A stretch of DNA of 62,943 bases, counting the filler, from Catajapyx aquilonaris (Eukaryota): assembly GCA_000934665.2 (NCBI GenBank). It is 2 parts of 2 records of this genome, joined end to end, with 100 filler letters (N's around TTAATTAATTAA, not from the genome) between each part and the next. Parts side by side here need not be neighbours in the genome. Positions count along the whole stretch, not along the records: positions 1 to 31,422 come from JYFJ02004532.1; 1 more part is not named here. The stretch is one strand, 5' to 3'. Of this stretch, positions 1-62,943 are shown piece by piece. Below the pieces are notes generated by a model, which was not told the origin of the DNA, did not search any database, and was given only the letters and a program-made list of their open reading frames with translations. Within the stretch, counting starts at the first letter, position 1. Every line of letters starts with the position of its first letter. Made by a program: the position numbers and the translations under genes.

Positions 1-508
1 GTACTTAAGTCATTCTTGTTAGTGACTTCTGGTAGCGTGTATTATATTGCAGTGAATGAAACTACAGGTAGCTTCTCACATCCTTCTAACGACTTTCCAA
101 TTTCGCAGTGAAGCTTCTGGGCACAGTAATATGCCTGTATAGTAGTATTACTGATCTAAGGTGTTGACGGACTGATTATTATAGAGTGTGCGGCGGGGAG
201 GGGGACGTGAGTCATGAAATGTTGCTATGTACTAAGTAATTACCATTTTTAATATTACTGTATACTGCAGAAAAACAATTATTTGGAGTCTAAAATCATC
301 TAACCAAAAGATTGTCCTTTTCAATTTTCCCGAAAATTCAACCCTTTTGCGGCAGTGTTTAACCTTAATATTAAATTTTTATTTTATTTTTCCCTTAATC
401 TACATACCATAGAACATATTTCCTTCATAGGTAGGTTTTGATTAATAAGATATATTTTTTCTCCATACAAGCGCGATCCACCCTATTACACATGCATCTA
501 AGTACAAG

Positions 509-952
509 TATCATTGGAACGCTGTAATTAATTGCGGAACACCTGTGATTAACATTAGAATGAATGTGATTATCATTTGGAACGCCTGTAATTAACTGCG
601 GAACACCTGTGATTAACATTAGAATGTATGTGATTATCATTGGAACGCCTGTAATTAACTGCGGAACACCTGCGATTAAAATTAGAATGCATGTGATTAT
701 CATTGGAACGCCTGCCATTNAATGAATGTGATTATCATTGGAACGCCTGCCATTAACTGCGGAACACCTGCGATTAAAATTAGAATGCATGTGATTATCA
801 TTGGAACGCCTGCCATTAACTGCGGAACACCTGCGATTAAAATTAGAATGCATGTGATTATCATTGGAACGCCTGCCATTAACTGCGGACCACCTGCGAT
901 TAAAATTAGAATGCATGTGATTATCATTGGAACGCCGGTAATTAACTGTGCT
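509..952. repeat. Tandem minisatellite, 63-bp unit built of three related 21-bp subunits, about 7 copies
   Basis: ATCATTGGAACGCCTGCCATTAACTGCGGAACACCTGCGATTAAAATTAGAATGCATGTGATT recurs at 734, 797 and 860. ORF translations here have a 21-aa period. One N at 720. Confidence 0.95.
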
Positions 953-1010
953 ACATCCATCAATACGCGATGAACAGCGTTATTATCCGCTAGAGCAGAG
1001 TAGCAGCTCT

Positions 1011-1093
1011 AGTAGCGGCGACTGGTGAGGCATGAATAGCGCCTAATCACATCTGTGTCTCTGCTGGTGATCGGAATGCACCCTCACAAGATG
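1011..1093 (+). promoter_or_regulatory. Conserved upstream cassette, array unit 1 (YY1 site degraded to AAGATGGGT)
   Basis: AGTAGCGGCGACT..AATAGCGCCTA..GGTGATCGGAATGCACCC..CAAGATGG; same motif order as the other units. Confidence 0.65.
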
Positions 1094-1159
1094 GGTGAAA
1101 TAGCTGACCTGATTGGGATTCACCTTTGTTTGATTAGCTGACCGGCAATTTGCAGGACC

Positions 1160-1720
1160 ATGTCACAGGTAGTGTGGATAAAGCAGGAAGAGTGGGAGGA
1201 GGAGGAGGAAGATGAAGAAGGAACAGTTACACTCCAGGGGACCTTGAAGGAGGAGACACCGTCTTTTTTTGATGGTGACTCTCCTCTCATAGAAGACACA
1301 ATTCCAGTGGTAAAACAGGAGCCAGAGGATGAGGAGGAGGACGAAGAAATGGTGGTGGCCATGTCCAAGGAGGCTGAAGATGAAGATGACCCTTTGGCAG
1401 TTACATCCAGAAGGATTCAGCAGGCATGTAAGATCTTAGGTGTATCACAAGATTGTTTATCTATAATTTCACAGTCTTAGGTGCCAGATAGAGGTTGTCG
1501 ACAGTCACCGTCAATGTCAAAGGAAGCGATACGAAAGAGGGAAGCCAGAGCCAGAGAGAGTGTAGAAGAGAAAAGAGCAAGACTGGAACAGCAAGCGAGA
1601 AGGCAAGCTGCTGCAGTAAAGCGGGAAACTCCAGAACAAAGGAAGGAACGACTTGAACGAAAGGCAGAGAGGCGGAGAGAAAGGATCAGTCGGAAAACAC
1701 ACGAGCAGAGTTTGGTTTGA
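1160..1720 (+). pseudogene. Array unit 1: acidic DDPL exon plus truncated STPR-repeat exon (probable pseudogene or truncated gene)
   Basis: Exons 1160-1423 and 1481-1720. The donor is GC where paralogs have GT. About 2.3 23-aa repeats (ESVEEKRARL.., ETPEQRKERL..) end at a premature TGA. Decayed zinc-finger sequence follows at about 1890-2540. Confidence 0.65.
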
Positions 1721-2125
1721 ATACAAAGGTGAGCTCAGATTATTGCAAGCGTATGTGATTGAGAATCCCACTGAGACCAAAAAAAAAAAACAAGCAATGA
1801 CGGAGATTAATGCAACAAGTTAGTGACCTATTTATTGTAGGTAAGCCCAAGTATTTGACCCAGAAATAGTTAAAAAGACTTCTAGAATGGGATCTGAAAA
1901 TTCATGTGCATGTTCATTCAAGTGAAAAGTCATTTTTGTTGTCAAGTTTCACTAATGAAATTTGAGTTGGGGAGTGGTTTGAGAACTCACTTGAAAATAT
2001 GGACTGGTGAGACAACTTACACTTGCCCAATTTGACCAAAACAGTTTGGCAATGAAAGTCATTTGAAATTTCAAATGTGTAGGCATGTATGGGGCTAACC
2101 ATATACTTTCAAATATAGCTTGATA

Positions 2126-2350
2126 GGGGGAGGTGCGGTGGCCGAGATGGTAAAGTCTCGCCTTGCTGAGTGATAGGTCCCAGGTTCGATCCCTGCCTGG
2201 GAGTTCCCTTTCACCTGCATCAGGAGGGCCTCTGACCCACACCTTGAAGGTGTCTGGCAACCTAGCCTGAGCCTGGGGAACAGCATATGACCCCTTTTCA
2301 GACATTGCACTTGCACCCTCGTTCCCGCCCCAACAATCCTTACCCAATGA
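2126..2350 (+). mobile_element. tRNA-derived SINE inserted in decayed zinc-finger sequence
   Basis: A box TGGCCGAGATGG at 2139-2150 and B box GGTTCGATCCC at 2183-2193, followed by a GC-rich body. The 3' end is approximate. Confidence 0.7.
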
Positions 2351-3035
2351 CCTTGATTTCCCTGCACCGGAGTTTGAAGTAGAAAAAGCAGATAATTGTC
2401 TGAGAAAAAATGGTGGTTTCCCACCCCCCTAAGAGAGCCAGGCTCTCTCACGGGGTTTTTTAAAAATTGCCTGAAGGAGTTTATTCAATGTGGCAATTTT
2501 AAAAAGCCACATGTGTGAAAGCACATATGGGAAAAATGAACCTATATGTAAGAGATGTCCTGGAAAAATGTACAATGGGAGCTTATTATTTTCACCTGTG
2601 AATACACATTAAGAAACGTCTGCTTTGACTGATTTCCAGAGAGTTTACAAAGACATTATTACAGAAGTGCATAGAAGAGGTAGCCTATAGTTTTTTATAA
2701 AGTGTGTGTCAGACTCACTTTTACTTTTTTACTACCACCCCTACTTGCAATTCTTTCATTTATTTCAGATTACCTGCACCATTTTATTGACCAGTTTTTC
2801 ACAAGGCAAACTGCAATAGCCCTCAATTAATTTCACAATCATTTTTCACATATTTGGTACTGTACGGGATGCCCAATCTCTATAAACTAGGCAACCCGTT
2901 GCCAAAATTTGCATGGAGACACGTGTCTGTAATCGGGGGTGATAACGGCACAATAATAATTAATTATCTTTCATCCAAATCCATCAGAACTAGTATTGAA
3001 TGGTGAAGAGCTATTAGTTCTTCGCAACGTTTAGG

Positions 3036-3122
3036 AGTAGCGGCGATTGTTCATGCAGAAATAGCGCTTAATACCATCTGTTTCTCTGTTGGTGATCGGA
3101 ATGCACCCTCACAAGATGGCCG
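3036..3122 (+). promoter_or_regulatory. Conserved upstream cassette, unit 2
   Basis: AGTAGCGGCGA..AATAGCGCTTA..GGTGATCGGAATGCACCC..AAGATGGCCG. Confidence 0.7.
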
Positions 3123-3190
3123 ACCAAACTGACCTGATTGGGATTCATCTTTGTTTGATTAGCTGATCTGCAGTTAATATTTACAGGACC

Positions 3191-3803
3191 ATGTCACATG
3201 TAGTCTGGATAAAACAGGAAGAGGCGGAGGAAGGGCCAGAGGAAGAAGAAGGAACAGTCACACTCCAGGGGACCTTGAAGGAGGAGACACCGTCTTGCTT
3301 TGATGGTGACTCTCCTCTCATACAAGACACTATTCCAGTGGTAAAACAGGAGCCAGAGGAGGAGGAGGAGGAAGAAATGGTGGTGGCCATGTCCAAGGAG
3401 GCTGAAGATGAAGATGACCCTTTGGCAGTTACATCCAGAAGGATTAAGCCGGTACGCAATCTGCTGTAGTCAGATGAAGACGTGGCTCTCAGGTGTATGA
3501 CAAGCTGCAATTATCCAATAAGTTATAACAATTTCACATACATGTTTTATTACCCAGGTTCAAAGTAGTGGGAGTGGCCACAATAAGCTACTGGTAATGT
3601 CGAACGAGGCGATACGAAAGAGGGAAGCCAGAGCCAGAGAGAGTGTAGAAGAGAGGAGAGCAAGACTGAAACAGCAGGCAAGAAGGCAAGCTGCTGCAAG
3701 AATGCGAGAAACCCCAGAACAAAGGATGGCACGACTTGAACGGGTGGCAGAGAGACGGAGAAAAAGGAGCAGTCGGAAAACACCTGAGGAGTCTTTGGTT
3801 TGA
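3191..3803 (+). CDS. Array unit 2: acidic DDPL exon plus truncated STPR-repeat exon
   Basis: Exons 3191-3451 (CCG|GTACGC) and 3558-3803 (CAG|GTT), phase 0. It carries the same premature TGA as unit 1 and may be a pseudogene. Confidence 0.65.
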
Positions 3804-4556
3804 CTTTATAAAAACTTACAGAGATTCTTGAAAGAATGTGTGATAGAGAGACAAAGACAAAGGCTTGTCTTCTTCGCTACCCCCTACTTCCCATTTCTTC
3901 ATTTATTTCCCATTATGTGAATTTATTCACCGGTATTAGATGAGACACTAGGAGCCCGCAATATTATTTCCATATTTTCATTTTTCAAATAATGGTACAA
4001 TATTACAGAACGTGATGTCCAATCTTTACAAATACAGCTGTGCATTAGTATTTATTAAAGTTTATTGAAATTGATGCTAGGTTCTCACTGTACTGCCCAA
4101 AATGAATAGTATTGTTCATCATGATATATGCTTCGCCTTGACCTCCTGCCTAATAATCCTGGCCAACTGTTCAAGGACGTGCCAATAAGGAAAAGCTCAC
4201 TCCAAACTGACAATATCAAGGGAAAAGTCCTGTTGTAGGCTATGGAATGAAGTATGTACTGAAATGAAGTGTTTAAGTTTAAATTGTGCCATCATCAGGC
4301 AGAATTCTATGAGACAGAATATTGCCCAAAAGTGGTTCTATCACTATTACAAAGAGTAAGCAATTATAGGTTTACATCTGCTAAGTCGTTGCTAAGTTTC
4401 TACCGCCAGACACATTTCAAGCAGAATAAATAAGCAGATCGACAGACATTACTTGGTCATGATCATTCATGTGTCCATTGATCTAAGTATGACCCCGAAT
4501 CCATCAGTTTTGATGATAAATAGTGAATAATGAAAAGAGCTATTAGCAGCATCACC

Positions 4557-4679
4557 AGTAGCGGCGACCTGTGAGGTTGGAATAGCGTTTAAACACTTGC
4601 CTCACTCTGGTTGTCATGCGAACGGTGATGCGAACGCGTCACAATTAGGAAAAAAAGAAAAAGAAATTAAAGATGGCCG
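4557..4679 (+). promoter_or_regulatory. Conserved upstream cassette, unit 3
   Basis: AGTAGCGGCGAC..AATAGCGTTTA..A-tract..AAGATGGCCG. Putative 5'UTR exon donor GAAGG|GTGAGT at 4840. Confidence 0.7.
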
Positions 4680-5068
4680 ACTGACGTTCGATCCCGTTCG
4701 TTGTGTGGAAGAATCCGAGGTTCCAGTGAATGGAACTCATCTTGAACCGGTTCGATTGCTGATTCTATCCTCGCGCCTTCAATCGGAGCTTTGCCCTTCT
4801 CGTTCTGGTCGAGGCGGAGGGTGACAAGGACGAGGAAGGGTGAGTGGAGGAGGACAAAAAGAGAGAAGAACGTCTCTTCGGCAGACAAAAGTTCCAGTCG
4901 GAAAACGAGACATTCAAAAATGTTCGATCAAAATGGGGATGTGTTTGACTAATTTGATTTATTTCATGCATTTCCTTGCTTACATCTAAGAGAAATGTTC
5001 ATCTGCAGCTGTCGTGATTGCGCCTTATTGACATGAGTACATGACCTGCACTTTTGTCTTGCAGGACC

Positions 5069-8000
5069 ATGGCGCAGGCAGTGTGGATTAAGATGGAAGA
5101 GGTGGAGGAAGGGGAAGAGGAAGATGGAACAATCACAGTTGAGGAGACGTGGCAGATTCCCTTGAAGGAGGAGACCCCATCTTGCTTCGATGGTGGCTCG
5201 ACTCTCATTGAAGACACGCTTCGTGAGATCAAAGAGGAGGAAGCGGAGGAGGTGGTGGAAGAGGAGGAGGAGGAGGAAGAGATGACACTGACCTTGCCTG
5301 ATGTGGTTGAATATGAGCATGACCCTTTATCAGTTAGACCCAGAAGGATTAATCGGGTATGTCATCTGTCGATATAGCAATGTAATTTACATATGGTTAC
5401 ATCAGTTTTACTTGCACCGCCGTGTACTCAACCTTGATGCTAGTCCACATCTACATTGATATACTTTGCAGATTTTGTTAGGATAAAGTGTAGGTCTAAT
5501 TAGGCAGGTTAGCCACTGGAGATGTGTCCACTGGCTATTGCTTTATTGGTGTCACTATACATAGCAAGTGTGTGGGAGTACAGTGTGTTCAACCACTTTG
5601 CAGGAATGGTCTTATACTCTTTTCACATGTTCTTTCTTCACTTTCCATTCAGTTTTATGCACATGTCTTGACACTTGCCACTCAGAGCAATCCCACATGA
5701 TATTTGTTCAAATACCTAAGAAGAAGAAGAAATCCTTATTAATAAAAAGAGGACACAGTTTGTATAGGTGGCACACCCTTCGACCCTACATCATCGTTTT
5801 GTTTACAGACTCCAAGTCAACGGAAATCTGCCAAACGTACCCCTGGAACCGCTCGCTTTTCAAGTTTCCGTGGAAATGCCTTCACACAACAATTGGAGAA
5901 TGACTGTCCTTTGTTCATTGTTTACGGCCATTTGTTACATGAGGGCATTTCCATGGAAACTTGAAAAGTGGGTGTTTCCAGGAGTAGGCTACATTCAGCA
6001 GATTTCCGTTGACTAGAAGTTGGTAAAGAAAATTATTATGATTCAAGTAAGGGCATGCCGCCTATACATATGTATGTCACGTTTTGTATTGCCAAAGCAA
6101 CCGTTGTTGACAACCAAAGAGTTCTGCTGTAATAGAAACGACTCGGGGTGAAATGTGGAGGCAGGCAGCCATCTTTACATGTGTCATAATGTTGGACTTA
6201 ATTGTTGTCCCAGTAGCTAGACAACTGTCGCAGAATGTTTAGATTCAGTAGTTGTTATGTAGGAGCCCAAACCAGTAGTTTAGTTCCGGCTCAGTACTAA
6301 AGCCGCTTTAACATGTGAGTGACTTGATGAGAGAAGTCTTCGCCGAGCGATAACATCAATGAGTAACCAATATTGTTTGAGGTGAAAGTGACAATCAATT
6401 TTCGCCTCAAACAACACTGGTTACTCAGGTTGCTCAGCGATGTTACCACTCTTTTCGGACCCCACCATATTTTAATTTTTATTCATTATTATATAATACT
6501 TTCCAATGTAGTGACTATATACAATCATTCTTTGAACAATGCCTAAAAGGATCGCTCATTCAAAATAAACCTGCACTTCCTGTTATATACTGTAAAAAAA
6601 TCGCAAAAGTTCATTGTAATTATCATTTTAATGCATTTTTTTCCTTGGGATCCAAAAAGACCCCACGGCACGGTTCCAGGGTTAAAAATCAGTAGCAATA
6701 TTGAGCAGGTTTGAACATGTATCATTAGCTGGGACTTTACTGAGGCACACTTGACTACTGCCAGCTCTTTAGCAGCAGAAGAACCTGCGGAAAAAATTAA
6801 AATGTAACAACTGTGGAGATGTCCCTGACAGGGGACGCCGGGCACATCTGGGTTAATACGATGATGATATCTAGCAGTCACAGTGTGTTACCAGACAACT
6901 TTGATGACTTTGTAATAAAGGGTGCTTTTTAATGACCACAGCCTGGAAAGCTCTGAAATGGAAATTGATGAACTGTAATTTTCGTTACAGGCAGTGCAAG
7001 AAAAAAATGATGAAGTGATGACAGGAACCCAGGGATTTAGGATCATTAGAACCCATGACGGAATGGGCCAGGAATTACTTGTTCCTGAAATTGATTTAGA
7101 AGTTTACATGCGAAACCGTCCTAGAGAGAGATATTTTCCTTGCCATATCTGCCAGGAAAAGTTCAACCAGGAAAGCCATTTACTAAAACACAAGAGAATT
7201 CACACTACCAAAAAAAAACATACTTGCAGGGTGTGCAAAAGTACATTTGTGACAGCAAATAGTTTTAAAAACCATAAGAAATTGCATGTAGGGCAGAAGA
7301 CATATGAATGTGAGGTGTGCGAGAAAAAGTTTCTTCTTGAAAAGCATTTGCGAAATCACCTGCTTAGATATAAAAGAGGGAAGCCATTGATTTGTGAGGT
7401 GTGCCAGAAGAAGGTTCACATAGCATATGATTTGAAACTTCACATGCGAAGTCATACAGGAGAGAAGCCATTTGTTTGTGAGGTGTGCCAGAAAATGTTT
7501 CGGTCAGCATATGATTTGAAAATCCACGTGCGAAATCATACGGGAGAGAGACCATTTCAATGTGAGGTGTGCCAGAAAAGGTTTCCGACAGCATATCTTA
7601 GGAAAAGGCACACGCATGTTCATCTGGATGTTCCTTCAGGAGAAAAACCATTTGTTTGTGAGGTGTGCCAGAAAACTTTTCGCTTAGCATACGAGCTGAA
7701 AATTCACATGAGATATCATACAGGAGAGAGACCATTTCAATGCGAGGTGTGCCAGAAAACGTTTCGGGCAGCATACGATTTGAAAATCCACATGCGATAT
7801 CACACAGGAGAGAGACCATTTCAATGTGAGGTGTGCCAGAAAAGGTTTCCGACAGCATATCTTAGGAAAAGGCACACGCATGTTCATCTGGATGTGCCTT
7901 CAGGAGAAAAGCCATTCCGTTGTCAAGTATGTCAAAAGGAATTTCAGAATGCAAGTAGTTTCAGCACTCATAAGAAAATACACACTGCAGGCACACCAGT

Positions 8001-8454
8001 CACTTGCCAAATATGCCAACAGCAATTGAAATGCGGAAGGAGTTTGAGCAGTCACATGAAAATTCACAGTGGGGAGAGACCACACACATGCAAAATTTGT
8101 CAAATGCAGTTCAGGCATAAAGGTAACATGACAATTCATATGCGAACACACACAGGGGAGAAACCATACTCCTGCAAATATTGCCAGAAGACATTTAGTC
8201 AATCATGTTCTGTGAAGGCACACATGCGAATGCACACAGGGGAGAAACCGTACACCTGCAAATATTGCCTGAAGAAGTTCAGTCAGCCAAGTTCTATTAA
8301 GATACACATGCAAGTCCACACAGGGGAGAAACCATACTCCTGCAAATATTGCCAGAAAACATTTAGCCAGTCAAGTAGCATGAGTGCACACCTGCGGATC
8401 CACACCACCAAAAAAACCAACTTAGATTTAAGAAGTGTTCTTGCAAAAGGGTAG
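5069..8454 (+). CDS. Array unit 3: acidic-domain C2H2 zinc-finger protein (15 fingers, one atypical)
   Basis: Exons 5069-5356 (CGG|GTATGT) and 6991-8454 (TTACAG|GCA), phase 0. CxxC..HxxxH repeats with TGEKP linkers. Confidence 0.9.
5763..6066. mobile_element. MITE family A (long inverted arms, TA ends)
   Basis: Termini TATAGGTGGCACACCCTT / AAGGGCATGCCGCCTATA. Internal arms GTCAACGGAAATCTGC / GCAGATTTCCGTTGAC. Confidence 0.8.
6360..6427. repeat. 28-bp near-perfect hairpin in the intron of unit 3
   Basis: TGAGTAACCAATATTGTTTGAGGTGAAA pairs with TTTCGCCTCAAACAACACTGGTTACTCA. Confidence 0.8.
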
Positions 8455-8808
8455 CATAGCAGGTCGCTGGAAATATCATCTGAGCATACACACAGAAAGG
8501 TCTGCTTTGTTGTAATAATTTTAACAGAGTTAATGATGACACTATGAGAAAACACGCAATGTTGATGTGCTGTTATCAATAAATGAGATTATGTTAACCT
8601 TGACTCTTTTGAAACACCTATCCCCACCCACTCTCCATCGACGCTCCATGTTGGGGTAAAGCAGTGCAACAGGTGTCAGCCAACATGCTTTCCGTATACC
8701 AGATGGGTATCGTAAGTGTTGGATGTGGAAAATGTAGGTTTTATGGTGTCTAAAATTTTATATTATTATATTATATTATTCGTTATTATATTAAATAGCA
8801 GCGTGACC

Positions 8809-8933
8809 AGTAGCGGCGACTGTTCAGGCATGAATAGCGCTTGATCACGTCCTTTTCTCTGTGGCGGTGATGGGAATGCACCCACAAAAAATGAAGGAGA
8901 AAAAAAAAAAAAATAGAACGTCAAAGATGGCCG
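8809..8933 (+). promoter_or_regulatory. Conserved upstream cassette, unit 4
   Basis: AGTAGCGGCGACT..AATAGCGCTT..GGTGATGGGAATGCACCC..A-tract..AAGATGGCCG. Confidence 0.75.
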
Positions 8934-9265
8934 CCTGTTTGTCGAGTGAAGCCCGTTGAATTGATCCAGATTCGTTCGATCGGCCTGGGAATTGGAACCC
9001 CCATCGCTGGAAGAAGGGGGTGGACTGGAGTGAAGAAGCCCCGGTGTTGGGCCCGGTGTTGATGGAAGAGGAAGGGTGAGTCGAAGGATATGATGGGACG
9101 AGGGAAGGGTGACCCACATTCCTCCACAGGAGGGAACGAGTCATCAAAATGTTCGATTAAGAATTTGCTTTAATGTTGTCTCTTGTTGCACGCAACGGAG
9201 AGGAATGTTCCTACTCTGTGGCTACCTTGATGGCATGGCCTCCGCACTCTTGTGTTTGCAGGACC

Positions 9266-11749
9266 ATGTCGCAGGCAGTGTGGATTAAGACGGAAGCGAC
9301 AGAGGAAGGGGAAGAGGAAGATGGAACAATCACAGCGGAGGAGACCTGGCCATCGCATTTCAAAGAGGAAATAGCCCCGGAATGGTTGGATAATGACGCT
9401 ACTCTCGTAGAAGACACCCTCTGTGAGATCAAGACCGAGCCGGCGGAAGAAGAGGAGGAGATGGAGGTGGCCATGTACCGGCAGGATGAAGATGACCCTT
9501 TGGCAGTTGCCTCTGGAAGGATTAGTCAGGTATGTCATCTGCTGATACCATGATGGAACTTACGATTACACCATTTTATAGGCGGCCCGCCCTTACTGCG
9601 ACTGTACGTCATCCTTTTGTTTACCGACTCCTAGTGAACGGAAATCTGCCAAACGCACCTCTGAAACCCCCCACTTTTCAAGTGCAACCTCACGCAACAA
9701 TATGGGTGAACAGTGCCAACAAAAAAGAACACTACTGTTCACTCCCATTGTTGCATGAGGACATCTCCAGGGAAACTTGTAAAGTAGGGGTTTCCAGAGG
9801 TGCGTTCGGCAGATTTCCGTTGACTAAGAGTCGGTAAACAAAAGGATGGCGTAAGGGCTTCCACGAATAGCCGTGTACTCGCGCTTTATTCAGGTCCACA
9901 TCGACAGTGATATTTTTGCAGATTTTTTCCTGTTAAAGGCTGGCCTAATTAGGCAGGTTAGCCACTGGAGATGCCCACTATTGGTTGAGTAGGGATCTGC
10001 CTAGGTTTGGCTACCACTATTTCTGCTGTGTCCATGCTTCCACATCCGAGTCCACTCCTCCCTCTCATCAACATTCAACCCATATGCGCATGGATTTCTT
10101 TGAAACATTCTCAAGCAGTTGGAGTATTCCCGTACATGCATTGCAGCCTGTCAATCTTACTATGGGAATATTTAAAGTGCTGAATATTAAGCTAATACTA
10201 ATGATGGTGGGAGAGGGGCTGCCAAGATTCCAAAACTTTCCTCTTATGGTCATGTGGAAAGGTTCTATATACTTTACCCACATGAGGTGTAGCATGGAAT
10301 TCGGAAGATCGGGGTAATTGGAGGGGGATCATTACCCGGAAGAATTTAAATGGATTGTGAAAATGTTCAAAGCTTTCAAATCATCCAAGTGTTCATAATT
10401 ATGTGGGGATGGGAAAATTCTCAACATCTTGCTACAACATATGTTATTTTCTTTTATATGAGAATGTCTGGCATTCACACTGTCTGGGGCATTTCGGGAC
10501 GACTTTGGCGACTTTGTAATAAAGGGTGCTTTGTAATGACTGTGGCTGGAAAGGTGTGCAAGAGCAACTCGTTAAAATGGAAATTGATGAACTGTAATTC
10601 CCATTACAGGCAGTGCAAGAGAAAGATGATGAAGTCTGTGTGATGACAGGAACACAGGAATCCTGGATCATCGGAGCAAATAATTTTAAAAACCACAAGC
10701 AATTGCATGTAGGGCAGAAGACATATGAATGTGAGGTGTGCGAGAAAAAGTTTCTTCTTGAAAAGCATTTGCAAAATCACCTGCAAAGATATAGAGGAAA
10801 GGAGCCATTGATTTGTGAGGTATGCCAGAAGAAGGTTCACATAGCATATGATTTGAAACTTCACATGCAAAGTCATACAGGAGAGAAGCCATTTGTTTGT
10901 GAGGTGTGCCAGAAAACGTTTCGTGTAGCTTATGATTTGAAAATCCACATGCGAAATCATACGGGAGAGAGACCATTTCAATGTGAGGTGTGCCAGAAAA
11001 GGTTTCCGACAGCATATCTTAGGAAAAGGCACATGGATGTTCATCGCGATGTTCCAGCAGAAGAAAGACCATTTGTTTGTGAGGTGTGCCAGAAAACATT
11101 TCAGAAAGAATACGATCTAAAAATTCACATGAGATATCATACGGGAGAGAGACCATTTCAATGTGAGGTGTGCCAAAAAACGTTTCATAAAGCATATGAT
11201 CTGAAAATTCACATGCATATTCATTCAGGAGAAAAACCATTCCGTTGTCAAGTTTGTCAAAAGGAATTTCAGAATGCAAGTAGTTTCAGCACTCATAAGA
11301 AAATACACACTGCAGGCACACCAGTCACTTGCCAAATATGCCAACAGCAATTGAAATGCGGAAGGAGTTTGAGCAGTCACATGAAAATTCACAGTGGGGA
11401 GAGACCACACACATGCAAAATTTGTGACATGCAGTTCAGGCATAAAGGTAACATGACAATTCATATGCGAACACACACAGGGGAGAAACCGTACACCTGC
11501 AAATATTGCCATAAGACGTTTAGTCAATCATGTTCTGTGAAGACACACATGCGAATGCACACGGGGGAGAAACCGTACACCTGCAAATATTGCCTGAAGA
11601 AGTTCAGTCAGCCAAGTTCTATTAAGATACACATGCAAGTCCACACAGGAGAGAAACCATACTCCTGCAAATATTGCGAGAAAAAGTTTAGTTATTCAAG
11701 TAGTATGAATGTACACATGCGGATCCACACAGACAAAGAACCAACCTAG
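9266..11749 (+). CDS. Array unit 4: acidic-domain C2H2 zinc-finger protein (12 fingers, one atypical)
   Basis: Exons 9266-9529 (CAG|GTATGT) and 10610-11749, phase 0. The finger exon is a close paralog of that in unit 3. Confidence 0.9.
9577..9858. mobile_element. MITE family A, second copy
   Basis: Starts with TATAGGCGGCCCGCCCTT and has the same inverted arms as 5763-6066. Confidence 0.8.
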
Positions 11750-12099
11750 ATGTAAGTGTCCCTGGAAAGGGGTGCAAGGTATTGGAAATATAAGCTGAGC
11801 CTGCACATAGAAATATTTGTTGTGCTGTAATGATTTCTACCGATTTTGTGATTGTGATTAGAAAGATCCGATGTAGATATGTTGTTAACAATAAATGATA
11901 TCATGCTAACCTTGACTTCAACTACCTCATCCCAGGGTGAAAGTACCCGAAAACTATTTAGATGGGATAATATTCAGCCCATGATCACGCCCATGACAGC
12001 AGAGAGCAGTTTGATGTGGTTGCCACTGGTCTTTTTCCATGGCAACCATCGCTGATATCTTGAATATCACTTGACCTGAATCCAGGAACCGTTATCACT

Positions 12100-12209
12100 A
12101 GTAGCTGCGACTAGCGAGATGGGGAATAGCGCTTAAACGCATCCTGCTCTTTGGTGGCGATGGGAATGCACCCCCCAAAAAATTAAAATGAGTCAATAAA
12201 AGATGGCCG
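12100..12209 (+). promoter_or_regulatory. Conserved upstream cassette, unit 5
   Basis: AGTAGCTGCGACT..AATAGCGCTTA..GGTGGCGATGGGAATGCACCC..AAGATGGCCG. Confidence 0.75.
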
Positions 12210-12450
12210 ACCAAGAATGTTTGTTGTGGACGACTTCAGCAGTGTTCTAGTGAATAGAACTCATCCAGATCCCGTCTCGTCACTGGATTTGCTCGGTGGC
12301 CTACAACTGGAACTCTTCTTCCGTCACTAGGGGTGGACGAGAGCCCTGCCTGGTGAGGAGACAGAGGGTGACAGGGAAGAAGAAGAGGGGTGAGTGACTC
12401 ATCCCCAATCAACATATGCCCATATTCACCTGATCTGCACTTACAGGGCC

Positions 12451-14167
12451 ATGTCACAGGCAGTGTGGATAAAGCAGGAAGAGATGGAGGGAGAAGAAGA
12501 GGATGGAACAGTCACACAGCAGGGGACATTGGAAGATGAGACCCCTTCTTGCTTTGACGATGGCTCAACACTTATAGAAGACACTATTCTTGTGGTCAAA
12601 CAGGAGCCAGAGGAAGAGGAGGAAGAGATGGTGGTGGCCACGTCCAGGATGGTTGAAGATGAAGACGACCCTTTAGGAGTTGGTTCCAGAAGGATTTCCT
12701 GGGTACGCTGAAATCACAGAGAATTAAATCGAGTCTCTGTAGCTGTTTTCAATGAAACCTGTACATTTTTTGCTGACCTACTGTGTTATTTAATCTTGAG
12801 TAGTTTTGAATACCAATATGCTAATGTTCTCCTTCATGAGCTTCATGTGATCTTACATGTACAGTGCTGGACATATTAGCCGTCGCTGAATGTTTTTTTT
12901 CCTGCGGCGGCGGCGTTACCTGGCAACCCTGTCCGGAGGGCCAATTCAAACATCAGCCCATGGAGAGCGCTTCCATTGTTGCCACTGTTTACAAATCGAG
13001 TGAGTGACGCGGACGACCCAGCGACGGGTCTCTTCTGCCTGCGCACTCACTCACTCGATTTGTAAACAGTGGCAACAATGGAAGCGCTCTCCATCGGCTG
13101 ATGTTTGAATTGGCCCGCCGGACAGGGTTGCCAGGTAACGCCGCTGCCGCAGCCGCCGGAAAAAAACATTCAGCAACGGCTAATTTGTCCAGCATTGTAC
13201 GGTACGAACAACTATAGGTGCAGTTTTCCTATTACTGTAAAAAAATAATTCACATCCATGTTTTATTACATTTTAGGTTCCCGATGGCGGGAGTAGCCAA
13301 GACCTATTTGCAGGATCAAAGGAAGCGATACGAAAGAGACGAACCAGAGCCAGCGAGACTGCAGAACAGAGGAGAACGAGATTGCAAAAGGAAGCGGAAA
13401 GGAAAGATGCTGCAAGAAAGCGAGAAACTCCAGAACAGAGAAGAACAAGATTGCAAAAGGAAGCGGAAAGGAAAGCTGCTGCAAGAAAGCGAGAAACTCC
13501 AGAACAAAGGAAGGCACGACTTGCACAAGATGTAGAGAGGTGGAGGCAAAAGATAATACGGGAAACACCTGAGCAGGCTTTGGTTCGACGCCAAAAGCAT
13601 GCTCAGATTATTGCAAGAATGCGCGCTGTAAAATTCAAAGGCAGGAGCTTGATGCAGCAAGGCACGGGTGAATGTGGCAACGTCGGACCGGACTTGAACC
13701 GAAAAGAGTTTACGAACGTTCATACAGGAGAGAGACCATTTCAATGTGAGGTGTGTGAGAAAAAGTTTAAGAAAGCATATGAGTTAAAAGCTCATATGCA
13801 TGTTCATTCAGGAGAAAAACCATTCCGTTGCACAGTTTGTGAAAAGGAATATCTCTGGGGAAGTAGTTTGAGTAATCATATGAAAATACACACCGCAGAC
13901 ACACCAGTCACTTGCGAAATTTGCAAAAAGGAATTTACGCGGGGAAGTAGTTTGAGCAGTCATATGAAAATTCACACTGGAGAGGCACCGCCACACACTT
14001 GCGAAATTTGTCAAAAGCAGTTCAGGCAGAAAGGTAATCTGAATATTCATATGAGAACGCACACGGGGGAGAAACCGTACACCTGTAGATATTGCCAGAA
14101 GTCGTTTAGTCAGTCAGGTAGTATGAAGGTACACATGCGGATGCACACAGACGAAGAACCAACGTAA
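12451..14167 (+). CDS. Array unit 5: acidic domain + four STPR-like 23-aa repeats + 5 C2H2 fingers
   Basis: Exons 12451-12702 (TGG|GTACGC) and 13277-14167 (TTTTAG|GTT), phase 0. ETAEQRRTRL/ETPEQRRTRL/ETPEQRKARL/ETPEQALVRR occur at 23-aa spacing, then TGERP-linked fingers. Confidence 0.85.
12862..13197. mobile_element. Tc1/mariner-type MITE (near-perfect foldback)
   Basis: TA|CAGTGCTGGACA...TGTCCAGCATTG|TA with about 145-bp inverted arms and a short spacer. Confidence 0.9.
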
Positions 14168-14380
14168 GTGCTCCAGGAAAATTGCAACTCATTAAAAACA
14201 ACAATCTGTGAATGTACATAGAGGCATCTATTTTGTTGTAATGGTTACCACAAAGACACGATGATTTACATAAAGTATAATTATATCATCAAACCTTTGA
14301 CTGTTTAAACTACCTGAAGTGTGACCCGAATTAAATTAATTTTGTGTCTAGTCGAATTAACAGCTCAGAGCAGCTTCACC

Positions 14381-14488
14381 AGTAGCGGCGACTCTTAATG
14401 ATGGAATAGCGTTTAAACTCATCCTTCTCTCAGGCGGTGATAGGAATGCACCACTTTAAAAAAAAGAACAATCAAACAAAGATGGCCG
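14381..14488 (+). promoter_or_regulatory. Conserved upstream cassette, unit 6
   Basis: AGTAGCGGCGACT..AATAGCGTTTA..CATCCTTCTCT..GGTGATAGGAATGCACC..AAGATGGCCG. Confidence 0.75.
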
Positions 14489-14600
14489 ACCAAGAATTGT
14501 CTGTTGTGAAAAGTTGAGAAGGTTTAAGATTACCTTTGAACTAATTTCTGCCAGGTATCAGATTATGATTGCATGACCTGCACTTAACATTTGCAGGAGC

Positions 14601-15310
14601 ATGTCACAGGAAGTGTGGATAAAGCAGGAGGAGGGGAAGGAGGAGGAAGAAGAAGGAACAATCACAGTGGAGGAGACCGTCGAGGAGGACACCCCATCTT
14701 GCTTTCATAATGACTCTACGCATATGGAAGACACTATTCATGTGGTCAAGCAGGAGCCAGAGGAGGAAGAGATGGTGACCATGCCAGAGGTAGTTGAAGA
14801 TGGAGATGACCCTTTGGCAGTTGCGTCCAGAAGGATTAGTTGGGTATGTAATCTGCTGAAGTGTATGACAAGTTGCCATTACTTTCAACAATCTGTTTTA
14901 TTATGTAGGTGCCACAACCAGGGAGTAGCCAACACCTACTTGCAAAGGACATGATCCGAAAGAGACTAGCCAGAGCCAACGAGACTGTAGAACAGAAACG
15001 AGCAAGACTGCAAAAGCAAGCAGAAAGGCAAGCAGCTGCAAGAAGGCGAGAGACTCCAGAACAGAGGACAGCACGACGTGAACGAGATGTGGAGAGGTGG
15101 AGGCAGAGGATCGGTCGGGAAACACCTGAGCAGACTTTGGTTCGGCTACAAAGACATGCAGAGGCTCGTGCGAGAATGCGTGCTAGAGAATCACAAGACA
15201 AAAAAAGGCAAAGACAGGAGCTTGATGCAGCGAGGCATGCATTTTTGAGGCAACGTCGTAAACAAGCTGGAGGACTTGAACCGGCAGAAATGGCTTCCGA
15301 AAGAATATGA
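14601..15310 (+). CDS. Array unit 6: acidic domain + four STPR-like repeats, no intact fingers
   Basis: Exons 14601-14843 and 14909-15310 (65-nt GT-AG intron), phase 0. ETVEQ/ETPEQ/ETPEQ/ESQDK at 23-aa spacing. Decayed finger DNA at about 15303-15450. Confidence 0.8.
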
Positions 15311-15791
15311 TCTGAAAATATTCATATGTAAAGTACGTTGATTGTTGCGAAGTGAGGAATTTCAGTGCCGAAGTGGTTTGAGAACTCATATGAAAATGCG
15401 CACAGGTGAGACATGCGGTTGCCCAATTTGACGAAAGAAGTTTAGCAATCTACTAGAAAATTAAAATGTGAGCACACCATAAAATGTCGCTATATCAGTA
15501 CCTAGCATCATGTGGATATTATTTTATGTAATAATTATTAATTTGTTTATCTAGTTATGGAAAATTTATCTGTATTGCTGTCATGTGGTATTGCTGTATA
15601 AATGTAGCGTATTTCTGGGTTGCAATTATTTAACACAACAAAACATATGGGTTAGTGATAAAATAGCCAGTGTGTTTATATGTAGAGTTGAACCCTGAAA
15701 TAATCATCATACTGTAAATTTATCGATTGAAAAATTAGATAGGTTCAATGGCAGAGAAAAAAAAGCCAATTAGCGGTTAGCAGCTGTCGCC

Positions 15792-15900
15792 AGTAGCTGC
15801 GACTGGTCAGATGGAAATAGCGGTTTAAAAAAATCGCATCCTTCTCTACCTCTGTGGTGGCGATAGGAATGCACCCAAGGGCGTGAATCCAAGATGGCCG
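15792..15900 (+). promoter_or_regulatory. Conserved upstream cassette, unit 7
   Basis: AGTAGCTGCGACT..AATAGCG..CATCCTTCTCT..GGTGGCGATAGGAATGCACCC..AAGATGGCCG. Confidence 0.75.
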
Positions 15901-15983
15901 AACCATATGTTGTGAAAATGTCAAGGACAATCCAGTGAATTGAGCTCATTTCTGCCCGTTTTGTGTTGCAGGAGAGAAGGACC

Positions 15984-17471
15984 ATGTCACAGGCAGTGTG
16001 GATTAAGACGGAGGAGGCGGAGGAAGGAGATGGGATGGTCACAGTGGAGGAGGCCTGGCAGCCGAAAGAGGAAACCCAGGAATGGTTGGACAATGATTCT
16101 ACGCCCTCCACGCCTTATTGTGAGGTCAAACAGGAGGAGGAAGAGATGGTGGTGGCCGTGCCTGAGGAAGATGAAGATGACCCTTTAGCAGATGGCTCTG
16201 GAAGGAATCGTGAGGTACTACTGAAAATGGCGGACACATATGTTCTGATATCCTTTGCAGGTTTTTCATGCAGACATATTGTGTTCACTTCACCAGCATG
16301 TGGTGTACACCACACCCAGCCACAGTGCGTAACAGAAATTGATGTACTCTTAACTTTTCAGGCATTGCAAGAGGAAGGTAATGAAGTCTGTGTGGCGGAA
16401 GGAGTGCAGATGGAAAAGATCTCAAGCCCGCATGATGGAAGCAATAAGCGATTTGATTGCCATGTGTGCCAGAAATCACTTGGGACCAAATATGGTTTGA
16501 AAATTCACATGCGAAGCCATACTGGAGAGAAGCCTTATTCTTGCCATATGTGCGAGAGGAAATTTAGTGTGACAAGCCATTTGCAAAGCCACTTAAAAAG
16601 TCACACTGGAGAGAAACCATTTTCATGCGAAGTTTGTCAAAAAAGGTTTCAGGAGTCACATGGGTTGAAAATTCATATGCGAATTCATACAGGAGAGGAC
16701 TCGTTTGCTTGTGAGGTGTGCCATAAAATGTTTCATGTTGCAAGTAAGCTGAAAACTCATATGCGGATTCATACAGGGGAGGAACCATTCATTTGTGAGG
16801 TTTGCCAGAAAAAGTTTAATGAAGCGAGCGACTTGAAAATTCACATGCGACTTCATACAGTACAGAAACTATTCTCTTGCGAAGTTTGCCAAAAGCAATT
16901 TAAGCAGGAAAAGAATTTGAGTAGCCATATAAAAATCCACACTGGAGAGACACCATACACATGCCCAATTTGTCCTAAGCAATTTACCCATGAAAGTCAA
17001 TTGAAAATACATATGCGAGCACACACGGGGGAGAAACCCTTCAGTTGCGAATATTGCCATAAGAAATTTAGTCAGTCAGGTAGTATGAAGACGCACATGC
17101 GAAAGCACACGGGTGAAAAACCATTTAGTTGCCAATATTGCCAGAAAACGTTTAGTCATTCCGGCAATATAAAGGCACACATGCGTAAGCACACAGGAGA
17201 AAAGCCATATACTTGCGAATATTGCCATAAGGAGTTCAGCCATTCGGGTAACATAAAGGCGCACATGCGACTGCACACGGGTGAAAAACCATTCCATTGC
17301 GAATATTGCCACAAGGAGTTTAGTCATGCCGGTAATATTAAGATACACATGCGACTGCACACTGGTGAAAAACCATTTAGCTGTGAATATTGCCATAAGG
17401 AGTTTATTCATTCCAATAGTATGAAGACACACATGCGGAAGCACACAGAGGAAAAACCAGTTCAGTTATAA
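15984..17471 (+). CDS. Array unit 7: acidic-domain C2H2 zinc-finger protein (12 fingers)
   Basis: Exons 15984-16214 and 16362-17471. The 147-nt intron is in frame and has no stop codon. Confidence 0.9.
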   Translation: MSQAVWIKTEEAEEGDGMVTVEEAWQPKEETQEWLDNDSTPSTPYCEVKQEEEEMVVAVPEEDEDDPLADGSGRNREVLLKMADTYVLISFAGFSCRHIVFTSPACGVHHTQPQCVTEIDVLLTFQALQEEGNEVCVAEGVQMEKISSPHDGSNKRFDCHVCQKSLGTKYGLKIHMRSHTGEKPYSCHMCERKFSVTSHLQSHLKSHTGEKPFSCEVCQKRFQESHGLKIHMRIHTGEDSFACEVCHKMFHVASKLKTHMRIHTGEEPFICEVCQKKFNEASDLKIHMRLHTVQKLFSCEVCQKQFKQEKNLSSHIKIHTGETPYTCPICPKQFTHESQLKIHMRAHTGEKPFSCEYCHKKFSQSGSMKTHMRKHTGEKPFSCQYCQKTFSHSGNIKAHMRKHTGEKPYTCEYCHKEFSHSGNIKAHMRLHTGEKPFHCEYCHKEFSHAGNIKIHMRLHTGEKPFSCEYCHKEFIHSNSMKTHMRKHTEEKPVQL

Positions 17472-17667
17472 TTTTTTTTTCAATGGCATCTAATTGGGAA
17501 CGGTATCTGCTTTGTTGTAATTATTTACATAATGATTAGAAATGTATATATGGAAGATGATGTGGTCTATAAAGTATGCTACACTCATATCTTTGGCTCT
17601 TACTGCAACAACGGACTGAAACATAACGAATAGCGATTAAAACCGCTATCGCAGGAGCAGTACCACA

Positions 17668-17778
17668 AGCGGCGACTGATAGCGCTTAACCTGACGCGGT
17701 GATCGCATCGCTCATCTGAAAAAGAAAGAAGAAAAAAAAAGCAACACGAAAAAAAAAGTAAACAATCAAAGATGGCCG
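17668..17778 (+). promoter_or_regulatory. Conserved upstream cassette, unit 8 (partly degenerate)
   Basis: AGCGGCGACT-GATAGCGCTTA..A-tract..AAGATGGCCG. UTR donor GAAGG|GTGAGT at 17948. Confidence 0.65.
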
Positions 17779-18010
17779 CCGATTCTTTCCAGTGTTCCAA
17801 ACGAATTTTGGTCTCTCGAAGGGTCTAGTGATTTGAATTCAATCTGATCGATTGATTTGTTCGATCGCCTGGAATAGTGGGACCCCCTTCCGCAGGCAGA
17901 GGGGGGTTGGACGGGAGTGTGTGGAGTCGGAGGGTGACACAGGAAGGGTGAGTGGATGGAAGCGAAATTCCTTAGGTTGATATTACATATTGCACTACAT
18001 TTGCAGGACC

Positions 18011-21000
18011 ATGTCACTGGGAATGAGGGTGAAGGAGGAAGAGGTGGACCCTGGTGACGGGACGGTCACTGTAGAGGAGATGGTGCAGTTGCATGTGAAA
18101 GAGGAGATCACGTCGACCTTTGAAGATGAGTCGATGGATGACCCACCTGTGGAGATCAAAGAGGAGCCACCGGAGGAGGAGGAGGAAGTGGCGGAGGTGA
18201 CTGGTGCCACTGAAGAGTTGGATGACCCTTTAGCCGGAGGTTCTGGAAGGTTTTGTGAGGTAAAAAGTACTGCTGATAAAATGTTATTATTTTTGACAAT
18301 CATCATATACAGAATTTAGAATGTGTCACTCCACCCTACAAACAATGGTGTAGTTACCATATTTATCACTTTCCCGGTTTCCACGTTCAACAGTGAGAGA
18401 ACAGAGTAGGTCCGCTCTCTACAGCAGTCAGAGAGGGTGGGACCCACTGCAACGGAGGCGAGACACGCGCTTGTTGTAGCATCCTGGTGGGCTCTGTCAG
18501 CATGACATGTACTTTCCCCCTGAGAGTGGCAGTAGTAGTGTGCAGAGGGACAACCTATGTACTACTTCCAAGTGAGGGGGTGGGCCAAGTAGTGTTGCCA
18601 AAATTTGGCACGCCACTCGTGGTATATGATGGCCCATTTTTAAAGTCACATCAAATATTAGTTAATGAATAAGTACTGACTGTGCAATGTGTCAACACTG
18701 CAATATGTAATGTTTACATTTGAGCGATTTGATCGGCAATGTTGCAGCAATGTCATCACCGCGCGAAAGTAACAATATACGAGGGCCCTACTAATATGAT
18801 TTACAATTTATTTTTTTGACACAAATACAGTGCCCGTACAGGTCGACTGATAGTAACACATTATCGAGAAAATTCTCCTGGAGCTGAATGAACAGGAGTC
18901 GTGGGTGTGGCAACCCTTCCTGTCCCTCCAGGAACCATTTTTTGGAGGTTTGGCGCACCCCCTCCCGGACAACTGCTTGCACTCAACAATGTCCTCGAAA
19001 TTGCATCAACGAAGGAGTTTTTTTCATGGATCTGAACAGGTGAAAGTCACTGCGGCCCAAATCGGTGAGTAGAGCAAGTGTGGAAGCACCTAAATCCAGA
19101 GACACGAAGAAAACCCTTTGCCGACGCCATTTCGAGGACACGGTTGACAGTTGTTTAGGTTGTTGATTGTGCACAGTTGTCCAGTTGTGTGTGTGTCGCA
19201 CCTCCAAAGAGTGGTTCCTGGAGGGCCTGGAGAGGTTGACACACCTGTGGTGGCAGTGCATTCGGCTCCAGGAGGATTCTATCTATAATGTGTGACTATC
19301 TTCTCACCTGTACAGGCACTGTATTAGAGGCAAAAAAAAAAAAAATGTAAATCATTTTAGTAAGGCCTTAATATTTTCATCCCAAACAATAGCATTTGTC
19401 TCATTGTTCGTATGTAATTGCAGATTTGTGCATAGATGCATTTTTTATTTCAATAAAATTACAATTCGTGAACAATGTATCACAAAAAAAATGTCCATCA
19501 TGTAGCATTGTCAGAAAAAGAACAAAAATCTGAAAGATTCCCAGTGACTACTGTGACCATTTCAAAGCAAAACATTGCATTTGCCGCAAATGCAGGTTGG
19601 CAAATAGGCACACACTATCGACAGAACCCTCCCGGAGCCGAATGCGCAGGAGTTATGGGTGTGGCAACCTCTCCAGGACCTCCTGCTTCGCTGGTGAGAA
19701 GAATAACTACTAGACCACCATGCCCCCCCGCCTCCAGTGACTTTCATCTGTTCAAATATATTGAAAACGTACCTTCGCCGATGCCATTTTGCGGATATTG
19801 TTGACTGTGAAGAGTTATCCAGGAGTCGGTAAGCCGCACCACCAAAAAGTAGTTCCTGGAGGGCCTGGAGACGTTGACCAGTGCCAATGCCAGTGCGTTC
19901 AGCTCCAGGTGGATTCTATCTATAATGTGTGCCTATTTTTTGACCTGCATGGGCGTTTTGTCTGTGGCAAAAAACAAATTGTAAATTATTTTGGTACCGC
20001 CCTCGTACATTGAACATCATTAGGAACTAGTTCCAATAAAAGTCATAATGATTCACGTAGATTGGTCCTGGAGGACATCATTTTTTTCATGTTTGATTTA
20101 TGTACACTGCTGTCTCTATTTAGGCCACTTCAAACACTGGCGTTGCCAAGAAAAATGGAATTTATATGTGGGGGTGGGGTGGACGGAATGTTCTGGTCTT
20201 TCCTGCAACACATACTCTTATTTTCTGTTACGTAGAGATCTTTGGCAGTCACACTGTGTGATGTCTGCTACAAATGCTCCGAGATCTATTGCTTTCAAAT
20301 GACCGAAAGACGTGTGTAAATTGTTACACCATCACACAGCATAACTGAAATTTACATGCTGAAATTCACTTTCCAGGCAGTGCTAGAAGAGAGTGACGAA
20401 GTCTATGTGGAGAAAGGAGTCCTGCCGAACAAGATCACCAAACCTCGTGATAGAAGCAAGCGATTTGACTGCCCAGTGTGCCAGAAAACTCTTGGCACCA
20501 AAAGTGATTTAAAAATTCACATGCGATACCATACCGGAGAGAAGCCCTACGCCTGCCACATCTGCGAGAAGAGATTTATTGTGTCAAGTCATCTGCAGAG
20601 CCACATAAAAAATCATACTGGAGAGAGGCCATATTCATGTGAGGTGTGCCAGAGAAGGTTTCGTGAATCTCATAGCTTGAAAATTCACATGCGAATGCAC
20701 ACGGGAGAGACACCATTTGTTTGTGAGGTTTGCCAGAAAAAGTTTAATGCTTCATACGAGTTGAAAGTTCACATGCGAATTCATACAGGTGAGAAACCAT
20801 TCCAATGTGAAGTGTGCCGGAAGGAGTTTTACATTGCCGGTCATTTGAAAAGCCACATGAGAGTTCATACAGGGGAGAAACCTTTTGCATGTGAAGTGTG
20901 CCAGAAAAGGTTTCATGAATCATATCACTTGAAAATTCACATGCGAAACCATACGGGAGAAACACCATTTATTTGTGAGGTGTGCCAGAAAAAGTTCACT

Positions 21001-21144
21001 ACATCATACGGTTTGAAAGTTCATTTGCGAATTCATACAGGTGAAAAACCATATCAATGTGAGGTGTGCGAGAAAACATTCCGAGTGACAAGTCATTTGC
21101 AAAGCCACATGAAAATTCATGCTGAAGAGAAATCCTATTGTTAG
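18011..21144 (+). CDS. Array unit 8: acidic-domain C2H2 zinc-finger protein (8 fingers)
   Basis: Exons 18011-18259 (GAG|GTAAAA) and 20377-21144 (TTCCAG|GCA), phase 0. Confidence 0.88.
18780..20005. mobile_element. Mariner-derived non-autonomous foldback element(s), two tandem copies
   Basis: TA|CGAGGGC...GCCCTCG|TA ends. The arms translate to degenerate transposase C-terminus (SDFHLFRSMK; KEWFLEGLERL..WQCI) on both strands. The right arm occurs twice (about 19200-19368 and 19835-20005). Confidence 0.8.
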
Positions 21145-21803
21145 AAGAAGTCTAGTCAGATATAGTATGAATGCACGCAATGGAAAAGCCTATCTGCAAG
21201 TGGGAAAATGTAAAATGGCAGCTTATTAAAAATATTATTTGTACATACATAGAGAAATGTCAGCTTTGTTTTAATGATTTCCACCAGAATGCATAAGAGA
21301 CAATGTGCATAGAAGAAGTGCAGTTGCCCCTACAGTATGCCATGGTCATGTAGCTTTTACACTTTCCCTCCTCACCATCCACCCCCCACAGTATATGTCA
21401 ATCGTAGTCACATGTTGTAATAGAGACTAGCTGCTCATTGTGATAATTACGCAAAAAAAAAGGTGTCAGACGACAGGATGCTTTCTTTACTGGAAGACCT
21501 TCCAGAAACCTTTGTTATTCCTGCTGGAAGACATGACAACAATTCGTGTGCATGCAGCTTGAAAATTAATTTTACCTTTCTGTAATGAGGCACTCTGCAT
21601 TTCAATTCTGCGTTTGGCACGTTGTGTAAGGTATTATAACTTAATATACAGTATATCAAAACATGGGTGTGCGATTTGCGAGGTGGGTAATAAATATCCA
21701 GTGTGTTTAAAGAGTATTTGTTATTTCCAATAACGATTTTTATTTATTCCACATTCTGTTTCCAATAATTACGATTATTATGCCTCCTTGGAGTAGCAGT
21801 GAT

Positions 21804-21923
21804 AGTAGCTGCGACTCTTGAGGCATGGATAGCGCATAAGCCCGTCCTTGCAACCTGGTGCGGGGGTAGGAACGCACCCTCTTTTGCATTAAAAAAAAAG
21901 AGAAGCGAAATCAAAGATGGCCG
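21804..21923 (+). promoter_or_regulatory. Conserved upstream cassette, unit 9
   Basis: AGTAGCTGCGACT..GATAGCGCATA..GGAACGCACCC..A-tract..AAGATGGCCG. Confidence 0.7.
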
Positions 21924-22168
21924 ACTGAGCATTGTTATTGATTCTCTTCTTTTGGTGAATGGAACTCGTTTGAACCCGTCTCATTCTCTGGATTTGGTTC
22001 CATTGGAACCCGGAGGAGGAGGGACTCTTCCCCTGGCGTCCACACATCGTTGGAACTCGAGAGGCTGGGGAGTGGGGGACTGTGAAGGGAAGAAGGGTGA
22101 GTGGTGGGGATGGACTGATCTGATTCCCTTTGCCCACACTTCTCAGAGACTTCTGTGTTTGCAGGACC

Positions 22169-24495
22169 ATGTCTTTGATCCTGAGGATAAAGAAGGAAGA
22201 GGGGAAGGAAGAAGAAGATGAGGAGGACATCACAACAGAGGAGACCTGGCAGATGGCCGTGAAGGAGGAGACCCCTTCTTATTCCCTTGATGATGGCGCT
22301 ACTCTCACAGAAGACATGCTTCGTGAGATCAAGAAGGAGGAAGCTGAGGAGGAGATGGTGGCAACCACGTCCAGGGTCGTTGAAGAGGAAGATGACCCTT
22401 TAGGTGTTGGTTGCATCAGGATTTATGGGGTATGCCATCAGCTGAAAATCTGCCCGAGCCTTCCTTTTGGTCTGTTGAACCCCCACTTCTTGTTTGACCT
22501 TTGACACTAAACAAATGTAATTGGAAATGTCAGTCCACATAATATGTATTTCTATTGCATGATGCATCATATATGCAGAACTTATGAGGGTCCCTTGGGG
22601 GTGATATTTTCTTGGACTGTGAAGGAGGAAGCACGGCACTTGCATTGGGCTACCACAGTGGCAGGTTATGCTTCCTGCAGGGGGATTGCAAGCCAGGAAT
22701 CATCAATAAGAAAGCAGGAGGAAGTGTCCAGCATGGAGGATGGCTTGTGTGTCGTATGCAGCCCCCTGCAACTCCCGCGATGCGGCAGCGGACTTAGTTT
22801 TTTCCAGCCCGGATTTGGCGCTTCAGATGCTACACTGTTGGCTGCTCCGTCCTCAGGTGCAGTCGGGCAGATGAGGCCTGAGGGCATAGAAGGAGCATTT
22901 GTATTGATGGTTTGGGTTGGTTCACAAGTCGTCTGCACCAGGTGCACCTGGGGACCGAGTAGCCTACGGTATAGTGCCAGCAGCGCCAAATCCGGGCTGG
23001 CGGAGACTCTCTAAGTCTGCTACTGTCACCATAAAGCTACGATTGGAGTTGCAGGGGACTGGTTGTATGGTCTTTAAGGCTACTCTGCTCCAAGTATTTA
23101 TATATGAGCAGCCATGTCCGTCCTAGCACATAAGAATGCCTTTCCCACTTGTCAACAATGAGTTGCTTTTTGTGCTAGAGGTGTACCTCACTTCAAGTGC
23201 TTTGCTTTACTGTACTTTTAATTATGTCCTTTTTAATTATTGTTGGGAATGAGATGGTTTATAAAACTTTGCAAATTTTTCCTGTTTGAATCATGGAGAC
23301 AGATTGTGTCTATTGGCATAGACTGTCGAATAGCATCGTTATCATCGTTAATGATATAATTGTCTCTCCTTTGGGGAGGCGGAGCGGCACTGCGGTAACG
23401 TATTGTTAGTCTCAGCAATCTCCATAATAATACCCTACGTCTACTGCAGTTCTTGCCAAAAGAATGGAAAAGAGGCCTGATCTGATGCAATTCCCCCTTC
23501 AGCCTGTTCAAGTCAGTATGAAGAAAGCAGTCCAGAAGAAAAGGATCACTACACGCCAGCGATTTGATTGCCAAGTGTGCCAGAAATCGCTTGGAACCAA
23601 ATATGGTTTGGAACTTCACATGCGAAACCATACGGGAGAGAAGCCCTTTTCCTGCCACATCTGCCAGAAGAGATTTATTGCAACAGGTCATTTGAAAAGC
23701 CACATGAGAAATCACACTGCAGAGAGACCATATTCATGTGAGGTGTGCCATAAAAAGTATTTTGCATCATATGAGTTGAAAATTCACATGCGAATTCATG
23801 CAGGGGAGAACCGATTTCAATGTGAGGTGTGTCAAAAAAAGTTTCGTGCCGCATATGATTTGAAAATTCACATGCTAAATCATACAAAGGAGAGACCCTT
23901 TCAATGTGAGGTGTGCCAAAAACGGTGTAAGGTTGCACATAAGTTGAAAATCCACATGCGAATTCATACAGGAGAGAAACCGTTTCAATGTGAGGTGTGC
24001 CAGAAAAGATTTAATAGTTCGCATTCTTTGAAAATTCACATGCGAATTCATACTGGGGAGAAACCATTTCATTGTGGGGTGTGCCAGAAGAAATTTCATT
24101 GGAAAACTTCTTTGGAATCCCATTTGATAACTCACACTGCGAAGGAGCAATTCAGTTGTACATATTGTCGGAAGAAATTTACTAACTCAAGTAGTATGAA
24201 GGCACACATGTGCATTCACACGAGTGAAAAAACGCTTCATTGCAAATATTGCCAAAAGGGGTTTAGTGACTCAAGTCGTATGAAGAGACATTTGCTAATT
24301 CACACTGGCGAAAAACCATTTAGTTGCAAATATTGCCAGATGATGTTCAATCAGTCAAGTAGTATGAAGTTACATTTACGCATTCACACAGGCGAAAAAC
24401 CATTTAGTTGCAAATATTGCCCGATGAGGTTCAGTCAGTCAAGTAGTATGAAGAGACATAGTATGCAAAAACACGCAGGTGAAAACCCCGGTTAG
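22169..24495 (+). CDS. Array unit 9: acidic-domain C2H2 zinc-finger protein (11 fingers)
   Basis: Exons 22169-22429 and 23503-24495, phase 0. Confidence 0.88.
22787..23021. mobile_element. Small GC-rich TIR element (MITE-like)
   Basis: Perfect 19-bp inverted repeat CCAGCCCGGATTTGGCGCT plus outer GACTTAG/CTAAGTC. Absent from the homologous intron of unit 11. Confidence 0.65.
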
Positions 24496-24959
24496 ATTTA
24501 ATTTCTTTTCAGAAAGAATATGTAAAATGGCAGCTCATTGGAAAGATTATCTGTGCTCATCCAGAAGCATGTCCTTTACTGTAATTATTTGTGATTAGAA
24601 ATGTACTGTACATGGAAGATACCTTCGCATATTTATTTCCTTTGCCCCCCACACATGTCACTCATAAGCAGGATGAGGTACAGACATCTCAGTGTGATGC
24701 ACAGCAGGTGTCAGAAAACATGCTTTCGTCGTCAAAAGCTCCCCGCAAACCTACTAGTTCATACTGATGGAAGCCTCGACATCCTTTCTGAAATTAATTA
24801 TTCGAACATAATACGTACATTCAGCAACATTTGAAACTTGTTACAATATTGCAAAGATGGAGGCGACTTCTGACTACTTGAGTGCATTTTGCATGAATTA
24901 TAATGATCAATATTTCCATATTCGTGCAATAAGTAGCGGCTATCAGAGCAGCAGTCGCC

Positions 24960-25072
24960 AGTAGCGGCGACTGGCGATGAGGGAATAGCGCTTAAGCACA
25001 TCCTTCTCTGTTGTGGTGGCGATGGGAATGCGCCCTCATTTGCATAAAAAATCATCGCATCAAAGATGGCCG
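24960..25072 (+). promoter_or_regulatory. Conserved upstream cassette, unit 10
   Basis: AGTAGCGGCGACT..AATAGCGCTTA..CATCCTTCTCT..GGTGGCGATGGGAATGCGCCC..AAGATGGCCG. Confidence 0.75.
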
Positions 25073-25309
25073 ACGAAGAGTGTCCGTCGTGAGGAGACGA
25101 GAAGAGTGCGTCCGTTGCCTCTCTTCCCTCGCCTGGAACTTGGTAGGTTGAGCACATTGCATCCGCCCCACGCAAAGCATGACATGGTGTCACTTCAGCC
25201 ATCCAAAGCATGACCACGGAATTAGATCTGAAGGAAAAGAGAACAATGGTAGCTATAGGCCTGTGCCCTACTCCTAACATGAGCTGGTTGCATTGTGTAT
25301 TGCAGGACC

Positions 25310-28300
25310 ATGGCCTTGCTGCCCATGAGAGTCAAGGAAGAAGAAGGGCTTGATGGAGAAGAGGAGGACATCACAGTGGAGGAGACCTGGCAGATTCCCT
25401 TGAAGGAGGAGACCCCTTCTTGCTTCGATGACGGCTCTACTCTCATTGAAGACACCCTCCGTGAGGTCAAGAAGGAGGAGGAAGAGGAGGAGATGGTGGT
25501 GGACATGCCTGGGGTGGTTGGAGATGAAGATGACCCTTTATCTGTTGGTTCTGGAAGGATTAGTGGGGTATGCCATCTGCTTAAAATGTGAAGTAGGCCT
25601 ACCGTAATGTTGCCGTATGTGTGCTTCAGTCATGTGATGGATGGGGAGTATTACAAGAATTTTCCTTGCTCATTGGGGGAAGGGAGTGTTTGGCCCAGAT
25701 ATGTTAGCCCAGCTTTGGTGACCTACAGTTGAATCTGGATATATAACGGACTTCAAGGGACCGCGGGAAAAGCAGTCTGTTATACCCTAGTTCTGTTATG
25801 GCCAAATCGCCAATTTTGTAGTGAATACTCGAAGTTGTCTGCTTTCCATATGACTAGAATGCACACTACTACATGCTGATTAATGAAACTAAACATGCAA
25901 AATTAGCTCACCCATCACTTAGGCAGGACCAAAAAAAATCTGTAATTTTCTTCCACTGTCTCGTTCTTGCTAAATATACCAGAAAAAGGATGATTTTGAC
26001 CTTTTAGCTAAAGCGTTAGATCAGTGACAAATCTACTCCAGTGTGCAATGCTTTCCTCACGTGGGAAAAGAAGTTGAGTAATCAAAAACAGCACATTTTC
26101 CCACCGAGTGGCCAAGAAATGGTCTGTTATAGCCGAGGTGAGGTGAAAATGAGTTACCGCAGCACCACTTCGCCTCCTTATTAACTGTAATAAATTATTT
26201 TTATTACATGCAGAATATTGTCACTTTTCAGATTCTTTCTTGGATGGTAAACTGGACTTTTGGTATTTTATTTCTTAATCTCCCATTAACTAAATGCAGT
26301 TTGAGCCAAGCTAGGACAACATTTGTTGAAATGAACCAAATTTCATGCTAAAGGATGCTGATGTGAAAATTATTTACTATTAGTGTAATCATGAATTATT
26401 ATCAAATGTTGCATATTTTACCTGTTGAGTGATGTAAACAGATTGCTACTACAGTTGAATCCGGATATAACAGCCTCAGTTATAACGAACTTTCGGTTAT
26501 AACAGACTCAAAAGCCCAGTCCCAGCATACTTACATAAAGCCCCATGTATTTTTTTTACTCCTGATAGGCTATAGGAGACTCCTTTTCACCTCATCTCAG
26601 CTATGACAGACATTTCTTGGCCCTTTGGTGGGAAAATATGCTGCTTACGATTACTTAGCTTCCTTTCCCATGCCAGGAAAGCATTGCACATTGGAGAGGG
26701 GGGTGATATTCCATATGTGAGTGATATAAGCGCTCATTGACACTTGCAGAAAAGATCAAAATAATTATTTTTCAGGTAGCGTTTAAGTTATTTAGCAAAA
26801 AGGGAGAGAGCAAACTAGAAATACTCTTTTTTTTTGTCCTGCATAAGTTGTGGTGAGCTAATTTTGCAATTTTGTGGCTAGTTTCATTAATCAGTGTGCA
26901 GTAGTGCTCATTATTTGCATTTGGCAAGCAGAAAACTATTGTTGAAAAATTGGCGATTTGGCTATAACAGATGTCAGTTATTTCCTGTAATATGAATATC
27001 CCACCAAAAACATTTCTGTAAAAAAAGGCCAAGTTCTCCTGACTGCTGTCAAAAGTGGCGAGATCTGAAATACAGCCAAGTTCAACGTCGTTGTCAATTA
27101 CTGGCATTCTCAAATTATTCAACCTAAACCACTAACTTTGTTTTTCCAGGTCGACCTTAAGTTTAATCATCAAAAAATTTTAATGTAATTTCTCCTGATG
27201 TCACTTGACCATTGCTCTTAAAACAGTGAAACAGTTGTAGAATTCAACAATACCTCAGACATGAGCAATGACCAAGTGACATCAGGAGAAATGCCATTAA
27301 AATTTTTTGATGATTAAACTTAAGGTCGACCTGGAAAAATAAAATTAGTGGTTTAGGTTGAAGAATTTGAGAATGCCAGTAATGAGTACGACGTTGAACT
27401 TGGCCGTATTTCAGATCTCGCCACTTTTGACGGCCAAGCAGTCAGGAGAACTTGGCCTTTTTTTACAGAAAGTTTTTGGTGGGAACTCACCTCTTTTTGT
27501 AGGCAGGAGTGTAGGATAATTATGATAGCTCGGGGCCGGGCCCTACGGTTGGGCGTGGAAGCAATTGTCCGTATGTACAACTCTATCTTTTCTTCTGATT
27601 AGGTATGATTTTCTTCTGCTTTCTCATATTACGCTTCCTTTTTTTCTGTTCTGGTTGTGCGAATTGGACATCTGCTACACCTGATCCCATAGCCCATTCG
27701 CGATCCTTAACCACTTCTGTCGATGCCTTATTAGCCCTTTTGAGTATGGATAAGTCTGGTCGGTAAATAGATCTCAATCTATCGTACTCCAGAATAGCTG
27801 ACTCTTGAGCCTTGATGTCAGTAAAGGAGGCATTGATGAGATGCACTTTTAACTCTGGAAAGAGCCACGTAGGCTTGACCGCACGAGAAGACAGAGGAAC
27901 CAATATCGATGAGTACATTAGTGAGACTCAGCCTTGGCTCTTGTGTATGATAATTGCAAACGACAAAATGACGTGAGTTGTGTCGGGTAAAGGTGGTCCG
28001 GCAGTGCGGCGAGAACTTGGTGGGGGCACTGCCGTTGCCCCCTAATCTCTGTCGCACTGTGTGATGTGAGTGTGCTACAAATTCTGCAAGAGGTTTTGCT
28101 ATAAGCCACAAGGGGTGCCTTCTAAATGACCAAAACACATGCTGAAACCTTTCCTACATCCACCCTCCAATGGTAATTGATATGCTGCAATTCACTTTTC
28201 AGGTAGTGCAAAAGGATGACGATGAAGTATATGTGAAGGAAGGAGTTCAGAAGGAAAAGATCACTAGACCTCCTGATGGAAGCAAGCAATTTGACTGCCA

Positions 28301-29042
28301 AGTGTGCCAGAAGAAGCTTACTACAGCTTATAGGTTGAAAATTCACATGCGAATCCATACAGGTGAGAAACCATATAGTTGTGAGGTATGCCGGATGAAA
28401 TTTAGTGAGCCAAGGAGCTTGAAAAGTCACATGCGAATTCATACAGGTGAGAAACCATATAGTTGTGCGATGTGCCAGGAAAAATTTAGTGCATCAGCTA
28501 ATATGAGAAATCACATGCGAATTCATACAGGTGAGAAACCATTTCAGTGTGAGGTGTGCCAGAAGAAATTTATTACATCAAGTGCCTTGAAAAAGCACAT
28601 GCGGGTTCATACAGGAGACAAACCATTCACTTGTGAGGTGTGCCAGAATCAGTTTACTGCACAGTCTAGTTTGTATGTTCACATGCGAATTCATACAGAT
28701 GAGAAACCATTTCAGTGTGAGGTGTGCCAGGAAAAATTTAGTGAATCAGGTAATTTGAGAAATCACATGCGAATTCACACAGGCGAAAAACTATTTAGTT
28801 GCAAAATTTGCCATAAAGAATTTCGACATTCCAGTCATGTGAACAAACACATGCGAACTCACACAGTCGAAATACCACGTGGTTGCAAAATTTGCCATAA
28901 ACAATTTCGACATTCCAGTCGCATGCGCAGACACATGCGAACTCACAAAGGCGAAAAAACACTTAGTTGCGAAATTTGCCATAAAGAATACCGATATTCC
29001 AGTCATCTGAGCAACCACATGCGAAAGCAGCACACTGGTTAA
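25310..29042 (+). CDS. Array unit 10: acidic-domain C2H2 zinc-finger protein (9 fingers, C-terminally truncated)
   Basis: Exons 25310-25567 and 28203-29042, phase 0. TAA falls in a TG*K linker, and two decayed fingers follow. Confidence 0.85.
25726..26975. mobile_element. Two truncated, oppositely oriented copies of a Tc1/pogo-type TIR element
   Basis: TA|CAGTTGAATC(T/C)GGATATA occurs at 25726 and 26452. 25790-25940 is the reverse complement of 26825-26972, and 26040-26150 of 26585-26695. Confidence 0.7.
26999..27484. mobile_element. Foldback/MITE with about 220-bp inverted arms
   Basis: TCCCACCAAAAAC...GTTTTTGGTGGGA termini. The arms are near-perfect and flank a spacer of about 45 bp. Confidence 0.88.
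27583..27990 (-). mobile_element. Helitron-type PIF1 helicase C-terminal fragment (frameshifted)
   Basis: Across frameshifts it reads FAIIIHKSQG-LSLTNVLIDIGSSVFSCGQAYVALSRVK..VHLIN..IKAQESAILEYDRLRSIYRPDL, matching PIF1 motifs V/VI. Confidence 0.85.
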
Positions 29043-29691
29043 AAACGATTCAGTTGCCAATATTGTCAGCAGGAGTTAAGTGATGCATCAAGTGGCATGA
29101 AGAAACATTTATGTACGCATGCACGCACAGGTTATAAACCATTTAGTTGAAAGTATTTTCAGTAGGAGTTAGTGACTCATGCGGTATGAATAGACATATG
29201 CGAAGACATGCAACATGCTCAGATGTAATCATATATTTTCTGAAAGAGATGTAAAATGGCATCCCATTGGAAAGACCATCTGTGCATGACACCCAGAAGC
29301 ATATGCTTTGTTGTAATTTACATGAAGAGTGTATGAAGACATGACTATTGTCTATAAAGTATGTTAATCTCATCTTGGCATTTTTACTCCCTTTGTCCAA
29401 CAGGAACTAGCTGATATAGATGGCTCTTGAGTCCTAGAAAAGCCATCATTGACAGGAAGGGTGAGGACACTCCGGGATTTTAATCGCCCCAATCCCAACT
29501 TCCCGAGTGACCACTATTGGGCTTGCCCTGGTCATGCGCTTCCTATACTAACTATATTTGAATCAATATTACCAGGATTTACCATAGAAATCCAAGTGTC
29601 TCGCACAATATGTCATAATCAGGCACATGTCCACGGTTTTTGAGCTAAACGTATCAAATGTAATAACTAGCGGCTATCGCTGAGCTGGACA

Positions 29692-29813
29692 AGTAGCGGC
29701 GACTCTTGGCGTTGCAATCGCGCTTAGACGCATCCTTCTCTCTCAGGTGGCGATGGGAATGCACCCACAAATGAATGGGAAGAGAAAAAAGAAAAAGAAA
29801 TCAAAGATGGCCG
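29692..29813 (+). promoter_or_regulatory. Conserved upstream cassette, unit 11
   Basis: AGTAGCGGCGACT..AATCGCGCTTA..CATCCTTCTCT..GGTGGCGATGGGAATGCACCC..A-tract..AAGATGGCCG. Confidence 0.75.
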
Positions 29814-30011
29814 AAGAAGAACTTCTCTTGTGAAGACACGAGGAGGAGGGTCCTGCGGCTTGAATTTCCCGAAGATTACAACTTGGATTCAGACATAGCA
29901 AGGTGGGCACTTGGTTGACCTTTGACCACCACGTCACAGAGAAAATGTTCCTCCTGTGCAGCTGATTAGTGTGCTGCTTCATGTGCTGATGTTGCTGTGC
30001 ATTGCAGGGCC

Positions 30012-31388
30012 ATGTCGTTGAGGGTCAAGAAGGAGGAAGGACTGGAAGATGATGGGGAGGTGGCAGTGGAGGAGATGGCACAGGTGCACGTGAAAGAAGA
30101 GATCCTACTATCCTTTGAAAATGACGAGACAATGGGTGCTACACCCGTGGAGGTCAAAGAGGAGCCACCGGAGGAGGAGATGATGGTGGCCATGCCTGGT
30201 GCTGTTGAAGAGGGAGGTGACCCTTTGGCCGGAGGTTCCGGAAGGACTAGTGGGGTATGTCGTCTGGTGAACATCTGATATGTAATGTTACAGCATATTT
30301 GCACTGTGTTGTACTTCCATCTTCATTAAGCAAGCTGGAGAAATTGTACAGCATAGAGGATGACTTGTGTTGTACGCAGCCCCCTGCGACTCCCATGATA
30401 CAGAAGCGGACCCTGAATAATGAAAATTGATATGATGCAATTCCCTTTTCAGCAGCTGCAAGAGAAAGGTCTTGAAGTCAGTGTGGAGAAAGCAGTCCAG
30501 AAGAAAAAGAGCACTAGATCTCATGACGGAAGCCAGCGATTTGACTGCCAAGTGTGCCAGAAATCCCTTGCCACCAAATATGGTTTGGATCTTCACATGA
30601 GAAGCCATACAGGAGAAAAGCCATTTTCATGCAAATTATGCGATAAGAAATATATTGCGAGACTTAGTTTGAAAAGCCACATGAGAGTGCACACGACAGA
30701 GAGACCACATTCATGTGAGGTGTGCCAGAAAAAGTTTTTTACATCATATGAGTTGAAAATTCACATGCGAAATCATACAGGAGAGAAGCCATTTAAATGT
30801 GAGGTGTGCCAAAGACGGTGTAATGTTGCTCGTGAGTTGAAGATTCACATGCGAATTCATACAGGCGAGAAGCCATTTAAATGTGAGGTGTGCCAAAAAC
30901 GGTGTAATGTTGCTCGTGAGTTGCAGATTCACATGCGAATTCATACTGGAGAGAGACCATTTCAATGTGAGGTGTGCCAGAAAAGGTTTAATATTGCATA
31001 TGATTTGAAAATTCACATGCGAATTCATACTGGGGAGAAACCATTTCAATGTGAGGTGTGCCAGAAGAAATTTCATGTGAAAGCTTATTTGCAAGCCCAT
31101 TCGAAAACTCACACTGCAGAAAAGCCATTTAGTTGCAAATATTGTCAGAAGACATTTACTTATTCAAGTAGTGTGAAGAAACACTTGCGAATTCACACAG
31201 GCGAAAAAAAGTTTAATTGCAATTATTGCCAAAAGGAGTTTAGTGACTCAGGTGGTATGAAGAAACATTTACGAATTCACACAGGCGAAAAACCATTTAG
31301 TTGCAAATATTGCCCGATGATGTTCAGTCAGTCAGGTAGTATGAAGAGACATAATAGGCGAATTCACGCAGGTGAAAAACCTGTTTAG
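30012..31388 (+). CDS. Array unit 11: acidic-domain C2H2 zinc-finger protein (10 fingers)
   Basis: Exons 30012-30254 and 30453(or 30456; CAGCAG acceptor)-31388, phase 0. Confidence 0.9.
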
Positions 31389-31422
31389 ATTTTTAAATTC
31401 AGAAAAAAATATGTAAAATGGC

Positions 31423-31522
31423 NNNNNNNNNNNNNNNNNNNNNNNNNNNNNNNNNNNNNNNNNNNNTTAATTAATTAANNNNNNNNNNNNNNNNNNNNNN
31501 NNNNNNNNNNNNNNNNNNNNNN
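31423..31522. other. Assembly gap with an artificial six-frame-stop spacer
   Basis: 44 N + TTAATTAATTAA + 44 N = exactly 100 bases. Confidence 0.95.
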
Positions 31523-32210
31523 TAGCAACACCCTTAAGACACTGACCCACCTGGTCCAACCATGTCTTCCTAGGCCTACCCTTGCCCCTCTTACCAACTA
31601 CTCCACCCAAATAAACCTTCTAGAATCACAAGCCATAATTTACCTATGTGTAATCTAACCAAACCAGCCAGCAGGCAAATCAAGCATATTCCTGTTTTAG
31701 CAATTTTGAGACAACCACAACTCTTGTCTAGGTATGAACTGATTGAATAATTGAACCTCGGAATTGGAAAACTTGAAAATGACTTGGCACTTATGCACTT
31801 GTTGCTCTGAGCCTCGCTGTACGCCAAACGGAGCATCGCAGGTGCACCAAACTCTGGTGGTAGGTGCGCCTGCCGAATCCATGACAATACAAGGTGTCAG
31901 GAATCCGATACGAGTAACGAGTGACGAATGGGAGCGGTGTCTTTGACCCCCCCCACCCTCTGGACACCCCCATAAAGTTAGTCTGTTTTCCGACTCCCAT
32001 GCGAGTTCGAGGCCACGTTGACCCCTCTGCAGGTCACAGTGATTGTCGCACCTGGATTTAAAAAATTTGGTCTTTTTCTTGCGGCGAATGCGTACCTATC
32101 CCCGGTATCACGGTACCGATAGCACAAACGAGTCAAATGCATTTTAGATCACCTTTGGCACCCAAGTCTATACCCCACCATCATGCAAACATGTCCAATC
32201 TTCATCTCAC

Positions 32211-32444
32211 CTGGTTCTTTCTTCCTCCATCTACAAGTCTGCGTCCACCGTCTGCCTCCTCCTCCCTGTCTGGATGAGCATTGTCACTTTCCTGGATGCT
32301 GGTGCCCTCCTCCTCCTCTGGCTCCACCTTGACCCTGTCCCACTTGGAGTGGGTGGTTCTGTGTGCCATCAGATCAATCCTCCTTTTGAAGACCTTATCT
32401 GGGCAGCACGGACAGGTGAACCTCCCCAATTTCAACATTTCCAT
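32211..32444 (-). CDS. First coding exon of a C2H2/acidic protein gene; remainder not found before the gap
   Basis: MEMLKLGRFTCPCCPDKVFKRRIDLMAHRTTH..VKVEPEEEE. Acceptor TTACAG at 32497, donor CAG|GTGAGA at 32210, upstream UTR donor GAAGG|GTGAGT at 32566, and AAATGGCG at about 32815. Confidence 0.7.
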
Positions 32445-33580
32445 GGCTGAAGGGATGGGGACGATGCGTCTCTCTCTCTCTAACTCTACACCTTGTCTGT
32501 AATAATAAGAAGAGTGAATGAGACTAGTCTCATGCCCCGCTCCAACCAGACCAACCTCCAACTCACCCTTCCTCCAACAATGAGTGGTGCGTGCGTGTGT
32601 CCTTCCCCCAACCAGACCAAGCAACAATCCCTTCCAAACCAGTGATTACCAGTCCTCTCCTCACGTGCCTCAACCTGCCTCAACCGCCCCCTCAACCGAC
32701 GGGCCATAAACAACCAACGCCATTACGCCAACTAGGCTGACTTCCTCCTTCCATCCCTTCAGATCGCCAACCACATAGTTTCCCTTCCCTCCGCCATGAG
32801 GGGGGAGTTATGGCGCCATTTCTTGGATGGTTTTGATCGGTTTTGATAGACACTAAAATTATGAAATAAAGACGATAAAGGTCATTCGCCAAATAAAAGG
32901 GTGTGGCAGGAAAAGATCAACTTTCCGGAGAGCGACAATGTTTCACTTGTGTCTGCACTCTGCAGCGGTCTGCAGGTTGCAGTATAGCCTACTAAACGAA
33001 GTCACTTTTATTGCTTTTATTGATTTCCTGTTTATTTAGAGGGGTTAGATGTAGGATAAAAAATAATATATAATTTACTTCTTAAGTATGAATACATTGG
33101 GGGTCCCAATACCTTCCGGACCATCGGGGCACAGTGGTCTATTATTTGCACAGGACAGTGTCTAAAATTTATTAAGCCAAAGTGATGCCACTACCTGTGA
33201 ATGTATTATATTATATTACTTATATATTACTTATATTACCAGAGAGTAGGCCTACCTGGCTACCTCCACCATGCCGAAAAATATTGGGTGCGTGTAGGTA
33301 TAACAAAAGCTCTTATATAAAAATTCAAACGTTCGAAAGTGGACCAGCGCTGTGCCCTGTGCCCCGGTCTCCCCTATGTGTAATTGGATTTAAATGTATT
33401 GACACTTTAAAGAATGCATAGATATTATTTCTCTGGTAATTATACTACGGTATGTGTTTTTATCAGGCTTTTTGCCGCCCATTCCAAATTTCCATAGGCC
33501 TAATAGTCTACACTCTACTGAAACACTAATTATTATTCTTCAGCACTTTTTTTTACCAGAAACTACGTCATGATGGTCAT

Positions 33581-34367
33581 ATGGCATCATCTTCCTTCCC
33601 AATCCTGGTGTTGACCCTCGCAGTCTCCATCGTCCAGCCATATCTCTATCTGGGCATCAGACTCCCTGCACCTGTCCCCCCGAGGCAATGCAACGGGTCA
33701 GTGTCTGCCCAGTGTCCCTCTGTGGACCCGACCCCGCCCGTGTACCTCCCCGACCCCTCGGACTGCCACCTCCTTCTGTGAGTGCAGCGGTGGCACCGCC
33801 TGGCACTTCCTCTGCCCTGATCACCTCGTCTTCCAGCCTGGAAAAGGCTGCGTCTTCCCAGACCAGTATTCCTGCCACCCATCAAACACCATTGACTTCC
33901 TCCTGATGGACACAGCACCCACCTACTGCCCCTCCTCCGTCCACTGCCCCAGCCAGGAGTCCAAGGACGTGGTCCAGCTGCCCAACCCGGAGGACTGCGC
34001 CTCCTTCTGCAAGTGCTTCCTGGGAAAGGCCTACCTGATGAAATGTCCAGGCAACCTCCTCTACAACCCAAAGATCAGGGTCTGCGACTACCCACAGAAC
34101 GTCCACTGCCAATCCCAGGAAGAGGAGCAAGATCAACTGGTGGTCATGGGTAATCAGAGGGTCAAGTGTCCCTCCAGAGTGTCCAAGCAGTGTCCCAAGG
34201 TGGAAGGACAGTACCCCAAGTACCTGCCCTACCCGGGTGAATGCCACGACTTCTGTGAATGCAGCAATGGCATTGCAAAGCGATTCTCCTGTCCAGGTGG
34301 TCTCATCTTCAATCCCAAATTGAATGGTTGCGACCATCCAGGAGACGCACTAATACCAATCGTATAA
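33581..34367 (+). CDS. Peritrophin-like secreted chitin-binding protein (3 CBM14/ChtBD2 domains), with a 1-nt frameshift
   Basis: Hydrophobic signal-like N-terminus and three C..LPxPxDC..FCxC..G.A....CP..L.F/Y....C domains. An extra C at about 33767 separates ORF 33581-33781 from the frame of 33906-34367. Confidence 0.85.
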
Positions 34368-37300
34368 ATTGTACATGCCTCATCATGTTTAATATTTATT
34401 GAGATATCTTCTATACCGTCATGCAAATGTATTATTTTATTTTGGAGATAAATGCTATTATGCTCATATAATAACCATAAGGATGAATTTATTTATTTCT
34501 GGTAAATAATAACCATTGCTGTCCACAAATACGGTAAGGCACATGTTCTCTTGGCAACTCCAGCTTGACCTGAGAAGGTAAATGTGTAAATAAGTGAACA
34601 ACACTGCAATTATTCCATCATCCTGATGACTGCTTTTTATTCAGCATTTTACTTTTGTCAAATTTGTACATTACAATACAGTCACTGTCCATTACTTGGG
34701 GCTATCTAAACTCCAAAAGCAGTTTATACACTACTATGGCAGACTGGCAGGGATGGGAAATTTTTATTTATTTATTTCAATTGTGGAGACTATTGGTGGA
34801 AGCGCTCTCTTTACATATCAAGGTGTGACAATATTTTCTCTGTGAGGGACTGGTTTATAAGAAATATCATGCATATTATTCACGTGATCCAGTTGTGGTA
34901 CTTGGTAGACTGTTTTTCTCTTGCTTTCCCATCCCTACGAGAAGCAAACATCAACTGTCCATCAAAATACCAAAAAAGATCTTTTATAAATAATTCCCTT
35001 TTTGTGTGTACAAAACATCCTCATTGTTGCTGAAAAATACAAAGTTTCGGCACTAAGAAGCCATTGAGATACAATTATCACATTGGGGCTAACTTTCACT
35101 TTCCATTTTTATTATTACTTATCATTTACTAGCATCCTCTTCTTTTTTTTCTTATTCTTCTTCGTCAAATTAATACTCGTCGAACACATTTTTCTTTTTC
35201 TACAAGTAGACAGAATAATTTTTTTTTATTCGTATTCCGAAATATTCAGTCCAAAATGACCAAAATAAAAAATTGGATGGGCAAATTTGTCGCTCATATA
35301 TACTTTTTTTGTTCGTCTCCTTTGAAAAACATTGGCCGTCACCAAAAAAAGTTGCACTTTTTGTCACAAAGAAATACTTTCCTAAACTGTGAAGACAATT
35401 TTTTACCACATAATTCTTACTGCATTATTTTTTTTCCCTTCCTCCCACTACTTCCTACTACTGTACAATAAATATAATTTTGGCATAGCTGTATCAGTGG
35501 AACATTAAGGCCATGTTAACAAAGTTTTGTACAATGAAAGCATTTTTCACACCTACTGTCATTCACAGGCACATTTTTGTGATGTCACGTGTGGCATCAC
35601 GTGACATCTCTTAGCTCCTATAAGATACTTCAGCACACAAAAAATTAAGCCTTTTTAAAATCCGACTTCCTATCTACTTCAGTACTACAGTACACTGAGA
35701 CCATTAGACCACAAAATGTCCCATAAATGACATAAGGAGAGGTGGGCTGGGGGTGGGAATATGGGGCACGGGGTGCAGGAAAAGCACAACTGATTTTTTT
35801 TGTATTGTTTTCTTATATCACACTGGTCTACTGCTTGTTGATTAAAACTTCACACCTACTGTTTTACTTATGTGTCTATCACTTTGCAAAGCTAACTATT
35901 CAAACTATCTATTCACAACTGGATTTAGGTGGGATTTTTTTTTTCATCAGATCTGACCCTTCTTATTCATTTACTTATATTTATAATGTTCAAGTTCTTT
36001 TCTCCTAGTACTGTTTGTGTGGAGATTATGTGTAGCACACTACTCTTAAGCTAGAGAAATAACTGAGCATTAGCATACCCCTGACAGAAAGTGCCAACCG
36101 GCTAACGGTTGCATTATTATTCGGCAGGGTCTAATATCTCGAGATATTTCTCTACTCTTTCAACTGTGGTGAGGCTATAACTGGATATTGTAATCTTATT
36201 TTTACATATAATCTGCTGTGGACTTTCACCATTTCATTTTATTGTAGCATGTATGTCAAAATAATTAAAATTTCAAATGATAACAAACATCTAGTCTGCA
36301 ATGATTTCCTGTTTTAAAACAGTACATCCAAAGCACAACAAAAATGTGTGGTACTAAATAAGAAAGGCTATAAATATACTTTCCAAATAAATATTTTCAC
36401 TCTTCCAAATTACTTATTCAGCACACAGTTTGGATAAGGATGGCGCTTGTGTGACTTGCTCATTATTGCAGCATGTGTGATTATCTTTTCCAAAATGACT
36501 TAGAGATCAGACTCTTCTGCATACGATGGAAGACAGGACGCGGATTTCATGAAGTGCAAAAAATCATTGGTTGCCTGTTCATTTATAAATTTGTACTTGA
36601 ATTGCATTTATTAGAGTCAACAATCTCAGCTGACAATATCAGATTTATCTTTGTATTGGAGAAGACAATCACTACAAGTCTGATAAATTTCCCTTTCAAT
36701 GTACCATCTCCTATTTTTTTTAACCTCATAAATATATTTGAAAATTTGTGGAAGAATGAGTATTTTGTAAATAATTGGCACATTTCTATAAAATAAATAG
36801 GCCTATCTAAATATATATAATAATAATTATGGCAGTTAAACCGGAGTATAAATGATCTACACCGTAGAAGAAAACATACAGAACACAAAACTTAATACTT
36901 TGTTGCAACGTTATGCAACATTACATATTGCAGTCTACATTATTTTAGTTTCAGAAAATAAAGGAAAGTAGAATTTTTAAGAGTTTGTAAATTTCTTGGT
37001 CCAAACCATCACTGGACAAAATAAAGAAGTTTTGCTTTCACTATCTCTTTTCTTTGGAACAATAAGATTTACTGCTGAACAAGATTATTCCAGAAGTAAA
37101 TCTCAATATAGGAAAAAAAGAGTTCTGAAGAATTAACACAAGATAAAATAACTATCATCGAATACAAAATCACATTCAAATACAGAATTGCACTAATAGT
37201 ATAAAAATAAAGTACAGTACTAAAATCACAAAGAAAAATCACAATTTTATGTCGATAGTTTGGACTCCATTTTTGCACTTTTAGAAGTTGCAGTCGACTC

Positions 37301-39545
37301 ATAACCTCTCCAGAGGTCTATTCTATTACTTGATCTGCATAATCATTCAATGAATAAATGGGAGGTTTACATGCAGAAGGATAATAAATATAAATAATAA
37401 TAACACATATCAGCTGCAACGTAACTCACATCACCTTCCTGTTCAACGAAATTGTCCTATATGCATAGGGGATGAGGTTGCACTATGTTAGTAAAGCTGG
37501 ATGGAATTACGTCTACTGCTGCAACTTTAAACATGTATGAAGCAACACAAGCTATTACGAGGCAAGGAGTAATGATGCTGATCGCCTGTGATTGACAAAT
37601 ATTTCAGTGGTACTGGTACTTGAAATCTAACAGCATTCTGTGTAACAAATGTTTTGAAAGATATATATTTATGGCTTTGTAGAATTTTACAAAATGTGAG
37701 TACTAAAGAATTTGTTTGCTCTTATGAGTTTAACCTACTCAACTTCAATCATTATTGTTTCATGTTCTTACACGTACCATGGTTGAATGTCACACATGAA
37801 CATTTCTGTCATCTTCTAATGGCACTTTAATTATAATCAAGGTTTTAAAATAACAAGTAAATGCCCACATATGCATAGAGTCTGCAGCAATTGCAACACA
37901 TTAAAAAATATATGTTTATCAGTCATCAGGTGGACGAGCATCATTACCAAACAGCACATAATCCATAGTACTTCAGGTACTGGCAACAGGACACACATAC
38001 ATCACAAAATAAACAAAACTGCAGTGTTCCTGACAGCTCAGAAGCTGTGGCTCTTAACATATAATCACAACCAATAAAGCAATGAAAAATACTTAGGGAG
38101 CAAGGGTTTTTTTTTCACTCGACCAAATGAAGTCGAATTAATAAAAAATCAGGTACACGAAGCAAAATAATGGCACTGGAACCAAGGTGGAGACGCAATA
38201 ATATCGACTACAAATCACAAAATTGGCATGTATATAAAGAAAAGATGGCAACGTGAGATCTTTTCATTGCATTTTTAAAAAATCGTCAGTTCAAACTTCA
38301 TCTTGCATTAAGCGAGCAATTAGGCAAGTTACAGCTCCTCAATAAATAACATAATCTGGTGGTAAGCGCCACAGCTCATGAGCCGATTTAGTTTAAACTA
38401 GGAAACGTGAAGTCTGCAGTAAACGAAAAAAAAAAAAAACGCATACGTTATGTTTCCCTGTGAACAAAATCTACGCCCACACTGTGTTAATGAACTCAGA
38501 TACAAGTTGGGATGGTTCTGGAGTTATGTAGTTTATCCACTATTGTTGATGATCAGTCTTTGTCTGCGCAGTTATTTTTCTCTTTTGTGAATGTCTTGTC
38601 TCTTATATCTTCTCTTCTTTTCCTTCTTTTTATTCTGTCAAACACAGCCTTCACTTTTCATTTGGCCAGTTGGTGCTATGCTATATTTTTTAAAACAAAT
38701 TTTCAAAAAAAAAAAAAACATCATTTGAGATCCATAGTGTCAGTCGCTTCACAATACTTGTCACTATCACTTCTCTGTTGAATCACTTTTAATCCACTTA
38801 CAAAAAAAAAATCCTGGACAATTGCGACTTCCAGTTCTCATGTGTCCACTTTCTAGACAATGAAACGTTGCGTGCATGTTACGAAACACTTTCAGCACAA
38901 ATTCACCTTGCACTAGTCACTTTTTGTCTGTGCACCTATACTTTTATTTTAAAACGGGTATTCACTTATCTACTTTTTTGCATAAATAATTTCTTCTTGG
39001 GGTGAGAGTTGGTTTTGTCTCTGGTTTTTCAACAGTGACTGGCAAAAAGTTTGTACTGCGTTAAATATTTTTTTTGCATAAGATCACATACTATACTTGT
39101 GCATTTTCTGGCGATGACCTCCCAAAAAAAGAGCCACTCATTCTCCGAAAAAACTTTCTTGTTGACTGCCCACAGTTTGTGCTCATAATTTCATCTTCCA
39201 TACATGGAGGGGAAAACGATTATTGGGATGGGATATCGAAAATCCTTTGTATAAAATGGCTGGCTTTAAATTCTCCGTTTTGAAAATAGGCGCCTGCCAG
39301 TTATTTTTATACAAATTTAACTGTTATCACAAACTCTTGTTTTAAATGGACAGTTGGACAGTGAATTGGAAAGACTGCATTTTTTTGCCATTTTTCTCCT
39401 GCTCACAAATATCTCCATAAATAAGCTTGCCTCCTCCTTTGTACCACTTGCAGTCTCATTTTGACAAATGGAAGTTAGTGGTTTCTGCATCTCTTAAGGG
39501 ATAGGTCCCAAATGGATTTGAAATTTTGCCCACTATGTATTTGTC

Positions 39546-40094
39546 TTACGGTTGGAAGCTGTTGCTCCCTGGAGGCCGGTCATCTGAATCGGATGCCCGG
39601 AAGCTGTAGTTGTATGGCCTGTCTGTGGTCAGGTCTGTGGGGTCGTTGTTGCCTGATGCAGCTGTAGCTGTGGCTGCCAAGCGACTGAAGCTGTAGTTGT
39701 ATGGGTTACCTCCAGGATGGGCTGGATCAGGCTCGTAGTTATTCTGCCGCTCACCTCCACCACTTCGCTCAGAGGTGCCACTTGTGGAGCTGCGTCCACC
39801 TGGACTCACGCTGCTGGCACCAGATCTGGATGTCGGCCGGTTGTCTGCTCCATCACCACGGAAGAAGTAGTTAGTTCCACTATTGGGAAAGTACATTGGA
39901 GGTGGGTAATAACCTCGAGTACTCCCTGGTGGAAAGTAACTGTTGTTTCCAGGGCTGGCGGGAGGGAGATATGTCGGGCTGGGGCTGGACGGTGGGAAAA
40001 ACTGCGTGTCTGACCCTTGCCTGGCCGTGTCCGACTGCCGAGCTGTTTCTAACCTTGCTGCATCAGGATTGGCTGTCCGGAAGTTCCGTCCTAG
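39546..40094 (-). CDS. mamo: Putative stop-codon readthrough extension (182 aa) of the distal BTB-ZF isoform
   Basis: In frame with 40095-41018 and stop-free from CTA at 40094 to TAA at 39546-39548. The stop context is TGA CTAG. Confidence 0.7.
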   Translation of the reverse strand, partial: LGRNFRTANPDAARLETARQSDTARQGSDTQFFPPSSPSPTYLPPASPGNNSYFPPGSTRGYYPPPMYFPNSGTNYFFRGDGADNRPTSRSGASSVSPGGRSSTSGTSERSGGGERQNNYEPDPAHPGGNPYNYSFSRLAATATAASGNNDPTDLTTDRPYNYSFRASDSDDRPPGSNSFQP

Positions 40095-41018
40095 TCAGGA
40101 ATGAGTTGTCAGGTGTTTGGACAAGTAGTCGGCGCGTGCAAAGTTTTTCCCGCACGCAAAGCAGTGGTAGGGCCTCTCCCCAGTGTGCGTCCTCATGTGA
40201 CGAGTCAGGTCGCTCTTCCCTCCAAATGCCCGCCCACAGAATTCACATGGGAATGGCCTTTCTCCAGTGTGTTTCCGGACATGCAGCTTCAGGTTTTCCT
40301 TGGTGCGGAAAGCCTTGTGACAAAACGGACATATGAAACCATTGGTAAAGTCTGTGCCAGTGTGATGCAACAGGTTGATCAGAGGAGACATGGCGGGAGT
40401 AGGGCGGTAATCAGGTGACTGCGATGGTGATGGGCCTGAGGCAGGACCTGGAGTAGGACCTGCAGGAGAGGATGTGCGTGGCTGGGTGGCTGCTGTGAGG
40501 GCAGCCAGCAATGATGATGATTCTGCAATGGCCGACTGTATATCAGGCGGGGGTGGCTTTGGGTCACCCTGAGGCTGAGGCATCATACCAGGTGGCAAGA
40601 ACTCGCCTCGGTAAGCATCAGGAAAAGCAGGCGTCCCATTCTGGCACTCTGAGCCAGACACAGTCCCATCCGACTCCCCACCATTCTCACACTCCATCCC
40701 AACAAAATTGGGGCCAGGGGTGGCACCTGGATCCCTCTTGACCATGCCAGGGATGTCCCGATGAAGGCGCTCCAATGTGTGGTTGAGGCGGTGCTTCTTG
40801 AAGGACTTGAGGTACTTGAACTGCATCCCACACAGGTCGCAGTGGAAAGGCTTCTCCCCTGGCAAGCGCGCCATGTGGTTCTGCTCCTTGTGCTTGAAGT
40901 AGGCTGACTGGTACTTGTAGCACTGGCCGCACTGCTCACACTTGTAGGGCTTCTCACGAGCATGCAGCTCCAGGTGCTGCTCCATCAAAGAGATGGTCGG
41001 GAACTGGGCTAGACACAC
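40095..41018 (-). CDS. mamo: BTB-ZF gene, distal isoform terminal exon (completes 6 C2H2 fingers)
   Basis: Acceptor CCCAG|GTG at 41019. VCLAQF..HLELH completes the finger begun by IKCQ in the previous exon, and five more fingers follow. Confidence 0.88.
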   Translation of the reverse strand: MCLAQFPTISLMEQHLELHAREKPYKCEQCGQCYKYQSAYFKHKEQNHMARLPGEKPFHCDLCGMQFKYLKSFKKHRLNHTLERLHRDIPGMVKRDPGATPGPNFVGMECENGGESDGTVSGSECQNGTPAFPDAYRGEFLPPGMMPQPQGDPKPPPPDIQSAIAESSSLLAALTAATQPRTSSPAGPTPGPASGPSPSQSPDYRPTPAMSPLINLLHHTGTDFTNGFICPFCHKAFRTKENLKLHVRKHTGERPFPCEFCGRAFGGKSDLTRHMRTHTGERPYHCFACGKNFARADYLSKHLTTHS

Positions 41019-43450
41019 CTGGGCAACAGTGGGTATTGCATATACCCAGGGGCTTGCTTTCTCTATTTGGTTCGAGGAGGGTAGGATTTGATATTTGGCT
41101 TGTTCAAATGAAAACATGAAGAGAGTGCAGCTGGTAGTTAAAATCATGGGAAGTGTCCATAAACTATCCTGCAGTCCAGATTCGATTCGATTATACAATA
41201 CATGGAAAGCTTACTTTTCTCTCCCAACATCATTAGGTTAATAAACAGGCAATTCATACTGTATATTCTTCAACTCTGTGTGAGATAAATCAATGATAAC
41301 AATTTTTGTCAGTTTATTATTCTTAATACACTTGAAAAGATTCTCTTGAAAATTTTATTAAGGAGAAATGAATTGGAATATGTGCATATAATATGAATAT
41401 TTATGGAATACCACCAATGATTTTATTCTTTAACTGCATTGTAAGATTTAACTCTCTCTTTCTCTCTCTGTCCGATGAAGGAAACTTTAAAAAAAATTAT
41501 TATTCAGTGACATAATTATGCCATTGTTACTCTTGGTCCCATAAATTGCAATTTTAATATTAGCGCAAAGATGAGGTGTCAGTGTGTGAGAAGATACATT
41601 ACAGAGCAATATATTTATATTTGAATTTTGATCAACAGGATAATTATCAATTTTTCCTGAACTATACATAGCCATTTGATAACAATAATATTTCATTGCA
41701 CACATATCATATCAGCATTTTTATAATCACATTGATTTCAAGTATTTAAAAATGTTAGCTACTCAGAGCGCAACAGAAAAATAAGAAACATTAGATGCAT
41801 CACTTTGGAATGTGCCTCTGCATAAGACAGTCAGTAATTAGTGATTAGCTCTTGGTGATAGTGACCTTTACCAAGATTCCAGCCCTCAGGGAGTTCCCAT
41901 ACTCTCTACAGAGAAGTCGTTCATACTGTACGTTTGTGACTGAATTGCTAATTTACCATGCCATGAAGTCATGAAAGCCACAGAATCTCTTTTAATGATT
42001 AAAAACCAATTTGTAGACATACAGTTATTCATTTGTATACCCTAGCTCCAGATATCACAAGTTGGAAGCAAGCGAGAAGGAACTGCAATTGGCAGTTGGA
42101 AACACAGGCTTCTGACAAGAAATTAAGGCTGGTGTTCTTCTTGAAAGGACCATGTGCACAATGAAATATTAACAAGCCAAATATCATGATGGTAGGGGTG
42201 GAAGAGGTCATGGCAATGGTCAAAACAGTGGCAATGATGGAGATCTCATGCAATTCATGGAATTGATCATCTAACAAATTATATTCTTAGAGTGAGTAAC
42301 GCAAAGGCCCGGCAGTGTCTTCCTCCATCACAGGTAACTACCAATTTGCATGATAATTTCTTCCCAATAGTGAGTTTGGAAGGATGGAAGAAAGGGGCAA
42401 GTAACTGCTATTGCTAAATTACTTTAAATTGATACATAGGAAATAAGTTACTGTAACCCCACAATGACTGTTTCTTCTTTTACAGTTGCTTTTATAGTTT
42501 GAGAAAAAATACTTTTGCACAATTTTAAAATGTGATAGTCACCATTCTGGGACTGAAGTTGCCTAAAGCAAACCCAAATTGCTTGCACAGTTCTTTGGAA
42601 TGGCAATGGGTGGACTGCGAAGACGGAGTTTAAACAGCGGCTCAGTTGGATTGCGTGGCAACTTTGCAATCCACCCAATGAGTACAAGGTTGTGCCTTTC
42701 AGACTGGACATAATTTACTTCTCAAATGCAGGTAATTTTTTAAATATCACTTATTACCATCATGGTTATATCTCTTACCCCATTTCAGGAAACATAATAG
42801 AATATTATTCTCCCCTTTTCCTCATTATTCTCTCCAGTAGAGAGCCAAGGCAACTATGGATTTTAAAAACCACCACAGAACTGTCCTGGAAGAGGCAGGG
42901 GGAAGCCATACCTATGAAACTTCCACATCACAGCTGCGACACACAATAATATTGCACTTGGACAGTACTGGCGTTGAACAAAAATAATGTCCAGTTCTAT
43001 AAGAATGGACATTTTTAAATAAGTTCCACTTGCATTTTATCATTTCATAAGCCAATTAACCACCATCAATGCCACTGTATGCTAACTTTTCGAACCGAAA
43101 GCTTTGTGAAATACTTTATTACTAAAAATATTTAAGTATCAAATCAAATGGATCAACCAAGCAAGGCACCTATGACTTTGGGGGAATTAGAGCATCTTCC
43201 CAGAAACAGGGGACAAATGTACAAAAAAAGTATTTGGTTGTCAAGGCCCAGAAGGGCAATTCACCTTGACGTGTTTGTCCTCTCATCCCTGTCTCACCTT
43301 CCACATGCACACAATAAATAAGATGCAGCGCACACTTATTCACAATGTTCTATGATAAAATTGGAACATACAATGACACTCTCACTTTCTTCTGAATGAA
43401 CCTTGTGTGCCATATTTCTGGGAATGACACTGCCATGACATTCAGCTCAC

Positions 43451-43930
43451 CTGGCATTTTATAGCAGAGGTTGGGGAGAGTGCGGATGCTGTGGCAGTGG
43501 CAACACTACCATCCTCAGCCGCCTCGCTGGGAGTGGGCGAAGTCACAATCTGCCCCCCGCTACCACCGCTACCACCCCCTCCTCCGCCCCCACTGCTCTG
43601 GCCCATGAAGAAGCGGCTGAGCTGCTCCTGCTGCAGAAGAGCCAACAGTGTACTGTCCTGGGAAAGGGCAGCCAGGTTTCCAAATGGGAATCCAAAGGGC
43701 ATCGGAGGGGCCATTGGGTGGTGGTGCTGACCCATGTGTGGTCCTGGGGTTGGAGGCTGCGGGAGTGCAGGAGTTGCAGGTGCAGATGTTGCGGGAGGGA
43801 GGGAAGGAGCAGGGGAACACACATCCTCATGCGTGTCCGAGTCGGAGTCTGAAGTGTCCTCACCACCACCTTTGTGTTGCGGGGAGCTGAAGCTACCCTC
43901 AATTATCTGGACTTCTGCTTCCAAGAGGTT
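43451..43930 (-). CDS. mamo: BTB-ZF gene, distal isoform internal exon (low complexity, ends in half a finger)
   Basis: TTGCAG|AAC acceptor and TGCCAG|GTGAGC donor; 480 nt, phase 0/0. Confidence 0.85.
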
Positions 43931-46900
43931 CTGCAACAACAGGAGGAAATCATCCACGATTTGATAAAAACTGCAGAGAAAATTTCTCAGAACTGGGTAC
44001 ATTTAGGAAGATATTGGGTACTATATTCTGAACTTACGAACAGAACATAATTTAAAGCCAGGACAATATCATCTCACTGCACTGAAAAATCCGACTGGGT
44101 GCATGATACATTACTTTCAGCCAGCCCTGATTGCATGTTGACGGGCCAAATAAGGGGGAACAGAGCACAGTTGATGGATTTGTCAATTCTGCACTGAATT
44201 TGAAGTTGTCCTGGCTCGGCAATCTTTGTGTGTATATTTTTGCAAGTACATGAAATCTATACATTCAAAGTGGAACCACCCTGTGTATGAAATTATTTGT
44301 GGTTAGTTCACTGTTGACTTTTAAGAAATTTAAAATCAAATTCACTCATCTGAGTTACTATGGTGTAACAACACTACTTCTCAACTGCACTTGTTCTCAT
44401 TTACAAATTTTAACCTTTTTAAAACTCACTACAGCCAGTCCCTGATTTACATAAGTGAATCGTTCTGCAACATCCCTTGTAATTCGAATTTTACACAACA
44501 TGGAACATATCCTGTGCTGTACTGGTACTTACACACTGATACAGGAATTGGCGCCATATTCAATTGAAGCCGTTACAAGAAAGGGATTCCCTGCGAGGCC
44601 CAGAAGGTGGTCACAGTTGTTTGTCACATGTACGCTGAGCAAGGGAGCGAGTTGCGGCAGGCAAGTCCGAGTTGCCATGAGCTAAGATTTAAAATTTCTC
44701 ACAATATCCAGCATTTACGTTACCAATTTTCTCCATTGATTTTTTGTGCACATAAAAATTTTAAGAATGGAAATATGAACCTACATGTGTTGGAGTTACT
44801 TATGCTTCAGTGACTGGCTGTATATTAATTATGTTGTTATAAAGCAATGTACTTTTTTGAAGTACGTATTAAAACTTTGCATAAGCGCAACATTTGGTTG
44901 ACCATACAACTATTACAACCACCATGTGAAAATCACATTGTTTCATGTCCATGCACAGTTCAGTATCATTGTCACATGTCAGAATAAAGATGAAATAAGG
45001 AATCCTCCGAAATAAATAAGAAACAATATCCGCTACTGGTACCTGAAAGAGATGCAATTTCATGTCACAGTTAAGAATCACAAATAACAACACCACCATT
45101 CCTGATTTTTCATTTTTTATTCTAGCAAATTAACAAGCTGATATGCAATGCCTGACAGACCATAAAAATAAAAAGCAAAAAATGTAGCATGGTCAAAACA
45201 TATCTTTTTTTCTCTCTCTCTTTTTCTCTCAACACCTTATCCACCGTTTTCTACTGGTCATCCAATACAGGGGATGGGAAAGGGGGAGGGAAGCAAATAT
45301 CACAAAACTTAAAATATAGTAATAATAATTAATAAGAACAGTAAATCATGAGGGAAAGCTGGTTCTGGTAAGGAGTCCATACATAACGGGGGGTGAGGAC
45401 ACATGGCCACAAAAGAACAAAAAAAAACCTCGTCCTACAGTAGTACCAGGTAGGAACATAGACCCATGCTGCATCTACAAAAATACCTGGATTCTAGGGT
45501 AAAGCCTAAAAACAGAGTATCAATCTTCAGGAGAGGGTCAGTTTGGTACTCTTTTTTTCATTTTTTTTTCATCACTTTTTCTGTATTTTCTATTTTACTA
45601 AAACTCTCTGCTCTGAAGGGGAAAAGCCTGAACTCGTTATGTTTTTTTGGTTGTTTTTTTTTAAACAAAGGGGGAAAAAATATTCTGGATCCATTATTAT
45701 ATCTTGGAGAGAAAAAAAAAAGAGGTTCACTCGAGATAATAAGTGGGAGGGGAGGTTTATGGCAGTCTCTACACATCACAGACCCTTGCTCGCAAGCATC
45801 ATTGGAATGGCAAATAAATCACATGAACAAAAATGGAAAGGTCAGGAGTGGGGATGGCAAAAGAAAAGTTTTTAACACGTTTTTGGCAAACAGAGAAAAA
45901 CAAAATCCCTTAGGCACTCTCTAGAGTTCTTAGAGGTGCTCTGCACCTACACAATGTTAACGCTTAACTATTTGCACAGCAAATAACACAACTCAACGCT
46001 AACAACAGGATTATTACCTATGCATATACAGTTTCTCTTGTAGGAATTGTCCACACATGATGTCAACCACCTTTGATCGTATCCACCCCGAATGATTTAT
46101 TAATATCACAACCTAGCTTTTTTTTTTGTTGCAAGTGCAAAAATTGAGACTTGCATACTTTTTGCACACTCAGGAAAGGCACCTTGCGCACGCCATGCTC
46201 TTTGACATCAAGTGTGGATCAACATTTTAAAAATTCCTGATGATCAAAACTTAGCAAACTCAAAACACTGGGGAGATTTCTTTTTTATAAGCAAGTTATG
46301 AATCATTTCTATAACGTCCTTCCCAAATATATTTTTTTCTCCAATGTGAGATCAATGGAATTAGGATTCCCTTCCCCTCGTTTCTTTTTTTTCTCTTCTT
46401 TTTAACTTCATCCTTTCCCTTTCCGCTTTCGAGATCCTTTACAGCACACACAGCACATCGTCAATTATTATGCACACTTGCCACATCTATGATGTGATAC
46501 ATAATACTGGTTCTAGAGAACAACCCACGTACACAATTGATGTCAACCATTTTTTTCTCACTTCATTTTCTCTTCGCTTCAACAAGCACCTTTGTTGACA
46601 AATATTAACAAATGAGTTAGGGGGGTGGGAGTGGGAAAAATAACCTTTCACAACCAACAGAAGTCATGTTAACAATACTTTTTAAAAACTGTTTCGAGGT
46701 GCATAACGGGACCAACAATTAATACTTGTTTTTTTCTGTGGAGGGAAAGAAAGGCTAACAAGTCAATCAGTTTAAAAAAAAAACGTCACTCTCCAAGAAC
46801 TAAGATAAAAATTAACCGTGACTCGGTGAAAATGGTTAACAGGCTTTTCCACAACCGGATAACAAGAAACACCACAGCGAAGCCAGTTATGAACCACTAT

Positions 46901-49900
46901 TATTCCAACTATTATTGTTTTCCCTCCCCACACTGCATAGTGGGGTAGGATTCTTCAGGTGAATAACCAGGATTAATCAAAATAGAGCTTTCTACAAAAT
47001 CAAACACCCTCAATGATTATGCAAAAATCCTGAAAATTTGTTGTTGTATTTTGTTTTTTTCCCAATCCATGCATTAGTCTGGATCTATGCATAAAATTAT
47101 TCCAGGCCACTGCGCTTTTTTAACAGAGCTTCCCGTATTGTACTGGAAGGTAAAAAAAATCTTCCAACAATGCATGGAATGCTTTTGGGGGTGTGAGTGG
47201 GGTGGGGGTGGGTGGGTAGGAGGGATGGGGTGAGGGGCATAGTGGGTGAGGAGGATACCACTTTTTTGCAAACAACCTGATTAAGTAATGATTCCATGAC
47301 TGCGTGGAAGAATCTGCGATTATTTGTCAGCCTCCATAAAATTTAGTTACCACAAAAAACGTATTGCTTGATCAAGTCTTCCATGATGCCACAGAATTTG
47401 CACCTGATTCTTAAAAAGTACAAATCATTATTATTTTATCCCTTTCAGTTACATTTCCATCTCCGACTAGTGCACATCTTACAACTGTACTCTTTCAAAT
47501 TTCCAGCCCCGTCGCTTGCATGCATATTTTCCCCTGCACGAAAATTTATCCGATCTGAGACTCAACCCTTCATAAAAATATAAATATGAAACCACACCTT
47601 ACACAATGTTTTTTTGTTTGTTTTTCATTTGTATTTTTTTTTCTCAACCTACTCAACACTCCATACTAAGCTGCAGCAAATTAAACATCACAGACTATCA
47701 CAGTTCTACCACTGCAGCTCAGTCAACCTACGATGTTATGCGCGCACAAAGTTTTGCATTACGTCTGTCGGCAATAAGAAATTGCATTACCTCCATAATG
47801 GGGAAGGGTCGATTCATAAGTGGAATCTCGAGTGAGAAATGGGGGTAGTATTATCTTTTTTATCTTTTGGCAAAAGCACCCTGGGTGTTAGGAACTTCTC
47901 TTCACCTTATTTTGCATATATCCTTCCAAGCACAAGTATCTGTGATGTGACACCAATTATACTAGAGTAACCTAATTGTCTCTGCACGTTTTTAACTTTT
48001 GCGTGTATTTGCACTACATTGAAAGTCTATTCACAAAAACTACACATCACACTACTTGTCCCAAATATTATACTCTCCTAAATTTAATTATTGCCAAACC
48101 ATTGGACTACCTATGACATTCTAGTGTTAACACAAATTTCTTTTCCATAAATTCTCATTTTGTCCTATCACTTTGCATACAGTTCTACATTGCAAAAATT
48201 GTGCATTGTCAACTAACATCTCAACACAGTTTAGACATTGCTCCGCTAACATTGTAGCGCACATTCTACAAAAACAAAAATTTTTGAACACTCAAGTACA
48301 AGCTATGGTTACTTTCTAGACTCAACTTGTGTTTTGGAAAGGACCAACACCAGCCCCAATAGTGATTCCAGTTATAGAAACCGACCCTTTTTGAAGAGAG
48401 AACATTTTCCTGATGATTTATTTTTTTTTTGTCTGTGAGAAAACACTTCAACAGCCATGTAGGAACACATCATTGCATTTTCTGGGTTTCTTTGCCTTAA
48501 GCCTCGTCTGTACCTCTCCACAAGCAGGTGCCGTTAGGAAATGGGGATTGGCATCATGTTTGAAAAATAAAAGCAAGTAACATGGTGGGGAGCATGAGAC
48601 GAGTGCTCAAAAACACCTCACAAACCTCGGCAAATGGAAAAGAAAGACTCTTTAAAAAAATAAGAGAACACTGTACAAATGTAAGGCCGCCACCAGGAAA
48701 ACTGTCCTTTGACCCCATCATTGCAGATAAAGTGTCAGCCAATCAATGTTAAAACTCTCCGCTCATCTTCGCCCTTCATTACGACCTGTCCAGTTTCAAA
48801 TCGGTTATCATTCAGAAATGAACTTTTCCCCTTCATTTGCAAAAATATGGTTCTTACTGATTTTCTCCTTAAGTCCTAGGATTATTGGCTCACTATGGCT
48901 ACTTTACAGTGCTTCCTGGATTAACTACCACGAGAAAAAAACAAGGGATCATTATGGCAGTATAAAAACAAACCTTTAACAAAATAAAAAAAAGGAGAAA
49001 AGCAAAACCTAGGAACTATATCTAAATGATCGCTACAAACTGGGCGCTCTAACTTTTTTTTTCTTTTTCTTTCACTGGGAGTACAAATGGCAACCATTGA
49101 ATCAAAGTTGTGTTAAGTTTTGGTGTTTGGCCGAAGTGTGACCGAGAGCAAACGATGGTAAGTGCATGATATACAGCATTGTAATGCCGATGTCACTGGT
49201 TCCTTGAAAACAAAACTGGGAGAATAAAAAAAAACACCTTTCTGCATATAAACAGCACTAGAATTTGCCTTCACTGGGTATGTGTGTTTGTGTTCCACTA
49301 TGCAAAAATCTTTCTATCATTTATATACTACTATGGTCCTGCAGTGCATCTTCAGTTTCAAAATTTAACACTATTCGGATATAAGTGGACGGGTACACCA
49401 AAAACGATGGAACTACTTCAACAGTTAAGATGCACGGTCTCTTTTGTCTGAAGACAGTTCTACCTGAGCAACAGTACAGTGGCTATCATTCTGGAGGCAA
49501 CTCTTTTTTTTACATTATAGATATATAATTTATATATATTTATATATATATCAACATCACATTGGTTTCATGTCAGAAACGCTGAACTACCTGTCACATC
49601 GGTTAATTATGTCATTAACACTGGGGGGTATATACACACAACTTCGGCTACACTTTTACAAGCCTATTATTGCCTCCACTGCAACTTTTATTTTTATCTT
49701 TTAAATACTTTTGCATTGAAAATACAGCATGCTTTTTTGAACCTAGAGAACATCGCTGTCATTTGCTGTCGACACAACTTCGGCTCACTAACATGCGTGC
49801 GTTTACGAAATATTTCAACAAAAGATTGTGTTATAAATAATGGCTATCTTTGCTAAATCAAAAAAAGAAAACCAAACTTGTCAATTTTTCATAAATCCCC

Positions 49901-52900
49901 TTTCCTTTAAATTCCCTTTACCGTAATTTTTTTTGTTAATCCTTGCTTTTAAAAACATCAGACCTTCCTTTCAAACAGTCAAAAGTAAGAAAGATCAGCT
50001 AACCAGCAAGGCAATGCCAAAAAAGCACCACCAACGTTTTGGGTATAACTCACAGGAACTGTCGAGTAGCTGACTAGTCACACACAACTAAACAAAGTGT
50101 GTGACAAGTGTATAATTATTACCTAAGTTTTATATATATAGATATATATATATTTATCCCTCTTTTATTTTTTTCCACCGGTATTTTTTCACGTAGATTT
50201 TTCTGTCAATTAATGGCATCACACAAACTAACAGTACAGTTAACAGCCTCGAAACAATTAACAGTCGGAGGCGCTGCCATTTGCTTTCTTTCAAAATCCT
50301 CTTGTTGAACTATACAAATCACTTATTCGAGGTGTGGGGCGGGGAGGGGGTACAAAAAAAATTGGGTCATTTTTCCTTCGCAAGCTGCTACACGACCTAA
50401 AATCTAACCCCGCATTTTTCAGACACCAAGCTAAGTCACTACACACTGAATCCCATATCTAAGTGTGCTTAATTTACTTCAATCCCCTCCCCTCTAGAAT
50501 TTACGTCCAGGTTTTTCAGAGGAGACAGGAACACTGTTCAGCCATTATTTTTAATGTAATTTTTTTTGGTGTTTTTGCATTTTGTTCTTTTGGATTGGGG
50601 ATTTGTGACCAAAGTCCGTGTAACTATCTGGGTACTTTAGTTTCTTACATGCTCCCTCTAGAATCTGCCCTGTCCTCAAAAGCATGATGCCATGCCCTTG
50701 GTGTCACTAATACTGTAAAAATGCACAAATCTCACAAGTTACCTCAGGTGCCCTCCCAGATTCTTTTTTCCGCAATAATTTTTCACCGCCTTTATGGGGA
50801 GGGGGATAATCCTGGGGGGGCTTAACTATCACAACAACAACCACATTTGTGTCTAAAAACGTTGGCCAATCCTGTCTTTGCTTACAAAGTGGACTGTGAT
50901 ATATTTCACCTTTGCTTATGTCAGGTCTAACTCATGGAAAAGCAAATCAGTCTGCCCAAAATAAACAAAAAAAAAATCAATCGTGGCTCAATTAAGGGAA
51001 TGCATCCAAATTATTTTAACTGGTACTCATTTTCTTGGATTCTCTCTACACTTTTTGTTTGGATTTTTTTTTAAATTACTGGGGCAGGGTTTTTTTTTTT
51101 TCTTTGTTCCTCAAAGGAAATAAATTAGCTACCTATTCCCAACCCCAATACTTTCTCTATCGTTTTTTTTTTGGAGGGCCAGTTTTTGAAGTATTACTTC
51201 CTTGCGTTTGGAAGATCTATCAAAACACGTTTCTAACAGTTGAATCACAGAATGTCATATTCAAATGAATCACAAAAATAACATAAAAAGCTTTTCTCTC
51301 ATACCAATTCCTCAAAGTGCAAACGTAAAATGGTAGCTGTTACTATTATCACAGAAAAGTAATTAGTTTTCCCCAAGATGACATTTTTCACGTAACAAAA
51401 AACTAACATGAACATGAAGGTTTTGTTGCTAATCTTCTAAAAATATTTTTACCTCTAGGAAAAACCTCCACGACTAAAATTTAAACACAAAGAGTATCAT
51501 CAGTGTTCACAAACACAAAAAAAAAAATTTAACCCAATACCTTCAGACTAGAAAATTAGTCACAAGAAGCCCTTTTCTCAAGAAAGCAACAAATTTGAAA
51601 TGTGTCAACGTTGGCAATTTTTTCTCCCTAGGCATATAGTGTAGGTAATAAAAGCGTATAATTTAATATTGCTTTCGAGTTTCTCCATAATAGTCTCAAA
51701 TTTTCAACAACTCTCGGTTTCAGTTACTCTAGCCTTTGCCTTATTAAACCCTCTCAGTTAACAAATTTCCGTAATTTCAACCTGTTCAGGTGACTTCTCT
51801 CGAAAAGGACAGATGCGTGATTTTATGTGCCAGGAGATTTTGGTTCACTTGCATATGGATTCCGAAACATTTCACTGGGATAAACATCTCTCAAGACATA
51901 ACAATGCCAATTTTAAAAATAGAAATTTACAATTTCCTTCTTACGCTATAATATAATTTATACAGATGTGCATTTCCAAATATAGCTTAATCGAATACCA
52001 ATGATTGCCACCATTCTCTCACCTAATAGGAATTTATAATTTTCTTTTCTTTTGTCCATGAAGGAATAATATGTGTTGGCCACATAATCTGTCAATCATA
52101 TCCTGGCAGCGGCAGGCCCCGCAGAGTGTACTAACCTGCACCAGTATGCTGCCCTTTTGGTTCCTTAACGATCTACAGCAGTAGCAAGCATGCTCTCACA
52201 ACCAAACGCCAATTTGTATCAACCAAACATATATCAAATACGTACAAACAATATGAAGCACCAAACAGCACCAAGACATTAAACTGACTTGATGAATGAA
52301 ATTTGAATTCAACAGAAAATTTCACATTATCACATCCCTCGTATCAGCCTTGTCGAATTAATATTTCTTAAGACTGCAAGAGGACTGTACCGCCATTACT
52401 TGGAAAGTGTCGGCTCCTTTTTGCACAAGATTGCCTTTGAAACGCGATGCAAAGGACAGTTTGCACAGGTCCGATGCTGAGCACTAAATATCATGAGTGA
52501 ACTAGTAAAATAATGCAGTGCCCTGGGCAAGGGGTTTCCTGTTAGCATAAATTACATTGCATGAATGCATGCAATCTCCATTAGGACTAAAAGCAGTCCT
52601 GAGTGAGTGCATGCAATGTTGAACATTCATCAGCTCGTAGATTCTCTTTTGCAAGAGAAGTAAATTCCTGTGCATCCATGTTCTCATGAGGTAATGTTTA
52701 ACCTTGACCACATATATTTACATACAAAATTGAGTTCTTCAATATAAACTGCAAAAGTAGTGGGAACTGCCTCACTCTTTTTTTGTACTACAGCATCTAT
52801 AAATGTGTGAGCATCCAGCACAGTTGAAGTTTTTCATCTGTTAAAACCTCCTCTCTGTTACATTTCTAGAGCAACCATGTGCAAATTGTCAACACAACCT

Positions 52901-53394
52901 TCCTGAACAAGTCGTCACCTGTAAACCAATTAGTGGCATAATCAGGACATCCACATTTTGAAAATATATAATTTTGAGCTAAATAAAATTTTAGGTACCT
53001 AAACTCATCACTAAACAATATTTTTAGCACCACTCAAATGTTTTTTAAATTTCTCCTAAACCTAAGGGACAGCATATATGGTGGCAGACACCGGATATAT
53101 GTGCACTATATTTGCAATTACCACTGGTTCGTATTATCACCTTGTAAGTACTTAGCTGTACCTGCACAGATTTGACAGAATATATTGCCACTGCACATCT
53201 GCAGCATACAATGCTGTTTTAATTGACTTTCCATCTAGAAGAAAACTCCCCTTATTCTCATAAAAATCTCACCCTGGAATCCGATACAAACCAAAACCTC
53301 CTTAGCACCTTAGGAAAAAGCCGGAACATTTCATATTTCATCCCCCTTTCACCTTCCCGCGACCAAACCGTTTCCAACAACATTCTCCATTAAA

Positions 53395-54075
53395 TTATTG
53401 CTGTGATTGCGTAGATTGCGCGTCGACCGCTGCGCTGACAGGTGGCGGCAGAAACTTCTTGACATACTTTGGGTAGTGTGTCTTCTCGTGGGCCTTGAGT
53501 ATGGTGCTCCTGCTGAACGTCTTTCCACATAGGGCACACTTGAACGGCCGCTCTCCTGTGTGGACCCGCGCGTGATCCTTCATATGATGGCGAAGCTTGA
53601 ATGCCTTTCCGCAGAACTCACACTTGAAAGGCCGGTCTCCCGTGTGGACTGGGAGGTGCTGGATGAGTGAGGAGACATCCGGGAAGCTCTTCCCACAAAA
53701 CTTGCAGAGGACCACGTTCGACTGCCCTTCGTTACCGGTGCTGAAGTCCACCTCCACCGGTTGTAGTGGTGGAGGTGGCGGTGGTAATAGTGATGCGGCT
53801 TCATATATATCCTGGGCCAGGTTCAGTGCTTCGAGTTTCACCAGCGGGGGTGGTGGTTGCTGCGGCGGTGGTGTCAACGGAGGTGGGGGAATGGGAGGTG
53901 GTAGGTGTTGTTCGCGGTACTTGAGCGTTTCGAGGCTGTGCGATAGGATGTGTCGCGTCAGCTTGCTCTGGCTTGGGAAAGAGTGCCCGCAGTACATGCA
54001 CGGGTATGTGGAAGCGGTAGTAGTGGTAGCAACGGGCGACCGCAAGTGAGACTGATCCCCCACCTCGGCGGGCTC
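53395..54075 (-). CDS. mamo: BTB-ZF gene, proximal alternative terminal exon (4 C2H2 fingers)
   Basis: TTTGCAG|GAG acceptor, phase 0. Fingers YPCMYC, VLCKFC, FKCEFC and FKCALC, then a TAA stop. Confidence 0.88.
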   Translation of the reverse strand, partial: EPAEVGDQSHLRSPVATTTTASTYPCMYCGHSFPSQSKLTRHILSHSLETLKYREQHLPPPIPPPPLTPPPQQPPPPLVKLEALNLAQDIYEAASLLPPPPPPLQPVEVDFSTGNEGQSNVVLCKFCGKSFPDVSSLIQHLPVHTGDRPFKCEFCGKAFKLRHHMKDHARVHTGERPFKCALCGKTFSRSTILKAHEKTHYPKYVKKFLPPPVSAAVDAQSTQSQQ

Positions 54076-55942
54076 CTGCAAAAACATAGGGGGAAGAGCA
54101 ATGAGACCATCAACTTCTTGATCATTTTATTTTATTTTATTTTGCTTTGCTTTCGCTTTATGGCTTTTTTTTGCAGGTGAAATGCAGCTAATGGGTCGGG
54201 TAATAATTTGTCGCTGGCAGGCCCACAAGTTTGGGGGTGTGAAGGTTGACAACCAAGAAGTTGACGCTCATTTGTCCCAATTTTTTTGGCAGGAGGCCCT
54301 CTTTCATCATTTAATTTTTTTTCTCTGAATTATTATTTTCCATCTCACATTTTGACACATGTACTGAAAGTAATGAGCGATAATTTTTTTTTTGTAACAG
54401 GAAAAACTGATAACATGTGGACATGCCTGAGACGGATACACAAGCAATGGGGGGAAAGGTGTAAATGTGTTACGTGTGTAATCTCAACAAGTCTCATCTA
54501 TGAGGTTGACATCAGAGTTGCACAAGGGCAACAAAATATTCAAAAAGGGAGCCCCGCCCAGACTCCCTTTGAGCCTACCACCCTAAGGGCAAGTGGCACG
54601 CAAAGATATGGACCAGAGGGGAAGAGAGACGCAATAATGACTTGGCTTAATCAAGTGTACGCCCCAAGGCCAATGATCCCTGGCCCAGTGCTGGACCAAA
54701 CATCAGACACACCTGCCCCTGACATTGCTGTGTCCGTCCGTAACCACAGCAATTTTTTGGCAGGAGTATAGCGTATGGTATGTTTGGTCCAGCAGTGGGA
54801 CAAGTGTCTCAGTACATATGGGGTGTACACATGAATAACCATCTTGATTCCCAAGTCATTACTACCTCTCATTTTTCCATTCACCTGTCCTCTTTATCTC
54901 ATATCCCTGTATGTTACATGCCCTTATGGTGCCACATTATGATTGCGCCCAAAGAGTTTGGGCTAAGTTCCCTAGTAAAATATTTTCTGGCACTTCTGCA
55001 TATCTCATGCAGATGTCAACCAAATTGCAGTCACTGGAAGGTGAAACTTGTCCAGATTTTTTTGCTAATTTATTCTTTGGCTTATTAATAATTATATCTG
55101 CTTCAATTTGACTAGCTCACTTTCATTTGAATGAAACAACACTTGCACACTTTGAATTAGTAAAGAATAGGCAGTTGTGTGTATATAAGAACTAAAATAT
55201 TATTTTGATGCACCTGAAGAATGTAGTAATACAATAATGCATGTCCACATGAGCCTAAGGTGTAATACCCCAATGGGTGACATAAAAAAATTACTGTGGT
55301 GCAAGTGCAACATTAGTAGTTGAACTGGGTCACAAGTACTTGACTAATAATCCTGCTCTTTAATCATCCCAATAACTTCCAGTACACAGCTCATATGTGA
55401 AGTAAAAGAAAAATCATTAAACAAACATGTGAGTTAGGTGAGGGATTCATTTTTTCTTAATGTCAAGAGTCGAATTTAAAAAAAAAAAAAAATCAAACTG
55501 GGGAGGAGAGATGTAACCCGTGTCATGCACTGGTAGGGACCTCCAGACCCAAACTCAGCTCAGAGGTACACCCATGGTTAATTTAAATGCAAATGCGGTA
55601 ATACATACACAGAAATTTAATCTGTGAGATTTTTTTCCCCCTCTCTGGACTGAGATTGGACTCTTGGGAGTACACGGTAGGCAAATGACTGTCAACTTCT
55701 TTGTTATTCTCAGCCAGGTTTGGGTTTCGTATCATCACAAGTGGCTGGAGGGAGGTGATTTTTTCCTGGTTACCTAACATATTCACGGGTACATAACCCG
55801 ATGAACTTGCAGTACAAGCACAGAAGCACAAACACAAAAGTCAATAATTAAAAACGCATGCTTTTTCCACCCACACAAGAGAGATAAGGAATAAAAGTCA
55901 TTCTTACTTAACAAACACACATGGTATCCAAGTAAAACTTAC

Positions 55943-56041
55943 TTGATCTGGAAGCTCTCGAAACTCGGAACTCTCCCCAGTGTTGCTTCTCTCATCACCT
56001 CCTCCCACCTGCCGATTCCAGTCAGTCTCTTTCTTCAGTGA
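55943..56041 (-). CDS. mamo: BTB-ZF gene, small common exon (33 aa; not in ORF track)
   Basis: TTTTGCAG|TCA CTG AAG AAA GAG ... GAT CAA|GTAAGT, encoding SLKKETDWNRQVGGGDERSNTGESSEFRELPDQ, phase 0/0. Confidence 0.8.
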
Positions 56042-56699
56042 CTGCAAAACATGAGAAACTCCAGGTTAAACACAATCATTACACGCGGCCATGAAATGAC
56101 ATGAGCACTATGAACTAATCTAGGCACAAAATGTCTGACGTATTATTTATGGATAATATTTACATTTCTCATTCTTGTGATGAACACCTGTCCTTGTTTC
56201 AATAAATAATCTTGTGCACAGCAATCTTGAGCACAGGGTTGAAATGACTATAATGAAGAAAACAAAAATGTGTCCTTTAGGATGGCAGGATGCAAAATTT
56301 CAGCTATAGTGCATGTACAGCAGCTCAAAACTTTCATTTACATCCATTTATGGACCTCCCGATACTTTAGGAAGCACTATTATCAAAGCAAATATCAACT
56401 AGTCGCAATTTTTTTAATGATGCGCATTTTGGTACACTGACAGTGAGTAGTGCAACACAACATTTATATGCTAATTGGTAGAAAATAGCAGATAACATGC
56501 CTAGGCTATCTGTTCCCTTGTTATTAAATATTTTTTTGTTCTTTCTGGTGTCTCAATGTCATACTGGAAATATGCTTCTTCACCTACCCAAGAAATACAT
56601 AACAAAGCTACTTCAGACATTGCACACTGACACTCAGATCCTCGCCTTCACTCCATAGTATTATCATGGTGAAAAAGAGGGCAGACAATAATTGGATGG

Positions 56700-57320
56700 T
56701 GTTATGCAACAAGGAACCAACCCTCATTTTTTTCAAAATTTCCATATTGTGCATTGCTGACCAGCTAACAGCTTCACACGTATCCTGCAATAAAGAACCA
56801 AGCTTGCCATGCATGGTGCTGCCCTGTAGAGGGGCACGAACCAAGCTACACCACTGTGGTTGACTATGACGTGTACTGCAACAAGGAACCAACACACACA
56901 CAGCATACCGGTAGTATGGGTTTGGTTCCTTTTTGCAGAACGTAGAGAGTTTGACCTTTATGATAATAGTAGAAACATACGTCAATGCAGGATATTAGGG
57001 CATACTGTATGGTGTTTACAATACTATTGACAGGGTAAGTAATATGACTTCCAGACATGTTACATTAAACAAATGAGAACCAGCCCTCATGTAGGAGTTT
57101 ACGCATTACGCAAAAGAGAACCAACCCTCATTTCGGGGGTTTACCGTTACCTACTAGAATGGTCTGATATTTCTCAAACACCTTGATTTAAGTTGTAATG
57201 ATACCTATGTTCTATGCAGAGGACTTTATGAATATTTTAATACCCCCTTTTTTAAAGACAGATTAAACTTCACTGTACTTTCTGCACAATCATACTTCTG
57301 TTGGTTGGTTCCTTGTTGCA
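56700..57320. repeat. Dispersed direct/inverted short repeats (probable decayed TIR element)
   Basis: TGCAACAAGGAACCAAC-like motif at about 56705, 56787, 56877 and 57110, and inverted at about 56922 and 57304. Confidence 0.5.
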
Positions 57321-58770
57321 TACACCATCCAAATACAGTACGTTGCAAGACTCCAAAGCATTCACTACAATATTGGTGATGTCTTTGCTTCAACGTGAGT
57401 GTATAATAGCGCACATGAAGATCATAATATCCACTATTGTACAGTTGCATTTGAATCAACATCACCAGTTTTTCAATGAAATTGTTGTATAATTGCAATT
57501 ATGAATAGTCGACCTATTTTTGGCTGCCAATAACTGCCTCTTTGTACACCGAAGGCTCAGTGTAATCAGAGGTGCAATAAGAAACATCCTTGCCAGATGC
57601 CTAGACTATGCACCGCTCCTCAAGCCTTTTTATTACCAGTCACAATATCAAAACTTTGAACATTTTAATTGCACCACAGGTTATTGTTATTACATTATAC
57701 CTAATACATCAGAACAATCCGCCTAGTTTTTCCACAAAAATCGATGATCTACTAAGGGTTTAAGAAGTTTCATTCTTGTTAAACCCTCAGCAGCAGTCTT
57801 CATTGGCCTATCCTGGCTTTAACAGTTAACAAGCATGTTAATTATTGTGATTAGTTGGATAATGCAGCTTACACGGTTATTGAAAAATGCACTGATAAAA
57901 TGCACCAAAGTAGGAACGCAAGCAAAAGCTGGGAAGTGGTAAGTTACATGGCAATTATTTGATTTTTAGCATATATTTTAATACAGATATAATTTTCTCC
58001 TATTTTGCTTAGCATCACCATGCAATTTATAAACTGTGGAGAAAAACTCTTTATCACCTGCTCAACTGAAGCTAAACTTTTATTCGTTCACATTTATACT
58101 GCAATTCATCTTGGAGCAGAAATCAATGTTTCCTTTTAAGCAGCTTCAGGCAACATTCTCTAAATTAATTTTTTTTTTATTTTTAGTGAAGCATGTCCAG
58201 GATCAATATGTCAATATCAATATTGCAATATTTGTCCCTTTGGACCCACAGGTTAATGGCTGTTGGTCAAAAGAGCAATTCCAATTCCTCCAAAATGACC
58301 AAAATTCAAAGGCATCATGGGTCCTTTGATATACCATGATCTCACTGCATGCATGTCTACTAGTTAATCCAACCATCTGGCCCTGCAAGCATGTCTTTCT
58401 TTGAATGAACAGTAATAATTAATCCTAATTATTGTCCTATTGTACACAAATGCAATGTTAAAAGATGCCATGGGCCCTTGCAGCTGGTATAATTTGTGAA
58501 ACCCTATACTTTTCATGGATTGAAATACAGCATTCTGACATCGTCATTTCAGTAACATGCTTGAATAAGGTTATCCGCAATAAAATGTACAGTATGCAGA
58601 TCATCTACACTTCTACAGAGTGAATGGACCGAATCAGCCACGGCAAAGGTTAGAGGCAAAGATTTTCATTATTAAAGCAACCACATGCTTCCCAAGTAAG
58701 GCAGGTTACAATAGCGCATGAATTTATTAAAATATAAAAGCAAGTAAAGCGATTTCAAAGGAAAGTGTAC

Positions 58771-59622
58771 CAGTGGTGCATGTTGAATCTGAGAGGCCAT
58801 CCCCGAGGGTCCCGGCATGGGGTCGCTTCCTCCTCTCTCCACCACCACCCCCCTCTCCATCCTGTCTGGCCCTCCCCTCTCCCTCTCTCGCTCTACACTT
58901 CCTCCGGTAACACTTCTCGGTGAAGAGGGAACTGTGGGGGTGTCGCTTCGCATTGATGCCTCTTCCATCGCCATGCTGTCCTCCCCATCAGTGCTCTCCC
59001 CCGAGTCGCTGTGCGGCCCTGTGTTTCCTGACTGTGGCGGGGGTGGCTTCAGCCGCAGTCGCTTTGCATGTGACTGTGGTGACATATCCCTGGGGATGTC
59101 TTCCCCGAGCCTCTTGTCACCACCAGAAGAGGATGCCGTGGAGCTCCCAGAAGACATTTGCAGCGCTCCCTGACCACCCCCTGATCCACTCCCCGGCCCT
59201 GCCCCTGCCCCTGTGGTGGCAGACAGGTCAGCTGGTGCATCTGCTGCCTGATGGTGGTGCACCCCAGTCATCTCGGCCAACCCCTTGACCTTGAGGCTCT
59301 CAGCGGTCTTGAGCAGGGTGCTCAGCTGGCTGTACTCAACGTTGACCTCACCCTTATACATGAACTCGAGCAGTATCTTGAGTTCAGCGTATTTCATGTC
59401 CTTCAGGATCACGATGGGATGCCTGTCCGGGTGGTCGGTGAACAGGCTCTGGAAGTAGGAGGAGCACGCGGAGAGGACCACCTTGTGGGCGCGGACGGAG
59501 GGCCCGGCATCGCAGGCCAGGGTGACGTCCACCAGGGACTCGTCCTGGAGCAGCTGGCTGAACACGCCCAGGAGGTTGCTCTGGTGATTGTTCCACCTCA
59601 GGCAGTAGTGCTCACTGCCCAT
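58771..59622 (-). CDS. mamo: BTB-ZF gene, first coding exon with ttk-type BTB/POZ domain
   Basis: MGSEHYCLRWNNHQSNLLGVFSQLLQDESLVDVTLAC..AHKVVLSACS..LKTAESLKVKGLA matches my recollection of the Mamo N-terminus (symbol not verified by search). Contains a PADLS motif. Donor CTG|GTACAC, phase 0. Confidence 0.9.
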
Positions 59623-62600
59623 TCTGCGGGCCGGGGGGCTAAACCAAGAGTTGAGCAGGAAAAGGACATGAGGAAAAGAGGACAAAAAGTTCATGGGTGG
59701 CAAAAATAAAAGAGAGAATAAGTTAGCCAAACTGCAGGTTACAACAAACACATTAGAAACTGGTGCAGATATGTTTCTCCCTCCCACAACACCCAATTCG
59801 CACCCACGATTCACTGTCGGTACTTGTATAATAATGAAAAAACTAGTTCATATGTTCAACTCATGTCGGCTGAACCCATGAATGATAGACATAACCATAT
59901 TGGCAATTACGTACATGTCAGACGGATGATTCTATAAACACCAGGTTCATTGTGACATGTTTAGTCATCATAGTAACATTGCACGGCAAGCACGGCCCAA
60001 ATAATGCCACCACGTCCATGTCAAAGCCCCAGCTGTCAAAATAAGTGGCAAGCAAACATCACCCTCTTTTGAGTGACGCACCTTCTCGATTACTACAGTT
60101 CTAGTGCACCAGACTCTTGGCTTCACCAGATACATGCATATTATATCCTGCAAATCCCCTTGCCTAGCTCAAATAACATGGTTGTAAGACACAAGAGTAA
60201 AGCCATTTTCTAAATTTTCTGAGCAAGACTTGACTAAAACCCAAACAATCCAACACACGCTGGCACATACTGAAAACATGGCAAGCTGACTTCTTATATC
60301 TTAATGTGCGTCTAAACCGCCAAATCCTGGTTCTCCAGAAGTCGACTTCTCCAGTCCTATTGCGACTGAACAAAGTGCCATAGCCTGGTGTTTCAGCTCT
60401 GCCTAATGCTCACTTGCACACTTATACCCCCCATAAGTCCATCAAGTCCGTTTGGCCTCTAACTCTGCCACAAATACTTTCCGAACGACCGTGGCGCAAG
60501 CACACACCTGCACGTTTGATCCCTGCATAGACAAAGTGCACCTACTGCCGCAATTTATTTGCATTGTGTTATGCAGTGTGTGAAACACCTGTACACTGCT
60601 TCCATATCATTCCTTGTGAAATGCACTATGGCCGTGAGAATTATATTTAGTAGCCTAACCATCTGCCTGACAAGACCAACAGCATTAACTGCAATTCTGA
60701 TTTACATATATGTTGGTGACGCAACAGGCTACGCCACGATTACAAATTCTTCATGAGTGCAAGAAGTGTCACAATTTCAAATGCGCATCAAGGCAACGAC
60801 ACCTGAGTTTGACGCCCAGATCAGCAGAAAATTTCCTACGTACTGGCTTACATACATAGAAAGCACACTCACGGACGTCTGTATGACACAACTGGAATTA
60901 TTCTACGCAATTCATGCATAGCCTAGACACAACAAATCATGCTTGATAACACTGCAATTAACCTGCACATTAAAAGTAAGCACTATTTGTGACTGTGACT
61001 TCATTACTCTCACACTGGCTACCACACAGCCTTGAAGTATGACTAGCTGATCAATGATAGTTTGCAAAAGCCATGTCAAACATATTCTCATCGCAAATGA
61101 ATTATCCGCATTCGTAAATATATTGCAAATTTTGCAACCATCGACCCTGATCCGCCTAGACATGTTCCAAACAGGTGCGACACCCACAAAGAATCACAAA
61201 ATATGTAACGTCAAACCCCTCCCCCCTTCCAGCCCAGCTTATTTAGATTTTGGCAATAAAAATGCAATGATGGCAAATTGGGGAGGGCACGTAAGGGGGG
61301 GGAGCAGTTATCGATCTGCAATATGTAAATCACCGATATTGCTCGCATGGTAATGTGTCATTACAGCTCTAACAGCAGTAATTACTCTTTGCCAGCATGT
61401 AACAGGCTTCAGAGTGGGGAATGGCAGGTTAAGTTGGCGGTCAGCATTTTCATAACGCACATATGTACATAGCGGTGTAACACGCATTACCTATGATCTG
61501 CTGTCAGTGCAATTTAAGTGATATTTTCATGAAACCTACATAGCGTACAGGTTATTGCAATAATTCCGATCATGTCCGTACGAGCCACAAGTAACTGCGT
61601 AATTGCAACCACGTAACGCCAACTATCACGGCCGCCTACCAAGCCTGATCCAATCGACATTGAATCCGCAAATTCGCATTGGACACTTCAAAAGTTTTCC
61701 CAGATTATGTAAAGCGCTCAACCTTTTTTTCCCCCTCTTTCCACCCACCCCTCCTCCGTCCAAATGATACGTACTCATTACATAACATTTAATTCACCAT
61801 CGCTCTGTGCCAGTACAAAAACTCAAAAATAGACTTTTCGTACATGACAGGCCGATTCGCAATAGGCAAAAAAAAATCGCCGGGAGTAGGTCTCGCGAAA
61901 TGGTGCGGGGGGGGGGGGGGNNNNNNNNNNNNNGGGGGAGTAAATTCGCAAAAGGAGATGGGAAGGGGAAGGGGGGAGGATAGTCCCGACTTTCAACCGA
62001 CCTTGACGTGGCGAAAAATTCTCCAAAAATTTCTTTTGCAAAAAAAAATGTCCCCCAAAATGGCTGCCAATTTCTTTTTGCAATACCGGTTACATATATT
62101 GTGCGAATCTGATTTTTTTGGACTATTCCGGATGTACGTGTTGTACTAATGACGCCGATGCGTTACACAAGCTATAATTCGCACGATTTTTTTCTGCCAA
62201 AATTTTTTTTCTCGTAAAAAAATACACACGCACAAGAGGGAAAGGTGACCTTCCCTGCATATCACCTGAGTCCGGACACTGTTGGCAACCCACGCAGCTC
62301 TAAAAAAAAATTCGCAAAAAGCCATCCCATGCAAACTATATTCTGCAAATACACGTCACTCACGCAGTTGTATAATTTCCTCCTTAAAAATGAGCTCTTT
62401 TTGTGCCAATTTGTATAAAAAACCATGCAAAATTTCGCAGCCAGAAAATTCGCAACACACGTGCACCTATCCGGAAATGCACAAAATGGTGCATCGCTAA
62501 TCGCAACAAAATTTGCTAACAATACGGCGTACATTTTTTTGCAATGTTGTCAATGACGTCACAAAAACCGGCCAGTTTGCAAAATTTAAAAAAATTATTC

Positions 62601-62859
62601 ACAGCTACCATAAGTTCTCAACGGTGTCCCATGTAATACCTCGTATGACCTCCGATGACTACAGTTGCAAAATTGTGCGAATATATTTTTAACGAATATT
62701 TCGCCCGTTGACACTCAGATTCGCACAAAAATCGCCCCCCCCCAACACAATACCCCACACATATCCACAACCTAACCCTAGTTACGATATATTTGCAAAA
62801 AACAATATTTCGCGAAAACTACATAAGATAAGTAGACAGTGCATATATTTACCCGGCCT

Positions 62860-62925
62860 ACTGAAAATGACGTCGGCGGCCTACTGTCACACCGCGGGGA
62901 CTGGCGGAGTCAAGATGGCGACTCC
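62860..62925. promoter_or_regulatory. Possible promoter: CRE-like, Motif-1-like and YY1 sites in a CpG-richer patch
   Basis: TGACGTC at about 62869, TGTCACACCG at about 62885, and CAAGATGGCG at 62911-62920. Confidence 0.35.
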
Positions 62926-62943
62926 GAAACCAGTAACCCCCCC

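Follow-up and report, generated by a model that had tools for sequence, protein, structure and literature searches.

What does the short acidic exon at the head of each of a row of genes in Catajapyx aquilonaris (GCA_000934665.2) encode, and what might it do for the DNA-binding exon that follows it? In the window, by which we mean the whole stretch of 62,943 nucleotides analysed, this first exon occurs as 11 head-to-tail paralogues on the + strand. When 1609 six-frame peptides of the window were searched with its profile, exactly 11 matched (96 to 130 bits); these lie on the + strand from 1142 to 30275, and no further copy turned up elsewhere in the window. Together with the ATG-to-donor lengths, this count agrees with the first-pass annotation, which had described 11 head-to-tail phase-0 exons of 77 to 96 codons; the interval given there opens at 1011, where the conserved noncoding element upstream of g1 begins, and closes at 31388 with the stop codon of the g11 finger exon, the last in the row. 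A gene has three parts: the upstream element (found in 10 of the 11), a first coding exon of 77 to 96 codons, and a phase-0 DNA-binding exon. They are listed here, with acidic-exon codons counted from ATG to donor.

1011..1082 (+) g1 upstream noncoding element, AGTAGCGGCGA ... GGAATGCACC, probable promoter or 5' UTR exon
1160..1423 (+) g1 acidic exon, 88 codons, three psi-K-x-E motifs, GC donor instead of GT
1481..1720 (+) g1 STPR exon, two full 23-residue repeats, third cut by TGA, no fingers
3036..3107 (+) g2 conserved upstream element
3191..3451 (+) g2 acidic exon, 87 codons
3558..3803 (+) g2 STPR exon, premature TGA as in g1, no fingers
4557..4684 (+) g3 conserved upstream element
5069..5356 (+) g3 acidic exon, 96 codons
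6991..8454 (+) g3 finger exon, 14 canonical C2H2 fingers
8809..8882 (+) g4 conserved upstream element
9266..9529 (+) g4 acidic exon, 88 codons
10610..11749 (+) g4 finger exon, 11 fingers, starting inside a finger truncated relative to g3
12100..12172 (+) g5 conserved upstream element
12451..12702 (+) g5 acidic exon, 84 codons
13277..14167 (+) g5 hybrid exon, four 23-residue STPR repeats (13355-13630), then five C2H2 fingers
14381..14452 (+) g6 conserved upstream element
14601..14843 (+) g6 acidic exon, 81 codons
14909..15310 (+) g6 STPR exon, four 23-residue repeats, no fingers
15792..15875 (+) g7 conserved upstream element
15984..16214 (+) g7 acidic exon, 77 codons; the following 147-nt intron is in frame and stop-free
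16362..17471 (+) g7 finger exon, 12 fingers
18011..18259 (+) g8 acidic exon, 83 codons; the sole gene for which no upstream element was found
20377..21144 (+) g8 finger exon, 8 fingers
21804..21878 (+) g9 conserved upstream element
22169..22429 (+) g9 acidic exon, 87 codons
23503..24495 (+) g9 finger exon, 11 fingers
24960..25034 (+) g10 conserved upstream element
25310..25567 (+) g10 acidic exon, 86 codons
28203..29042 (+) g10 finger exon, 9 fingers
29692..29765 (+) g11 conserved upstream element
30012..30254 (+) g11 acidic exon, 81 codons
30453..31388 (+) g11 finger exon, 10 fingers

The upstream element, AGTAGCKGCGA, matches 11 times against 0.48 expected, and these matches mark 10 genes. 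All 11 acidic exons have an AG acceptor 4 to 13 nt 5' of the ATG and end in phase 0, at G/GTA in 10 copies and at G/GCA in g1, and a phase-0 acceptor lies ahead of every second exon. From these signals and the shared phase, exon 1 is presumably spliced to exon 2. A ttk-type BTB gene neighbours the cluster, in agreement with an arthropod origin.

One exon family is thus attached to two unrelated DNA-binding modules: the second exon is a C2H2 array only in seven genes, STPR only in three (g1, g2, and g6), and both in g5. The earlier proposal that a single exon carries the whole DNA-binding array holds for g3, g4, g5, and g7 to g11 and fails for g1, g2, and g6, downstream of which our search found neither a finger nor a finger remnant; nor is the finger design uniform, as had been assumed, since an STPR exon present in four of the 11 genes had been missed and three genes have no finger at all. 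The STPR assignment rests on PF21107, which scores 39.0 bits for g5 and 28.9 bits for g6 (cutoff, 27), and on an in-register match to FMBP-1 (PDB 5d23; E value, 1.5e-4 over 93 residues). STPR is described as 23-residue repeats with Glu1, Thr/Ser2, and Arg9 (PMC4856987), and the repeats here are spaced by exactly 23 residues, have E1, T/S2, and R9, and contain 5 to 10 K+R each. Like Bombyx FMBP-1 and human ZNF821, g5 and g6 have four such repeats; unlike in those proteins, the STPR follows an acidic exon, precedes five fingers within the same exon in g5, and is cut after two repeats in g1 and g2, at a TGA where g5 and g6 read CGA/CGG. By exon 1 sequence, a branch with support of 93/91 has all four STPR genes on the same side.

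The C2H2 arrays behind the other acidic exons and that of g5, eight in all, comprise 80 fingers. Entropy peaks at finger positions -2, -1, +3, and +6, and omega, which it had been suggested to compare between contact residues and scaffold, is about 2.5 for the former and 0.48 for the latter (Fisher P, 0.014 to 0.02), the contact-site value resting on 3.5 synonymous differences in finger pairs picked by scaffold similarity. Gene conversion is likely. In keeping with a modular gene, exon 1 and exon 2 have diverged discordantly, with dS of 0.68 versus 0.18 for g3-g4 and 0.94 versus 0.29 for g9-g11.

Are these working genes? The premature stop common to g1 and g2 and the GC donor of g1 mean that some copies may be decaying, and a truncated finger at the start of the g4 finger exon and the lack of a homologue among 1.84e9 representative proteins would also fit a recently amplified, largely nonfunctional array. 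As an account of the cluster as a whole, decay is nevertheless highly improbable, given that all 11 first exons and all eight finger exons are open, that zinc ligands are kept in 80 of 80 fingers, and that the splice sites and upstream element are conserved. Moreover, all 55 pairs of acidic exons give an NG86 omega below 1 (median, 0.38) despite dS values of 0.17 to 1.4. The acidic exon is protein coding and under purifying selection.

What is conserved does not appear to be a known domain. None of the 11 exons matches a Pfam family at an E value of ≤0.01 (hits at 0.02 to 0.17 are to unrelated families, far below their own cutoffs), in keeping with the first-pass statement that the exon is not KRAB, ZAD, BTB, or SCAN. 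Profile searches, of the kind that had been proposed, likewise returned no characterized domain or true relative: the best PDB E value was 0.27, no match, and the sole hit among the 1.84e9 representatives (E value, 4.3e-4) is an unrelated repeat protein. AlphaFold2 predicts no secondary structure (pLDDT, 59.8; pTM, 0.14), which does not bear out the earlier term "domain" in the sense of a folded unit. Because no known family matches and disorder is predicted, we read the acidic exon as a conserved, predicted disordered region with short motifs rather than a folded domain. This bears on the idea that it serves self-association, in the manner of ZAD, SCAN, or BTB, with a looping or insulator role instead of silencing. 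The N-terminal position is that of ZAD, a homodimerization domain (PMC7913770), in arthropod finger proteins. Yet with no predicted fold, no zinc-binding cysteine pattern, no Pfam match to any of the three, and strong like-charge repulsion, we regard such a role as very unlikely.

The motifs themselves are clear. Across the 11 copies M1, K8, E10, K52, E62, E63, D77, P78, L79, and R85 are invariant and M64 nearly so (10 of 11), so that by column conservation the psi-K-x-E motifs, MVV patch, and DPL...R end noted at first pass are real. Psi-K-x-E is short, and glutamate-rich sequence raises its chance frequency. Even so, each exon has two or three strict [VILMF]-K-x-E matches against 0.12 to 0.33 expected, and 30 of 40 pooled lysines lie in the motif, where shuffling yields 2.27 on average and never as many as 30 in 2000 rounds. 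Shuffling corrects for composition and not for shared ancestry, the copies being paralogues rather than 11 independent trials. The SUMO-consensus motifs claimed earlier are therefore strongly overrepresented and conserved in position. The middle one is the least constant, its lysine missing in g5 and g6 and the strict pattern failing in g7. In all 11 copies the first and third motifs run on into acidic residues, which matches the NDSM as defined in PMC5727262, psi-K-x-E with downstream acidic residues. NDSM and synergy-control motifs are, however, single regulatory sites in diverse proteins, whereas here three sites are clustered in a dedicated, duplicated exon.

We tentatively favor, at somewhat less than even confidence, the reading that the acidic exon encodes a SUMO-dependent repressor module, portable among interchangeable DNA-binding exons. 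The same composition invites other explanations. Acidic and hydrophobic residues together are typical of acidic activation domains, and the exon is 27 to 35% D+E, is predicted to be disordered, and retains hydrophobic residues (W6 in 7 of 11 copies, besides M64 and L79). Conceivably, then, the acidic runs with W, MVV, and L contact coactivators, the psi-K-x-E sites being incidental or attenuators of the synergy-control type. The synergy-control SUMO consensus carries flanking prolines; at the third site a proline directly follows the E in 7 of 11 copies, and both flanking prolines are present in 4 of 11. An activator has no need of lysines held mostly at SUMO-consensus positions, K8 and K52 invariantly, and KRAB and FiNZ, the families that the exon parallels in structure, are repressive. 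Neither point is decisive, and an activating role is unlikely, though it is the strongest of the alternatives.

Charge alone might also be the point. With 22 to 33 D+E against 5 to 10 K+R, the exon could act as an intramolecular DNA mimic that folds onto the basic STPR or finger exon and tunes specificity or search kinetics with no cofactors. Acidic-tail autoinhibition is a known principle, the exon adjoins lysine- and arginine-rich STPR repeats, and it is paired with two unrelated modules that are both basic. On the other hand, charge leaves the invariant K-x-E, the D-P-L, and the motif register unexplained, and a pure polyanion should drift more than the median omega suggests, so we consider a mimic improbable.

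The favored reading, a SUMO-dependent repressor module, has precedents. The first pass had pointed to KRAB and ZAD clusters, and the genes here do share with them, as with FiNZ, a tandem layout in which an exon for an N-terminal module precedes a rapidly varying finger exon. KRAB-ZNF genes of tetrapods resemble the cluster in the effector exon upstream of a single finger exon, tandem arrangement, contact-residue selection, and acidic N terminus, but KRAB is a folded, helical TRIM28-binding domain, whereas the acidic exon is predicted to be disordered and has no KRAB match in Pfam. ZAD-ZNF genes of insects share the arthropod setting, N-terminal module, and lineage-specific expansion of finger families; the ZAD, in contrast, is a zinc-coordinating dimerization fold, and the acidic exon has no PF07776 match, cysteine quartet, or predicted fold.

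The closest precedent, unnamed at first pass, is the cyprinid FiNZ family, which has the same two-exon design and psi-K-x-E grammar but shows no homology by hhalign (probability, 0.6% over 10 columns). FiNZ-ZNF genes are described as having two coding exons, a short, glutamate-rich first one that resembles no known domain and a second one with the finger array, and their knockdown derepresses transposons (PMC10547256). Both families are large and tandem with diversifying fingers, and four cyprinid examples have three to four psi-K-x-E motifs in the first ~36 residues. FiNZ, however, is described as 28 residues long and cyprinid specific (PMC10547256), against 77 to 96 residues in an arthropod; it lacks the DPL...R tail and MVV patch, and no joining to STPR is reported for it. 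TRIM33 is the proposed FiNZ cofactor (PMC11603059), and neither of the two FiNZ papers (PMC10547256 and PMC11603059) mentions SUMO.

For the mechanism, Panoramix of the Drosophila piRNA pathway may serve as a model. Its disordered repressor domain is described as recruiting the heterochromatin factor Sov through SUMOylation and a short hydrophobic motif, both needed (10.1101/2021.07.27.453956). The profile search found no sequence relation, and Panoramix is tethered via RNA rather than binding DNA and uses an LxxLL motif that the acidic exon lacks. By eye, DPL corresponds to none of the corepressor motifs known to us (PxDLS, PxVxL, WRPW, and LxxLL), and only 4 of the 11 hydrophobic patches fit the canonical SIM-type I-x-V-V.

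Putting this together, we suggest that the second exon would pick the DNA target, with fingers diversifying at base-contacting positions and STPR, a reported reader of the major groove of AT-rich DNA, as the other option. The acidic exon would be the portable effector: Ubc9 would SUMOylate the clustered consensus lysines directly, and the attached SUMO, acting with the DPL or hydrophobic motif, would bring in heterochromatin or corepressor machinery that bears SIMs. SUMOylation, repression, and the cofactors and targets, whether transposons or other sequences, are what we infer from motifs and parallels. In this arthropod genome the cluster is best explained as at least 11 lineage-restricted transcription factor genes in tandem; the whole reading, mechanism included, we put forward at just short of an even chance. 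The cluster appears to be a new counterpart, confined to one lineage, of the KRAB and FiNZ zinc finger families.

Between 1142 and 31388 on the + strand, stop-to-stop ORFs follow a recurring order, a short acidic ORF starting M-S-Q-x-V-W-I-K-Q-E-E and then a long ORF that encodes C2H2 fingers or is rich in arginine. When a profile of the acidic ORF was compared with all 1609 six-frame peptides of the window (about 32 to 49% G+C, mostly 36 to 47%, with 102 N), exactly 11 matches were returned (96 to 130 bits), all on the + strand and none outside the reported span of 1011 to 31388. All 11 acidic exons end in phase 0, at G/GTA[YA] in 10 genes and at G/GCATGT in the first gene, g1, where the donor at 1424-1425 is GC, not GT. 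From ATG to donor they measure 88, 87, 96, 88, 84, 81, 77, 83, 87, 86, and 81 codons in g1 to g11, respectively, which bears out the 11 head-to-tail phase-0 exons of 77 to 96 codons described in the first-pass annotation. All 11 downstream ORFs open at an acceptor in phase 0 that is preceded by a pyrimidine tract (1481, 3558, 6991, 10610, 13277, 14909, 16362, 20377, 23503, 28203, and 30453), leaving introns of 57 nt to 2.6 kb, and we infer from these signals and the phase that the acidic exon is spliced to the DNA-binding exon. The intron of g7 (16215-16361, 147 nt) keeps the reading frame and contains no stop; if retained, it would give a 495-residue protein from a single ORF, 15984-17468.

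Neither end of the cluster is certain, since the first of two N runs (31423-31466 and 31479-31522) lies 35 nt past the last finger exon and the window opens about 1 kb before g1. Just 5' of g1, at 686-970 on the + strand, a unit of about 69 nt recurs in tandem, and one frame reads as a repeated 23-residue peptide. Other coding features of the window are as follows.

33615-34364, + strand: cysteine-rich ORF with a spacing that, by eye, resembles peritrophin-A chitin-binding repeats; unrelated to the cluster
40098-41210, - strand: separate five-finger C2H2 gene; unrelated to the cluster
53398-54126 and 58720-59622, - strand: mamo/lola-like gene with a ttk-type BTB exon (at 59263-59622) and a C2H2 finger exon

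The BTB of the last gene is 80 to 87% identical to insect mamo, tramtrack, and lola-type proteins, and its best full-length score is with a tick protein. On the strength of this gene the window is assigned to an arthropod.

An AG acceptor lies 4 to 13 nt before the ATG of all 11 acidic ORFs (as ttgcag/GACC-ATG in 8), and a non-coding exon should therefore exist upstream. An element is present 148 to 457 nt, or about 140 to 460 nt, 5' of the ATG in 10 of the 11 genes, with blocks in the order AGTAGCKGCGA ... GAATAGCGC ... GGAATGCACC ... AAAGATGGCCGA. Its opening motif matches 11 times in the window against 0.48 expected.

1011 (1011-1082), + strand: upstream element, first copy
3036, + strand: start of upstream element
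4557, + strand: start of upstream element
8809, + strand: start of upstream element
12100, + strand: start of upstream element
14381, + strand: start of upstream element
15792, + strand: start of upstream element
21804, + strand: start of upstream element
24960, + strand: start of upstream element
29692, + strand: start of upstream element

No copy was found in front of g8. The first copy begins exactly where the first-pass annotation had the cluster start. The element is probably a shared core promoter or 5' UTR exon, and its AAAGATGGCCGA block resembles a YY1/Pho-type GCCAT core.

The first-pass annotation assigned one exon with the whole DNA-binding array to each of the 11 genes. A finger array in one exon is present in eight of them; g1, g2, and g6 have no fingers and carry STPR repeats instead, and no finger or linker remnant was found 3' of these three genes. 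The exons that bear STPR, recognized by the Pfam STPR family and by repeat spacing, are four.

1481-1720, + strand: STPR exon of g1
3558-3803, + strand: STPR exon of g2
13277-13720, + strand: STPR part of the g5 exon
14909-15310, + strand: STPR exon of g6

They are exons of the FMBP-1-type DNA-binding repeat and were overlooked at first. Scores against Pfam STPR (PF21107, cut-off 27) are 39.0 bits for g5, 28.9 for g6, 23.6 for g2, and 18.8 for g1, the latter two being below the cut-off with two full repeats each. The g5 exon also matches the FMBP-1 STPR structure 5d23 (E 1.5e-4) with 93 residues in register. Both g5 and g6 have four repeats at an exact 23-residue spacing with Glu1, Thr/Ser2, and Arg9, the repeat features given in PMC4856987, section 16. 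In g1 and g2, two full repeats are followed by TGA (1715-1720; 3798-3803) where g5 and g6 have CGA or CGG, and these may be decaying copies or encode a short isoform. The STPR of Bombyx FMBP-1 is described, for that protein only, as all-helical and as tracking the major groove of AT-rich DNA. In g5, the STPR is continuous with five fingers inside a single exon. When this exon was used as a protein query, generic finger proteins from many phyla were returned, nearly all aligned over the finger half only, so that the search told nothing of the family.

The eight finger arrays together hold 80 canonical C2H2 fingers (14, 11, 5, 12, 8, 11, 9, and 10), which are tandem C-x2-C-x12-H-x3-4-H units with TGEKP-type linkers; the four arrays scanned match Pfam zf-C2H2 at E 1e-23 to 1e-57. 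Across the 77 full 28-residue fingers the zinc ligands are invariant and entropy peaks at positions -2 (3.43 bits), -1 (3.60), +3 (2.98), and +6 (2.80); it is also high at unit position 1, before the first cysteine (3.07 bits). For 18 reciprocal-best finger pairs between genes, the contact codons (-1, +2, +3, and +6) gave dN 0.222 and dS 0.088, an omega of about 2.5 that includes just 3.5 synonymous differences and comes from pairs chosen by scaffold similarity, among which gene conversion is likely. The scaffold codons gave dN 0.079, dS 0.163, and omega 0.48 (Fisher p 0.014 to 0.02 on rounded counts). The finger exon of g4 begins, at 10610-10720, within a truncated finger (…NNFKNHKQLH), a deletion of about 1.5 fingers relative to g3.

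The two exons do not share one history. Divergence at synonymous sites differs between exon 1 and the finger exon, at dS 0.68 vs 0.18 for g3-g4 (5069-11749) and 0.94 vs 0.29 for g9-g11 (22169-31388), and in the exon 1 tree the partner of g4 is g7 and that of g8 is g11. These differences point to a reassortment of effector and DNA-binding exons through recombination or gene conversion. The same tree places the four STPR genes on one side of a branch (support 93/91, 90% of bootstrap trees), a grouping that one capture of STPR could explain. The best reason here to see an effector in this exon family, as opposed to an accessory to the fingers, is that it serves two DNA-binding modules unrelated to each other.

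What the acidic exon itself conserves is a set of short motifs. The 11-exon alignment has a mean column identity of 60%, with M1, K8, E10, K52, E62, E63, D77, P78, L79, and R85 invariant. Of 40 lysines, 30 fall within [VILMF]-K-x-E, against a shuffle mean of 2.27 and a count of 30 in none of 2000 shuffles; each exon has two or three such psi-K-x-E sites vs 0.12 to 0.33 expected, counts that pool paralogues with common ancestry. Because of this shared ancestry, the real motif signal in the alignment is that three sites were held in register while the remaining sequence drifted. The middle site is the least constant, g5 and g6 having no lysine there and g7 having P-K-E-E, which fails the strict pattern. 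After the first and third motifs, at least two acidic residues occur within six positions in 11 of 11 copies, as in the NDSM pattern, described as psi-K-x-E with a downstream acidic stretch (PMC5727262). Asp and Glu make up 27 to 35% of the residues of these exons. With such a composition, the exon might instead be an acidic activation domain whose SUMO sites act as attenuators, a possible but rather doubtful reading, or it might tune the basic DNA-binding exon as an electrostatic mimic of DNA, which we regard as unlikely.

Selection on the exon has been purifying, with a Nei-Gojobori omega below 1 in all 55 pairs (median 0.38, dS 0.17 to 1.4). Omega below 1 in every pair at dS up to 1.4 marks the exon as an old coding sequence under constraint; a decaying array, as an explanation of the cluster, is hardly credible beside these values. 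AlphaFold2 on the 11-row alignment returned pLDDT 59.8, pTM 0.14, and no secondary structure. The word domain used in the first-pass annotation does not suit a stretch predicted to be disordered and without a fold, and we read the acidic exon as a conserved disordered region bearing short linear motifs.

Its distinctness from known effector families, as suspected earlier, was upheld by the searches. None of the 11 exons matches KRAB (PF01352) at E ≤ 1; Pfam likewise gave no match to ZAD (PF07776), BTB (PF00651), or SCAN (PF02023), and the absence of secondary structure in the AlphaFold2 model applies to the last two. A ZAD-like pairing module seems very unlikely, and no conserved cysteine column exists in the alignment. 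Otherwise, Pfam gave no credible match for the 11 exons (a few rows at E 0.02 to 0.17 are unrelated families far under their cut-offs), NCBIfam gave none, and the best feature score in the ESM Atlas was 0.83, under the lead threshold of 0.9. A PDB profile search reached E 0.27 at best, with mitoribosomal and penton proteins as the hits, and these were rejected. Among 1.84e9 representative proteins, the lone match of the profile (E 4.3e-4) was to short stretches of a 1476-residue repeat protein and is spurious. A word-indexed protein search with residues 1 to 77 of the g7 read-through ORF gave 40 candidates, none significant. Thus, no credible match to a characterized domain emerged from Pfam, NCBIfam, the PDB, or the representative proteins. 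The searched protein set is rich in arthropod and fish finger proteins, yet the window's own genes were not among its hits; the lack of hits thus speaks for absence from annotated proteomes and not for absence from nature. The corepressor motifs PxDLS, PxVxL, WRPW, and LxxLL were compared by eye with DPL and the MVV patch and fit neither.

We favor the acidic exon as a SUMO-dependent repressor module, a reading that, taken as a whole chain, falls a little short of an even chance. The clustered NDSM-type sites would be modified directly by Ubc9, and the resulting poly-SUMO surface, together with the DPL or a hydrophobic motif, would bind SIM-bearing corepressors. Panoramix offers an arthropod model for such recruitment by SUMO plus a motif; its disordered repressor domain is reported to depend, for the recruitment of Sov, on SUMOylation and on a short hydrophobic motif. 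Targeting of transposons by the cluster proteins is plausible by analogy.

The nearest precedent is the FiNZ-ZNF family of cyprinids, in which a 28-residue glutamate-rich N-terminal exon without known homology precedes an exon with an NLS and fingers, as described by Wells et al. (PMC10547256). That account gives about 700 copies in zebrafish, derepression of transposons upon knock-down, and a mechanism stated as unknown; FiNZ is also reported to coimmunoprecipitate with TRIM33 (PMC11603059). Judged from splice signals, the FiNZ order of a glutamate-rich exon and then a finger-array exon holds in 8 of the 11 cluster genes. Four cyprinid proteins with FiNZ-type N termini have three or four psi-K-x-E sites in their first ~36 residues. 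Nevertheless, hhalign of the 11-exon profile against these four N termini gave a probability of 0.6% and E 0.095 over 10 columns, so that the two share a motif grammar and no detectable homology. Similarly, a Penaeus finger protein has paired VKEE/IKEE motifs like those of the acidic exon and scores just 5.4 bits against the profile; homology was rejected and the likeness is retained as motif resemblance. The cluster described in the first-pass annotation is real, a novel variation on the theme of effector exon plus finger array; it is richer than first described in having two DNA-binding modules, and its first exon, being disordered, is less of a domain.

More speculatively, and with low confidence, a cluster of SUMO sites within a first exon that is short, acidic, and disordered may be a portable silencer free of KRAB and TRIM28. 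Animals would have invented it repeatedly as finger families expand, here in an arthropod, among cyprinids in the form of FiNZ, and perhaps among decapods in finger genes with paired VKEE/IKEE motifs. It would work through direct Ubc9 modification and SIM-bearing SetDB1, Wde, or Sov-type machinery, and would be generic enough for exon shuffling onto STPR. The term SUMO does not occur in the text of Wells et al. (PMC10547256), and in a literature search on FiNZ, SUMO, and zebrafish none of the 10 papers listed, of 17 matching, was about FiNZ genes or connected FiNZ with SUMO. Given the psi-K-x-E sites of the cyprinid proteins and a FiNZ mechanism stated as unknown, the SUMO hypothesis is therefore testable in zebrafish too.

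Most of the thousands of arthropod and mollusc finger genes are described as having no recognized effector domain, their mode of action being an open question (PMC10547256). The Catajapyx cluster is a compact natural experiment on this point, with a single conserved effector exon on two unrelated DNA-binding modules, and the exon offers an explicit, mutable motif hypothesis in its three consensus lysines and DPL. If true, it would account for how the targets of expanding finger families are silenced in lineages without TRIM28.

Follow-up and report, generated by a model that had tools for sequence, protein, structure and literature searches.

A candidate UGA-CUAG readthrough extension in the long form of a mamo-type BTB-zinc-finger gene of Catajapyx aquilonaris

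Readthrough of stop codons, a mechanism that is itself already known, has been listed for several genes of the BTB-zinc-finger family. In data S1 of Jungreis 2016 (PMC5100048), the Drosophila rows fru-RH, fru-RF, br-RC, and chinmo-RD have extensions of 187, 72, 131, and 236 codons, respectively, and AGAP000080-RB, the Anopheles counterpart of fru-RH, has one of 412 codons. The same data set has no rows for lola, ttk, ab, and bab1, and none for mamo by name or under three identifiers, an entry under another identifier being possible. For Drosophila mamo, a 2026 preprint (PMC13278127) lists transcript FBtr0346001 in its tier 2, which holds about 1,080 rows, as a readthrough candidate called by three of three classifiers; its first stop is TGA, and its 36-nt extension is fully conserved at the protein level and has few stop-spanning reads. 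The 4,662-nt open reading frame of this transcript, compared with dipteran lengths, suggests that it is the long form of mamo with the distal zinc-finger end (ZF-B).

More generally, abundant readthrough is reported for insects and Daphnia, crustacean abundance being predicted from Daphnia genome statistics, and readthrough is described as gained and lost in old genes (Jungreis 2016, PMC5100048). In bumblebees, 851 candidates were reported (PMC7826183). With respect to sequence context, UGA-CUAG readthrough is described for the vertebrate genes OPRL1, OPRK1, AQP4, MAPK10, and MDH1 and was measured at about 3.5-31% in human genes (Loughran 2014, PMC4132726). In that study, positive coding scores are reported for only 4 of 23 human UGA-CUAG genes, so that the motif alone is no proof of readthrough. 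With respect to RNA structure, the long-range 3′ stems of alphaviruses and Drosophila kelch are reported to have spacers of 7-12 nt and loops of 101-268 nt (PMC3159437). Our literature search, which covered a minority of subscription journals, revealed no gene-level readthrough case for a crustacean, none for a long mamo tail, and no work on a crustacean mamo.

Here we describe a mamo-type gene in a 62,943-nucleotide stretch of DNA from C. aquilonaris (assembly GCA_000934665.2), referred to as the window. The distal isoform of this gene ends at a UGA followed by CUAG, and its frame stays open far beyond the stop. We consider it a good, well-formed readthrough candidate on the evidence of a single genome.

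The mamo locus and its first stop

The product of the BTB exon (Pfam BTB match, E 4e-26) matches insect proteins with 81-87% identity across the domain for nearly all 120 BTB matches listed, among which four insect proteins bear the name mamo. By type of 3′ end, the 120 matches listed divide into 57 that carry the proximal end (ZF-A) at >75% identity, 59 with the distal end (ZF-B), and 4 with neither. These matches bear out the original prediction, which had called the gene mamo-like with two alternative 3′ ends; by sequence comparison, it is a mamo orthologue with both conserved zinc-finger ends. Joining the exons in phase 0 (Table 1) predicts forms of 543 aa for ZF-A, 784 aa for ZF-B, and 967 aa for ZF-B with readthrough, the linker exon giving the first Cys of a finger that is completed by the next exon. 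The long and short open reading frames of silkworm mamo are reported as 2,397 and 1,824 bp (PMC11001300), and isoforms and function of mamo are treated in PMC6764822 and PMC6868150. The first fingers of the window protein share 74% identity with mayfly proteins and no more than 68% with other insects, whose values are exceeded by a divergent orthologous metagenome locus (L014) with 87% identity across 45 residues; no named crustacean mamo occurred among the matches listed. This pattern suggests a non-insect or basal pancrustacean.

Table 1 Features of the mamo locus, in positions of the window (a slash marks an exon junction)
Feature	Position	Strand	Remarks
BTB-coding exon of mamo	58771..59622	-	284 codons from ATG; donor CTG/GT, phase 0
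Small common exon (33 codons)	55943..56041	-	Predicted; frame stays open from AG to GTAAGT; phase 0 on either side
Proximal alternative 3′ exon ZF-A, short mamo-S-type form	53395..54075	-	Ends TAA-T
Linker exon of distal form	43451..43930	-	160 codons; ends KCQ/
Distal 3′ exon ZF-B, long mamo-L-type form	40098..41018	-	307 codons to ...HLTTHS
First stop TGA, at orthologous C-terminus	40095..40097	-	After ...HLTTHS ending 40098
CTAG 3′ context; also possible phase-1 splice acceptor CTAG/GA	40091..40094	-	
4-bp hairpin CGGA-ACT-TCCG	40078..40088	-	Not significant
11-bp perfect long-range helix, 5′ arm	40057..40067	-	Starts 28 nt after stop
11-bp helix, 3′ arm	39652..39662	-	394 nt between arms
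In-frame extension, 182 codons	39549..40094	-	Ser/Pro/Gly/Asn/Tyr/Phe-rich; without Lys, Ile, Cys, Trp
Tandem TARQSDT / TARQGSDT repeat	40005..40046	-	Codons 17-30 of extension
Five aromatic-x-Pro-Pro/Asn motifs (FFPP, YLPP, YFPP, YYPP, YFPN)	39882..40001	-	Four precede ATG
Sole in-frame ATG, start of annotated 116-aa ORF	39894..39896	-	
PYNYSF copy 1	39687..39704	-	
PYNYSF copy 2	39600..39617	-	DNA identical to copy 1
PTDLT	39627..39641	-	
Second stop TAA	39546..39548	-	Coincides with GC change point

The C-terminal motif ADYLSKHL[TS]TH is present in 83 of 235 proteins examined. The protein end follows it after 4-13 residues in 82 of the 83 and after 36 residues in one; the window mamo ends 1 residue past the motif and locus L014 ends 2 past. 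Judged by these proteins, the TGA sits at the ancestral stop position. The sequence HLTTHS TGA CTAG had been predicted for the end of the distal isoform and was found there, and the leaky context claimed for it is now placed at the orthologous stop. The UGA is followed directly by CUAG, as in the UGA-CUAG class, and local composition gives an expectation for CTAG of 0.4% of positions. With 9 matches in the window vs 5.9 expected, TGACTAG as such is no rarity and matters only because it is located at the gene's stop.

One scan yielded 17 orthologous metagenome loci of about 7 distinct kinds, 13 of them with a readable stop; four loci without the C-terminal motif were left out of the stop-context count. 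None of the 13, among which there is no close relative, has TGA-CTAG or a long second frame: their stop contexts are TAA-C, TAG-C, TAG-A, TAA-A, TGA-A, and TGA-C, and their second frames span 1-45 codons. Since both the context and the long tail are absent from 13 of 13 loci, readthrough would be lineage-restricted if real, and on this comparison the long tail is not pan-arthropod. A search for orthologous DNA returned no viral contigs, no genome contigs, and no close relative. No homologue of the tail was found among 490 candidates of 100-319 aa, in 1.84 billion representative proteins, or at E<0.6 in the 17 orthologous loci, and the Atlas gave no usable match; such blank searches show neither novelty nor absence. 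In two loci (L012, 3740-3915; L013, 4203-4378), insect mamo extends some 60 sense residues beyond TTH and includes a long run of Ala, from which it follows that the mamo C-terminus can move; L004 runs 15 residues past TTH. The divergent L014 ends TGA-CAG (1565) and has an AT-rich second frame of 33 codons, and in L001-L003 about 100 nt of GC-rich UTR follow the stop.

Further features were observed along the gene and elsewhere in the window. Retention of the intron behind the linker exon (43442-43451) would stop the frame two codons on (KCQVS) and give a finger-less form; a BTB-only variant of fly mamo is on record (PMC6764822 / PMC6868150). The first AATAAA past the second stop lies at 38943..38948 on the minus strand, and there is none within 41018-39546. 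A Peritrophin-A chitin-binding gene (PF01607, E 1e-24; 33615-34367, plus strand) converges on the 3′ end of mamo, and an open reading frame with a single atypical finger (CPCC...H..H; 32202-32645, minus strand) has no Pfam match. On the plus strand at 1100-31400, we found a tandem cluster of about 10 related C2H2 zinc-finger genes, which consist of two parts each and begin with an acidic exon (IKQEE...PLAV.S.RI); behind some of these first exons, an intact finger exon is missing. The cluster contains STPR repeats (PF21107, E 1e-9 to 7e-5) at 3522-3803, 13277-13600, and 14909-15310, one of which is in frame with a finger array. A fragment at 27818-28153 on the minus strand has no Pfam match and contains GQAYVALSRV, which we take to resemble a Pif1/Helitron helicase motif. 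No tRNA was found in the window.

Coding signatures and repeats of the second frame

Past the TGA, exactly 182 open codons follow before the frame closes with TAA. This length agrees with the original prediction, as does the joining of the separate 116-aa ORF, which is opened by the only ATG in the frame. The other two frames of the extension contain 4 and 10 stops and those of the opposite strand 5, 7, and 3, and when the extension itself was shuffled, the frame stayed free of stops in 60 of 20,000 dinucleotide and 28 of 20,000 mononucleotide shuffles. The extension (GC content 0.57) is as GC-rich as the exon (0.56), whereas the 546 nt that follow the TAA have a GC content of 0.37; the abrupt turn to AT-rich sequence past the second stop is present as had been claimed. 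When 40700-38800 was scanned, the best single GC change point was 39548 (support interval 39526-39567), with a log-likelihood gain of 35.5 compared to 9.4 at the TGA. Its coincidence with the second stop partly follows from the openness of the frame, because AT-rich DNA soon yields a stop. At the ZF-A end, the second frame has just 18 codons after TAA-T and GC falls at once from 0.56 to 0.39, in agreement with the claim that only one of the two 3′ ends has a coding-like tail. Both GC-rich terminal exons that the window has besides ZF-B show a drop in GC at the first stop (0.56 to 0.39 and 0.52 to 0.31), eight genes of the zinc-finger cluster being too AT-rich to inform this comparison; ten control second frames in the window span 1-53 codons.

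We further scored codon usage after training on mamo exons, with held-out true exon parts and real 3′ UTRs as controls. The extension scored 29.0 in frame vs -1.8 and -48.1 in the other frames, a value reached in none of 10,000 shuffles, while four held-out true mamo exon parts scored 8.4-30.1 and two real 3′ UTRs peaked at 4.1 and 9.0. The signal is distributed over the extension, with 12.5 and 16.5 for its halves and 7.7 for the 66 codons preceding the ATG. A test restricted to synonymous codons was weak, with 6.6 in frame vs 8.4 in frame +1 for one background and 6.2 vs -0.3 for the other. GC3 of the extension is 0.53, which is below that of the zinc-finger and BTB exons (0.63-0.71). The residue make-up gave a chi-square of 121 vs a null maximum of 38 in 7,000, the other frames giving 43 and 63; I, L, V, M, C, W, H, and K together number 8 vs 47.7 expected, and Y and F number 21 vs 6.6 expected. 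Overall, the extension looks built like protein-coding sequence in the TGA frame only. These coding signals mean that the frame is or was translated and say nothing on how it is entered. They begin upstream of both the ATG and the pyrimidine-rich AG sites at 39984-39954, which indicates entry at or near the stop. For top-tier Drosophila extensions, depletion of Leu, Lys, and Ile together with disorder is reported, as well as depletion of Asn and Phe (PMC13278127); the depletion of Asn and Phe does not fit the window tail.

The tail has no Pfam family, and its aromatic residues are spaced by Gly, Ser, Pro, and Asn, which suggests a low-complexity interaction region. The TARQSDT and TARQGSDT copies share 7 matched residues, a number that none of 3,000 shuffles equalled. 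One whole codon and five single changes separate the copies; all five changes are synonymous, where 26% synonymous would be expected for single changes. The aromatic-x-Pro-Pro/Asn motifs, a pattern chosen after seeing it, use differing codons. General repeat counts were borderline (172 of 5,000 shuffles for runs of at least 4 and 1,202 of 5,000 for runs of at least 3).

Two motifs had been over-read. PYNYSF is present twice as predicted, but as identical 18-nt copies 87 nt apart; because the copies do not differ in DNA, the pair is explained by DNA duplication and is silent on protein-level selection. The extra PxDL[ST] motif also exists in the form of PTDLT, which we take to be a CtBP-type motif, and PADLS occurs in the BTB exon; 197 of 20,000 residue shuffles contain a motif of this type, which again is a pattern picked once it had been noticed. 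We rejected a PPxY motif in the tail (PPMY) as chance, as 3,652 of 20,000 shuffles contained one. A 60-nt in-frame self-match that spans the TGA was observed between 40120-40061 and 39640-39581 (480-nt spacing, 34 of 60 positions identical, 6 of 300 shuffles). A duplicate of the former gene end may have given rise to the far part of the tail.

Readthrough and its alternatives

Functional, programmed readthrough of the long ZF-B form of Mamo is in our view the best explanation for these observations, and a probable one. For most ribosomes, translation would end at the UGA, with the 784-aa BTB-zinc-finger protein as the product. The CUAG context would slow release, allowing a near-cognate tRNA to decode the UGA occasionally, and leaking ribosomes would continue for 182 codons to the UAA and make the 967-aa form. 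This product, confined to the long form, would have unchanged DNA-binding fingers and a low-complexity, aromatic-studded tail. Such a mechanism presupposes that the region is contiguous in the mRNA and that readthrough is the route into the extension. We expect that the tail would be disordered and would alter cofactor binding, stability, or condensate behaviour and not DNA specificity.

Structure in the RNA adds a weak new lead to this reading. The small hairpin that had been predicted behind the stop exists, but it is no better than chance, with z from -0.17 to +1.13 in five windows folded around the stop, and we rejected a role for it. The lead is the 11-bp long-range helix (Table 1), which has pair probabilities of 0.96-1.0 in the whole fold. 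An 11-bp inverted repeat occurred anywhere in 14 of 1,000 codon shuffles and with an arm within 40 nt of the stop, a limit set post hoc, in 1 of 1,000. The fold of the whole extension had a z of -1.12, and 12 of 100 shuffles were as good.

The main rival to readthrough is splicing, which we consider unlikely. The extension would be an alternative coding exon spliced in at CTAG/GA (40090, phase 1), with loss of some fingers and omission of the TGA, from a donor that is either a cryptic site inside the ZF-B exon or part of an unseen upstream exon. Splicing accounts for the CTAG and for an open frame that begins right there, and the putative acceptor appears passable: it has 12 pyrimidines of 20 (5 T), similar to the real ZF-B acceptor (12, 6 T), no further AG occurs in the 22 nt ahead of it, and CTGAC, a word like the branch-point consensus, lies about 20 nt upstream. 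Three other inspected mamo acceptors are more pyrimidine-rich, however, with 14-17 pyrimidines and 10 T, and use of CTAG/GA would make the acceptor overlap codons of a conserved finger. On the donor side, eight phase-1 GT sites in the ZF-B exon fit 4-5 of 7 consensus positions, but with three of the eight, the best scorer among them, the junction would itself read TGA. Each of the three real upstream donors is in phase 0, and joining them to 40090 leaves only 13 codons readable. In addition, the tail is matched by none of the 120 BTB matches listed.

Should the TGA be an error in the sequence or a nonsense allele of recent origin, with the 182 residues as the normal C-terminus of the lineage, every coding signal would be accounted for. 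C-termini in the family can indeed lengthen, as in L012, L013, L004, and the one protein that runs 36 residues past the motif. Against this stands that a random error or new nonsense change needs two coincidences, as the lesion must hit the ancestral stop position and precede CTAG, and that the tail is borne by no protein on record. We therefore regard this explanation as improbable.

There is also only a slight chance that the stretch is now untranslated 3′ UTR, be it a relic of coding or readthrough or a GC-rich UTR that is open by chance. The missing conservation in distant orthologues, the lower GC3, and the GC-rich UTR of L001-L003 would fit, and candidates such as this one are picked out of many genes. 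On the other hand, several partly independent frame-specific signals each go beyond thousands of shuffles, 546 nt contain neither stop nor frameshift, and GC falls at the first stop in the other two GC-rich terminal exons of the window.

Recoding of the UGA by selenocysteine or A-to-I editing, UGA being the codon for both, or separate production of the 116-aa ORF from its existing ATG is very improbable, as we found no Rfam match at E<=1 in 34400-41500 and no SECIS-like element in a crude home-made pattern scan, a SECIS search having been proposed in the original prediction as a check against selenocysteine, and as orthologues are without Cys at the UGA position, the stop lies outside any long duplex, and the coding signal begins well ahead of the ATG.

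Relation to described readthrough systems

Readthrough of the long form could be part of a more far-reaching scenario, which we put forward as a speculation with a small chance of holding as a whole. The leaky stop would be old, as represented by the short conserved tail in the fly, and the 182-residue tail made within the lineage, built de novo from 3′ UTR via small duplications. This tail would be of an aromatic sticker-and-spacer type with a CtBP-type motif, gated by UGA-CUAG together with a long-range helix whose distance is unusual. Following alternative splicing, readthrough would constitute a second switch, by which a DNA-binding form becomes corepressor-recruiting or condensate-forming in chosen tissues. 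In this scenario, readthrough would stand out as a device that recurs across the whole family of BTB-zinc-finger fate genes, also outside insects.

mamo is a regulator of neuronal fate, germline, and pigmentation. If readthrough at this locus is real, 19% of the length of one form is absent from the annotation, in which the 116-aa ORF wrongly stands as a separate gene. mamo would then take its place next to fru, br, and chinmo among the BTB-zinc-finger genes whose long readthrough is bound to an isoform, and the locus would provide a clean case for the birth of a disordered tail from UTR.

Compared to the described systems, the vertebrate genes OPRL1, OPRK1, AQP4, MAPK10, and MDH1 share the identical seven-base context with the window mamo; they differ in that their motif is reported as conserved across vertebrates and their readthrough as measured by reporters (PMC4132726). 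The helix of the window resembles those of kelch and the alphaviruses in its 11-bp stem, which falls in the 10-14-bp range, its large loop, and its location 3′ of the UGA, whereas its spacer of 27 nt lies outside 7-12 nt and its loop comprises 394 nt. The fly transcript FBtr0346001 belongs to the same gene and likewise has TGA as first and TAA as second stop, but its extension is 36 nt compared to 546 nt here, and its row is not flagged as conservation-based. The fru, br, and chinmo cases are backed by multi-species PhyloCSF evidence, have the contexts TGA-T (fru-RH), TAA-G, and TAG-G, and concern different paralogues. They are like the window mamo in that they come from the same gene family and have a long second frame of similar length after the zinc fingers of one isoform. 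Overall, we consider it likely that the window mamo belongs with fru, br, and chinmo and works as these genes do in readthrough.
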